Positions 1 to 64,000 of a stretch of 64,000 nt of DNA are shown piece by piece; the stretch's first letter is position 1, and every line of letters begins with the position of its first letter. The notes under the pieces were generated by a model. It searched no databases, had not been told where the DNA came from, and was given only the letters and a program-made list of their open reading frames with translations. A program made the position numbers and the translations under genes. Origin of the DNA: Isurus oxyrinchus (taxonomy: Eukaryota); NCBI GenBank assembly GCA_026770705.1, contig JANJGN010000026.1:23932001-23996000 (forward strand). Reading direction: 5' to 3'.

Positions 1-516
1 ACCATTATCGGTATCTACAGCCTCCACAGGGTCAAGATAAGCACTTTGTTTTTACTCCAACGTTTCCAATTATTCATTTTTCTGTGTGGATTCAATTTAA
101 ATGCCTTTCCGCCCAGAGGTGGGGCGATGTTGGGTGAAATGCTAATTGGCCGAGATAGCAGATGCCATCCAATCAACTGACCGTTCCGTTGTTCCACCAT
201 CCATCCAATCTACGCCGAGCCCGGTTGTTCTCCGGTTCATGAGGGCAGTTCGGGGAACGGGGAACAGCGAAATCCTTCTGTTCGCAGCAGGGATTGGGGA
301 CAGCAGTGACTCCAATGCTGACCTTTGAACGGGGACAGTCTTTGAGGTGGGAGAAGCGAAGCGAAGCATTTAATATTATTCCATTGTCAATGCTGGACAT
401 CCGCATTAAAGAAGTTCTACTCCCAGACAATACAATACGCGGAGGGTGTCGCATATAATCACTCCGAGATAACCATGTTCTGTGAGATCAGGTCAAAAAA
501 TGTATTTTAAAGCCGG

Positions 517-530
517 CCACCAGGTGGCAG
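517..530 (+). promoter_or_regulatory. CTCF-binding motif
   Basis: CCACCAGGTGGCAG, 14/14 match to the core CCASYAGRKGGCRS. Confidence 0.6.
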
Positions 531-1324
531 TGAGATCACAGTTTCCCACTTTCGCGACCAGCGCATCCACCAACACAGACTGAAACTTGCTCAATATCAA
601 TTATGGCGAAATTGCTTTGAATTCAGTTCTACCCACTTACGTTCCCAAATTTGCATACTGTCACATGTGCGCTCTGTGTAAATAAGCTGTGCAGGGTTTT
701 TCTTAGGCCCAAAGCTTCCTTCAACCCTTGTTTTCAACATAATCCATTGATGCAGTTGACTAATATAATAATTCTTAAATTCCTGTCGTTATCCTGCTTG
801 CCCCCTCAGGCAGTCAATACGAAAGTAACGTGACCTTTGCAAACATGCAGATTTACACAGTATTCAAATGAGGTATTATTACTGAATTCAGTTCCTTACA
901 GATTGAGCATTCATACGCTCACTCTTCTCGCGGTATGTCCGTTGCTTCTCTCCTTCGGGCCAGCATCTCTTCCCCTTTATTATTTTTAAAATTTCCGCAC
1001 GCCTGCCTTCTTTGGTTCTGTTTTGAGGAGCAGCGTAGTATGACGCTGATCTGTATTCTTGTTTCCCACAGAGCATTCCCTGCGCCGTTGACTCTGACTG
1101 CATCATAAGGATCCGTTTGGCATCTGTTCTCATCAATATATCACCTCCCAGTAATAACCACTCACCCCCTTCCCAGCAAAAATGCATTTCACCCTGCCCA
1201 AATTTCATTACAGTTAAAACGATGATGATGTTGCTTCAGGCTATGAGATGATAGTCACGGCAATAATGATGAGCGATCCCGATACATTCCCACACCGTTA
1301 CAGCACAGAATGAAGCTATTGCCC

Positions 1325-1820
1325 CCTGCATTCTAGAAGGAGAAACAATAAAAAATAAGGAAACCATTCTAAAGGATGTGCAGGAGCAGAGGGACCTGGG
1401 TGTATATGTGCATAGATTAATGAAGGTGGAAGGACAGGCAGAGAGAGCACTTAACAAAGAAGACAGAATCATGGATTTTATTAATACGGGCATAGGTTAC
1501 AAGAGCAAGGAGGTTTTGATGAGCTTATATAGGACATCAGCTGGAGTGTTGGGTACAGTTCTGGACAGCACATTATAGGAAGGATGTGACCGCTTCGGAG
1601 ACAGTGCAGGAGACGTTTACAAGAATGGTCCCAGGGATGAGAAACGTTAGCCATAAAGATAGATTGAAGAGATTGGGACTCTTCTCCTTGGAGGGGAGAA
1701 GGCTAAGGGGTGTTTTAATAGAGGTGTTCAAAACAAAGAGGGGGCTGGACAGAGCAGATAGGGAGAAATGGTCTCCGCATGTTAAAGGGTCAAGGGCGAG
1801 AGGGCACAGATTAAAAGTAC
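1325..1820 (+). mobile_element. CR1 LINE fragment (ORF2 C-terminal region)
   Basis: Translations QEQRDLGVYVHR and FTRMVPGM...RLKRLGLFSLEGRRLRG are typical of the CR1 ORF2 C-terminus; frameshifted. Confidence 0.85.
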
Positions 1821-1827
1821 GAGTGCT

Positions 1828-2093
1828 GGAAGACATGGCCGTGTTAGTCAGCGACAGACTAGCGATGGTTAGGATGGTGGATTCAGCTGCTGCCTGAATC
1901 TCGGCAGAGAAACATATTTTGCCAAAATCCGTTTTGCAATCGTCACCCTAAGAAACTGTCCATGGGATGAAGTCAGGCTGCGTGGCTGGCTCATTCCACT
2001 ACTGAAACAATGCCCGGACTGTCCATGCAGCGTCCTGGTACAGTCTAAAGTTACCCCTTCTCCTCCTGTCTAGACACGAGCGGGCAGTGGCTG
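1828..2093 (-). pseudogene. TCR alpha/delta-type V pseudogene, 3' end lost at a CR1 insertion
   Basis: Minus strand reads GEGVTLDC...(frameshift, stops)...FSAEIQAAAESTILTIASLSLTNTAM, i.e. V FR1 and FR3; stops before YYC at the CR1 boundary; no RSS. Confidence 0.65.
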
Positions 2094-2809
2094 TAGAAGT
2101 TGTTAAGAAGCGGTTGTAAGCAGCCGCTATTCGGCCCATCGAGTCCGCACTGGCTCACCAAATGAGAATTATGACTCAGTGCTATTATCCACGTTGCGAC
2201 TGTCCCTCTGATTAGAATGTGTTGAGTCAGTAATTATCTGTCAGAAATGTTGCCCACACAACTCAGATGCTGAGTAACCGCATCCTCTCCGGTCACTCTG
2301 TAAAAGGGAGTTCACGTGATCTAATACTCACCCTCAATCATCTGCCCTCAGTGTCTCAGGCGCTCCCCCCTCACCTCCTTGCCTCCCCAATGGTGCTGTG
2401 AAACCGTTAGGGTCTGAGGTGGCTGCTGGCGTTTGGATAGACATATTGGCACCTGGAATCAGCTCACTGTGTCTTAGCCTCAGTGTATTAGCATTCCAGT
2501 TAGAAGGAAGCGTTCACTTATGATATTCTTGGTGGCGTTATGACTGTAATGATTAATGGTATTCATAGACAGAGAAATTTCATTCATACTTGTTGAGAGA
2601 CTAATTGGAATCTCCAATTTTCAGGTTTACCATGGGTCGAACAATCTGTTCATCAATAGAGAAACTGAGTTTGATAGTAAGACAGGCAAAATAAAAAAAA
2701 GAGGCAGAGAGATATAGAACAAAAGAGTGGGACAGGGGTAAATGGAGAAAACAGTGAACAAAAGAGTTTGCAGGGTGACGGAAGTAATTTCTGTGCCAGT
2801 TCCTACACT

Positions 2810-2985
2810 ATCACTGCATCAAAACCTTGGCACTACCTTCCTAACAGCACTGTGACTGTACCTACACTACATGAACGGCAGCGGATCAAGAAGGCAGCTC
2901 GTAGCAACTTTCTCAAGGGCAATTAGTGATGGGCAATAAATGCTGGCTCAGCCAGCAAAGCTCACATCCCATGAATGAAGTAAAA
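2810..2985 (+). mobile_element. SINE/L2-type 3' tail fragment
   Basis: ttctcaagggcaattagtgatgggcaataaatgctggc...acatcccatgaatgaa; the same tail recurs at about 7030-7110, 19270-19345 and, reversed, about 10200 and 32380. Confidence 0.65.
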
Positions 2986-3298
2986 AGGTAACAATGATTG
3001 GTCTTCAGCTGACGTTCGAGTCAGGAACAAGCCAATCATGTCAATGGAAAACTGCCTCTCTTTCTCTCATGAAGCGAAGCCTGCCTCTGAGCCGTGTTTA
3101 CTATTCCATATTTGCCTTGCAGGGTCAGCATATTGAAATCCTTCTCTTATTCTGTTTGGAAGCTTAAAGCTGTCATCATGTTGTTCCCTTTGTTTAATTC
3201 TGATAATAATGACCGCACCTATATTGAAATAAACATTTTGTGCTACATGCGTTACATTTACTCCTGGACATTTTTCCCTTCCTGTTTTCTTGTTACAG

Positions 3299-3641
3299 GA
3301 ACGAATGGGAAAGATTCGATGTCCCAAGATGAGCCTGAGTTACCGGTGCAGGAAGGACAGTCACAATAAACTGCAATTATTCGACAGTGCACGGTGTCTC
3401 CACTCTCTTCTGGTACATCCAGCATCCCGGAGAAACTCCGAGATATTTACAGAAGAGATATAGCTTGGAATCGGGAGGTCGGTCTCCTGATTTCTCAGAT
3501 AGGCTCACTGCTGACTTGAACCAAGAGGAGAAAACGGTGCCTTTAAAACTCGCTGTGGCTTGGCTTTCCGACTCTGCCACTGATCACTGGGCGCTGGGCC
3601 CCACACTGGTCCACAAGTGCAGACAGCCCGTGCACAAAACC
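3299..3641 (+). pseudogene. TCR alpha/delta-type V pseudogene with 23-RSS
   Basis: Acceptor ttgttacAG at 3297-3298; GTNGKDSMSQDEPELPVQEGQS/INCNYSTVHGVSTLFWYIQHPGETPRYL...LSDSATDHWAL; frameshift near 3365; YYC decayed to DHW; heptamer CACACTG 3602-3608, 23-nt spacer, nonamer-like GCACAAAAC. Confidence 0.85.
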
Positions 3642-3920
3642 AGCAACTTACTCTCATCTCCTCTCGCTGAATCTGATCTGTGATGTGATAATAGAACGTA
3701 AAACAACCAGAAGGATAGTCAGGTGGTCGAATACATGCACGGCGTGATACTTAAATAAATAGGCACGGGAAAAAAATGAATTTTTTGCATCTCTTCACTT
3801 CATCCCTCCTTTCCCGAAACTCTCCAAGCCGTACATGCAGAGCGCAGGCTCTGTGAGCTCCATCTGTCCACAAGAAATGCGCTGCGCCTCTCGGCTCAGG
3901 AACGGGTTTGGTTATGGTTC

Positions 3921-6138
3921 ACAACAAAAACAGAATTACCTGGAAAAACTCAGCAGGTCTGGCAGCATTGGCGGAGAAAAAAAAAGTTGACGTTTTGAGT
4001 CCTCATAACCCTTCGACAGAACTAGGTGAATCCCAGGAAGGGTTGAAATATAAGCTGGTTTAAGGTGGGTGGGGGGGGGGGGTGTGGGTTTGGAGGGGGG
4101 GGGGGGGGTGGGGAGGGAGAAGTGGAGGGGGGTGGTGTAGTTGTAGGCAAAAGCAGTGATAGAAGCAGATCATCAAAAGATGTCACAGACGGCAGAACAA
4201 AAGAACACATAGGTGTCGTATTTGGTGATATTATCTAAATGAATGTGCTAATTAAGAATGGATGGTAGGGCACTCAAGGTGTAGCTCAAGTGGGGGTGGG
4301 GGGAGGATAAAAGATTTAAAAATATTTAAGAATAATGGAAATAGGAGGGAAAAAGAAAAATCTATATAATTTATTGGAAAAAACAAAAGGAAGGGGGAAG
4401 AAACAGAAAGGGGGTGGGGATGGAGGAGGGAGGTCACGACCTAAAGTTGTTGAATTCAATATTCAGTCCAGAAGGCTGTAAAGTGCCTAGTCGGAAGATG
4501 AGGTGTTATTCCTCCAGTTTGCGTTGGGCTTCACTGGAACAATGCAGCAAGCCAAGGACAGACATGTGGGCAAGAGATCAGTGTGGAGTGTTGAAATGGC
4601 AAGCGGTAGGGAGGTTTGGGTCATTCTTGCGGACAGACCGCAGGTGTTCTGCAAAGCGGTCGCCCAGTTTACATTTGGTCTCTCCAATGTAGAGAAGACT
4701 GCATTGGGAGCAACGAATGCAGTAGACCAAGTTGGGGGAAATGCAAGTGAAATGTTGCTTCACTTGAAAGGAGTGTTTGGGCCCTTGGATGGTGAGGAGA
4801 GAGGAAGTACAGGGGCAGGTGTTACATCTTTTGCGTGGGCATGGGGTGGTGCCATAGGTGGGGGTTGAGGAGTAGGGGGTGATGGAGGAGTGGACCAGGG
4901 TGGACAGGGCCCTCAACCGTGTCCGGCCCATCTCCTGCACATCCGCCCTCATGCCTTCTCCTCCCTCCCAGAAACATGATAGGGTCCCCCTTGTCCTCAT
5001 TTATCACCCCACCAGCCTCCGCATTCAAAGGATCATCCTCTGCCATTTCCGCCAACTCCAGCATGATGCCACTACCAAGCACATCTTCCCTTCACCCCTA
5101 CTGTCGGCATTCTGTAGGGATCGTTCCCTACAGGACACACTGGTTCACTCCTCCATCACCCACTACTCCTCAAACCCCTCCTATGGCACCACCCCATGCC
5201 CACGCAAAAGATGTAACACCTACCTCTTCACTTCCTCTCTCCTCACCGTCCAAGTGCCCAAACACTCCTTTCAAGTGAAGCAACATTTCACTTGCATTTC
5301 CCCCAACTTGGTCTACTGCATTCGTTGCTCCCAATGCAGTCTCCTCTACATTGGAGAGACCAAATGTAAACTGGGCGACCGCTTTGCAGAACACCTGCGG
5401 TCTGTCCGCAAGAATGACCCAAACCTCCCTGCTGCTTGCCATTTCAAAACTCCACCCTGCTCTCTTGCCCACATATCTGTCCTTGGCTTGCTGCATTGTT
5501 CCAGTGAAGCCCAATGCAAACTGGAGGAACAACACCTCATCTTCCGACTAGGCACTTTACAGCCTTCCGGACTGAATATTGAATTCAACAACTTTAGGTA
5601 TTGACCTCCCTCCTCCATCCCCACCCCCCTTCTGTTTCTTCCCCCTTCCTTTTGTTTTTTTTCCAATAAATTATATAGATTTTTCTTTTTCCCTCCTATT
5701 TCCATTATTTTTAAATATTTTAAAATCTTTTATGCTCCCCCCACCCCCACTAGAGCTGTACCTTGAGTGCCCGACCATCCATTCTTAATTAGCACATTCG
5801 TTTGGATAATATCACCAACTACGACACCTATGTGTTCTTTTGTTCTGCCGTCTGTGACATCTTTTGATGATCTGTTTCTATCACTGCTTTTGCCTACAAC
5901 CACACAACCCCCTCCACTTCTCTCTCCCTCTCCCCCCACCCCCCACCTCTCGCCCCCCATCTTAAACCAGCTTATATTTCAACCCTTCCTGGGATTCACC
6001 TAGTTCTGTCGAAGGGTCATGAGGACTCGAAACGTCAACTCTTTTCTTCTCCGCGGATGCTGCCAGACCTGCTGAGTTTTTCCAAGTAATTCTGTTTTTG
6101 TTTTGGATTTCCAGCATCGGCAGTTTTTAGTTTTTGTT
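3921..6138. mobile_element. Penelope-like element, 5'-truncated, inverted (palindromic) arrangement with TSD
   Basis: GIY-YIG endonuclease (NLVYCIRCSQCSLLYIGETKCKLGDRFAEH) on both strands; arm 3921-4902 (-) mirrors about 5137-6105 (+); 14-bp TSD TTTGGTTATGGTTC at 3907-3920 and 6139-6152. Confidence 0.92.
6002..6040 (+). ncRNA. Minimal type I hammerhead ribozyme motif in Penelope pLTR (variant core)
   Basis: AGTT-CTGTCGA-A-GGGTC(atgag)GACTC-GAAA-CGTC-AACT: stem I AGTT/AACT, stem II hairpin, GAAA, ACGT palindrome, GUC site; core has U at A6. Confidence 0.6.
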
Positions 6139-6212
6139 TTTGGTTATGGTTCGTTTGGCAGCAAAATGATTAGTTCCGTGGACGGAAGCGCTTTTGTAGT
6201 TACACAGGGTCA

Positions 6213-6226
6213 CCACCAGAGGTCAG
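6213..6226 (+). promoter_or_regulatory. CTCF-like motif
   Basis: CCACCAGAGGTCAG, 13/14 core match, about 1 kb upstream of the + strand V at 7198. Confidence 0.4.
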
Positions 6227-7197
6227 GCAGAGGCTTTGCTCACTCGTTATGAAGGTGTCAGCCGAGTTGCATTTGACAAGATAATTTAGTGAATGTCCCA
6301 TTTTATTCCTGGAAGATTGGCAATAAATCAACAATTTCGAAAGTAGAGGCATTCATTTGAAGCCATGCTATATTTTACAATATCAAAGCACGACTAATAT
6401 CAATGCCTCACCAATATTTTAATAAGCCTCTCATCCAAGAACAGTTGACTCCATCTGCTGATCGCACCCTTTCATTCTTCTCAAGCCTTCCAGTCAGTTC
6501 CCATTGCTTTCCTCCAAATGGAAGATTTCGGCATGTTGATAGCAAACTGTGTTAAGATCCGCCAAGATCCGCCCCACCTACATAACCCTCTTTGATATCG
6601 TCTGAGGCTCCGTCCCTTGTAACATCACAGATAGAAGAATTAGTTGAATCACCAAAGGGGAGGGTGAATTTGGCAATTCAAAGAGTATAGCCAATCCTAA
6701 TTCTTTCCCGGACATCTTTATCTGGGCCCCACTAAACTAACGTTAAACGCGTCCTTTGTGATTAAATTGTTGGGGGTGGTGGGGGGGGGGGGGGTTGCTG
6801 GTGAGGTGGGGTGGGGAGTGGGAAAGGAAATCGTTTACAATGCTTCTCGAAATACTAGCGTGGGGCGCCAATTCTGTTGTTGCAGCACACGATTCCTCCT
6901 GTTCCCTGATGATGTGGCACTGTGAAAAGCGGACATGACATGGCTGTAGAATCACAACCCTTTCTATCTCTGTCATAGGTTTAATGTTACAGCGCAGGGA
7001 CTTGCAGGAGGGTCAAACAGAAAGCTCACCACCAGCTTCTCAGGGGTAATTAGGGATGGGCATAAAATGCTGACCGAGCTAGCGACGCTCACATCCCACG
7101 AAAGACTAGTAAATTAAAAATACGCCAGCACGTTACTGGCGACAGTTTGTCCCCGGCGAGAAGGTCTAGATTCTGACATTGTGACCCGCAGCCGGCG

Positions 7198-7677
7198 ATG
7201 GGTTTTGCTGCTTATTCCAGCGTGGCTTTGGCCCTATCTGTGCTGTGTAAGTTCATGCGGTATCCATGTATGAATATCATTAATTGATGCACCTAGTGAG
7301 ACGGCTATTTTCAATCGCCCAATTTATCTTGCAGCCCCCACGGCGTTGGCGCCGATTTTGTGCAAATAGACAATTCGATCAGAACGGTGTGGGAAGGAAA
7401 ATCGGTGATGCTGAATTGCAGTTTTCCAACAATCGATGCAACCCTTTACCTTAAGTGGTACCGGCAGATTCCCGGACATGCACCGGTGAACCTCTTGGAT
7501 ATTAGTCCATATGGCACCGTCCCAGCCAACTTCGCCCCGGAGCGTTTTCCATCACGGCTGGGCAGAGAGCGCTGATTGGCTGAGAATATCTCGGGCGGAG
7601 CTGTCAGATGGAGCTCTGTATCACTGTGCTCTGAGAGACAGAGCTGCACAGCTGCGCGCCTGCCCCGTACAAAAACA
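7198..7677 (+). pseudogene. TCR alpha/delta-type V pseudogene (leader + V exon + decayed RSS)
   Basis: Leader MGFAAYSSVALALSVL 7198-7246 with GTAAGT donor; acceptor 7333-7334; ...EGKSVMLNCSF...LKWYRQIPGHAP...LRISRAELSDGALYHCALR; frameshifts at exon start and near 7560; nonamer ACAAAAACA 7669-7677, heptamer degenerate. Confidence 0.88.
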
Positions 7678-7819
7678 GCAGCACAGAATCTCACTAGAAC
7701 AATGTGTGACTGCTCCATCCGCCCTCTTGAAAGTTCGAATAGGGCGAGTAACCGGAGACAACAATTTAATTTCCCATTGGCTCAGGGCAGAGCCCCCAGA
7801 TTTCAGACTTCTGCCTCTC

Positions 7820-8330
7820 AAATCAATTAGAGATCAATCTGCCTCTGAGGTCAATTAACGATCAAGCTATCTGTCAGGTCAATTAGAGATCAAACAGTCT
7901 CTGAGGTTAATTAGAGATCAAACTGTCTCTCGGAGCAATTAGAGATCAAACTGTCTCTCAGATTAATTAGAGAGCAAACTGTCTCGAATCAGTTAGAGAT
8001 CAAACTGTCCCTACGATCAATTAGAGATCACACTGTTTCTTAAAGCAGTTAGAGATCAAACTGCCTCTCAGATCAATTGGAGATCAATCGGTCTTGAGGT
8101 CAATTAGAGGTCAAGCTGTCTCTCAGGTCAATTGGAGATCAATCTGTCCCCCAAGGCAATTAGAGATCAAACTGTCTCTCTGATTGCTTAGGGAACGAAC
8201 TGCCTCCAAGATTAATTAGAGATCCAACTGTCTCTCAGATTAATTTGAAATCAACAGCCTCTCAGAACAACTGGAGTTGAATTTGTTTCCCAGATCTATG
8301 GGAGATTCAACTGTCTGCATATAGATACCA
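7820..8330. repeat. 28-bp tandem minisatellite (roughly 18 degenerate copies)
   Basis: Unit approximately AATTAGAGATCAAACTGTCTCTCAGGTC; successive copies start at 7881 and 7909. Confidence 0.9.
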
Positions 8331-8455
8331 TTGTCTCTTATCAGTGGGATGCGATGTTAATCTTTATATTCCCTTAAATAAAAACGCACCTGTTGTTAAG
8401 GAAGGTCAGAGCAGTCAGAGTCAAAGCACGGAACTCTATGTGATATCCAGCATGA

Positions 8456-8554
8456 AGTGACATCAGACCAGATCCAACTCCTTCCGCTCCGATTTTCTTC
8501 AGGACGTGACATCAAACCAGTCCAGTCTGAGTCGTCCTGAAGGAGGTGACATCC
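8456..8554 (+). promoter_or_regulatory. V promoter with triplicated TCR decamer/CRE-like motif
   Basis: AGTGACATCA 8456-8465, CGTGACATCA 8505-8514, GGTGACATCC 8545-8554, 75-170 bp upstream of the leader ATG at 8628. Confidence 0.65.
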
Positions 8555-8627
8555 GCTCTCCTTTTGTTGGTTATTCTGCAGGTCTCTGAGATACAAAATC
8601 TCTCTCTTCAATTCCGGAGCAACAGCA

Positions 8628-9621
8628 ATGCGGCTTCCCCTTCTCGCTGTGGCCTGGATAACATTCAGTGTCGGTATGAAGATTAAAACATTTTTTTAAA
8701 CTGAATTGTTTCCAGAAGAATAAATTTCAAGTGCAAATACATTCTTGTAATTTTGTAGCGGAAAGTGGTTAGACCGGACTTGGAGTGTTAGGAAAATTAT
8801 ATAAGGGCAACGGAGGAAGTGGAAAAACCGATTTATAAGGATGATAGTAGAATTGAGGAAAAATAACTTTCAGAAATCATTGTCCAAGCTCGGGCTCTTC
8901 TCTCTCGCAACGCGAGGTCTGAGGAACAACCTGACAGAGGTCGTTAACAATGTTGAAGCTGTTTCATATGTTAGTCGTTCAGAGGATTTTTTCACTTCTG
9001 GGCGATTTAAGAACGATAAATATAAAGAAGGGAACTGATGAGAAACTGAACTACCCACAGAGTGTTTGTAATCTGGAAATCAATTTCACAAGGAGGGAAG
9101 AGGTGAATAATCTGGATTGATTTAAGGAGAAGCCAAATGAAAGGATTATAAAGAAAGGGGTTGAAGGGCATTCTGATGGAGTGAAATAAAGAGAGGTAGG
9201 GGATGCCATCGCCGTGTAAAACGGTGAAATCCATTGTGTTGAATGCAATCGTATTCTCGGCTCTAAGTGCTGTCTAATTTAATGGAACACTGATTACGAT
9301 TTACTCTGACATTCCAGGCCTGAGCGATGGAGATTCTGTTATTCAGTGGGAACCTTCGCTGACACAGACAGAGGGAAAAGATGCCACTTTAACATGCACC
9401 TATACCGGCGATAGCTTTTTCTTATTCTGGTACCGGCAGTACACAGGCAGACAGCCCGAGTTTGCAGTCCAGAGGTACACTGACGGCGACCTGGATTATC
9501 AGGCAGATTTCGCTCGGAACCGGTTTTCTGATATAGTCCATAAGTCAGACAAATCGTACCGATTGACCATCTCGGAGCTGTGGCTGTCTGACACCGCGGT
9601 CTATTACTGTGCACTGAGTCT
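8628..9621 (+). CDS. Intact TCR alpha/delta-type V gene segment (leader 8628-8673, V exon 9318-9621)
   Basis: Spliced product MRLPLLAVAWITFSVGLSDGDSVIQWEPSLTQTEGKDATLTCTYTGDSFFLFWYRQYTGRQPEFAVQRYTDGDLDYQADFARNRFSDIVHKSDKSYRLTISELWLSDTAVYYCALS; GT/AG phase-1 intron; no stops; both Cys and Trp conserved; absent from the ORF track because the V exon has no ATG. Confidence 0.95.
8760..9250 (+). mobile_element. Old CR1 3' fragment inside the V intron
   Basis: LSKLGLFSLATRGLRNNLTEV, a degenerate CR1 C-terminal motif. Confidence 0.7.
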
Positions 9622-9660
9622 CACAGTGATGGATCCGAGTTGAGCCCTCGTACAATAACT
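9622..9660 (+). other. 23-RSS of the intact V
   Basis: CACAGTG (9622-9628) + 23 nt + ACAATAACT (9652-9660). Confidence 0.95.
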
Positions 9661-10199
9661 GCTGCAGGTTTCTGGGTCACAGCTGTTGTCTGTTGAGGGC
9701 TGTTTATAACTGCAGGTCAGACACTGACACACGAATCCATTCCTCTGAGAGTGGGCCCCGAGCACAATCCACACAAACATCATCTAAAACTGTTCCCTGT
9801 AACCACTGGTTCCGCCTTATTTACATTAACGATGTGAAGGCAAAACTGGTAAAACAAATTCCAGCCACGTTACTGGAACTAGTCCTGCCAGTTTACTGCT
9901 GTTTCAGAGACAGCTCATGGCAATCAGAAAAGCAATAATTGGTTTAAAATATCAGTCTGCTATATAGACAGATGCACGGCAGGTGGAGAAGATTGTAATC
10001 ATTACATGAATTTGATTAAATATTCCTCAATGTTCAAAACACCTGGACCCTGATATCATGACACTGGCCTTCCCTCAGATATTAGTGCACTAAAGTAACC
10101 TGTGCATGGATTACACAGCTCCAGGCTTTTACATACATCATGCTTATTGGTTTATATTCCGCTCTCCAAATCTTACATTTTTGCAGTGATGCAAAACTT

Positions 10200-10565
10200 G
10201 GATATGGGCTTCGCTGGCTGGGCCAGCATTCATTGCCCATCAGAAGGTGGTGGTTTGCTGCCTTCTTGAACCGCTGCAGTCCATGTGGTGTAGGTACACC
10301 CATAGTGCTGTTCGGGTTTTGTAGCGGTTTGATACAGCTGAGCGACTCATTATGCCATTTAGAGTCAAGCACATTGCTGTGGGTTTGGAATCACATGTAA
10401 AGGTCACAAAGGACATTAGTGAACTAGTTGGGGTTTTACAGCATTCGTCATCAGATTTCGAGATTTAAGATTTTTATTGAATTCAAATTCAAACTTATGT
10501 GCTGTGTTTCAAAACATGAATCCCTGAATTACTCACCTCGCGACAATACCACTACGCCATCACCA
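10200..10565 (-). mobile_element. SINE with L2-like tail
   Basis: Reverse complement of the tail at 2810-2985; body resembles 18990-19345. Confidence 0.6.
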
Positions 10566-10949
10566 TCGTCTACCATTTTAAAGGTACAAAAATGTATCAA
10601 CCTCACTCCAGATTTGTGAATCAGAATTCCCCCTGATATAGAACAAGTTTATCACAGCAATTTCACTCCTGCCAGTCCACAATTTGTCACCCATCAAGTA
10701 ACAGCTTTCTGTGCCTCAGTCTCCCCCGCCCTAGTGTGGGGGGAGACGATGGGGACTTATCAGCGTCCAGGCTCAGTGTGGAGGGAGGGGGCATAACGCG
10801 ACTTCTGCCATGTGACAGTGTCCCAAATGGTTTCTTTCTGGGCAGGCATGAGGCGTCTAACGCTAAAATCCGAATGCATGGACTACTGCCTAGTGTTCCC
10901 TAGTTGCCCATGGAGTCGAGGCAAACACTGGTCTGTTACTATCATCAAA

Positions 10950-11400
10950 TAAAAGCAAAATACCACGTATGCTGTAAATTTGACACTAAACAGGAAATGC
11001 TGGAAAAACTCAGCAGATCTGGCAGCATATGTGGGGAGAGAAACAGAGTTAACGTTGTGTGTCCGTGTGACCCTTCTGCAGAGGGACATTGACTGGGTCA
11101 TCCTGTCATTCAATTGCTTACAATCCCCCACTTTTTTTTAGTTGAACCTTCCCTTTGTTTTTCTGCTTTCTCCCTATGTTTTTTATACCTCTATTAATTG
11201 CATATCTGGTGTAATGTTTGCAGTTTTATTCCTCTTAGAAATGGTAGGGTACACTTTCCCAAGTTAGAACACAACAACTATTCCCTAAACTGGTAAAGGC
11301 TCTGAAAAAGAGTCATATGGACTCGAAACGTTAACTCTGCCTTTCTCTCCACAGATGCTGTCAGACCTGCCGGATTTTTCCAGCACGTTTTGCTTTTGTT
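10950..11400. mobile_element. Inverted pair of short Penelope pLTR copies
   Basis: 10950-11085 (gctggaaaaactcagcag...) and its reverse complement at 11297-11400, which contains ctgaaaaagagtcatatggactcgaaacgttaac. Confidence 0.7.
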
Positions 11401-11404
11401 CCCA

Positions 11405-11850
11405 AAATTGGTTCCTGGGATGAGGGTATTGACCTGTGAGGACAAGTCGAGTAGGCGAGGCCTTTATTCCAGAGAGTTCAGAAGAATGAGCAGTGATCTA
11501 ATTGAAACATAAGGTCCTTAAGGCGCTTAACAGGACAGTTGCAGAGAAAACGCTTCCCCTAGCTGCAGAATTTAGAACGCGTGCTCCCAGTCTCAGAATA
11601 ATGGGTGGACCATTATGAGGGGGATTTCTTCACTCAAAGGACTTTGAACATTTGGAATTCCCACCTCAGAGAGCTCTGTATATTCAGGCATTAAGTACAT
11701 TCAACACGGAGGTCGATAGATGCATGGGTACAAAGGAAATTAAAGAATATGAAGCCACGCATGGGGGTGGATTTCAGGTTGACGTCAGGCATGTGGGAAC
11801 GGTCTTGAAGAGCGAAATGGCCCGCTCCTGCTCCTATAATCTATAATCTG
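11405..11850 (+). mobile_element. CR1 3' fragment
   Basis: Degenerate CR1 C-terminal and 3'UTR motifs (agaagaatgag...ttcttcactcaaagg). Confidence 0.65.
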
Positions 11851-11869
11851 ACACGCTAGCTACTACACA

Positions 11870-13050
11870 GAAATGCAGACAATCGCAGAATACACCTAGT
11901 CCTCAAAAAAAATCAGAAAAATTCGATCCAGTCAATTATTGCCTCACCAGTCTTCAAAATCACCAGGAAAGTAATAGAAAGTGTAGCTGAACGTGCGACC
12001 ATGCGGCACTCACTTCACAATAACCTGCATATTAATGCTCTGTTTGGGATCGTCAGCGCCACTTGGCTGCATATCTCACTAGTCTTAGACCACACAAAGA
12101 CAAAAGAGCTCATTTCCAGAGGTGAGGTGAGAGCGACTTCCCTTGACATTATAGTAAAATTTTATCACGTTTGGCATCACCCACCGGAAGTTGGTGGGAA
12201 GCATGGAGGAAACCTTTCACTGGTTGAAGTCATACCTGGCTCAGAGGAAGATAGTTGTAGTTGTTGGAGATAAATCATGTCTACCCCGGAACTTGGGTGC
12301 AGGATTTCATCAAGGTGGCGCCCGAGACCCAAATACATTCAATTCCTTCAGTCATGACCTTCCCTCCTTCAGGGGGTTCGAAGTGGGGATGATCACTGAT
12401 GACCACAATGTTCTGAAATTTTCGAGACTTCTCAGAAACTGAAGCTGTCAGTTCAGCATGCAGCAAGACCTGGGAAACATTGCTTGGCATGTGGCAAATA
12501 ACATCCGCGCCACCAAAGTATCAGGCAATCATCATTCCCGAGAAGAGAGATTCTAAAAGTCTACCATTCCGGGACAACAGCCTTCTCATCTCTGAATCCG
12601 CCACCATTGACATCCTGGCGATTACCATTAACCAGAACCTTAACTGGATTCACCTTTAAAACCACTGTGGCTACAATCTCAGGTCGGAGGCTGGGAATTC
12701 TGCATAGAGAAACATACTTCCTGACTCCCCAAATCCTGTCTAATAACTACAAGGCACAGTGAGGTGTGTGTTGGAATACTCTCCAGTTACTTGGATGAGT
12801 GCAATTCCAACAACACTCAAGAGGCTCGACACCAGCGAGGACAAGATAGACCACTTGATTCGCACACCCCATTCGTCACTTTAAAAATTCACTCCTTGGC
12901 CTAATGAAGCACTGTTGCAGCAGAATGTAGCATCTACAACATGCACTGCAGCAACTCGCCAAGTCCACTTCCACAGCACCTTCCAAACCCGTGACACTTG
13001 GTGGCCTAGAAGGAGAAGAACAGCAGGCGAATGGGGACAACATCATTTCC
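11870..13050 (+). mobile_element. Degenerate L2/CR1-clade RT fragment
   Basis: WLKSYLAQRKIVVVVG...FNSFSHDLPS...ITDD RT-like motifs; related sequence on - at 15760-16080. Confidence 0.65.
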
Positions 13051-13369
13051 AACTTACCCTCCAAGGCTGCAGCTGCAGAGGGTGGTAGCTCAAGAACACT
13101 TTCTCAGAGTTCTGTTAGGAGGAATGTTTTGTGAGACTAAGTTTAGTTGTGCAACTGTAACCCTGTGTCTGTTTAAATTTTCCTTTATTCTTGCTAATAA
13201 AACATTTACTTTAAATACTTAAAATCTCAAAAGTGTTGCTGAAGTCCTTACTTGAGATCAGTGCATCATCTTCTGGTTTTCAGAATACGAAAGAAGAGTA
13301 TGGCCCATAAGCTAAGTTTTCCTATGGGGTTTGGTTTGTTCAGCGATTAACACTGGCTGTGGTCATAAA

Positions 13370-14470
13370 ACACTCACTTGGACAGATGTGGGTTAATCAG
13401 GGATTTGTTAAGGGTAAATCGTATTTATCTAACCTCCTTGTGTGATTTGATGAGGTAACAGGGAGGGTTGATGAGATGTACATTGATTCCAAAAGGCATT
13501 TGGTAAACTTTTCTGAGTGACAAGAAAAAGAGCCTAGTTGCGAATGGTTATGTGCCAGAATGGTGCAAGGTATATGTGGGGGTATCCAGGAGTCGGTGTC
13601 AGGTCCTTTCGTTTCTTGATATTTCTCTATCTATATCTATGCCCCCTCCAAGGTATGGAGACATGGACACACTGTTGAAAAGAGTGGAGAGATGGCATAT
13701 TGCATTATATCCAAAAGATTGTGAACTTATTCATCTTGCTACGAAGAATGATGACACAAAACATAAAATATAGTGTGCAATTCTAAAGGAAGTGCAGGGA
13801 TAGAGGAGCTTCGAGGTATATTAGCAGAAATAATTAACGCTTGCACGGCAAGCATTCCTAACACTCAGATTCATAAATAGGGACATGAATTGCAAAAACC
13901 TGAAATTTATGAAAACCTGTAGAAAGCACTGCTTAGACTGAAATGTGGCGTCCATTTCTGGGAAGTACACTTTAGGAAAGATGTGAAGGCACGGGAGCAA
14001 GTTTATCAAAAAAAATCATCAAAATGTTCCCAGGGAAGAGGAACTTCAGTTACATGTATAAGTTGGACAATCTGTGCCTTCTTTCCTTGGAGGTGAATAT
14101 TAAGAGAACATTTGATACCGGTATTAAAAATGCCAATGGGAGTGGAAAGAATAGAGAGAGAGAAACTGTTTCTCTTGGCAGTCGCATGGACAACCAAAGG
14201 AAATGGGTTTAACGTGACTGTCAAAGGAAGCAACGGCGCTACGAGGTAAAGCGTTTGTACACAGCTAATGATTAAGATGTGGAATGCACTGCCTGAGCGC
14301 GTGGTCAAGGCAGTTTCAACACAGGAATTGTATAATTACCTGAAGCGAAAACGAAACTGCAGGGCTCAGGGGAAAAGGCGGGTGAGTGGTTCTAGGTGAA
14401 CTGCACTTTCAGAGATCCGACACTAACATGAGTTCGAATTGCCTCCTCCTGTGTTGTAACCATTCTGTGT
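13370..14470 (+). mobile_element. Degenerate CR1 ORF2 fragment
   Basis: Remnants of the HGFxKGxSCLTNL motif and the CR1 3' end. Confidence 0.65.
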
Positions 14471-15059
14471 CTCTATTCTAAGATTTTAATCAGACTGACG
14501 TGATTGATGGGGGTCAGTTTCAATTAATTTCTGCTGGGGAAGCTCATTCAGAAAATTGCCTCTGGTCTCTCTGTGGAAACATTCACTGAAAGGTGCGTCA
14601 GCATCATCGCAAATTCGTTCCGGTAGAATCCCTTAATTGTTTATTACCAATAACGACGATACGAAATCTAACCTTCAGAGCGACAGCTCAGGACAAAGAG
14701 ACACATGACAATGATATTAACGTCTTTGGTGAGCCGTTACAGGTCGCCATTAAAAAAAAATAACACTCAATGTATCCAAGTAGAGCCGATGCAATAAATC
14801 TGCAAACATCAGTAATGCTGCTTCTTCCTTCACACCAGAGGCTATTGACTGAGAGACTGACTGCGCCCTCAGATATTTAACACTGTTGGTCAGAAAGCTT
14901 CAGATGATCCCTGAACCTCATTTCAATCTTATCTCAATACGTGACGGGCAGATTGAAGATTGTTTCATTGGGCGGGAACATTGAGACCAGAAAATGACGT
15001 TAAGAACAGATCCTGTTCCGGCTTTTACAGGATTGACAGTTTCGGGCTTTGCAGCGGCC

Positions 15060-15372
15060 ATGCATATATTCAGCGCCTGGATTGTGTTCGGCGTGTTTCT
15101 TGTCGGCAAGGGTGGATCCAATCTGATGAAATGTTATCTCGATCTGAAACCTTATCGCTCTTCTCTCCAGGGATGCTTCGTGACCTGCTTAGTATTTCGA
15201 GCTTTTGTGCTTTTATTCCATGGGTCCAATCATTTCGGGTAAAATACAAAGTGTTAATATTATGTCAGCAATATGTTTAACACTAAGTTTTGTCTCCTTC
15301 ATGAACACGTGTTACAGATCCAAGTGATGGAGATTCTGTTATTCAGCCGCAGGCGTCTGAGAACGGGAGAGA
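15060..15372 (+). pseudogene. Truncated V pseudogene (leader + first ~18 codons of V), paralog of the 8628 V
   Basis: Leader MHIFSAWIVFGVFLV 15060-15105 with GC donor; acceptor 15316-15317; DPSDGDSVIQPQASENGRE; shares gatggagattctgttattcag with the 9318 exon; cut by a Penelope pLTR at about 15370. Confidence 0.8.
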
Positions 15373-15740
15373 GCTATACATTGAGTGCCCTACCATCCAT
15401 TCTTAATTAGTACATTCGTTTAGATAATATCACCAACTTTAACTTTAACACCTATGTGTTCTATTGTACCATTGTCGTTGACATCTTTTGATGATCTGCT
15501 TTTATCACTGCTTGTTTGTCCATACAACCACACCCCCAACCCCCCACCCCCCAACCTCTCTCTCTCTCTCTATCTCTCCGCCCCCCACACACACACCTTA
15601 AACCAGCTTATATTTCAACTTTTTCTTGGACTCGAACTCAAGTTCTGTCCAAGGGTCATGAGGACTCGAAACATCAACTCTTTTCTTCTCCGCCGATGCT
15701 GCCAGACCTGCTGAGTTTTTCCAGGTAATTCTGTTTTTAT
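15370..15740 (+). mobile_element. Penelope pLTR fragment
   Basis: Near-identical to 5752-6100; degenerate hammerhead motif at 15641-15679. Confidence 0.88.
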
Positions 15741-15759
15741 TTATATAGCTAGTCGAGTT

Positions 15760-16080
15760 CAGTTTATGGTTATCCTCAGGGTGTTAATAGTGGGGGATTC
15801 AGTGATGGTAATACCATTGAATGTCAAGGGGCCATGCCTAGATTCCCACTTGTTGAAGATGGTCATTGCCTGACACTTGTGTTGTGTGAATGTTATCTGC
15901 CCCTTGTCAGCCCAAGCCTGGATGTTGTCCAGGTCTTGCTGCATATGGTCATGGACTGCTTCAGTATCTGAGGAGTCGCGAATGGTGTTGCACGTTGTGC
16001 AATTATCCGCAAGAAGATTACTGATGAAGCAGCTGAAGATGCTGGGCCTAGGACAGTATCCTGGGAAACTCCTGCAGTGA
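15760..16080 (-). mobile_element. L2/CR1-clade RT fragment
   Basis: MQQDLDNIQAWADKGQITF...CQAMTI. Confidence 0.7.
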
Positions 16081-17769
16081 TGTCCTGGAGCTCAGATGGT
16101 TGACCTACAGCAAACACAATCATTTCAGTGACGGTGATTGGTGGAGAAATATTGTCCAGGCCAATTCCCCTTCTCTCCTTCAAAATAGTGCTCATGTGAT
16201 CTATCATATCCACCCAAGAGTGTAGGCGGTGTCCTCGATTTAACATTTCATTGGAAAGCCAGCCCCTCTGAACGCGCACCATTCCCTGAGGATTGAACTG
16301 AAATATCAATATAGGTCCTGTGGGTAAAGTATCCAGAGAGGAACGGGATCCTGAAACTCTTCATTCAGAGATGATAGGGCGAATAACTGTGATTCGGCTG
16401 ACAAATAGTGTTTGCTGAATGACCTTTGTGTTGTTCTGCATGTGTACTTTTCTGAAAATGAATGCATAGTTTATATATACACGTTCAGGTAAATGAGAAC
16501 AAATATTTCATAGTGGTGATCAGGCTGATGACTGACATATGGGGTGCAGTGGCCTCTCGACGCCTCGATCACTGGCCCTCCCTGAACAGGAAGCCAGTTT
16601 CCGTCAGAGGCCCCTCCATAAGTTCAGGATTGTTGTTTCCGACAGATTACCGGTGTCCCGTTGAGTGGAATCTGTGAAAATATTGGGAACAGAGTCCTCG
16701 GAACCCCAGGATGTGGTGACCCCTCTTTAACACAATCCAGGAAAAAGGATTGAAATAAAGTGCCGGACATTTAAACATAAACTTTACTGGTCCCCCGGAA
16801 ACGGGACCATTAAATTTTACCCCTGGAATCAAATGGAATCGGAAAAGGAAATCGCCTTTTACAGACTCAGGATGTCAGGAAGCACTTCCCAACCTAAGAA
16901 AATACGTTTCCAGTGTACCGCTGTTGAGATGTTAGAAATATTATTTACACTGAGGGCAGTGGGAATGTTTAATTCTCTGCCAGAAAGGGTTGTCACTCTG
17001 ACCCTTGTAGTGCAGGGAAGGGAATTGAGTGTCCAGGTATTTTCTGGATACTTTGAAGTTGTGGCCAATAGTAACCAAAACGTTCGGTCACGAAAAGATG
17101 GACTGATCTCTCTCTGTCTCTCTCTATCTGTCTCTCTCCCTCTCTCATTGTGATAACCTCTTCGGACTACGCAGTGAAATTGGACCAAGAAATACAATGA
17201 TTTATAGGACTTCATCTCTAAGTCTCTCGTGTAATTAATCTATCGATTCATGCCATATATATACTACTGTTGGCAGCAACGTGTCACGGCGCCAAAATAT
17301 TTCCTGTGATCTCCAGCTGTCACCTGTCAGAGTGGTGAACTGACAGCTTGGTAAATTTTCTCCAACGAAAAATTCCTGCAGCGTCATCCAGTGGCATCTG
17401 GCGTGGAAAACAACGACTCTCAATTTATTCACGGATATTGCTGCATGACGATTCTGCCACATTATTATGGGTTTTATGGCTTTGGTTTTATTATTACAGT
17501 AAATTCTCTCTTTCCATTCTTTTCCTTCTGCTATTTTCACCATTTAATATTCAGCCCTAGGTTATTTGCCTCAGTTTTCTGACGTGCCTACGTCATTAAG
17601 ACAGTACGTGCTCATTTGCATAAATAGATGACATTTTTTGTTCATAAATTCTTAAATCCGCAACTGGAGAGGTTGTGATTGTTCACTTCGGAAGACTGTA
17701 AGGCTTGCGAGCGCCTTAATCATCAAAGAAGGATGTCAACCAAATTTCAGGATGCCAGGTATATGCGAA

Positions 17770-18090
17770 TTTAGGAAATAGGAGCAGAAGTCGGCCTCTT
17801 GGCCCTTCTAGTCTGCTCCGCCATTCAATAAGGTCATGGCTGATCTGACTGTAAACTCCGGCCTAACCTGGTTACCTTTCATTCTCTTGTTTATCAAAAA
17901 TTATTCTCCGTCGGCCTTGAAAGTATTCAAAGACTCTACTTCCCCTGCCTTTTTTGGAACGGTGTTCAAAGACTCACTACTTTATGAGAGAAAAAAAGCT
18001 TTTCATCTCTGCCTTGAATAGGCACCCTCTTATTTTTAAACAGTGACCTCCTAGTTCTAGATTCTCTCACAAGAGGGAAGATACTTTCCA
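17770..18090 (-). mobile_element. CR1 3' end
   Basis: ataggagcagaagtcggcc...ctgctccgccattcaataag, the CR1 3'UTR hairpin and tail. Confidence 0.7.
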
Positions 18091-18260
18091 TATGTGATTT
18101 TTTTTTTGTACAGAGGGTTAATCTCTGTCTTATATTATTATGTTATTATAAATAATAAAATATTTTCATTCCATTAAAGTGCTTGGATGATGAACTTGCT
18201 TTTTTTTGCAGAATTGACTTCTATCACTCTCGCTTCTTTCCCCAGTCCCCATGTCGAGTG

Positions 18261-18579
18261 AAGTATTGGACAGTTTCCTCACCTCCTTGCCTCCCCGCGT
18301 TTCACCGCACTTTAAAATACCGCAGCATCTGAGAACTGAACGGAGTGAACGATGAGAGTGGTGGAGACTTTCTCACCGTCCACAGATACTTTAAATCTTC
18401 CCCCAACTCTTTCATCACTGAATATGGAGAAGGGATGCTCGGAAGCTCGATTGGAGAATTGACGGTACAAGAATATAAGTTCATTTGCAGCGAAAGTAGA
18501 GTAATAGTGAAGCAAAATGGTTGTCCATGCGTTCCCGATAAACCAATATCAGAATGTGTTTCCCACTGACAAGGAATAA
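18261..18579 (-). pseudogene. Decayed TCR V pseudogene with eroded 23-RSS
   Basis: Acceptor ttttggcAG (18580-18581); ...LIFLYRQFSNRASE...GGRFKVSVDGEKVSTTLIVHSVQFSDAAVF*; decayed heptamer, 23 nt, CCAATACTT. Confidence 0.75.
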
Positions 18580-18604
18580 CTGCCAAAACAAGAATGAAAT
18601 TAAT

Positions 18605-18740
18605 ATAAAAACAAAATACTGCAGATGCTGGAAATCTAGAACAAAAACAAAAATATCCGGAAAAACTCAGCAGGTCTGACAGTATGTGCGGAGAGGGATA
18701 CATTTGACGTTTCGACTCCGTATGACCCTTCATCAGAACT
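18605..18740 (-). mobile_element. Short Penelope pLTR copy
   Basis: aaatactgcagatgctggaaatc...aaactcagcaggtctgacag; sits in the intron position of the 18.3-kb V pseudogene. Confidence 0.8.
18702..18740 (-). ncRNA. Minimal type I hammerhead ribozyme motif with canonical core
   Basis: AGTT-CTGATGA-A-GGGTC(atacg)GAGTC-GAAA-CGTC-AAAT; canonical CUGAUGA/GAAA/GUC, one mismatch each in stems I and II. Confidence 0.65.
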
Positions 18741-18989
18741 TAAAAGAAATCAATATAATGATACATACAAGGAAAATTGAACAAAGTGCTTGTGGAAATG
18801 GGTAGAATAATGTAATCAATCCACCTATCCAGCCTGGGCCCACCTGAGTTAACAGTTCTGTAAGAACCGCCCATAATTATCAGCTGGAGGAACTGGATTT
18901 TGAGAGCTTTAATTAACTCTGTTGGCAAATCGATATTCCGGGTAAGTTCGGAGCTAGTTACGCTATAAATGGCAGCATGGAGATAAGTT

Positions 18990-19345
18990 TGCATATTTGG
19001 AGGCGATAGCGCACTGGTAGTATCGCTGGAATAGTGAACAAAAAATCCCGGTTGATTCTCTGAGGACCCTGGTTCGCATCCGACCATAGTAGAATTTAAA
19101 TTCAATTTATAAGTCTTATCATGATGACGGTGAAACCATTGTCGGTGGCTGTAAAAATCCAACTGGTTCACTGCTGCCCTTTAGGGAAGGAAACCTGTCG
19201 TTCTGACCTAGTGTGACCTACATGTGACTCCAGGCCCACAGCAATGTGGTTGGCTGTTAATGACCTCTGAACAAGGGCAATTGAGGGATGGGGAACACAT
19301 GCTGGCCTAGCCAGCGACATGCCAACATCCCATGAACGAATAAAC
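18990..19345 (+). mobile_element. tRNA-headed SINE with L2-like tail
   Basis: ggcgatagcgcactggta...ggttcgcatccgacc head (A/B-box-like); tail as at 2810-2985. Confidence 0.65.
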
Positions 19346-19513
19346 ATTTTCCTCTCCAAAACTGATTCTCTGTGGATTTGGGCATGGACAAAGAGAGCAA
19401 TAAAACTGCGATAAATAGATCTGTCCGTTTTGCTTCTCCGAAGCCCAGGGTGAAACTGTTCCCGTCGACAAAAGCACAAAAGAAAGCTTATCGGAACTCC
19501 AAATACTCTCTCA

Positions 19514-19552
19514 GGTTTTTGTACGGGGTTCTAGCTGTGATCTAACGCTGTG
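19514..19552 (-). other. 23-RSS of the intact V
   Basis: CACAGCG + 23 nt + perfect ACAAAAACC on the minus strand. Confidence 0.95.
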
Positions 19553-20081
19553 CCTCATTGCACAGTGATACACCGCCTCGTCCTCCACACTCAGTTCGCT
19601 TATATTGAGGTGACCGTTCTTTTTGGACTGGTCAGCAGCAGCCAGGTATCGTCCTGAAATTTCATTTTGCTTCAGTGCTAAGATATTGGTAATAATCCAT
19701 CTTGGTGGCTGTGCTGCCTGCTGCTGGTACCATTGCATGTAGTCCATATTCGGATCTGTATATTCACAGTCTAACTGCATCGAACCCCCTTCTGACACCG
19801 TTATTGCGACTGGGGACTGAGTTACTGGATCTGCGCATCGTCCGCCTGTGAGGTAGAGGAATGAAATATCAAGCGGTTAAACAGTATTGATCTAAATTTG
19901 TTTGTAGCTGTGTGAGTTTGCGGAACCTCCTATCTAACAAGCTGTCCGTCATATTGGTATTCCTGATCGTTAATTGTATTAAATACTATCGCAATCTCTG
20001 TACATTAATCTGCTAATCAGCCTTGATTGACATAATTCAGTACTTACTGTGCAGCAGCGCCGCTAGTATTATCAGCAACAT
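19553..20081 (-). CDS. Intact TCR alpha/delta-type V gene segment (leader 20081-20048, V exon 19845-19553)
   Basis: Spliced product MLLIILAALLHSGRCADPVTQSPVAITVSEGGSMQLDCEYTDPNMDYMQWYQQQAAQPPRWIITNILALKQNEISGRYLAAADQSKKNGHLNISELSVEDEAVYHCAMR; GTAAGT/CACAG phase-1 intron; in frame. Confidence 0.94.
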
Positions 20082-20277
20082 GCCTGATCTCTCTCAGAGA
20101 ATGTGAATGAAATGAGCCAGAGATTGAGAGAGAGTGAGGGAAACCGGGCTCTGTTCATCTCATTGTTTCACCCACACACTGCAGGGGGCCAGGCCCATTG
20201 TGACCTCACTCAGGAAACCATCGCTATTGGCTTTGGTTTTTCCACCACGTGACATAATGAAGCCATGCTTGAACTTG

Positions 20278-20291
20278 GCGCCCTCCGCTGG
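20278..20291 (-). promoter_or_regulatory. CTCF-like motif upstream of the intact V
   Basis: CCAGCGGAGGGCGC on -, 13/14, about 200 bp 5' of the ATG; CACGTGAC E-box/CRE at about 20246-20253. Confidence 0.5.
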
Positions 20292-20444
20292 TGATTTCGG
20301 TTCAATCCGTGTTCGGATGCGGCCGTTGAATTGATTCAGGGTTTACTGAAATGCATATCAAGAAACAAATGTTCCCCAGGAATCTAAATTGGAGCTGTTC
20401 AGCCGCAGCCTTTGTTGCTGCTGATGTTTATGTCAGAGCGTGAT

Positions 20445-22480
20445 AGAACCGTAGAACCATAGAACACTACAGCACAGAAAACAGGCCATTCGGCCCTTCT
20501 AGTCTGTGCCGAAATATTATTCCGCTAGTCCCATTGACCTGCACCCAGTCCATAACCCTCCAGACCTCTCCCATCCATGTATCCATCCAATTTATTCCCA
20601 AAACTTAAGAGTGAGCTCGCATTTACCACGTCAGATGGTAGCTAGTTCCACACTCCCACCACTCTCTGAGTGAAGAAGTTCACCTTAATGTTCCCCCTAA
20701 ACCTTTCCTCTTTCACCCTAAAGCCATGTCCTCTCGTGTTTATCTGTCCTAATCTAAGTGGAAAGAGCCTACTCGCATTTACTCTGTCTATACTCCTCAT
20801 AATTTTGTAAACTTCTGTCAAATCTCCCCTCATTCTTCTACACACCAAGGAATAAAGTCCTAACCTGTTTAATCTTTCCCTGTAACTCAACTCCTGAAGA
20901 CCCGGCAACATCCTAGTAAATCTTCTCTGCACTCTTTCAATCTTACTGATATCCTTCCTGTAGTTAGGCGACCAGAACTGCACACAATACTCCAAAGTTG
21001 GCCTCACCAATGTCTTATAAAACCTCACCAAAACATCCCAACTCCTATACACAATACTTTGATTTATGAGGGCCAGTATACCAAAAGCTTTCTTTACAAC
21101 CCTGTCTACCTGTGACGCCACTTTCAGGGAATTATGTATCTGAACTCCCAGATCCCTTTGTTCCTCCGCACTCCTCAGTGCCCTACCATTTACTGTGTAT
21201 GTCCTACCTTGGTTTGTCCTTCCAAAATGCAACACCTTACACTTTTCTGCATTAAATTCCATCTGCCATTTTCTGGCCCATTTTTCCAGTTGGTCCAGAT
21301 CCCTCTGCAAGCTTTGAAAGCCTTCCTCACTGTCCACAACGACTCCAATCTTAGTGTCATCAGCAAACTTGCTGATCCAATTTACCACATTATCATCCAG
21401 ATCATTGATATAGACAACAAACAACAATGGTCCCAGTACAGATCCCTGAGGCACACCACTAGTGACAAGCCTCCAGTCTGAGAAGCAATCATCCACTACC
21501 ACTCTCTGTCTTCTCCCACACAGCCAATTTCGAATCCAGTTTACAACCTCTCCATGGAAACCAACTGTCTGAACCTTCTGAACTAACCTCCCTTGTGGGA
21601 CCTTGTCAAAGGCCTTACTAAAGTCCATGTAGACAACATCCACTGCCTTTCCTTCATCTACTTTCTTGGTAACCTCCTTGAAAAACTCTACAAGGGTCGG
21701 TAACACGACCTACCACGCACAACGCCATGCTGATGATCCTTAATCAGCCCTTGGCTGTCCAAATAATTGTATATCCGATCTCTCCGAACACCTTCCAATA
21801 ATTTACCTACTACAGACGTCAGACTTACTGGCCTGTAATTACCTGGTTTACTTTTGGAGCCTTTTTTCAAACAACAGAACAACATGAGCTACCCTCCAAT
21901 CTTCCGGCACCTCACCCAAGGCTAAGGACATTTTAAATATTTCTGCCAGGGCCCCTGCAATTTCTACACTAGTCTCCCTCAAGGCCCGAGGAAATATCAT
22001 GTCAGGTCCGGGGGATTTATCTACCTTTATTCGCTGTAAGGCAGCAAGTGCCACCTCGTCTTTAATCTCTATATGTTCCATGACACTACTGTTTGTTTCC
22101 CTTCCTTATACACTATGCCAGTTTCCTGAGTGAATACTGATGCAAAAGAATTGTTTAAGATCTCCCCCATCTCGTGAGGCTCCACACATAGACGACCAGT
22201 CTGATCTGCAAAGGGACAAATTGTGTCCCGTACTAGCCTTTTACTCTTAATATACTTGTAGAAACCCTTCGGGTTTACCTTCACATTAACTGCCAAAGCA
22301 ACCTCATGTCTTCTTTTTGCCTTCCTGATTTCCTTCTTTAGTATTTTCTTACATTTTCTACACTCTACAAGTACCTCATTTGCTCCTTGTTGCCTATACC
22401 TGCTATATACCTCTCTCTCTTCTTCTTAAACACATCACCAATATCCCTTGAACACCAAGGTTCCCTATGCCTGTTAACTT
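20445..22480 (-). mobile_element. CR1 LINE, 5'-truncated (RT domain), few disablements
   Basis: [48 protein letters not shown]; short-repeat 3' tail at about 20445-20465. Confidence 0.95.
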
Positions 22481-22499
22481 TATGATGTTAAATCTGTGG

Positions 22500-24581
22500 A
22501 AATCATCGCTGGAGTTCTCTATCCATAAAAAGAAGAAGCATACCAAAGGGAGGATGAGGCAACCATGGCTGACAAGGGAAGTCAGGGACAGTATAAAAGC
22601 TAAAGAGAAAGCATACAATGTGGCGAAGAGCAGTGGGAAACCAGGGGATTGAGAGGCCTACAAAGACCAAGAGAGGACAACTAAAAAAGAAATAAGGAGG
22701 GAGAAGATTAACTATGAGGGGTAACTAGCCAGTAATATAAAAGAAGATTGCAAGAGTTTTTTTTAACATATATAAAATGTAAGAGAGAGGTAAAAGTGGA
22801 CACTGGGCCGCTGGAAAATGACGCTGGAGAAGTAGTAGTGGGGAACAAAGAAATGGTGGAGGAACTGAATAGGTACTTTGCATCAGTCTTCACAATGGAA
22901 GACACGAGTGACATCCCCAAAGTTCAAGAGAGTCGGGGGGCAGAGGTGAGTATTGTGGCCATTACCAAGGAGAAGCTGCGAGGAAAATTGAAAGGTCTGA
23001 AGGTGGATAAATCACCTGGACCAGATGGAGTGCACCCCAGAGTTCTGAAAGAGATCACTGAAGAGATATTGGAGGCGTTAGTGGCGATCTTTCAGGAATC
23101 ACTGGAGTCAGGGAGGGTCCCAGAGGACTGGAAAATCGCTAACGTAAGCCCCCTGTTTAAGAAGGGAGTGAGGCAAAAGACTGGAAATTACAGGCCGTTT
23201 AGCCTGACCTCGGTTGTTGGTAAGAGTTCAGAGTCCATTATTAAGGATGAGATTTCAGAATACTTGGAAGTTCATGGTAAAATCGGACAAAGTCAGCATG
23301 GTTTCATCAAGGGGAGGTCATGCCTGACAAATCTGTTAGAATTCTTTGAGGAGGTAACGAGTAGGTTAGACAAAGGAGAGCCAATGGATGTTATCTACTT
23401 GGACTTCCAGAAGGCCTTTGACAAGGTGCCGCTCAGGAGGCTGCTCAGTAAGGTAAGAGCCCATGGTGTTAGAGACAAGGTACTAGCATGGATAGAATAT
23501 TGGCTGTCTGGCAGGAGGCAGAGAGTGGGGATAAGGGGGTCCTTCTCAGGATGGCGGCCAGTACCTAGTGGAGTTCCACAGGGGTCAGTGTTGGGACCAC
23601 AACTTTTCACTTTATACATTAATGATCTAGATGAAGGAAGTGAGGGCATCCTGGCTACGTTTGCAGATGATACAAAGATAGGTGGAGGGACAGGTAGTAT
23701 TGAGGAGGCGGGGAGGCTGTAGAAGGATTTGGACAGGTCAGGAGAATGGGTAAAGAAGTGGCAGATGGAATACAACGTGGGGAAGTGTGAGGTCATGCAC
23801 TTTGGTAGGAAGAATAGAGGCATAGACTATTTTCTAAATGGGGAGGGAATTCAGAATTCTGGAGTGCAAAGGGACTTGGGAGTCCTAGTCCAGGATTCTC
23901 TTAAGGTTAACTTGCAGGTTGAGTCGGTAGTTAGGAAGGCAAATGCAATGTTGGCATTTATTTCGAGAGGACTAGAATATAAAAGCAGGGATGTGCTGCT
24001 GAGGCTTTATAAGGCTCTGGTCAGACCACGTTTAGAATATTGTGAGCAATTTTGGGCCCCGTATCTGAAGAAGGATGTTCTGGCCCTGGAGAGGGTCCAG
24101 AGGAGGTTCATGAGAATGATCCCAGGAATGAAAGGCTTAACATATGAAGAACGTTTGAGGACTCTGGGTCTAAACTCGATAGAGTTTAGAAGGATGAGGA
24201 GGGATCTGATTGAAACTTACAGAATACTGAAAGGCCTGGATAGAGTGGACGTGAGGAAGATGTTTCCATTAGTGGGAGAGACTAGGACCCAAGGGCACAG
24301 CCTCAGAGTAAAGGGAAGACCTTTTAGAACAGAGATGAGGAGAAACTTCTTTAGCCAGAGAGTGATGAATCTATGGAATTCATTGCCACAGAAGGCTGTG
24401 GAGACCAGGTCATTGAGTGTATTTAAGACCGAGATATATAGGTTCTTGATTGGTAAGGGGATCAAAGGTTATGGGGAGAAGATGGGAGAATGGGGTTGAG
24501 AAACTTATCAGACATGATTGAATGGTGGAGCAGACTCGATGGGCCGAATGGCCTAATTTCTGCTCCTATGTCTTATGGCCT
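22500..24581 (+). mobile_element. CR1 LINE, 5'-truncated (RT domain), different subfamily
   Basis: ORFs 22748-23722 and 23729-24499 are separated by one stop; [27 protein letters not shown]; 3' tail ctcctatgtcttatgg. Confidence 0.95.
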
Positions 24582-25879
24582 ACTGCCTCATGCAACCAGT
24601 TACTGGATCCCTCATGATCCAACCCTCTGCCATCCCCAGACTCAAGCTGTTCAAAAGCCTTTGGTCAGCATTCGATATTTAATGCTGCGGGAAACATTTG
24701 TCAATGCAGACGGCATTTCAATTGTTCATGGCACCAATTCTGCTCTCTGGCCACTGAGTCAATCCCAGGGCCTCGCTATCCAAATTAAGATAATCCGAAA
24801 CATGTGCTTCCAATGGTCATTGTCAAAGCAATACCCATCTTCCCATTAAGCTATGCTCGCTAATATAGATTGATTAGCAGGCGGCAACATCTCAGCTTTA
24901 ATACTTTCCCCTTCCAATTTTGGAATCCTTCCATTTCATCGCCTCTCCCAATCCCTGTACAGCTACAACTATCTGAGATCTCAGTGTAAGTCCTATTCTG
25001 CTCTCTTGTGTATCCCTTAAATTAACCTTTCCATTAGTAGTGGTTATGCCTGTAGCTGCTGAGGTCTTCATCTCTTTAATTCCCTCTCTCAACTGTTCCG
25101 TTTCTCATTCCTTCTTTTGGACGTTCCTTATAATCAAAATCTTTTATCAAACCTTGGGTTAAATATCTCTTCCTGGTGTTTGGTATTGCATGTATTGTTC
25201 AGGGTCCTGTGAGGCATCCCCACCATACGCACTGCAGTGACTGAAGAAACCAACACAACTCCACCTTTCTAGTGAGAAATAAAGATGAGCAATAAACTTT
25301 GACCTTGCCAATTACACCCACACTCGCCGATGATTAAAATATATCATTATTCAAAATGTGTAAAACCAACTAGCAAAAAGCAAAACACATAATAGGTCAA
25401 CAATTTCGAAACTCCACTAACACATTTCAAACGTTTCCATAATGAATTGCTAAGGCTAGATTAGCAACCAGGATTGTCCAGTGGGAACTTATTGTACTGT
25501 AACTGCTATATTCTTTCACAAGTTGAAAAGTACATTAGCATAATTACTAAACTTATTCTTATATTGCAAATCATCTAATATAATGATTTCACTGTAATTC
25601 GTTTTCTGATGCTGTCGTAAGCTACGTGCACGAAAATATATGTTACTACACTGTGATATGCTTTTATTCCGCACAACATTTAAAACATTAGATTGCATTT
25701 GACGAGCTTAAAATGAGTGTTCAACGATATAATAGGTTAATGTTCATGCAAAGCCACACATTATAATTCATATTTCAGCAATCCAATAAACGGTATTCCT
25801 ATGAATGAATTGAATGGATATCTTGAAATGCTGCACAATGCAAATACAAGTTATGCTGTATAATTCACCATAACACAGT

Positions 25880-26094
25880 TTAATCCCATATAAAGCATCG
25901 GAACCCGTTTGAGGCCCTTAACTCTCTGACAGCACTGAACATTAGAGAAAAAGAGCATCCTGAACCTGAAAGGGATGAGACAAACTTTCTGGGGATTTGC
26001 AAAAAATCATAAATTACTTATCTGAGATCCATCACTGACCAGGGTTACCAATAACAGCGAGAATGGGATAGCAAAGAGCAAAGAATAGGCCTAT
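25880..26094 (-). pseudogene. Orphan V-type leader exon + 83-nt intron + decayed exon
   Basis: 46-nt hydrophobic exon (ATA)GLFFALCYPILAVI-G|GT 26094-26049; acceptor tccctttcAG; the downstream exon is not recognisably V. Confidence 0.4.
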
Positions 26095-26456
26095 CTGGTC
26101 CGTGCATCGTCTCTCGGAAATGAAATGGATTCCCGAAGCTGTATACTTTAGTTCTGTGAGGCATTCAAAGCGTCCTTCATTTATTTCGAAGGAGTCCAGA
26201 GGGACAATTAAGTTACAACATACACCTTAGTTACAGTTCAGTAAACAAACAGATTAACCCACGTTTCATGCCTCCCATTCGTAATATTGGCAAGGCGGAT
26301 GAAGGGCGAACTGCTGGCTGCAAATTCTGCGTTGCCTCCTCTCCACAAACCAGGCCTTTGCATCGACATCAAATGGAGCTGCTGATGGAACATACTGACT
26401 TGAGCCCTACCTCTAACAAAAACACGTCTCTTCCCATAGCTGCCACTACGCTGGGC

Positions 26457-26558
26457 AGGGTTTGTGTGTGATGCTTCACCCCAGCATCGCTGCCTCGTCC
26501 CTCTTGCTCAAACAATAATACTCGTGTCAAGCAAGACAATTGTAGAAAGCCATTCATA
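26457..26558 (-). pseudogene. Possible V 3'-end relic with RSS
   Basis: gacacgagtattattgt (DT..YYC-like) followed by GGCAGCG + 22 nt + ACAAACCCT; a polypyrimidine acceptor lies immediately upstream. Confidence 0.35.
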
Positions 26559-27808
26559 CTGCAAAAACAGAAAGAGAATTAACGTATGAGAGTACGCAAG
26601 AGAAGTGGGAGATAAAAGAGAAAGACTGATATAGAGAAAGAAGAAAAACGAAAGGGAAGTGCACAAATATGGAATATAAATGAACGAAAGAACGAATTAC
26701 AGAAATCATGGAAGATAACGCCTGATGTTTGTCATCCTGTGCCCGCTGTTTCTCGCATTATCGCACATTAATTCTCGAATGTGGGAATCGCGAACAAGGC
26801 CTTCATTTAGTGCAATTTCTCTTTGCCACTGAGAAGGTGGTGGTGAGCAGCCTTCACGATTCACAGCAGCTAAAGGTGTACCCACAATGTCTTTAGCAAG
26901 GGTGTTACAAAATTAGACTCCAGGGACAATGAAGGACCAGCAACATATTTACAAATTGGAATGGGATATGGTTTGGAGGGGATTGCGGATGTTTTCCCAG
27001 GCACCCGCTGCCTTCTGAGTGATTGAGATCATTGGTTTGGGAAATACTTCCAAAGAAGGCTTGGTATGTTCCTGCAGCCCATCATCTGGGCTCCACATAC
27101 CACAGCCACGATTGGGAGTCTGGAGGTGAGCCACTCGACGCAGAACATCGAGCTGTGACGTGCTCTTGTGGGGGACACAGTTCGGGATGTTAATGGTGGA
27201 GAATTCACAGTAGGACATGCCATGGACATTATCCTGCTGCCTCTAATCGAGGTAATCACTGTGACCTCAGATAATTGTATTTTAGATTGTTGGTAAATGG
27301 GGTGATTCGTTCAGTCAGGCAAATGGAAATCTTCTCTCGGACCAGATTCTGGCGGAATTAGGCCAGAGAATATACTGAGTTATATACTGCTCCAGGTTAG
27401 TTATTAGATTAATATAAGTATGAAGTTTATACTATCCTGGACCCTCCATTTGTTGTCACTACACTGGACCATTCTCCTGTTTATAGTTCACGAGACTCTG
27501 TCTCACTTCTTGGTGCACTATACTAGCTCCGCTTATAATACGTGTTTCCCTGTCGCAGTTATTTCTGCATTGCTCTCTGTTTACAATTCGGGGCTCATTC
27601 TCGATTAATATAATATGAAGCACGGCTTCCGTTATTCCTGCGGTGGATGCATCATTTGTTTACATCGCGGAAGAGCTGGTTCCAATTATTCCAGCATTGA
27701 GCTCGCTTCGCTTTAGGCCGCACCAGTTCCTGTTTGAGTTATTCATGCTATTGGATATTTCTCGGTTTTGATCATTGATGAGTTTGCCTTTAATTTTGCC
27801 GTAAAATT

Positions 27809-27899
27809 CGACTCTGGTGGGATTCGAACCCACAGCCTTTGAATACCTTAGCTATGAAAGACTAGAAGTCCAACGCGCTGTCCATTGCGCCACAGAGCC
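27809..27899 (-). tRNA. tRNA-Arg-TCT: tRNA-Arg(TCT) with 18-nt intron (27862-27845)
   Basis: GGCTCTGTGGCGCAATGGACAGCGCGTTGGACTTCTA-gtctttcatagctaaggt-ATTCAAAGGCTGTGGGTTCGAATCCCACCAGAGTCG; 73-nt mature sequence, intact A/B boxes, TTTT terminator just downstream. Confidence 0.95.
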
Positions 27900-28719
27900 A
27901 CAACTGCTGGCGCCCTCGAACGATAGTTAATTATATAAGAATATTTTTCTTTTTATAATATTTTTACAGTTTATCTAATGATGGCCTGCACCAGATTTCC
28001 TGCATAAAAACATGTCATCATTTATATTACATAAGATACTGTGTCGAGATTTATATTACACTAGACCCTGTCTCTGTTTATATTACTCCAGATCATTCCC
28101 CTGATTCGAGCACACGAGTGGCTGTCTAGTGCAATGGAAACATGTGTAAAATGGGAAAGTCGGTTCCTTGGCGAAGAAAGTCGCCATATTGCAATCGTGT
28201 ATTGAAAATAGCTGCCAAATGTGGTCCGTTTCGATGCGCTTAGCGTCCATTGTAGCAACTTTTAATATGGCATCAGCAAGTGAATCGCCGCCACAAGAAA
28301 CTCCACCAGCAGAGGCATAATGGTTTCATTCTTCATTGTCAGTTTCTTGTTAAATAACTTTACAATTTCCCATTGAAAATTACTCAGAATTTTTAACGTT
28401 AATATTGGCTCTACGGCACTTAATTCCTTGATCTCTTACCCCTCGTGATTTGCCCTTAGACACTCCTCTGAGTGAAATTTACTCGATAAGTGGACATGGT
28501 TGCGAATAGAATTCTGAGTCATTTCAGATAAACTTCGCGGCCTGTAGCAGAAGGTGTTCATCAAGGGGTGAAAGTAATCTTATTGACATTTGAATTTGAG
28601 AGAAGCCAATTTGTTGGGCACACGGGACAACGTAATATCCGATTGCTACTGCTCATTTTAATTTGAACTAAGTATGCTTCATTAAAAATTATTTAAGGGG
28701 ATATACATTTTGAATTGAT

Positions 28720-29210
28720 TTGAATCTACACTTTCTAAAGAATGTCACAGTCTTGGAATAGGTTGAGAAAAAAATTACAGGAATTGTATCAGGGATGAGG
28801 GACCTCAGTTATATGAGGAGATTAGATAAATTGGGATTGGTCTTCTTGGAGCAGAGAATGTCAAAGGGTGATATAATAGAGGTGTTTAAATTTACGAAGG
28901 CTTTTGAAAGAGTTGTTGTTGAGGTATTAATTCCACTGGCAGGAGGATCCGTAGGCAGAAGAACCAGAGTTCCGACAATTCGTAAAGGAACATAGAGTAG
29001 TATCAGATCTTTTAATTGAGCGATTGTTATGAGCTTGAGTGTATTTCTGGAAAGGGGGATAGCAAATCGTACATATATTTGAAATTTTAAAAATGCGCAG
29101 GGCTTTACAGAAAGATTAGGAGAGTGGAAGAAATTGGAGAGCTTTTTCTGGAGAGCGGACACAGTTCTGATGGAATGAACAGTCTCTTTCTTTGATGTAA
29201 GCTTCCATGA
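28720..29210 (+). mobile_element. CR1 3' fragment
   Basis: MRDLSYMRRLDKLGLVFLEQRMSKGDIIEVFK. Confidence 0.75.
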
Positions 29211-30049
29211 TTTTATGCATTGAAATTGCACTAATTATTGACCTTGGCGTTGTTATTTGTCTTATTAAAAGCAACTGCATTACCGAATGTCATGGTAAAG
29301 TTGTAAGTATTACGTGTTACATGAAACCTTTCAGCAGCTTAACAGCTAAAGTGACGACTCTGATTTCAAAATCAGAAGATTGTGGATTGCAACTCAACTT
29401 CAGAACCTGAACATAATTACCAGACTTGTAATCGGGGTACTGAAAGGTCATTATCTTTTCGGAACATCGTGAACCAATAATCCCATTTCACTCCTTGCCT
29501 GTTGAGGTGGACCCTGCATTATATCCTGGTCGACGTTCCTTCCTTCAACCAAAATAATCATAGATATGTTACTCTGATGCAAGACCCTTTGCTCCACCGC
29601 TGATCCTTCTGTGCTCAAATCAGGAAAGTTCATGTGCAATTCGTTGCACTTTAAATCCACTTTGACCTCCCATAGCACGTGATTCGGTGGTAGATCACTG
29701 TTGATCTGATAACGTGACAAACAATAAATCTCAACACCATTTTCACAATGGTTAGACGGCAAACTTCGGATCAGTGCTAACAATAAACGCACGTGTAGAA
29801 ATGACAAGGCAGATCTGTACTGGTGCTATGGAAAACTGTAAACACCTAGCGGCAGCTAAACGGAGTTTCTGTTCATAGTCCACGGGGAGCTGTTATTACT
29901 GCATTGGAGTAGGTAACCGTTTGTTTCAATTGCACTGCATCATATAATGTTTTTATATTGTATGAGACATTGTAACATTAGTTACTGCAGCAAACTACAC
30001 CTTCTATTTGATGAAGAAATACTGAATCAGTTCTACATAAAAATTTAAG

Positions 30050-30730
30050 AAAAAGGAATAGATTAGGTTATCGATCCGTCGAGTCTTCACCACTGAGCAA
30101 TAAATACATGGCTGATCTTCTGTATCAATTCCACAATCCTGCACTTTCCCTATATCCTTTAATTCTCTTTATATCCGAAAGTCTATCGATCTTTGCCTTT
30201 TATATATGTAAATACTAAGCATTCAATGGGGTGCAGAAACTTCAGTCCTAAATGTTCGAACCATTACTCTGGGAATGTGAACCTTAATTCTAGATTCCCC
30301 AGCCAGGGTAAATTCCACCCAGCATCTATTCTATCAATACCCTTAAGAATTTCCGTTGAATAGTCGAATTAACCTACCCTCATGGGACAAACACCTCATG
30401 CCAGAAATCAAGCCAGTCAACCTTTGTCGCACTCCCTCCAAGACTAGTATATCCTTCCTTAGCTCAGGAGAACAAAACTGTACACAGCAATCTAGGTATT
30501 CTCACCAAGACCCTATACAATTGCAGAAAGACTGCTTAACTCTTGAACTATCACCCATTGTTAAGAAAGGCTAACGGACCATTTGTTTTCCTAATTTTTT
30601 GCTGTGGCAGCATATTAACTTCCTTTGACCTACAGAGCACACATCTCCCAATGATTACTAACACTTTCCAGTCTCTCACAATTTTACAACATCCTTGTTT
30701 TTTTTTTAAATTTTCCCTCCCAAATTGTAT
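30050..30730 (-). mobile_element. Degenerate CR1 3' fragment
   Basis: Reverse-strand remnants (aaaactgtacacagcaatctagg; aattctagattcccc) of the CR1 C-terminus. Confidence 0.55.
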
Positions 30731-31239
30731 AGTTTCTCAATTGGTCAATCTTCTATGGTTTTTCTACTCACGTATTCTGTCGGTATTCCTTATCAATTTT
30801 TTTAGCGTCCTCCGTGTTTACTTTTCTAGCTAACCTGTAACATCAATTAACCAGTGTCGTTGTAATCTGCGCCCACCTGGTGCCAGTGGACCATACCTCT
30901 GTTTCTTGGTGCAGAACTTGAGAAACCTGTCCACTTGTACAAACAACAACAAGATAAGAATGCAACAATCGAGTTAGCAACACAAGTTTTAACTGCTGCG
31001 AGTTAGGAAGGTACCTTGGAAAATTAAATAGACCTTGAACATTGCTGAAAAAAGGGAAATGCTGTCAAAGCTTTTTGTCTCGCACTCAGCAGGGCAGATA
31101 AATGTTGCATAACTGTCCGGATGAGTTCTAGGTGAAAAGCTGCGACCGTATGTCGCTTTTATCAGCAATACATCCTTTCTATTACAGTAGGACTTTTCTA
31201 TTTAAAAAGGCACTAAACCATGCCACTCATTTTTAACGG

Positions 31240-32350
31240 AGGTCCTCTCTCAGTTTTTACAGCACGAGACAAAGCCTCCAATCAAAAGCAAAATACTGCG
31301 GATGCTAGAACTCTGAAATGAGGACAGAAAATGCTGGAAAAACTCTGACAGCATCTGTGGAGAGAGAAACCCAGTTAACGTTTCGAGTCCGGAGAGTTTC
31401 GAGACCTGCAGACTTTTCCCACTATTTTCTGTCTTTAATTATTACTAAAGCCTCCGATTATTTCAGAACAGGCCATGTTTCTGGTAATATTGCACTAAGT
31501 CCTCTGGTATTACAGCACGAGACTAGCCTCTACTTATATCACGCTGGGCCGGGCCTCATTCACTACTGCAGTAGATTATAGCTCTGTTCAAGTTACATCC
31601 TGCCTTTGTTAGTTATCAACTAAGAACTGTCTCTTTGCAGATTATTCCATGCTTTGTCTCAGTTATTATTACTGGATGCTCCCTCCGTCCATTTTACCCA
31701 AAGCCTTTGTCTCACCTCATAACACGCTAGATCACGTTTCTGTTGATATTACATGATAATATGATGCTGTTTTATTTCTACAGACCGTGTCTTAGTTTTG
31801 TATTGCACTCGGTCCTCGTTCGGTTATTACAACATTTGATGACATATCAGTGCATATTTCACTGGACACCGCCTCTGGCCTCTTTGCACGAGCTTCTGTC
31901 TCATTTCCTTCAGCTCTAGAACATGTGTCTATGTAAATTCAGATAGGCCCCCTCTAAGTTATTGCTGCGCTCGACCATGTCTCTGTGTGCATGAGAGGAG
32001 AACCGGCGTCAATTATTACTGCAGTTGAACATATACCTGTTGACTTTACAGTAGGCCAGGCCTTAGATATTAATGCGTTAAATTATGCTTCAGCCATATT
32101 ACACTAGTGGCTAATTCAGTTACTCGTGCAATCGGCCATCTTTATGTTAAAGAAGACGCTGTTCTGGTTTATATTACGCGAGAACATGACTCTTCGTATG
32201 TTACTCTTGGCCCTGTATTCGTTATTATTTGACTGGATCAAGCTAGTCTTTATAATACTCGAAAACCTGCCTAGTTACTGATATACTAGAATCTATCGCT
32301 GTTCATACTACACAAGATCCCATCTCTGCTTATGTTATACTGGATGTTGA
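31240..32350 (+). repeat. Degenerate 27/54-bp minisatellite array, with an inserted pLTR pair at about 31283-31435
   Basis: Alternating ACTAGACCCTGTCTCAGTTATTACTGC / ACTAGACCCTGTCTCTGTTTATATTAC-like units. Confidence 0.65.
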
Positions 32351-32709
32351 TCTTTATATTATACTCTTTGTATTGATTTTTGGGATGTATACGTCGCTGG
32401 ATAGGCCAACATTTATTACCCATCCCTAATTGCCCTTCGTCAGAGGGCATTTGAGAGCCAACCAAGTTGCTGTGGGTCTGGAGTCACAAGTAGGCCAGAC
32501 TAGGTGAGGACAGCAGATTTCCTACCCTAAAGGAAGGAAAGGGCAGTTTTGAACCAGATGGGTTTTTACAACAATCGACAATGGTTTCATGAGAGCGATT
32601 CTACAAAAAAAAGCAGTTCATCATCCGAATAATTTAATTGAATGAAAATATTTTTTATTATTTCATAGTAATATAACATACAGACTAACCATCTGCACAA
32701 AAATAAATC

Positions 32710-32980
32710 AGACATGGAAAGGATCTTTCTTCTTGTGGGAGAACCTAGAACTAGGGGTCACTGTTTAAAAATAACGGGTCTCCCATTTAAAACCGAGATG
32801 AGAAGAAAATTTTCTCTCAGAAAGTAGAGTCTTTGCAACTCCTTTCCTCAAAGGGCAAAGGAAACAGTGTCTTTGAATGTTTTCAAGGCAGAGGTAGCTC
32901 AATTTTTGATAAACAAGGGAGTGGAAGGTAACCGGGGGTAGGTGGCAGGTTACAATCAGATCAGAAATGACCTTATTTAA
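32710..32980 (+). mobile_element. CR1 3' end
   Basis: ctagaactaggggtcactgtttaaaaata...; same family as 60300-60600. Confidence 0.75.
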
Positions 32981-33884
32981 TATCATTGCAGTGTCTGTCT
33001 GTGATAAACATGTTCAAATGTCTGTAATGTTCATTGATTGTATGGAAGCACCTCATCTTTGTGGAAAACTGGAATATGATTGCACTTTTTGTGATGGCCA
33101 TTTTGAAATGTTTCGAAATGTTCTTTCAGATATTTTATGAATGAAGTATCTTTTCCCAAAAAAAAAAGAACCCGCTTCCTCTCAACTGGCTTTGGAAACG
33201 TTTACAACGAGTCGTCTCTCGAGGTCAGTACCAGTTTGCGGCATAAAAACAGAAAATTCTGGACATACTCGGCAGGCCGGGAAGCATCGGCGCACAGCGA
33301 ATCACAGTGAAAGTTTCATGTCCGCGACATTTCACCTGAGCTCAGTCTGAGGAGTTGCTGGTTTCTGGTGAAAGGTCACAGACTAGAACCTCCACTCTGT
33401 TTCTGGTTGTATTTCCAGCATTTTTTGTTTGTCTTTCGAATTTGGTTAACTTTCTGCGGGCGAGACACAAGAGGGGAGGGGGTAACATCACCCGCAGGAC
33501 AATCGCAGGCGCATTCTTTGAGATAACTACAGCTTGGGACGAGAGTAAATATGCCCACATTGCGGACACTTCAGTTTCTTTAAGAATCATCACACAACGG
33601 TACAAAATAAACACTCAGGATCTCTCTCGGTCCCCTGGGACACAATCAGACAATGAAGCTCCCCCACGTAGCAAAGACCGCACTGACTAACTGCCCCCTC
33701 AGTCCGACACTCTGCCGTGACCGTCAGTATCTCGGATGAAAGATCCTCTTATTAGCATTTACTAGACAACCCGCGGCAGCCCTGTCCGTCCCTCCCGTTA
33801 GCTGTTCATGCTCCGAGCCGCCTGGCCCGCCTTGTGCTATCTGAGAGATTGCTGCCGATCTCCCGGAACTGTAACCAGGAGCGA

Positions 33885-34352
33885 GGTTTTAGTATAGTGA
33901 CTGCCGCGTTTTGACTCAGTGTGGGGCTCAGTCGCATAGTAATAAACCGCGGCATCGGCGTTCCCCGGGTCAACAATGTGCAATTGGCCGCGTTTCTCCG
34001 ACTGGGAAAGATTCCGTTCAAATCGTCCACTTCTCTCTTTGCCAGTCGATATCTTACCTTATAACCTACTCCAGTCCCTGACCGGATTTCTGTCTGTACC
34101 AATGCGACACGTAGAAGTCGGACAACTCGGAGCTGCAGTCCAACTGCACCGAATCCCCGCTCTGGACTGTTTCCGAAGCGGGAGATTGAAGCACACAGTC
34201 CGAGAGACATCGACTTGGAAAAATATTCAGGGTATGAAACATTGGAATAATAATGAGAAACTCACTCTGGGTCATTGGGTCATTGTCCTGTGCCTACCTG
34301 TTCGCATCGCCAGGATGACGAATAATAGCTTTATCTGCGCGACACAACACAT
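33885..34352 (-). pseudogene. TCR alpha/delta-type V pseudogene with leader and 23-RSS
   Basis: Leader MCCVAQIKLLFVILAMRT 34352-34298; DCVLQSPASETVQSGDSVQLDCSS...HWYRQKSGQGLE*...ADAAVYYYAT; stops and Cys-to-Tyr change; CACACTG (33923-33917) + 23 nt + ACTAAAACC. Confidence 0.9.
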
Positions 34353-34769
34353 GTTTGCTATGAGAATGTCAAAAAGAAAACGGGACAGAGCTCACAACAG
34401 AAGAAAACGAGTCGTTTGAAGAGATTAAAATGTTGGCTGATTAAAGTCAATGATGGATATTTAATGTCTCCGCCACGTGTTTATTTTTCCCGCTCCTAAC
34501 TGGCTGGAAATTGATAGTATTCGCCGGATATAAGGAGACGGGTTGTTGGTCCTCTGCTCATTTCCCCCGCGGTTTACGTCTGAACCGTTCAGTTATCTGA
34601 AGACCAGCAGCTTCTGGAGCGGGTGGAGGGAAGTGAGGGGAAGCACATCTCTTTATGAGAGTCACTCTCGTAAGCGACCAACCCGACACTGTTTCTATTT
34701 CTTTGTCCATAACGAGCTTTAAATTACACCATGTTGTGGTCGTTATCACTAAAATGCTCCCCCACCACC

Positions 34770-36800
34770 ACCTCAGCCACCTGTCCGGCTTAATTCCCCA
34801 GAATTAGGTCCAGCACTGCGCCGTCCCTTGTTGGACCCTCTACATATTGACCAAAAAGCTCTCCTGTACACATTTCAAGAAATCCACTCCATCCAAGCCC
34901 TTCCATCCAAGCCCTTAACACTATGCCTATTCCAATTAATGTCGGGAAAGTTGAAATCATCTAATATAATTACCCTATTGTTATTGTCTTTACATACCTC
35001 CGCAAATTGCGCACATATTGCTCTCCAATATCCCGCTGACTATCTGGGAATCCATAATGAACACCAAACAATGTGGCTTCCCCTTCTTTATTCCTAAGCT
35101 CTACTCACAAAGCTTCATTCGATACCCCCTCCAAGATATCATCTTCCCTCACTGCAGTAACTGATGCTTTAACTAATAATGCAGTGCCTCCTCCTCTTTT
35201 ACCCCCTCCCTTGTCTAGGCCTGAAGATTCTATATCCCGGAATGTTGAGCTGCTAACCCTGCCTCTACCTCAACCACGTCTCAGCCATGGCTACTATATC
35301 ACAATTCTACGTGTCAATGATCACCCGTTTTACCTGTAATACTCCTGGCACTAAAGTAGAGGCCATTCAGCCTTGCCTTACTCCCTTGAAGCTTAATGCA
35401 GCTGTTCTCCCTCTGACTTGATTGTTTTACTGTATTATGATGCATCCCTATTCTTCTAACATTGTGTGTCCTCTCCCCCTGTCGAATTAGTTTAAACTCC
35501 TCCCAACAGCACTAGCAAACCCGCCCGCAAGGATGTTAGTTCTGCTCTGGTTCAGATGTAGACCATCCCACTTGCACAGGCCCCACCTTCCCCAGAAACG
35601 TTCCCAGTGATCCAGGAATCTAAAACCCTCCCTCCTGCACCAACTCTTAAGACACGTATTCTTCCGTACTATTCTCCTATATCTGAACTCACTCACACGT
35701 GGCACTGGGAGTAACCCAGAGATTACAACCCGAGAGGTCATGGTTTTTAGTCCACTGCCTAACTCCTTGAATTCTTGATGCAAGATATCTTCGCTCTTTC
35801 AACTGATGTCATTGGTACGACCATGCACCATGGCCACCACCTTATCCCCATCCCCCTTCAGGATGCCTTGCAGCTGCTCAGTGACACCTTGGACCCTGGC
35901 ACTAGAGAGGCAACATACCATCCTGGAGTCACATTAACGGCTGCAGTAGTGCCTATCTGTTCCCCTGACTACAGAATCCCCTATTACTATTGCTCTTCCT
36001 CCCTTCCTCCCCTCCTGTACAAACAGGCTGCTTGTGGTGCCAGAAGCTTGGCTCTGTCTGCACTCCCTGGAGGAACTGGTGCCCTCATCAGCTTCCAAAC
36101 TGGAATATCGATTTGCGAGCGGGAGCCCAGGGGACTCCTGAACTACCTGCCTGTTTCTCTTGGACTGCCTGGTGGTCACCCATTCCCTTCCTTCCTCGAG
36201 TCCTTTCAGCTGCGGTGTGACCATTCTGTACACGTGCTATCCACGATGCTCTCAGACTCGCGGATGCTCCACAATGTCCCCAGCCGCTGTTTCAACTCAC
36301 AGACCCGAGATTCCAGGAGCTGCAGCAGGACACAATTACTGCACACATGCTGGTCCCTGGCACTGGAAATGATCCTGGCTTCCCACATGAAGAACGAGGA
36401 GCACATCATGGCTTTGAGTTCTCCTGACATGTTATATCCCTTTAAATTAAACCTTTTGAATCAATTACTCTAGGGCCCTTCTTTCCTGTTCCTCGTTACT
36501 ACAGAATATACAAACCACAAAAAGACCTTAAACTATAAGTGATGAAAGTAGTAAATACCCACTACTTATCAGACATTCCTTTCCCTTGTAGTCTCTACTG
36601 CTGCAGCAGGGTAAGGCCACACTCTGAAGATTTAAGAAGTTTGATAACAAAGATAAAATGCAAAGAGCACCTCTTCCACTCTGCGCCAAATTCCTATGTG
36701 ACAGTTCACTGTCAATCACCTGATGCCTGATTAGGGACTTAATAGGTGTTGATTGCTATTTGAGGCTTAACTAATGTGAGTCATCTCAGCTCACCTCAGC
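34770..36800 (-). mobile_element. CR1 5' portion: ORF1 (zinc finger + SGNH esterase) and endonuclease remnants
   Basis: CSSFFMWE...HVCSNC, RAIVIGDSVVRG, VVISGLLPVPR, DGLHLNQS motifs of the CR1 ORF1 esterase. Confidence 0.85.
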
Positions 36801-36832
36801 TCTAATTAAGAAAGGGACTATTTAGAAGCACA

Positions 36833-36958
36833 TAGCCAAGTGGTTATGGTACTGGGTTTGTAACCCCAAGATCAAGAGTTCAAATCTCACAATGGCAAAC
36901 TATGAAACAATGTAACTTCATCTGAAACAGATGGAAATGGGTTTGTACTCGAAAGAGT
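36833..36958 (+). mobile_element. tRNA-Thr(TGT)-derived SINE
   Basis: TAGCCAAGTGG (A box), ctgggttTGTaacccca, GAGTTCAAATC (B box); near-identical reverse copy at 51733-51896. Confidence 0.75.
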
Positions 36959-37649
36959 CACAGTGTGCTTGCCCAAGAGCAAGGGAGAGACCTCATCCTG
37001 AGGGAGACACAGCTAGGTTGAGTGTGGGTATTGGCACATGCTGGTTCTTAATGTTAGCTGTTTGTTAATTTTTGCCTGTGCTTCCCATTGTTTCTTCCAG
37101 CGTCATCCCCATTTTCCTTTTTAAAATCCCCGGGTTTCTCCAATTCGCAAGCCTCCTAGTGTCACTGAGGATTCAAGAGACTGTGTGTTCACCCCAGAAC
37201 TTCAGTCAGTGTTAGTATCTCTTGTCCATTTGTATTACACAGAACAGTGATGATCCCTTTACTGCAGTTCACTGAACCAAGGGTCATTCTAACGGGAGAA
37301 TAGTAATTATCAACTGTTAACTTTCCATGCTTTTATATTTATAAATACATACCCGCATCAATATCCTGCTGTTCTCTCTTTATACCACTAGCTGTCCTCA
37401 AGCCTCAGCATTATGCATCTCACTCTGTTGATGTCTCTCTTTCCCATTCAATGTACACAATCTCATCTTCACCTATGTCCCTCTGTCAGTGCTTCTCTGC
37501 ATATGCACTGAGTCTCACTTTTATCAAACTCCCTCTGTATCACCCATCGTTCTTAGTCTCAGCTTTATATTCCTTTGTGTCGGTGTCTCAAAGCATACAG
37601 GCAGACAGAGAGCTAATCATTACTCAGAGCTCAATGTTTCAAATCTTTA

Positions 37650-37830
37650 GCTAGTGAGAGCAGACGGCACAGAAATTATTCACCATGGGGACCTCATTCG
37701 CTGATCTTCACAATTCAATCTCTTAAGTCTTCAGCCATTGAGGCCAGACAGGCGCTGAGCCGATATACGACGGTGATGGTGGAAGCGGCGGTGGAAGGAG
37801 GGGGTTTCATTCACTGTCACCAGAATATTG
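37650..37830 (-). pseudogene. Possible heavily deleted V relic
   Basis: tctggtgacagtg-aatgaaaccccctcc (SGDS..ETPS), PQWL, VKISE and FCAV fragments in V order; no good RSS. Confidence 0.3.
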
Positions 37831-38718
37831 TTCAGGTTTTAAACATTCAGTATAAAATGTGGGGCTGATCCACCGAGTGCAGGCGGCACTCGCGTGAACA
37901 GGGATAATGTTCAGATCTTCCTTTCAATCACTGCCATTGCACGATTCAATAATTTTAACCCGCTGTCTCCTTTTCTGTTTCCTGTCTGGATTTGTAAATT
38001 CTGTTCATTTATATAATTTCTGCTTTTATTTATGATTCCTTCTCCCCTTCACCCTATTCTGTTCACAATCCACTGGGTCCCCCATTGCCAGACGGTGCGA
38101 AATTCTGCGACTACTCACTGACTTTGCCGGACGTTCTTCATATGAGGAGTTGGGTTTGGGCGTTCGAGAGTAGCCGTGGGATGCGAGGTGTCCCCTAGAG
38201 TTTCGGGTGTTGGGGAGTGTCCCGTTGGCGAGGGGTTGGGGGTGGGTCTGAAGTGTGGGAGGAGCCCCCTGGCCGTTCGGCGCTGCGGGGGGACCCTCGT
38301 GAGTGTCGGTCTGTACATTAGCTGCCCAGGAGCTAGAAGTGGTTTCAATGCTTCTAACTTTTTTTCTGGGCAACAATTGACGTAGGAGAGTCCGGACCAT
38401 CCAAAGTTTGCTCTGTAAATTGCATTTTCCGATAGTTCCTAGTGTAGAGCAATTGCCCATGGGAAGTTTGCATTTCCCGAGCAATTGTCTTGTAAACCTT
38501 GCCTGGGAACTTCCGGGCGGGGTATTCCCCGGCGCATCTTTGGGGTATCCTACAGTTACACTGCCCTGGATCTCGGGAGTCATGGTCCAATAGAATGTTG
38601 CGGGTTTTTTTCTCCTCCTAAGGCTCCGCCTAAACCTTATGCTGAGGCTGGATATTTGTCCTTGTTTCTCGGTGTTCGAGCGCCTCCTGCTGAGCATTAA
38701 CTGAGCCGCTCTTTGTGA

Positions 38719-39249
38719 CATTTTGGCCGGAATCCGCTGCATCTATGCCGCAGTGTGGGGCTGTAGCACAGAAATACTCGGCTGCGTCGCAGATCAGAGC
38801 CTCAGCTCCGTTACCTTGATAGTTATGTTAAATGTAGAGGAAAATTGGCCAACGCTGTCTGTCTTCTCGTTTTCATTCACACCGATCAGTTGATTCAGGA
38901 GCTGCGGATGTTGCCCGGGCTGCTGACTATACTAAAACAAATGGTGGAAAAGATTTGTTTTGAAGATGCAGATCACGTGGTGTTCCTGTCGTCTTCGGCA
39001 TCATTTCAGCAACCGATCCGACCACTGTGTCTGGATGGCTCCATCCTAACATAAAGTAGTTGTGTAGATGTCATTATTATCAGAGTCATCATCATCATCA
39101 TCTCAAGCAGCTTAATCATCAGCAGCATCATCTAACAATTAATAACATGTGGGCTACAGCATCCAGGGGTGAACGGATTTTTTTCTGGGAAGGAAATATT
39201 TACTAAGAAGTGATATAATGACGACGAGTGGTTTGATGCAATTCCCCAT
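38719..39249 (-). pseudogene. TCR alpha/delta-type V pseudogene with leader and 23-RSS
   Basis: Leader MGNCIKPLVVIISLL 39249-39204; exon from 39045: ICIFKT...LF*YSQQPGQHPQLL...KVTELRL..DAAEYFCAT; CACACTG 38757-38751 + 23 nt + GCCAAAATG. Confidence 0.85.
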
Positions 39250-39822
39250 GGTGCTCCTCGAGTCTGTAACTCTACAATCCACAAATCCTCTGTCAGGGCA
39301 GAAGTGCAGATCCCCGGTGCACTGTACGGCTGATCCAACCAACGTCAAACCGGGAACAGTGGGAAACAGAAGGTCAGGGAGAGAGAAACAAATGGAAGTA
39401 TGGAGCAGGCGGCCGCGGGCACTGTTCACTCGTAAAATCTATCTATTATGAGCTGAATTGAAAACTAACGCGCCCAACATCAATTATATACTTTTGCCGG
39501 ACTGTAAGGGCTGGGTTACGTTTATAGTCATTTCAAATATGGGGCAAGCAGTCTCGCAACAGGAATAAGATAATTGTTGTATTATTCTATAGTTACTGAT
39601 CGCTTCATAGTTGAAATCTGTACAAGGGGCTGAAACTATCAGTGGGGAACAGAACAAATAGGCATCCCATCCCAATGTACTGGAGCTGAGCTGTTGATTA
39701 ATACCGAACTAAACTTCTCAATTGTGGATTTTTCAAGAAACGTCACATTAGTGGGCCTAAATAGGAGATCAAACGCAATTTCTCCTCAAGCATTTTTAAG
39801 AAAGTGTCTGTCATGGCCTGAT

Positions 39823-39836
39823 CCGCCGCCTGGTGG
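39823..39836 (-). promoter_or_regulatory. CTCF-like motif
   Basis: CCACCAGGCGGCGG on -, 13/14; lies between the 39879 RSS and the 39249 leader. Confidence 0.5.
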
Positions 39837-39878
39837 CCGAATTCAATGAATCTTATTTTCACTGATCTCACAAAACAC

Positions 39879-40208
39879 TGTATTGGTACGAACTGCCCCG
39901 AGGCCCTTCTCACTGAGAGCCTCAGCAGACACTAATACACGGGGTTGTCAGCAACCTGAAGCGCAAACAAGGTGAAAGCAGCTATATTCTTGGGTACTGT
40001 TCGAATGACTGAAAAGCGATCTTTAATGCTTATTTCATATGAATGTGCCAGAATTACGAAAGCTGACGCCGCAATCTGGTTCTGACGGTGAAGCTGCAAA
40101 AAATACTTCACAATGGAAGTTGAAAAAATGCAATTCTTGCTCATGAAGATTCCTTCCAGTTATTGGGCTGCTGTTGCCACTGTCCGACTGAACCTCCAGA
40201 ACTCACTC
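39879..40208 (-). pseudogene. TCR V pseudogene (leader presumably in or beyond the gap)
   Basis: Acceptor cctgcAG; GVSSGGSVGQ.../LEGIFMSKNCIFS...LHRQ...DRFSV...FTLFALQVADNPVY*C; CTCAGTG + 23 nt + ACCAATACA. Confidence 0.8.
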
Positions 40209-40236
40209 CTGCAGGAAATATTTCATGGTTAACCAT

Positions 40237-40392
40237 NNNNNNNNNNNNNNNNNNNNNNNNNNNNNNNNNNNNNNNNNNNNNNNNNNNNNNNNNNNNNNNN
40301 NNNNNNNNNNNNNNNNNNNNNNNNNNNNNNNNNNNNNNNNNNNNNNNNNNNNNNNNNNNNNNNNNNNNNNNNNNNNNNNNNNNNNNNNNNNN
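40237..40392. other. Assembly gap (156 N)
   Basis: Run of N. Confidence 1.
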
Positions 40393-40394
40393 AA

Positions 40395-40487
40395 AAATTG
40401 AAAATGCTGGAAAAACTCAGCAGGTCTGACAGCATCTGTGGAGAGAGAAACAGTTAACGTTTCGAGTCTGTATGACTATTCTTCAGA
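40395..40487 (-). mobile_element. Short Penelope pLTR with hammerhead-like core
   Basis: Minus strand CTGAAGA-A-TAGTC(ataca)GACTC-GAAA-CGTT-AAC at 40452-40486. Confidence 0.7.
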
Positions 40488-41856
40488 TGGATGGATGGAT
40501 CAGTGGATGGGGCTGGGGGGTGGGGGGGGTGGGTGGTGGGGGTGGGGGGGTGGGGGGGGGGGGTGGTTGGTGATGTGTGGGTGGATGTGCCTGAAAAACG
40601 CTGTTCCACATTTTCATCTTTACGATTGACTGCTCCATAACTTGCAGCAGGTCCTTTATTCCATTTGTGTCCGTCTGGTTCTTTCAGTCCTTCCCCATTT
40701 TCTGGATCATTCCAACTCCTTGTCTGTTGAAAACTGACGAGCTGCACGCCACCAAGTGTAACCTGGGGATATCCCTGCAGCACTGAATATTCTTTTCTGG
40801 CGATGCTGAATCTTCACCTCAAAGTTAGAAAGCAGCTTCATGACTGTGATGAGAAACAGGGATTATAACATATGCAACATGCGGCCTTTTCACGTACAAG
40901 AAAGCATTCAGCATATCCTCAACCAAATTACTTCCATCACAGCAGAAACATAGCAGATGATTGAATACATATATTTATTTCCAATTCCCTGGTAATTTCT
41001 TGCTGCTCTGTGATACTGGTGCAGTCACAACACTCTAAACAGCGCGGGAAAAAAGTGCATGCCAAAATATTTATTGAAAACTATTGCCACAATGAAATAT
41101 ATCCGATGGGTATTACAGTTGTTGTCGCAAAGTCACAAGCCCTTAACCCCTTTAACCACACGCCCGAGAGGCTTTCCATTCAGTACATTCGTGCAGAGAG
41201 TCAATTCTTCACGATTTGGTTGGGTGAGGTCAGTACTCCAATGAGATGTGCTCAGGATTGCCGCGATGGAGATTCTGGGTAGGTCAGACATGGTGCATCA
41301 GCTGGACAGAGCTGAGTCGGTGAAGTAGCTGAAGTGATCCGAATCACAGTTTTGAACATGAATAGTGGGTCAATGCTCTACGGGACGAGATGAATCGAAA
41401 CTCATGTTTTTCATACGGTTGCAGTTGCATTGTGAGACTTTCTGTGGTCAGGGAGAAATAGTGTTGTGATATGAAGCTTCCAACAATAAGTCAATGTGGG
41501 AATATTCAGTAATTGCCTTTCCACACAAATTCATGTTCTTAATTTATACCTTCGCTGTTGTTCAAAACTGTGGCAAAATGAATTATTCATATTGTTATTA
41601 ATATAGTTATTAATATTATATTGGTGAAAGGTTTTTAGGTAAACAGCACAGAGTTCCTGACGACACAATTGACGCCCCTTCATTGCAGAAGAGGATCTCT
41701 ACTTTTATCTATCATAATTACCTAGTCTGTGCACACTGCCATTCATGTTTAATGTCCCACTATCAGGAGTAAATGTTGCTGTGCCAACTAACAGAACCAA
41801 TGACAGATGAATGGAGAGATAGTTCCAGGTACATTGTGTTATGACATAGCAGCAGA

Positions 41857-42765
41857 TGTGTAGCCAGGCGGACCAAATCCACGAGAGAAACTTATCACGC
41901 CATCACAAAGATTTTGCAATTTGTGTTTATTACAAGAAGGTGAGTGAACAGTCTTCAGAAATAATGAATCAGCTAAGACCTTTAGAGATTTCAATAATTA
42001 AACTTAAATGTATATTAACAAAATAAAAGATTTCAAACACATACATAAGACTGCAATTACTTAATGCTATAACAAATACTAAAATTCCAAATGACTCCCA
42101 CTTACATATCCCCTTTAAGGCAACAGTCGAAAATAGATTTTAGATTTCAAAGAAAACCAGAAAGTTAACCCAGTGCCGACTTGGCAGCGGATTTACAACT
42201 GGTTTCCTCTAACGTCAGTTACTGGACAAGCCAACTTATGCACAAATAGCTGGAGGCTTCTTGAAGGCTGTTTCACACAGTGCTGTTGATCCTACATGGC
42301 CCTCACCTCACACAGCCTTTCATTCTCCTTTATATATTGTCGCTCTCTTTAAATGTAAATTCTATTGTTCCATATGCCTTTGGAATGGCACCTTTCCCAT
42401 GATAATAAAAATTCATGTTGCCAATATTGTCAGTAACCTTTGGGAAAAAGAAACACACTCCTTAGCCTTGCTTAGCTGGATAGTTATAAACAGACTGACA
42501 TCCTGTTGAAATCCAAACAATCCCTTCATTTATCTAAAATGGCAAATTCCCTTCCCAATGTACAGGCTAAGCCACCACCCTTGTTTACTCATTAGCATCT
42601 CAAACACATTTCTACACCTAGCTTCTTTTGATAACTCCAAGCTTACAGTTTACCTGACTCCAAATGTAATTAAATCACACAGACAAAACCAACTATACTC
42701 ACTCCTATAAACCTACTTTACTATAAGCCAGAAAAATATCATGAAATTATTATACTTTTGTAACA
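41857..42765 (-). mobile_element. Probable solo LTR
   Basis: Bounded by TGT...ACA; its left end resembles the reverse complement of 13170-13350, which carries AATAAA; no TSD confirmed. Confidence 0.4.
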
Positions 42766-43349
42766 TCACCAACATATTGCAAAACAATTTGTATTTCTCG
42801 GTATATTTTTTGCCGTTGATTGTGTTTAATAAACGTCAGTTGTGTCTCAATCCATTAATGGTTTGATCTATTGACAGTTCCAAACCTTTATCTTTCCCAT
42901 AAAATCGATTGCTTGGAACCAAATGAGGTTTCTCACTGTATCAATAATCCCTAATTCTTTTACCACTCCTAATCGATTGATGTTTTACAATCTATTAACG
43001 ATCTCCAATTCTGTAACAATTCAAGGTCCAACGAATACTCTTCTGTTTAAGGAAATGACCCAGTTGGCCCACAAATCAGTTGACTTACTGTGAAGTTCCG
43101 GCTAACCTACAAAATGGTCGAATCTGAGAGTACAACACGCACAATGAAGGAATAATTCTGTTGTCAGACTTAAGATCAGACCTACAGTCAGTGCTTGCAC
43201 CACCAGCGGGACTTTCCAGTAGGGTTTTGAATATTGTTGTGGCCGGATTCAGTCTGATTTAACTATGTGTCTATGTAGAAAGTTGAGCCATAGCCTGGAT
43301 TTCTATTTATTTATATCTTCTTGGTCTATATATTCATTCACAAGGCGCT

Positions 43350-43700
43350 TTGGTTGTCTGTTGTGGCTCAGTTGGCAGCACTTTCCCCTCTGACATTAAA
43401 CTGGGGGCCGTCTGCCCTCTCAGGTCGATGTGAAAGATTCCATGGTACTTTTCCATCTGGAAGTGCAGGGGAGCAATCCCCGATGCCTTGGCAAGCATTT
43501 ATCAGTCAATAAACATAAAAAAATACGCAAAGATGCAGATTACCTGGTCATTATCACATTGCGGTTTGTGGGAGCTTGCCATGCTCAAACAGGCTGCGGT
43601 GTTTCCTACATTACAACTGTGAATATACATCATAAGTGCTTTTTGGTTGTAAAACACTCCGGTGATCATGAAAGGTGCTGTAATATATACTTTTCTTCTG
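43350..43700 (+). mobile_element. DeuSINE-like element (AmnSINE1/SacSINE1 superfamily)
   Basis: ctggtcattatcacattgcggtttgtgggagcttgc...ggctgcggtgtttcctacattacaac core, recognised from memory. Confidence 0.55.
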
Positions 43701-44939
43701 TTTCATTTTCCTTTTTATGAACTATAGGTACAAAATGAAAAGTGTTAGATTGAGACAATAAGTTATAGACTTCTAGAATGAACCTGTGGTCCCGGCTGGG
43801 AAGGAGGTCATTCAGTTCCTCAGGATTAATCCAGTATTTTTAAAAAACTAACGAATTTATCTCATGCACTCTCACCACCCCAACCCCACCCCACCCCACC
43901 GCCCATGCTGTTTCCCGATAGCCCTGCATTTTATGCCCATTGGGTACCATGTCTTCGTTGACAATGGACTAGACTCTGTCCAGCTGTCCCACTTATATTA
44001 CTCTGGAGCATGAGGCCTTTCATATTACGTAAAGCTGTTTTTTAACTATTATTTCACTATATCATATCCGAGGATTTGGAAGGTGTTGGAGCGGAAATGA
44101 TGAATCTAATGGGGTAAGAAGGAATAATGCAGCAACAAAAATAATGTGAAACTTGCAGGAGTGCAGCAAGTTCCAAGCAAGGGAAATAATACATCTGGAT
44201 TCTAAAACTGAGTAAATTCAGGTCAGGTATATGTCGTTTGATTATTACAATCACTTGCACAACTTATCACACTCTCAACGGTTATGTCAGGAGATCCTGT
44301 TTAATGCTGAGCAAAGCACTTAAAACTGAAACGCAGAGACCGGTGTGTATATGCTCACCATCCTTGGAATAATTTAGTCCAATTTCCAACTGAATACTAG
44401 GAACAGAAGTATTCCTTGGTGAGGGAATGCTCAATGTCTTCCCAATTAATGTTAACGATATTATATGAACAGCAAGTACATTTTCAATAAAATAAAACCT
44501 GGAACATAATAGGTAACAATGGTTTTTTATCTTTGTGGATTTCACTTGTAAGTAAATCTGATGCGTACATCACACACACACATTTCAACTTAAGATCCCA
44601 TCTTGCCGACGACGGAGGCTCTGTAGCACCTGCAGAATCAGAGAAAATCACCACCACCACATTTCAGGTGGTTCCATGAAGAAAAAAATCTCTCCCCACT
44701 TCACACTGGTTGAGTTGGTCATTAAAGCTCCCGTCATTCCTACAATGTGCGCTTTGGTCCACATTCTTCGATTGAAACAAGATCTTCATGAATTAATCAA
44801 TAGGAATTGAGACACTTTGCTCTTTTCTTGACCTTAAAGTGCGCAAATCAGGCATGTTAATCTGCCATAGTTGCACCATAAGTATTGGGAGTTTGCACAG
44901 GAGGTAATGAGCCGCTTCATCAGTAGACGTGATTTCTTG

Positions 44940-46230
44940 ATAAATTAAGCCAGCATAGATCCGTTAAGGGCAAATCATGTTTAACTAACTTGTTTGAGTT
45001 TTTTGATGACATAGCAGCGATGGTTGATGAGGGTAATGCTTTTGATGTGGTTTACATGGTCTCTGAAAGGCATTTAATGAAGTGCCGCACAACAGACCTG
45101 TGAGCAAAGTTGGAGCTCACTGGAATAAAATGGACGGTAACATCATGGATTGGGAGCTGGCTGAGTGCCAGGAAACAAAGAGTAGTTTTGAACCGTTGTT
45201 TTTCGGACTCGGGGAAGGATTATAATGAAGTCCCCAAGAGTCAGTGCTAGGACACCTACTTTTCATAATATTTATTCATATACTGGGCCTTGGTGTACAG
45301 GGCACAATTTCAAAATATGCGGACGATGTGAAATGTGGAAGCATTGTGGGCCATGAGGAGGATAGTGTAGAACTTCAAAAAGACATCGAGAGGTTGGTGG
45401 AAAGGACGGACAAGTGACAGTTGAAATGTAATGCAGAGAAGGCAAGAAGTGGTTCATTTTGGTAGGGAGAACGCAGAGAGACAATATAAAAGAAAGGGTA
45501 TGATTCCAAAGGGGCTGCAGGAGCCGACTAACCTGAGCGTATATGTATATAAATTATTGAAGGTGGCAGGACAAGTGGAAAGAGCGTGGTTAATAAAGCA
45601 TGCAGCATCCTGAGCTTTATTAATAGAGGAAAAGTGTTTAAAAGCAAAGAGGTTATGTTAAACGTGTGTGACACATTTCTTAGGCATCAACTGGAGAATT
45701 GCATCCAATTGCGGGCACCACACCTTTGGAAGAATTTGATGGCATGAGAGAGGGCACAGGAAAGATTCATGGAAATTGTTTCAGGGATGAAGAACTCCAG
45801 TTATGCATAAAAAGTGGAGCAGTTGACTTTAATCTCGTTTGAGGAGAGAAATTTTAGAGGAGATTTGATACAGGTATTAAAAATCACGAAGGGTCTGGGC
45901 AGAGTAGGTAGGGTAAAGTTGTTCCCATTGGTGGAAGGATTGAGAACCTGGTGGCTCAGGATTAAAGTAATCTGGAGAAGAAGCAATGGACACAAGAGGA
46001 AAACAATTTCACGCAGTGAGTTGTTAGGATCTGGAATGCCCTGCCTGAGAGTGTGGTGGATTGAGGGACAAATTGATGCTTTCAGAACGAAACTGGATCC
46101 TTATCTGAAAAGAAAAAAAATGCTGGACGATAAAGAAAGCTGTGGCGCAAGGTCAATTACCCCTTCAGAGGGTTAGCACAGACAAGAGTGGCCGAATGGC
46201 ATCCTCCTGTTCTGTAAAAATTCTATGATT
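44940..46230 (+). mobile_element. Degenerate CR1 ORF2
   Basis: aagggcaaatcatgtttaactaacttg (KGKSCLTNL), HFGREN, FEERNFRGDLIQV. Confidence 0.8.
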
Positions 46231-46300
46231 CTATCACTAATGTCGGAAGCAGCAACTAAAATTGACATTTTCACATTTGCAATAGTAGAGTCTGTCCAGT

Positions 46301-49300
46301 CGATAAAAACAAAAAACTGCGGATGCTGGAAATCCAAAACAAAAACAGAATTACCTGGGAAAACTCAGCAGGTCTGGCAGCATCGGCGGAGAAGAAAAGA
46401 GTTGACGTTTCGAGTCCTCCTGACCCTTCAACAGAACTAGGTGAATCCAAGGAAGGGTGAAATATAAGCTGGTTTAAGGTGTGTGTGTAGGGGGGGCGGG
46501 GGGGGGGGAGGGTGCGGGGTTGGGTGGGGGGAGAGAAGTGGAGGGGGGTGTGGTTGTAGTGACAAACAAGCAGTGATAGAAGCAGATCATCAAAAGATGT
46601 CACAGACAACAGAACAAAAGAACACATAGGTGTTGAAGTTGGTGATACATATCTAAACGAATATGCTAATTAAGAATGGATGGTAGGGCACTCAAGGTAT
46701 AGCTCTAGTGGGGGTGGGGGGAGCATAAAAGACTTAAAAATATTTTAAAATAATGGAAATAGGTGTGAAAAGAAATATCTATATAATTTATTGGAAAAAA
46801 CAAAAGGAAGGGGGAAGAAACAGAAAGGGGTTGACGATGGAGGATGGAGTTCAGGACTTAAAGTAGTTGAATTCAGTATTCAGTCTGGAAGGCTGTAAAG
46901 TGCCTAACTGGAAGATGAGGTGTTGTTCCTCCACTTTGAGTTGGGCTTCACTGGAACAATGCAGCAAGCCAAGGACAGACATGTGGGCAAGACAGCAGGG
47001 TGCAGTGTTAAAATGGCAAGCGACAGGGAGGTTTGGGTCATTCTTGTGGACAGACCAAAGGTGTTCTGCAAAGTGGTCGCCCAGTTTACGTTTGGTCTCT
47101 CCAATTAAGAGGAGACCACATTGGGAGCAATGAATACCATAGACTAAGTTGGGGGAAATGCAAGTGAAATGCTGCTTCACTTGAAAGGAGTGTTTGGGCC
47201 CTTGGACGGTGAGGAGAGAGGAAGTGAAGGGGCAGGTGTTACATCTTTTGCGTGGGCATGGGGTGGTGCCATAGGTGGGGGCTGAGGAATAGGTGGTGAT
47301 GGAGGAGTGGACCAGGGTGTCCCGGAGGGAACGATCCCTACGGAATGCCAACAGGGGATGAAGGGAAGATATGTTTCGTGGTGGCATCATGCTGGAGTTG
47401 GCGGAAATGGCGGAGGATGATCCTTTGAATGCGGAGGCTGGTGGGGTGATAAGTGAGGACAAGGGGGACCCTATCATGTTTCTGGGAGGGAGGAGAAGGC
47501 GTGAGGGCGGATGCGCGGGAGATGGGCCGGACACGGTTGAGGGCCCTGTCAACAACCGTGGGTGGCAAGTTCGGTTAAGGAAGAAGGAGGACATGTCAGA
47601 GGAACTGTTTTTGAAGGTAGCATCATTGGAACAGATGTGACGGAGGTGAAGGAACTGAGAGAATGGGATGGAGTCCTTACAGGAAGCGGGGTGTGAGGAA
47701 CTGTAGCCAAGGTAGCTGTGGGAGTCGGTAGGCTTGTAATGGATATTGGTGGACAGTCTATCACCAGAGATTGAGACAGAGAGGTCAAGGAGGGGAAGGG
47801 AAGTGTCAGAGATGGACCACAGGAAAATGATGGAGGGGTGGAGATTGGAAGCAAAATTAATTAAATTTTTCCAAGTCCCGACGAGAGCATGAAGCAGCAC
47901 CGAAGTAATCAACGATATACCGGAGAAAGAGTTGTGAGAGGGGGCCGGAGTAGGACTGGAACAAAGAATGTTCTACATACCCCATAAAGAGACAGGCATA
48001 GCTGGGGCCCATGCGGGTACCCATAGCCACACCTTTTATTTGGAGGAAGTGAGAGGAGTTGAAGGAGAAATTGTTTAGTGTGAGAACAAGTTCAGTCAGA
48101 TGGAGGAGAGTAGTGGTGGATGGGGATTGTTTGGGCCTCTGTTCGAGGAAGAAGCTAAGGGCCCTCAGACCATCCTGGTGGGGAATGGAGGTGTAGAGGG
48201 ATTGGACGTCCATGGTGAAGAGGAGGCGGTTGGGGCCAAGGAACTGGAAATTGTTCTTGTGACGTAAGATGTCACGGGAATCACGGATGTAGGTGGGAAG
48301 GGACTGGACAAGGGGAGAGAGAAGGGAGTCAAATAACGAGAAATGAGTTCTGTGGGGCAGGAGCAAGCTGACACGATCGGTCTACTGGGACAGTTCTGTT
48401 TGTCGATTTTGGGTAGGAGGTAGAAGTGGGCCGTCCGAGGTTGGGCGCCTATCGGGTTGGAAGCTGTGGGAGGAAGATCCCCAGAGGAGGTGAGGTCAGT
48501 GACAGTCCTGGAAACAATGGCTTGATGTTCAGTGGTGGGTCATGGTCCAGGGAGATGTAGGAGGAAGTGTCTGTGAATTGACGAGCCTCTGCGAGGTAGA
48601 GGTCAGTGCGCCAGACAACAACAGCACCACCCTTGTCAGCGGGTTTGATGACAATGTCAGGGTTGGACCTGAGAGAATGGAGTGCAGTAAGTTCAGAGAG
48701 AGAGAGATTAGAATGGGTGAGAGGAGCAGAGAAATTGAGACGACTAACGTCGCGCTGACAGTTCTCAATTAAAAGGTCAAGAGAAGGTAAGAATCCAAAG
48801 GGAGGGGTGGGGGTGGAGGGAGAATATTGGAGGTGGGTGCAAGGATCCATTGAACGGGGAGAGGACTCCTGACCAAAGAAGTGAGCCCAGAGATGAAGAC
48901 GGTGGAAGAAGAGTTCAGCATCGTGCCGAGCCCGAAATTCATTAAGGTGAGGGCGTAGGGATATAAAACTAAGTCCTTTGCTGAGCACTGAACGTTCAGC
49001 ATCGGAGAGGGGAAGGTCAGGGGGTATAGTGAATACCCGGCTGGGGCTGGGATTGGAAGATGGGGTGGGGACGGAGGGACAGACAGGGGTGGATTGTCCT
49101 AGATGGGTGTTGGTGTCGATGAGTTGTTGGAGCTTGCGTTCCTTAGCACTTGAGAGAAAGAGAAAAAGTTTCTTGTTGAGGCGTCGGATGAGGCAAAGAA
49201 TAAAATGAAACTGGGGGCACGTGCAGCTTTGAAAAAGGGTACAGCAGTGCTGCTGGAGGAAGAGGTTGAGTGTGTTCATATGGCGGCGCATGGCACTGAG

Positions 49301-51033
49301 TGTGGATCTCAGAATGTGACTGGAACAGCAGTCCGAGAAACGTTTTATGTCCCAGAGATACCTGTAATCCTGGGTGGGTTCGAAATATGAGGGATGGAAT
49401 TTCAGTTGAAATCCACGTGGGGTAAGTCCGAGACGGAGACAGTCACTGAGAAAGGAGATATGGCTGTGAAAGCGGGTTTTAGTAAACACCTTGTCAAACA
49501 CCAGGAGAGAAATGGAAAGCAATGAAGGTGAGCAAGGCAAAAGAGAGATACGGAAATCTTGTCACAGAGACGAACAGAACTTCTTCAAGGAACGCATTTC
49601 TTGAAGAGCAGTGGCAGTCAATTAAACACAGAGATAAAAACAAAAAACTGCAGATGCTGGAAATCCAAAACAAAAACAGAATTACCTGGAAAAACTCAGC
49701 AGGTCTGGCAGCATCGGTGGAGAAGAAAGAGTTGACGTTTCGAGTCCTCATGACCCTTCAATAGAACTAGGTGAATCCAAGGAAGGGATGAAATATAAGC
49801 TGGTTTAAGGTGTGAGTGTAGGGGGGGTGGGGGGGGAGGGGTTGGGGGGAGGGAGAGAAGTGGAGGGGTGTGTGTGGTTGTAGGGACAAGCAAGAAGTGA
49901 TAGAAGCAGATCATCAAAAGATGTCATATGATAGGGTCCCCCTTGTCCTCACTTATCACCCCACCAGCCTCCGCATTCAAAGGATCATCCTCCACCATTT
50001 CCGCCAACTCCAGCATGATGCCACCACCAAACACATCTTCCCTTTACCCCCCCTGTCGGCATTCCTTAGGGATTGTTCCCTCCGGAACACCCTGGTCCAC
50101 TCCTCCATCACCACCTACTCCTCAACCCCCACCTATGGCACCACCCCATGCCCACGCAAAAGATGTAACACCTGCCCCTTCACTTCCTCTCTCCTCACCG
50201 TCCAAGGGCCCAAACACTCCTTTCAAGTGAAGCAGCATTTCACTTGCATTTCCCCCAACTTAGTCTACTGTATTCGTTGCCCCGAATGTGGTCTCTTCTA
50301 CATTGGAGAGACCAAACGTAAACTGGGCGACCGCTTTGCAGAACACCTTTGGTCTGTCCACAAGAATGACCCAAACCTCCCTGTCGCTTGCCATTTTAAC
50401 ACTGCACCCTGCTGTCTTGTCCACATGTCTGTCCTTGGCTTGCTGCATTGTTCCAGTGAAGCCCAACGCAAAGTGGAGGAACAACACCTCATCTTCCAAC
50501 TAGGCACTTTACAGCCTTCCAGACTGAATATTGAATTCAACTACTTTAGGTCCTGAACTCCATCCTCCATCCCCACCCCCTTTCTGTTTCTTCCCCCTTC
50601 TTTTTGTTTTTTCCAATAAATTATATATATATTTTTCTTTTCCCACCTATTTCCATTATTTTAAAATATTTTTAAATCTTTTATGCTCCCCCCACCCCCA
50701 CTAGAGCTATACCTTGAGTGCCCTACCATCCATTCTTAATTAGCACATTCGTTTAGATATATATCACCAACTTCAACACCTATGTGTTCTTTTGTCTGTG
50801 ACATCTTTTGATGATCTGCTTCTATCACTGCTTGCTTGTCCCTACAACCACACCCCCCTTCACTTCTCTCCCCACCCTCCCCCTACACACACACCTTAAA
50901 CCAGCTTATATTTCACCCCTTCCTTGGATTCACCTAGTTCTTGTGAAGCGTCATGAGGACTCGAAACGTCAACTCTTTTCTGCCGATGCTGCCAGACCTG
51001 CTGAGTTTTTCCAGGTAATTCTGTTTTTGTTTT
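46301..51033 (-). mobile_element. Near full-length Penelope-like retroelement with tandem pLTR and inverted 5' arm
   Basis: ORF about 49540-46851 in three frameshifted pieces: KPADKGGAVVV, TMDVQSLYTSIP, GVAMGTRMGPSYA, LRYIVD (degenerate YIDD), GIY-YIG; pLTRs about 46305-46850 and 49630-49926; inverted arm 49928-51033; 13-bp TSD GAGTCTGTCCAGT at 46288-46300 and 51034-51046. Confidence 0.95.
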
Positions 51034-51049
51034 GAGTCTGTCCAGTAAA

Positions 51050-52110
51050 TGGCAGTGAAACAGTGAATACTGACATTATATGAAGCAAGCACTGTCTCAA
51101 TCATTTCCACACTGAACCCTTTACCGGTTCATATTAAATTTGACCTTTGTATATATTACACTCAGTGATGCCTCTGATCATATTACAACAGGTTGTGTCC
51201 CAGCTGTTTCTATAATAGCTCAACCTCAGTCAATATGCAGGTCAAAGACCATGTTACACTACACATTCTCTCAGTTATCACTGCACTAAACCATGTTTTG
51301 GCTAATATGACAATCGTCCATGTCTCAGTTTTTACTGCACTGGTACTTGTCTCTACTGATACGAAACCAGAACATGTTCCTGTTTACATGACATGAGGCT
51401 CTGCCCCTGTTACTGCACTACTAGGCGCTGCCACGTTTATACTAAACTAGGCAATGCCTTGGCTAACGCTGCACCAGTCTATGTCTCTGTTTATATCACA
51501 CGATGTCCTGTCACTTATTATTGTATAATACCGTGCCTCTCTCTTATTGCTGCACTTGCCCACATCTCTGTTTATATTAATCCAGGCCCTACATTGGCAG
51601 TTATTGCACTAGGCTCTGTCTCAGCTTATATTAGACAATGTCCAGTATCAGATGAAACTTCAGCATACCACGTGTGTGTTTCCCTTCACTAGATCCTGTC
51701 TCTGTTATTACTGAACTAGATCATGTCGGTGTTCATAGTTTTGCCATTGCGAGATTTGAACTCTTGATACTCTTTCGAGTACAAACCCATTTCCACCTGT
51801 TTTCAGATGAAGTTACATTGTTTCATAGTTTTGCCATTGTGAGATTTGAACTCTTGATCTTGGGGTTACAAACCCAGTACCATAACCACTTGGCTAATGT
51901 CGGTGTGCGCATTGCAGTAGACGCTGTCTCAATTATTACTGCACTCGGCACTGCCTCACTTTTTACTCCACGACATCATGCCTCTGTTTATATTGCACTA
52001 GATCACCTTTTTGCTTATTCTGTTGGACCCTATCTCAGTTTATATAACATTCGACCCTGCCTCAGTTATTTCTACGCTTGGCCTTGTCTCTGTGATTACT
52101 GCAACTGTGA
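51050..52110 (+). repeat. 27/54-bp minisatellite array
   Basis: Repeats such as actagatcctgtctctgttattactg; ORFs show the 9-aa periodicity (LDPVSVIT). Confidence 0.7.
51733..51896 (-). mobile_element. Dimeric tRNA-Thr-derived SINE with TSD
   Basis: Two tandem B-box units (atcaagagttcaaatctcRcaatggcaaaactatga); 10-bp TSD ATGTCGGTGT at 51723-51732 and 51897-51906. Confidence 0.8.
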
Positions 52111-52453
52111 GTTGGAGAGATAATATTATACACAAAGTTGTTGAGGTGGGAATTGTTCCCTGGCGTTGGCCAAAACGGGCGGTATTGGATGGCCCGTTCT
52201 TTGCATCACCTGATAGTTATTTTCATTTGATTTTAGTCAAAGAAATTATAGATCAGATATGGTCAGTTATGTGTGCCGTATAGGAAAAAAAAATCATGCC
52301 TCTAGCTTATACCGCCGTTTCTCAAAGATAAGTGAGGACCTTTACCCAAGTGTTTCAATATTTAATTTTCTTTTACTCAAACTGTCACTGCGGATGATTT
52401 AATATTGTAAATATTTATTGATAGCATGTTTCGTTGTGTACTTTTGCTTAGAA

Positions 52454-52870
52454 AGTGATGTCATTCTGACACTTTCGTCACTTAGACGAGCATGTCTTTC
52501 TCCAAACTCATTGAATGTCTCCTCTCTCCGTCTGAGGCAGCGTCTAACTCACTGAACCTCTTCTCTCTTTCTGTCTCTCTCAGACACTTTCTTGCTCGCT
52601 CTCTCTCCACTCACCATCTTATCCCTGCCCCCACACCCCCGCTCTCTCTCTCTCTCATGAAACAGTCCCTTATTCATTTTGCTCTTTGGAGAATTTTTTT
52701 TCGCAATTTCTCTTCTTTTCTCCCAGTGACAACTTTCAGTCCAATCCTGCCTTCAGTGATTGGGTTCAAATCCAAAACTATGCATTTAGTTAAATTGTAG
52801 GTTGTTTAATACTCTTAAGTATTTATTGATAACCAGTCTGTTGTGTGCATTTGTTTATACAGTGATGTCA
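52454..52870 (+). promoter_or_regulatory. Two TCR-decamer motifs without a recognisable V
   Basis: AGTGATGTCA at 52454-52463 and 52861-52870. Confidence 0.3.
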
Positions 52871-53279
52871 GACTGACGATTTCATTTCTAAGGTGCTTTA
52901 TCTGTCTCCAGTGATCAATTGGGAAGTGGAGTAAATCACATCCAGAAAAACCAGCAGTTTATTAACAAATGATCATCTCAATATCTCACAGAAGCTCCTG
53001 ATAATCTCGAATGTGTGATGATTTGTGCAAGTGATGGCAAAAATCAAACTTTACCTACACTTAACATGAGACTAATACTCATGTAATTCTCCGATTTATT
53101 ATTCCTGTTGATGGGAAGGATTGAAACTCCTGCTGCTCTCCAGAGATGTTCACTATTTCTATTTCCACTTTTTTAACTGTTATCTTCACAAATTCCACCA
53201 CAACCACTCGAATCATGTTTGGACGGATTGGTTTAACTGCAGGTTGTATATTCAATGTAATCTTAACGGAAATAAACCA

Positions 53280-54350
53280 GAGCCTAGTCAAGCATAAACA
53301 GAGACTGAATTTGGTGTAACATAAACAGAGATATGGATTACTGAATTAATAACAGAGACAGTATCTGTTTTAATATAAAAGGAGATATCAGCTAATGAAG
53401 TAATAACAGAGACAAGACCTGGTGTTATATAACCAGGGATATGGGCCTGCAGTAATATCAGTGACAGGACCTGGTGTAATATAAACATAGGTATCGGCTA
53501 GTGTAAGTAATAACAGGCACAGTACCTAGTATAGTACAGACAGAGGCATGTGCTAGTGCGGTGATAACACAAATTGGCCCAAGGAGTCATATAAACAGAG
53601 AAATTGGCTAGTTCAGGACTTGGTATAACATTGAATGAACCGATATTTTTGTGAAAATAATAACAAAAATACTTTGTATAAAATAACAACTGAAAGAAGT
53701 CATGGCAAAGCACTAGCAGAAACAGGGTCAACGTTAACAATATCAGAATCAGGATACTATTGAAAACTGATCGGCACAAGGTTTTCAGAAATAATGAGAG
53801 AGGCTTTCATTAGAATTTGAATGACATGTAGACTCTTCGTGCAACCATTACAGAAACAGTGTTTTATACAATGAGATTGGATATAGGGAACAGATTAAAA
53901 ACGGTAAAGCTCTGTGCAATTAATGCAATGTTTGATGTTAACAGAGGATAGCAGGTTGTAGTGCATCACTGAATACATCACTGGGTCCAGTGTGATAACG
54001 GCACAGTCAGCACCTGATCCACCCAAATCGAAGTTGGGCCTGATATAATAGTGTGTGTGAGACAGCGCCAATTGATACAATAGCAAATCTTTTGCCTAAT
54101 GCCCAATAGCCATAAGACCATAAGACATAGGAGCAGAAATTAGGCCATTCGGCCCATCGAGTCTGCTCCGCCATTCAATCGTGGCTGATAAGTTTCTCAA
54201 CCCCATTCTCCCGCCTTCTTCTTGTAACCTTTGATCTCCTTACCAATCAAGAACCTAAATCTATCTCGCTCTTAAATAACAGAGTCAGGCACCACTGCAG
54301 TATGAATGGGATGGAGTTGGTGCAATAACACTGACAAAGTCTAGTGTAAT
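53280..54350 (-). repeat. 27/54-bp minisatellite array (inverted), with a CR1 3' tip at about 54110-54275
   Basis: gtaataacagagacaagacctggtgttatataa-type units. Confidence 0.7.
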
Positions 54351-56699
54351 AGCAAATAAAACATAACATTCTGGAATTATTCTGCAGGTCAGGCAGAATC
54401 TGTGGCGATAAACAGAGTGAAAGTTTCATGGCGATGACCTTTCAGCAGAACCGGGGTCATCGATTAGAAACTTTAACTCCGCTTCTCTCCACAGCCACTG
54501 CACTCCCGAGTGGTACAGTTGGCCGTCCTCCTGCTTTTGAGCTGTAAGATCTGTGTTCAGATTCCACTCCCGGCTCCGTTGACCCACAGGAAGAGTGTGT
54601 GACAGAGGCCGGTTTTTAATTAGCCTCCAAAATCCTCCCGGCTCTCCACACTTTCCCCAAGGCTGCAAATAAGATGACGATCCGGAAAACAAACAGGCTC
54701 GACATCTGCTGTCTGACCTGTTGAGGATTTCCAGCACATTCTGTTTTCATTTTAGGTTTCTAGCATCTGTTAAATGTTGCCTTGTAGTAATGCAATGGGA
54801 ACTGGGGATACATCATGTCAGCATTGATGAATTAGCATCACTTTTACCCCTGGGTCAAATGGTTGTGGGTTGAAGCCTCGATCCAGAGAGCTGACCATTT
54901 AGTAACGCCCAGTGCTCACGGTGAGAGTTTATATGTCAGACTTTCTGTTCTATTATCCATTATTTTCTTACACTCAGGAGGAGGAATTAAAGACAGAGGA
55001 ACTCTGGACAGTTTCTCCATCCAGCAAAGGACGGGTTCCTGGGACATTGTTGCTGCTTTGCCCTTCATGCCCTCTCCAAAAATACAAACAACATCTCCCT
55101 CCTCGGATTTGCAAAGGGAGTTCCGACTGCCGGGTCCAGGCCAGACTGGGGTCTGGTCCAATAATAATCACAGAGGCCAGCTCCGGTGTGTCAATAACAG
55201 AGGCTGCTGGTAATCTTACATAAAGAGAGGCAGGAGTTCTAATAAACATCTGACTGTAACAGGGTGTGAACGTGTGAGGAAGCAATGATGTTTAGGGCCT
55301 TAGATCAGGTTTCTGTGTTATAGTGAGTGACCCAAAGATTTGTTTGGTAAAAGTGAAGTGGAAACATCATGAGAGAGGCCCGTGTGACTGACTCCACCTG
55401 ACTATGAGCTGTTATACCCAAGGGGAGGACAATCATGGCAGACTACAGAGATTTCTGCTATCTGCAGGGTCAATACTGCATCTGTCAGAGGAACAGAAAA
55501 TAATCAGATCCCTCTCATTCTTATCGACAGTTCTCCATTTACACAGACATGCAAGGGCTGGACCCGGCAGCTTGTATAAACCAATGTTCAGCTTGAGGCA
55601 TATGATGACATAAAGGATTGAACACCAAAACCTCACCAGAGGAAGAATCAAAGCTGAAAATGTTAAAGGTAATCGTGCTTTCTACTAAACGAGCTCTATT
55701 CAGTGTTATTATTTTGTTCAAATCAGTGGTTTGTTAACAGCAGTGAACTTCTGAATGATTCCTGGCAATTATCGACACACACACACACTCAAGCGCTGTC
55801 AAAAGGCAGGATCAGCAGAAGACGAAAGCTATATAATTATTGCATTTTATTTGGGCTCAATGAGGGACAGAAGTAGATTCAGGAAAGGTGCTGAGACAAT
55901 GATATAGATGAGCATTTCAATTGGTCCCATTCCCTGTAATCATTCAAATTTTAACCCCTTTAAGTATTTATAGAATTCATTTTACAAAGTTACTATTGGT
56001 CTCATTCCATCATCCTTTCAAGCTGTGCATTCCAGTTCAGAACAACTCACTGTGTTAGAGAAATAAACAATTATCCTCCTGTCTTCCTGTTTAATAAAGT
56101 AAATTTGCGCCCCCTGGTTACCGACCCTCCTACCAGTTGAAATAGTCTCTCTTTATTCACTCTATCAAAACTTTCATGATTTTGAACGCTTTTATTTAAT
56201 AGACACACAGAGAGGTGAAGAGAGATATACTAGAGAGATAGACAGAGATAAAACTAGGTAAGGAGACTTAAAATGAAAAAGGGAGACGGAATGTTGCAGA
56301 GAAACATAGGAAACAAGTTTCGAGGGAAAGTGAAAGTGCAGGGAGTGTGTGCGTGTGGCGGGGTGCGGGGGGGGAGGGGGGATGGTGTTGGTGGGGTGCG
56401 AAGGGGGAGTTAGAGTGGGGGCGGATGGTGGAGCATGACAACGAAAAATGAAAGGTAGCAAGATCTCATTTCCCTGCTTCAGGGACTCAAGGGAGCTCAG
56501 TGACTGACCATCCAGTTATGTCCTGGAAATGGAAATGTCCTGGAAATGCCCTAAACAGACCACCATAGGCTCATTTGTAAATATCACCGCAATGTGATCT
56601 GTGTGACTCTGCCCTGGCTCTGTGGCCAGATATAGGCCACCTTGACAGATGTTCTCATCAGATTGTGGCCCCTGGATTTATTTTCTGCTCAGAGTGAGA

Positions 56700-56845
56700 T
56701 GTGCGGTTTGGAACCGGCAGCAGAGAAACAGGAAGTTGTGTTACCTGAGAATGAAACAGCAGACGTCAGTTTCATGTTATTACCGTGAACATTCTTCCTG
56801 CCTGTGAGGGTGAACTCACTCTGACAGCATCAAGAACAACCACAC
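56700..56845. promoter_or_regulatory. Candidate T-cell regulatory motif cluster
   Basis: Runx TGCGGTT 56702-56708, Ets ACAGGAAGT 56728-56736, CRE GACGTCA 56762-56768, Runx AACCACA 56838-56844. Confidence 0.35.
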
Positions 56846-57657
56846 AGATTGCTGCTGGCTTCAGCATTACATTCACTTCCATTCTCATTTTAAAGAATTA
56901 AATAAATGAGATTGTTTTGGTTCTAACATATTAACTGAATGTGAGATGGACTGAAGGTTTTCACTGGGAGAAAAGGGGAAATTAAAACAATAATACCGCT
57001 CACAGGGGTTTATTCTAAATTGGAAAGTTTTAAGAGAGTTTGGTGCTGACTGAGAGAAAGAGAGGAGAGAGGTTAAGTGAGTGAGCTGGTGTCTTAATGA
57101 AACTGAATTTTCATCTGATGAGGTTTTGGCGCGTAATCTTTTCAGTGATAATGTGCTTTAAGCAAAAGATTTAAACATTGGTTCTTCGTAGCTGCCAGAT
57201 CCGGCCCTTGTGAGTCTGTGTAAGTGAATTAAGTGAAGTCTGAGAGAGGGAAGAGAGGTTAATTGATTTTCGTGTAGTCTGAGACAGAGGAAGAGAGGAA
57301 GAAGTTCAGTGAGTCATTTGAAAGATGTATGTTCCTTGACAACGGAATGGCCAGCCTGGCATTACTTTCCAGAGCACTCAAGAAAATGCGTTATTGATAA
57401 ATATTAACGGCAGCATATAGATAAAGTCTTAATAAACTATCGTAACGTGCTGAAAAATAATTATAATGACTTTTGCAAGCAATGAAGCTTAATATGTTCT
57501 CGACATACCAGCATTCACAACCACGCATACTGCTGCACACATTCACACACACAGCCACAGACACACTTGGTCGAGTATATTAATAAATGGAATAGATCCT
57601 TTGTAATATAAGGTGAGACAGAGGAGAGTAAAGTAATGAATGACGCTACCTAATACA

Positions 57658-57916
57658 NNNNNNNNNNNNNNNNNNNNNNNNNNNNNNNNNNNNNNNNNNN
57701 NNNNNNNNNNNNNNNNNNNNNNNNNNNNNNNNNNNNNNNNNNNNNNNNNNNNNNNNNNNNNNNNNNNNNNNNNNNNNNNNNNNNNNNNNNNNNNNNNNNN
57801 NNNNNNNNNNNNNNNNNNNNNNNNNNNNNNNNNNNNNNNNNNNNNNNNNNNNNNNNNNNNNNNNNNNNNNNNNNNNNNNNNNNNNNNNNNNNNNNNNNNN
57901 NNNNNNNNNNNNNNNN
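57658..57916. other. Assembly gap (259 N)
   Basis: Run of N. Confidence 1.
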
Positions 57917-58534
57917 GAACATTGGTTATTCGGGGCTTGTGGCTGCCCATTCGCCTGAGGATGCGGCGTCAGACCCTGTCTCTCACAATCAGTGGCCACG
58001 CCAAAAGCAAACAGAAATTCCTATTGGAAAGGTGAAAAAATCTGAAAATTAGAGAAAACTGTGAGCAATTGCCACTGATCAACTCATGTATGAATTAGTC
58101 ATCTCCAACACAATGCAGTGTGTGACTAAGTTGTGCAATTTGCAGTGCAATGTGGTTCACCTTTATTTCTATTCCTCAATCTCACTGATGAAGAGAATGT
58201 TACAAGATTGACCCTGACCTTTCAACACAAACATTACACACATTACAGCAGAGCAATTAGAAATTGCACACAATGTCTAATAGTTATTAACAAGACTAAA
58301 TATATTCTTCCAAAACCTTTTTATCTACAGGATAATGTAACATTTTAAAAATGAATACCCACCTATCCACCTGGCTCTCTCTCCAGCTCTATCCAATTAT
58401 CAGAGGTTTTTTACAGTGCAGTAATAACTGAGACTTGGTCGAGTATATTAATAAATGGAATAGATCCTTTGTAATATAAGGTGAGACAGAGGAGAGTACA
58501 GTAATGAATGACGCTGCCTAATACAGTAATATCA

Positions 58535-59680
58535 CAGAATCATAGAATCACAGAACTTTAATGGCACAGAAGGAGGCCATTCTGCCCTTCTTGTCTGCAT
58601 CGGCTCTCCAAATGAGCATTCTGACGTAGTGCTATTGCCCAGGCTTTTCCCCGCACCCTTGCACTTTGTTTCTATTCAAATAATCATTTAATGCCCTCTT
58701 GAATGCTTCAATTGAACCTGCCTAGGCAGTGTATTCCAGACCCGAACCACTCGTTGTGTGAAAAAGTTTTTTTCTCACATCACATTTGCTTCTTTTGAAA
58801 ATCACTTTAAACCTGTGCCCTCTCATTCTTTATCCTTTTTGCGAATTGGAACAGCTTCTTCCTCTCTACACTCTCCAGCCCACTCATGATTTTGAAAACT
58901 TCAATCAAATCTCCTTTCAGCCTTCTACTCTCCATGGAACACAATCCCAATTTCTCCAATCTCCCCTCATAACTGAAGTTTCTCATCCCTGGGAATATTC
59001 TTGTAAACCTCTTCAGCACTCTCTTCAATATCTTCACATCCTTCCTTTAGTATCGTACCAAGGACGGTACACAATATTCCAGCCGAGGTCTAATGGGGGC
59101 CTTATATAAATTCAGCAGAACCTCCCTGCTCTTGTACTCTGTGCGTCTATTAATAGAGCCCAGTATACTATATGCTTTATTAACTGCTCTCTCCACCTGT
59201 CCTGCCACTTTCAATGATCTATGCATATATACACCTAAGTCTTTCTGCTCTTGCACTCCTTTCAAAACTCCACCCCTCATTTTATACTGTCTGTCCATGT
59301 TCCCCCTACCAAAATGCATCACCTCACACTTCGCCACATTGAACTTCATCTGCCACCTATCTGCACACTCCACCAACTTGTCTGTGTCCTCTTGAAGTTC
59401 CACAACATTCTCCTGGCAGTTTACAACACTCCCAAGCTTCATATCATCCACAAACTTTCAAACTGTCCCCTGCACACCAAGGCCTAGATCGTTAGTATAT
59501 ATCAGGAAAAGCAAGGGTCCCAATACCAACCTCTGGGGAACTGCAGGACAAGACTTCATCCAGCCCGAAAAACATCCATTGACTATTACTCCCTGCTTCC
59601 TTTTTTTCATCCAATTTTTTATCCACATTGCTTCTTTCCCTTTTATTCCATTTGCAATAACTTTTCTCACAAGTTGGTTG
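58535..59680 (-). mobile_element. CR1 fragment (RT C-terminal half to 3' tail)
   Basis: VPQRLVLGPLLF, WQMKFNVAKCEVMHFGR, RLKGDLIEVFK; acagaatcatagaatc tail. Confidence 0.9.
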
Positions 59681-59959
59681 TCAGATAAATCCTAATATAA
59701 TACAAACAGAGACTTTGTGCAATGCAGCAGCAGCTCAGAAATTGTCACTTGCGGTATATATAGAGGCATGGCTATGTGCATTAATAAATAAAGCATCATA
59801 TAATGTAATAGAGACAGAGACAAAGTCTAGTGCAGTAATAACTGAGAAAAGGTCAATTGTACTGTATATAGAGGCATGTCCAGTGCATTAATAAGTTAAA
59901 CTGCAGATAGCGTTATATACACAGGTAAAGTGCTGAGAGAAAGATAAAAGGAGAAATAG

Positions 59960-60630
59960 TAAGTAATTGGGAAAGGTAATAGAATGTTATCATTTATTGC
60001 GAGGGGAATTGAATACAAATGTTTGGAAGTTATGCTTCAGCTATGCAGGACACCATTGAGATCGTGTTTGATGTACTGTGAACTGTATTAGTCACCTTAT
60101 TTAAAGAAGGATGTAAATCTGTTGTAAGAGGTTCAGAGAAGGTTTATTAGACAAATGCTTGGAATAGGTGTGTTGTCTAATAAGGAATGGTTGGACAGGC
60201 TAGACTTATAGCTTCTGGAGTTTAGAAGAGTAAGAAGCGACTTGACTGAAACATATATGATCATGAAGGGTCTTGACAGGGTGGACGTGGAGAGGATGTT
60301 TCCTCTTGTGGGAGAATCTAGAACTAGGGGTCACTGTTTAAAAATAAGGGGTCACCCATGTGAAATGGAGAAGAGGCGAATTTTTTTCACTCTCAGGGTC
60401 GTGAGTGTTTGGGACTCTCTCCCTAAAAAGGCAGTGGAAGCAGAGCCTTTGAATATTTTTAAGGCAGAGGTGGATAGATTCTTTGAAAGGAAGTGGGTGA
60501 TAGGTTGTCGGGGGTAGGCAGGATGCAGATTTCATGTTACTATCAGATCAGCCATGATCTTATTAAATGTCGGAGCAGGCTCGAGGGCCTGAATGGTCTA
60601 CTCCTGCTCCTTGTTTGTATGTTTGTGTTC
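59960..60630 (+). mobile_element. CR1 3' fragment
   Basis: TETYMIMKGLDRVDVERMFPLVGESRTRGH; 3' hairpin and tail. Confidence 0.85.
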
Positions 60631-60904
60631 GACTGGTCCAGCACAGACATAACTGAGACAAGGTCATCAGGTCAAGGACAGTGATTACTGAAGCACGGTT
60701 CAATGTAAAACACAGAAACACAAGGTGCAGTGAAATATAAATTAAAACATGTTTATACTACAGTGCGAACTGGAAAAGGGTTAATTGGAGTGTCCACAGA
60801 AGCATAGCCTAATGTAGTAATAACTGGTGCAAGACCTAATGATATAAAGAACAGCAGGGTCAGGTGCAGTGATAACTGGGAAAGGACCAATTGCAACACA
60901 AGAT

Positions 60905-62305
60905 TGTAGAGAAAAACTAGGGAACTTCAGACCAGTGAGTCTCATGTCAGTGGTAGGGAAACTATTGGAGAAATTTCTGAGGAGAGTATCTAGCTCCACT
61001 TGGAGAGTCAAAGTTTGATCAGGGATAGTCAGCATGGCTTTGTCAGAGGGAGGTCATGCCTAACAAATTTGATTGAATTTTTTGAGGTGATTAGCTGTGT
61101 AGATGAGGGTAGTGCAGTTTATGTCGTTTATATGTATTTCAGCAAAGTCTTTGACAAGGTCCCACATGGGAGACTTATAAAGCAGGCAAACGCACATGGA
61201 ATTCAGGGTAATTTGATAAGGTGGATTCAAAATTGTCTTAGTTGTAGGAAGCAGAGGGTGATGACAGAAGGATGCTTTAGTGACTGGAAGCCAATGTCCA
61301 GTGGCGTACCACAGGGATCTGTGCTCGGCCCCCTATTATTTATCATTTATATAAACGACATAGATGACTATGTGGGGGGTAGGATTAGTAAGTTTGCAGA
61401 TGACACAAAGATTGGCTGAGTGGTTAACAGTGAGGTTGTGTGTCTTGGGCTAGAGAAAGATATAGATGGGATGGTCAAATAGGCAGATAAGTGGCAGATG
61501 GAATTTAACCCTGAAAAGTGTGAGGAAGGAGTAATTTGACAAGGAAGTATTCAATGAATGGCATGGCAATAGGAAGCTCTGAGGAACAAAGGGACCTTGG
61601 CGTGTATGTCCATAGATCTCTGAAGGCGGAGGGGCATGTTATTGGGGTGGTGAAAAAGGCATATGGGACACTTGCCTTTATCAATTGAGGCATAGATTAC
61701 AAAAGTAGGGAGGTCATGTTGGAGTTGTGTAGAACATTGGTGAGGCCACAGCTGGAGTACTGTGTGCAGTTCTGGTCGCCACATTATGTGAAGGATGTGA
61801 TTGCACTGGAGGGGGTGCAGAGGAGATACAGCAGGATGTTGATGGGATGAAATATTTAAATAATGAAGAAAGGTTGGATAGACTTGGGTTGTTTTTGTTG
61901 GAGCGGAGAAGACTGAGGGGCAACCTGATCGAGGTGTACAAGATTATGAGAGGCATGGACAGGGTGGAAAGGGAACAGCTGTTCCCCTTAGTTGAAGGGT
62001 CAGTCACAAGGGGGCGTAAGTTCAAGGTGAGGGGCAGGAGTTTTAGGGGGGAATGTAAGGAAAAACATTTTTACCCAGAGGGTGGTGATGGTCTGGAATG
62101 CGCTGCCTGGGAGGGTGATGGAGGCGGGTTGCCTCACATCCTTTAAAAAGTACCTGGATGAGCACTTAGCACGTCATAACATTCAAGGCTATGGGCCAAG
62201 TGCTGGTAAGCGGGATTAGGTAGGTAGTCAGGTGTTTCTCACATGTCGGTGCAGACTTGATGGGCCGAAGGGCCTCTTCTGCACTGTGATTCTGTGATTC
62301 TATGA
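60905..62305 (+). mobile_element. CR1 RT fragment to 3' tail
   Basis: [32 protein letters not shown]; ctgtgattctgtgattctatg tail. Confidence 0.92.
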
Positions 62306-62805
62306 AGTAGAGATTTGGACAGCTGCAGCAATAAACAAGATAGTGCCAATTGTACTTTTAACAGTGACGTTCGCCTGTACAACAATAGCTAAAGCAAAGT
62401 GTAATCTAGCGTTTACAGTTACAAATAAGGGCATGAAATAAATTGAACAGGGAATGCATGGGAATTATTAAAACAGGGCCTTGATTGACATGAACCGAGG
62501 CAGAGTCTAGTGCAATGCAGGGCCTGGATTATTATAGGTTGAGGCAGGGCCTGGTGCAGTGATTAATGATACAGGGTTTTGATTGATGTAAACTGAGACA
62601 GGGTCTAGTGAAGTGATTAGTGTTGCAGGGCCTGATTTATTACCAACTGAGACAGGGACTAGTGCAGTAATTACTGATACAGAGTTTCGATTGATATAAA
62701 CTGAGACAGGGTCTAGTGAAGTGATTACTTTTACAGGGCCGAGTTTAATGTCAATGGAGGCAGGGTCCAATGTAATAATTACTGATACAGGGTCTCGGTT
62801 GATAT
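62305..62805 (-). repeat. 27/54-bp minisatellite, best-preserved block
   Basis: gagacaggg(t/a)ctagtg at 62595, 62649 and 62703 (54-bp period, two ~27-bp subunits). Confidence 0.85.
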
Positions 62806-64000
62806 AAAAACAGAAAATGCTGGAAAAATGCCATTCCATTCTCTCAGTTTGTTCGCCTCCTTCACATCTGTTCTGATGATGCCACTATCCAAAACGATGC
62901 TTCTGGCATGCCTTCCTACTTCCTTAACCAAGGTTTCCCATCCACTGTGGTTGACAGGGCCCTCAACCGTGTCTGACCCATCTCCCGTGCCTCTGCTTTC
63001 ACACATTCCTCTCTCTCCCAGAATCATGATAGGGTCCCCCCTTTCCTCACATTTCACACCAGCATCCGGACATTCAAAGGATCATCCTCCACCATTTCTG
63101 CTAACTCCAACATGATGCCACCACCAAATACACCTTCCCCTTACCACTCCAACCCCATCCCCCACCCCTGTCAGCATTCCGTAGGGACCGTTCCCTCCAG
63201 GACAGCCTGGTCCACTCCTCCATCACCCGCAACTCCTCATCCCCTTCCCAGTGGACCTTCCCAAGCAATCAGAAAAGTTTCAACACCTGTCCCTTTACCT
63301 CCTCCCTTCTCACCGTCCAAGGGTCTAAACACTCCTTTCGGGTGAAGCACCGTTTCATTGCACCTGCTTCAATTTGATCTACTGCATTCAATGCTACCAA
63401 AGCAGCCTTCTCCAGATTGGGGACACCAAACACAGACTGGCAGACTGCTTTGTGGAACACCTTCGTTCTGCCTGCAACTTTGACGTAGACCTTCCAATTT
63501 CATTGTCGCTTGCAATTTCAACACAACAACCTGCTCTAATACCCACATGACCCTCTTTGACCTGCTGCATTGTCGCAATGAAACCCAACGCAAACAGGAG
63601 GAACAGAACCTCATCTTCTGATTATGCACTTTACAGCCTTATTCATTTATTCATTGTTTTATCCTCTTTTTTATCCCCTTTTTATTCCTTTTTATACCGT
63701 TTTTCCCCAATCACCGCCCCCTCCCCCTACCACACCCCCAAAAGGGTCATCAGTTACTTGTCCCATGCTGTTCTTTCACAGTGTGCTGATTCTGGCTCTG
63801 CTGTTAACACATTCTTCTTTCTTATCTTTATGACTCTATTAGCACCTACTTTAGCCTTACCACTACCATTCACACTCCCTTTTTCTTTTTGCCTATGATA
63901 CGTTTGTCAGTGTCACCTTACCCCTACCTATTACTTGCCTTCTATCCAACCTGACCTCTCCACCCCGCTTAAACAGCAAATATCATCACATTTTGAGTTC
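62806..64000 (+). mobile_element. Older Penelope-like fragment (RT thumb + GIY-YIG + pLTR)
   Basis: Degenerate homolog of 4903-5600 (gacagggccctcaaccgtgtc, catgatagggtcccc); runs to the window end. Confidence 0.8.

Follow-up and report, generated by a model that had tools for sequence, protein, structure and literature searches.

The window studied here, 64 kb of DNA from the shark Isurus oxyrinchus (contig JANJGN010000026.1), contains hammerhead-like motifs in which the normally invariant A6 of the catalytic core is replaced by U. This raises the question of whether U6 is a natural active variant of the core or marks a lineage that kept transposing after losing self-cleavage, the two readings offered in an earlier note made from the sequence alone. 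The evidence points between them, to a ribozyme that may well be strongly slowed but still conserved.

Motif Copies in the Window

All nine motifs were found where the earlier note had placed them (Table 1), with slight corrections: the last copy is present but starts at 50936 rather than about 50935, and that at 40452-40486 is present without the 5′ strand of stem I. The proposed layout has the order of a hammerhead but had omitted one unpaired A between A9 and stem II. Just two of the six U6-family copies in the window, 6002 and 46438, pass the strict descriptor, and the 39-mer of the former is identical to that in the intact-ORF elements. Target-site duplications had been taken as a mark of U6 copies. 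They do not serve as one, as a 13-bp duplication with 1 mismatch flanks the A6 copy at 18608-18741 and none was found around the U6 copy at 15370-15742.

Table 1. Positions of the insertions and hammerhead motifs in the window
Feature	Position	Strand	Details
Fold-back Penelope-like insertion	3921-6138		5′-truncated GIY-YIG end and pLTR on + (about 4900-6138); 14-bp target duplication, 3907-3920 and 6139-6152
Inverted arm of this insertion	3923-4902	-	
U6 motif, CUGUCGA	3985-4023	-	In the inverted arm; decayed (G12>A and one stem II change)
Intact U6 minimal hammerhead, CUGUCGA	6002-6040	+	From sequence and strict descriptor
Stem I	6002-6005/6037-6040	+	
Core	6006-6012	+	U6 at 6009; extra A at 6013
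Stem II	6014-6018/6024-6028	+	
GAAA	6029-6032	+	Followed by the ACGU palindrome
Predicted cut	3′ of C 6036	+	
Older A6 motif, CUGAAAA	11298-11336	+	G8 decayed; from sequence
U6 motif, CUGUCCA	15641-15679	+	G8 decayed; solo pLTR 15370-15742, younger B subfamily
Canonical core motif, CUGAUGA	18702-18740	-	Heads short older insertion 18608-18741
Older A6 motif, CUGAAGA	40452-40486	-	5′ stem I strand missing; from sequence
Near-full-length element with inverted arm	46301-51033		Element on - (46306-49926); frameshifts interrupt its RT and GIY-YIG ORF (pieces at 46851-49561); 13-bp target duplication, 46288-46300 and 51034-51046
U6 motif, CUGUUGA	46400-46438	-	3′ pLTR of this element
U6 motif, CUAUUGA	49730-49768	-	G5 decayed; 5′ pLTR, ~150 nt upstream of the ORF
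Inverted arm of this element	49928-51032	+	
U6-family motif, CUUGUGA	50936-50974	+	Decayed core; in the inverted arm

The Motif Has the Architecture of a Minimal Hammerhead

When position 6 was unrestricted, a minimal-hammerhead descriptor matched 32 times (29 U6 and 3 A6) across 100 evenly spaced sections of 10 kb, and three shuffles yielded 0. Reversed-pattern controls for the genome-wide motif counts also gave 0, so the motif is not a product of chance. An Rfam search with the window copies returned no hammerhead family at E≤10; as this holds for the A6 copies too, the search does not discriminate A6 from U6. Helices I and II are paired in 94% of cells, against 0-48% in slid controls; they surround the core, an extra nucleotide follows A9, and a palindromic remnant stands for helix III. 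The motifs are, as had been proposed, minimal type I hammerheads of the Penelope type, located in pLTRs. They share with those described in metazoan Penelope-like elements (PLEs; Cervera and De la Pena, 2014, PMC4209133) the presence in both pLTRs, type I order, short helix I, G10.1-C11.1, the palindromic 15.2-16.2 replacing helix III, huge copy number and the extra nucleotide between 9 and 10.1, which is usual in such elements. In contrast to the CUGANGA of those hammerheads, the shark core is CUGUYGA; the sole core change described in the available part of that paper is a U3-A8 covariation. The invariant core (C3 U4 G5 A6 N7 G8 A9 / G12 A13 A14 A15.1 / U16.1 H17) is found in the older subfamilies, and the dominant lineage departs from it at U6.

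Two-sided stem covariation was sought within the U6 lineage and none was found; when 4 copies of the oldest family were added, compensatory covariation appeared at one pair only, in 3 cells. Small PLE hammerheads reportedly cleave as dimers, as described by Lünse et al. in RNA Biol. Minimum-energy cofolding of dimers yielded the double-hammerhead fold neither for 6002 (U6) nor for 18740 (canonical core), and so carries no information on either. Two other identities for the sequence were rejected. Conserved coding sequence is unsuitable, as the ATG in loop II opens only a short frame and is missing from the D subfamilies, and a second, permuted hammerhead formed with the upstream GGACUCGAAA copy would, by hand inspection, lack the nucleotides needed for helices I and III.

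The Host Element Is Apparently Still Active

On the basis of its domains and linker motif, the element bearing the motifs is assigned to the Neptune-type Penelope-like retrotransposons. A single ORF combines the RT with a C-terminal GIY-YIG endonuclease, the layout of EN+ PLEs. In the 918-aa protein of L157, RVT_1 was detected at E=7e-8, above the cut-off, and GIY-YIG at residues 821-855 with E=9e-4, slightly under the curated cut-off. The RT-EN linker contains CPRKRCNTC (CX4CX2C), as read in the protein, and agrees with the zinc-finger-like CX2-5CxxC that defines Neptune/Nematis-type linkers in the available part of PMC8557442. The pseudo-LTR layout is seen in motifs 3.33 kb apart around the ORFs and in tandem arrays, and inverted 5′-truncated arms are seen in fold-back insertions with target duplications. 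The RT and C-terminal GIY-YIG ORF, and a pLTR hammerhead lying upstream of the 3′ end of the copy, are shared with PAc (Poseidon, Anolis carolinensis), as far as the latter is described in PMC11167929. The PAc ORF, unlike that of the shark element, starts inside stem II; the first Met of the long shark ORF lies ~175 nt past the start of the motif, and its linker is of the Neptune/Nematis type. Among 22 full 926-codon frames, some of them in tandem arrays, 0-12 differences from their majority were counted over 2,778 nt, and the motifs found beside these frames are U6 in every case. The U6 family is apparently still active, with many intact ORFs.

U6 Is Fixed after an Early Switch from A6

Exact 28-mers containing the young stem II occur genome-wide in 85,234 U6 copies and 171 A6 copies, the latter mostly scattered singletons. 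With the flank of the window family the counts are 5,431 and 19, and of 29,251 matches to the youngest flank, the first 100 listed are all U6. A young consensus with A6 was looked for across the whole genome and U6 was found instead, which rules out an accident of locality or of sampling. No cryptic A6 subfamily that shares the young stem II and drives transposition was seen among the 30 of 171 A6 places fetched; these have flanks from several subfamilies or lie at inversion junctions, the pattern expected of back-mutation.

The subfamilies form an age series that leads from A6 (~6.5% diverged) through CUGUUGA and CUGUCGA to near-identical elements with an intact 918-aa ORF, all of the last being U6. 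CUGUUGA is the ancestral U6 state and not mere CpG decay of CUGUCGA, as the oldest U6 subfamilies are all CUGUUGA (first 100 of 5,270 listed). All subfamilies sampled from after the switch, those with intact ORFs among them, are shown to be fixed for U6. The earlier note was right that older families keep A6, that U6 is fixed in the younger lineage and that this lineage went on transposing after A6U, as the intact-ORF U6 copies attest. The target-duplication-flanked family of the window, which it called young, is not the youngest; these copies are middle-aged members of the series.

Published Position 6 Changes Suggest Slowed Cleavage

In a full mutagenesis, all single CUGA-turn mutants had low activity, close to inactive, and no double mutant except a C3-G8 swap rescued the U-turn (available part of PMC9901934). 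A natural A6C hammerhead had a kobs of <0.1/min (PMC3088659), and at 0.3 mM engineered A6C cleaved >10,000-fold more slowly in Mg2+ than in Mn2+ (PMC7151607); the mutagenesis evidence comes from other hammerhead scaffolds and gives no A6U rate. No natural A6U was found in the literature consulted. The closest case in the parts of PMC3088659 and PMC7151607 consulted is the A6C hammerhead of phage Bcep176, which likewise has a natural substitution at position 6 in an otherwise intact core. Unlike it, the shark motif has U, is of the dimer-type minimal form, resides in an animal retrotransposon, and is fixed in >85,000 copies with the A6-to-U6 series preserved. Published changes at position 6 and in the CUGA turn cripple cleavage. 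We tentatively prefer, at somewhat less than an even chance, the reading that A6U early in the lineage slows self-cleavage sharply while the fold is still under selection.

Sequence Change since the A6U Switch

Counted from the first U6 subfamily, the lineage has changed at 25 of 188 fourfold sites (0.133). The 39-mer has changed at 5 of 39 positions, so that the whole motif evolved at the neutral rate. The changes are unevenly placed: 4 of 8 tolerant positions changed (N7, two in loop II and N17 U>C) against 1 of 30 in core, stems or palindrome, where an A-U to G-U change preserves the pair (Fisher p=0.004, with the tolerant and constrained classes taken from general hammerhead knowledge and applied after the data had been seen). 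Relative to the fourfold rate, the signal of constraint is weak, the probability of ≤1 change in 30 constrained positions being 0.08. Repeated change in loop II is seen among U6 subfamilies, with no such change in stems and core; in the 100 youngest copies, the single amplified variant (8 of 100) is also in loop II. U7>C removes a mispairing that U6 is predicted to create.

The whole-motif rate, together with the 0 changes in 10 core positions (P=0.24) and the dispensability of the ribozyme in PAc discussed below, would suit a neutral relic, in which A6U killed an unneeded ribozyme and too little time has passed for its other parts to decay. We consider this improbable in view of the concentration of changes at tolerant positions, and of stems and core left unchanged next to a variable loop II and 46 adjoining upstream nucleotides that changed at 0.24.

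The tail downstream of the motif is as conserved (8 of 60 changed), and a promoter or protein site could therefore explain the conservation. The ribozyme would then be dead and its sequence kept for another job, such as an internal promoter or a site for the element's protein. Such a promoter, with a downstream element RGACGTGY, is described for D. virilis Penelope in the available part of PMC2377424, and the sequences of the older and A subfamilies, as read, place ACGT 31-34 nt from an initiator-like TAGTT at the start of the motif. The near-inactivity of U-turn mutants is in keeping with a dead ribozyme, as is the predicted pairing with flanks included: it is ≤0.02 for both stems of the A, B and Y subfamilies, compared with 0.13-0.45 for stem II of the D subfamilies. 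However, the RGACGTGY match is only 5/8, and a DNA promoter does not lead one to expect that the two stems and the two core strands would be spared by the changes, or GUU>GUC at the cut. In an unbiased sample, U6 copies have 5′ ends scattered from -14 to +32, which therefore show no fixed transcription start. On balance we regard a dead ribozyme with another function as somewhat unlikely.

Copy Ends and the Cut Site

In intact-ORF loci, 21 of 25 ORF 5′ ends run upstream through the motif, the other 4 stop well downstream, and 0 lie at the cut. To judge from these genomic ends, new copies are shown to be made from RNA that is uncut at the motif. The genomic footprint of the cut site, hand-counted and post hoc, is at most ~2-fold, and its peak is no clearer in A6-type tails than in U6. 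The 5′ junctions at the cut without microhomology number 11, compared with 1-7 at four neighbouring positions. This slight excess, the retention of all other core positions through ~13% synonymous change, the protein-assisted cleavage of PAc and the good activity of A6C cores in Mn2+ would agree with U6 being a fully active natural variant, rescued by a dimer, the element's protein or another metal ion. We find this quite improbable: cut-site junctions make up an estimated ~0.3-0.5% of copies, full-length copies derive from uncut RNA, and no double mutant but the C3-G8 swap rescued the U-turn.

How Slow Cleavage Could Be Tolerated

The role of Penelope hammerheads is described as an open question in the available parts of PMC8557442 and PMC11167929. 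That the ribozyme is dispensable is suggested by PAc, whose ribozyme needs the protein and whose insertion in vitro was unaffected by hammerhead mutations (PMC11167929), and by Naiads, which thrive without a hammerhead (PMC8557442). On the slowed-ribozyme reading, the core A6 gave way to U early in the lineage from which most copies later came. Reverse transcription would start ~100 nt downstream of the 3′ motif and have to pass through it; cleavage at the motif would separate the ORF from the priming tail, and a slow ribozyme would therefore cost transposition nothing and may help it. Some low-level cleavage, probably dimer- or protein-assisted, or the fold itself, would still be kept. A bolder version, which we think rather unlikely, is that A6U was a selected dial-down: the ribozyme would cut slowly, or only when licensed by the element's protein or Mn2+, and the lineage would then have compensated (U7>C, GUU>GUC) and evolved upstream masking of the fold in the 3′ pLTR. 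If so, natural ribozyme alleles would be preserved in dated order in one genome, with reduced cleavage accompanying the expansion to >85,000 copies, and they would offer a direct way to learn why PLEs have hammerheads.

An apparently active family has a substitution at a core position thought invariant, and the genome still contains its A6 ancestor and every intermediate. With this matched set of natural alleles one can ask whether cleavage promotes transposition, impedes it or has no bearing on it. Should U6 cleave, the core consensus found in nature becomes broader; should it not, the family clearly exemplifies a retrotransposon that has prospered since disabling its ribozyme. Strong proliferation without a canonical hammerhead is shared with Naiad and most Chlamys PLEs, which, in the available part of PMC8557442, have an N-terminal endonuclease and no canonical motif, whereas the shark family retains the scaffold in full, apart from one core change. 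A descriptor restricted to CUGANGA would miss 29 of the 32 intact motifs (~90%) in such a genome.

Anatomy and Fixation of the Core Change

All nine hammerhead motifs claimed in the earlier note were recovered at their positions in the window. They are located in the pseudo-LTR (pLTR) of a Penelope-like retrotransposon. The intact copy has the anatomy of a minimal hammerhead, but the invariant core is altered. Six of the motifs belong to the U6 lineage (U at core position 6, CUGUYGA), four of them with additional core lesions, and the three older copies do retain A6 (canonical core CUGANGA). An Rfam scan of the window returned no hammerhead match, A6 copies included. In 100 evenly spaced 10-kb stretches of the genome, a descriptor that accepts any base at position 6 matched 32 intact motifs (29 U and 3 A) vs. 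zero in three shuffles; relaxing the search over those stretches raised the count to 71, with T, A, G and C at position 6 in 47, 20, 3 and 1. This is a real variant, dominant in the genome, of a known motif carried by a known element class; what is unusual is the fixed core change together with a surviving series of intermediates.

Fixation of U6 in the young family, also proposed earlier, was upheld by exact whole-genome counts of 5,431 U6 versus 19 A6 with the window-family flank and 85,234 versus 171 with the young stem II. The A6 exceptions fetched (every one of the 19, and 30 from the 171) carried flanks of several subfamilies or lay at inversion junctions. The youngest flank, with motif positions 1–22 left free, has 29,251 matches (control count, 182); the first 100 listed all carry U6, as do all motifs adjoining intact ORFs. 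At position 6009, which is position 6 of the intact copy, no alternative letter reached 3% in contigs of four runs (two DNA-type, two RNA-type) that cover two organisms and were screened at 85% likeness, the RNA-type label being a guess. At 6028 and 6033, CpG decay amounted to 8%–10% for the DNA-type runs and to ∼1% or below for the putative RNA-type runs, a hint that the transcribed copies are the young ones. A protein search of the 4.98 Gb host genome, apparently shark-like by its repeats, located a 926-codon open frame at many places; 22 such frames in 20 fetched regions, tandem arrays among them, differed from their majority at 0–12 of 2,778 nt. The lineage has transposed recently, and U6 is fixed in it.

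The titles and abstracts listed for hammerhead variants and for Penelope hammerheads in sharks yielded no description of a natural A6U, and the available text of a 2026 retrozyme preprint (10.64898/2026.07.22.740005) and of PMC11014351 held nothing relevant on position 6.

Subfamily Series

In the older stem II context, exact matches comprised 1,257 A6 and 5,270 U6. Copies grouped by flank form a series along which mean non-CpG divergence, an underestimate since similarity searches supplied many of the copies, mostly declines: 6.5% in the A6 ancestor (n = 29), 5.0% in the first U6 subfamily, CUGUUGA (n = 15), 4.8% (n = 7) and then 3.8% (n = 10) in subsequent groups, 3.0% (n = 11) and 1.4% (n = 38) in the window's families, 1.1% in the younger subfamily B (n = 16), and 0.4% (n = 12) and 0.9% (n = 21) in Y, which has the youngest flank; 49 copies picked for A6 in a young context and one group of two are excluded. 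The majority pLTRs of the A6 ancestor and the first U6 subfamily show few other differences, and the simplest reading of these sequences is that U6 arose once.

Possible Sequence Constraint after the Switch

Y has diverged from the first U6 subfamily at 25 of 188 fourfold sites and at five positions of the 39-mer, whose overall rate equals the fourfold rate. Two of the five changes fall in loop II, one turns a stem II A-U pair into G-U, and the remaining two are U>C, at N7 and at N17, the latter making GUU into GUC. They hit 4 of 8 tolerant positions versus 1 of the 30 that belong to the core, the stems or the palindrome (Fisher p = 0.004, for a partition drawn up post hoc with the data already seen); against the fourfold rate alone P is 0.08, and 0.24 for the 10 core positions. 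Among 100 hand-read Y copies the only amplified variant lies in loop II (8/100), and eight further changes, three in the core, are singletons. Two-sided stem covariation was absent inside the U6 lineage and appeared at one pair once four oldest-family copies joined the alignment. Over the same interval, 8 of 60 nt changed in the downstream flank and 11 of 46 upstream. Because of these combined substitution, covariation and flank results, constraint on the motif is only suggested and may be non-catalytic; a catalytic cause is not required. The same figures bear on the motif being a neutral relic, which we consider improbable.

Is Cut RNA Copied?

At intact-ORF loci, 21 of 25 ORF 5′ ends continue upstream through the motif, four end 111–137 nt past the motif start, and none lies at the cut site. 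Any copy that extends from its 3′ end into the ORF includes the 3′ motif as well; therefore, its template was uncut there. In an unbiased sample, none of 42 U6-tail copies starts at the cut. A near-cut junction pattern has 1,521 matches genome-wide; hand reading of the first 100 listed, less 7 dropped for indels or as other subfamilies, placed 15 of 93 junctions at the cut, another 15 at the position 3 nt upstream of it and 3–10 at each of the remaining ten positions. Forty of the 93 were fetched. Of the cut junctions, 3 are explained by fold-back homology over 4 nt of stem I, 1 has 1-nt homology and 11 have none, the last figure comparing with 7, 1, 4 and 4 at neighbouring positions (Poisson P ∼0.025 when 5.5 is assumed as the expectation). 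The A6-type tail, also present on some U6 copies, gave 3–5 clean junctions at the cut versus 2–3 at neighbours (80 matches, 20 fetched), and the oldest families ∼2 among the first 100 listed of 1,682 matches, mostly small deletions and another repeat. The genomic footprint of cutting is weak and does not set A6 apart from U6.

At about one fifth of those first 100 oldest-family places, an old Penelope tail has different upstream sequence replacing GAAAC, perhaps another repeat family that acquired the tail without the hammerhead.

Predicted Folding and the Upstream Flank

The predicted cost of the hammerhead fold in the bare 39-mer is 2.1 kcal/mol for A6, goes up to 3.0 for U6/U7, whose two U are predicted to base-pair with the GAAA strand, and returns to 2.1 for U6/C7. 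With 40 nt upstream and 60 nt downstream, the predicted costs are 3.8–5.4 in the older D subfamilies, 8.1 in subfamily A, where upstream CCCUUC is predicted to pair with GAAGGG, 8.0 in B and 4.8–6.0 in Y. Such masking would be relevant only if the flank is transcribed, as in a 3′ pLTR.

The 15 nt directly 5′ of the motif shift stepwise from one subfamily to the next: a pyrimidine tract with a terminal AG gives way to GGACTCGAAATCA, in which the 3′ strand of the motif's stem II is repeated together with GAAA. This repeat could originate from templated copying in reverse transcription or from selection for a competing stem. The older-subfamily flank resembles a 3′ splice acceptor ending at the stem I AG, is also readable as an initiator and decays after the U6 switch; it looks like a candidate for either. 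A 3′ splice acceptor-like flank has reportedly been described in D. virilis Penelope. The available text of PMC2377424 describes an internal promoter carrying RGACGTGY.

Possible Consequences for Cleavage

In the U-turn, U4 makes a hydrogen bond to position 6 that requires a purine there. As far as the accessible text of the sources extends, the paper that defines the minimal hammerhead reports low activity for its dimer and names U3-A8 as a core variant (PMC4209133), every mutant with one or two changes in the CUGA turn has low activity, the C-G swap excepted (PMC9901934), and A6C cleaves slowly in Mg2+, a defect that Mn2+ rescues (PMC3088659, PMC7151607). Beside these data, full activity of the U6 ribozyme seems unlikely. 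We tentatively favour a ribozyme slowed but still selected: A6U would slow cleavage by at least an order of magnitude, less cutting would be harmless or helpful because the priming tail sits downstream of the 3′ motif, and the scaffold would be retained for slow, assisted cleavage or for a structural role. A dead ribozyme whose sequence is kept for another job is a more doubtful reading. In the text available, the ribozyme of the Anolis element PAc is protein-dependent and its dead mutants insert normally in vitro (PMC11167929), and hammerhead function in Penelope-like elements is unclear, Naiads proliferating without one (PMC8557442).

Other Features of the Window

The window probably lies within an antigen-receptor locus, because frames resembling V segments are present.

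Features of the window, with related positions in L157, a fetched region carrying an intact 918-aa element ORF
Position	Strand	Feature
3921-6138		Fold-back insertion flanked by a target duplication (13–14 bp across both insertions)
46301-51033		Fold-back insertion, almost full length, frameshifted; target duplication as for 3921-6138
6002-6040		Intact motif: core CUGUCGA followed by one extra A; stems I (AGUU/AACU) and II (GGGUC/GACUC, 5-nt loop); then GAAA, CG, UC; predicted cleavage after 6036
6056-6109		Downstream tail closed by 7-bp inverted repeat GATGCTG/CAGCATC, kept in every subfamily majority line; candidate protein-binding or priming structure
15626-15640; L157:1816-1830		15 nt directly 5′ of motif (also in subfamily flanks)
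18741-18760		Older-subfamily upstream flank (also in flanks of older subfamilies D)
11044-11082	-	Degenerate hammerhead-plus-tail remnant, older Penelope family, absent from the earlier motif list
∼15125-15165	+	As for 11044-11082
31360-31400	-	As for 11044-11082
33295-33340	-	As for 11044-11082
54400-54450	-	As for 11044-11082
7490-7858, 9278-9643, 19511-19876		Frames resembling immunoglobulin-superfamily V segments; by their motifs, presumably T-cell receptor alpha/delta type
27809-27899	-	tRNA gene, UCU anticodon (Arg), intron-sized insert
20642-24499, 58856-62146		Reverse transcriptase fragments of another LINE family, which we take to be CR1-like
7767-8282, 31457-32347, 51150-52057		27-28-bp tandem repeats
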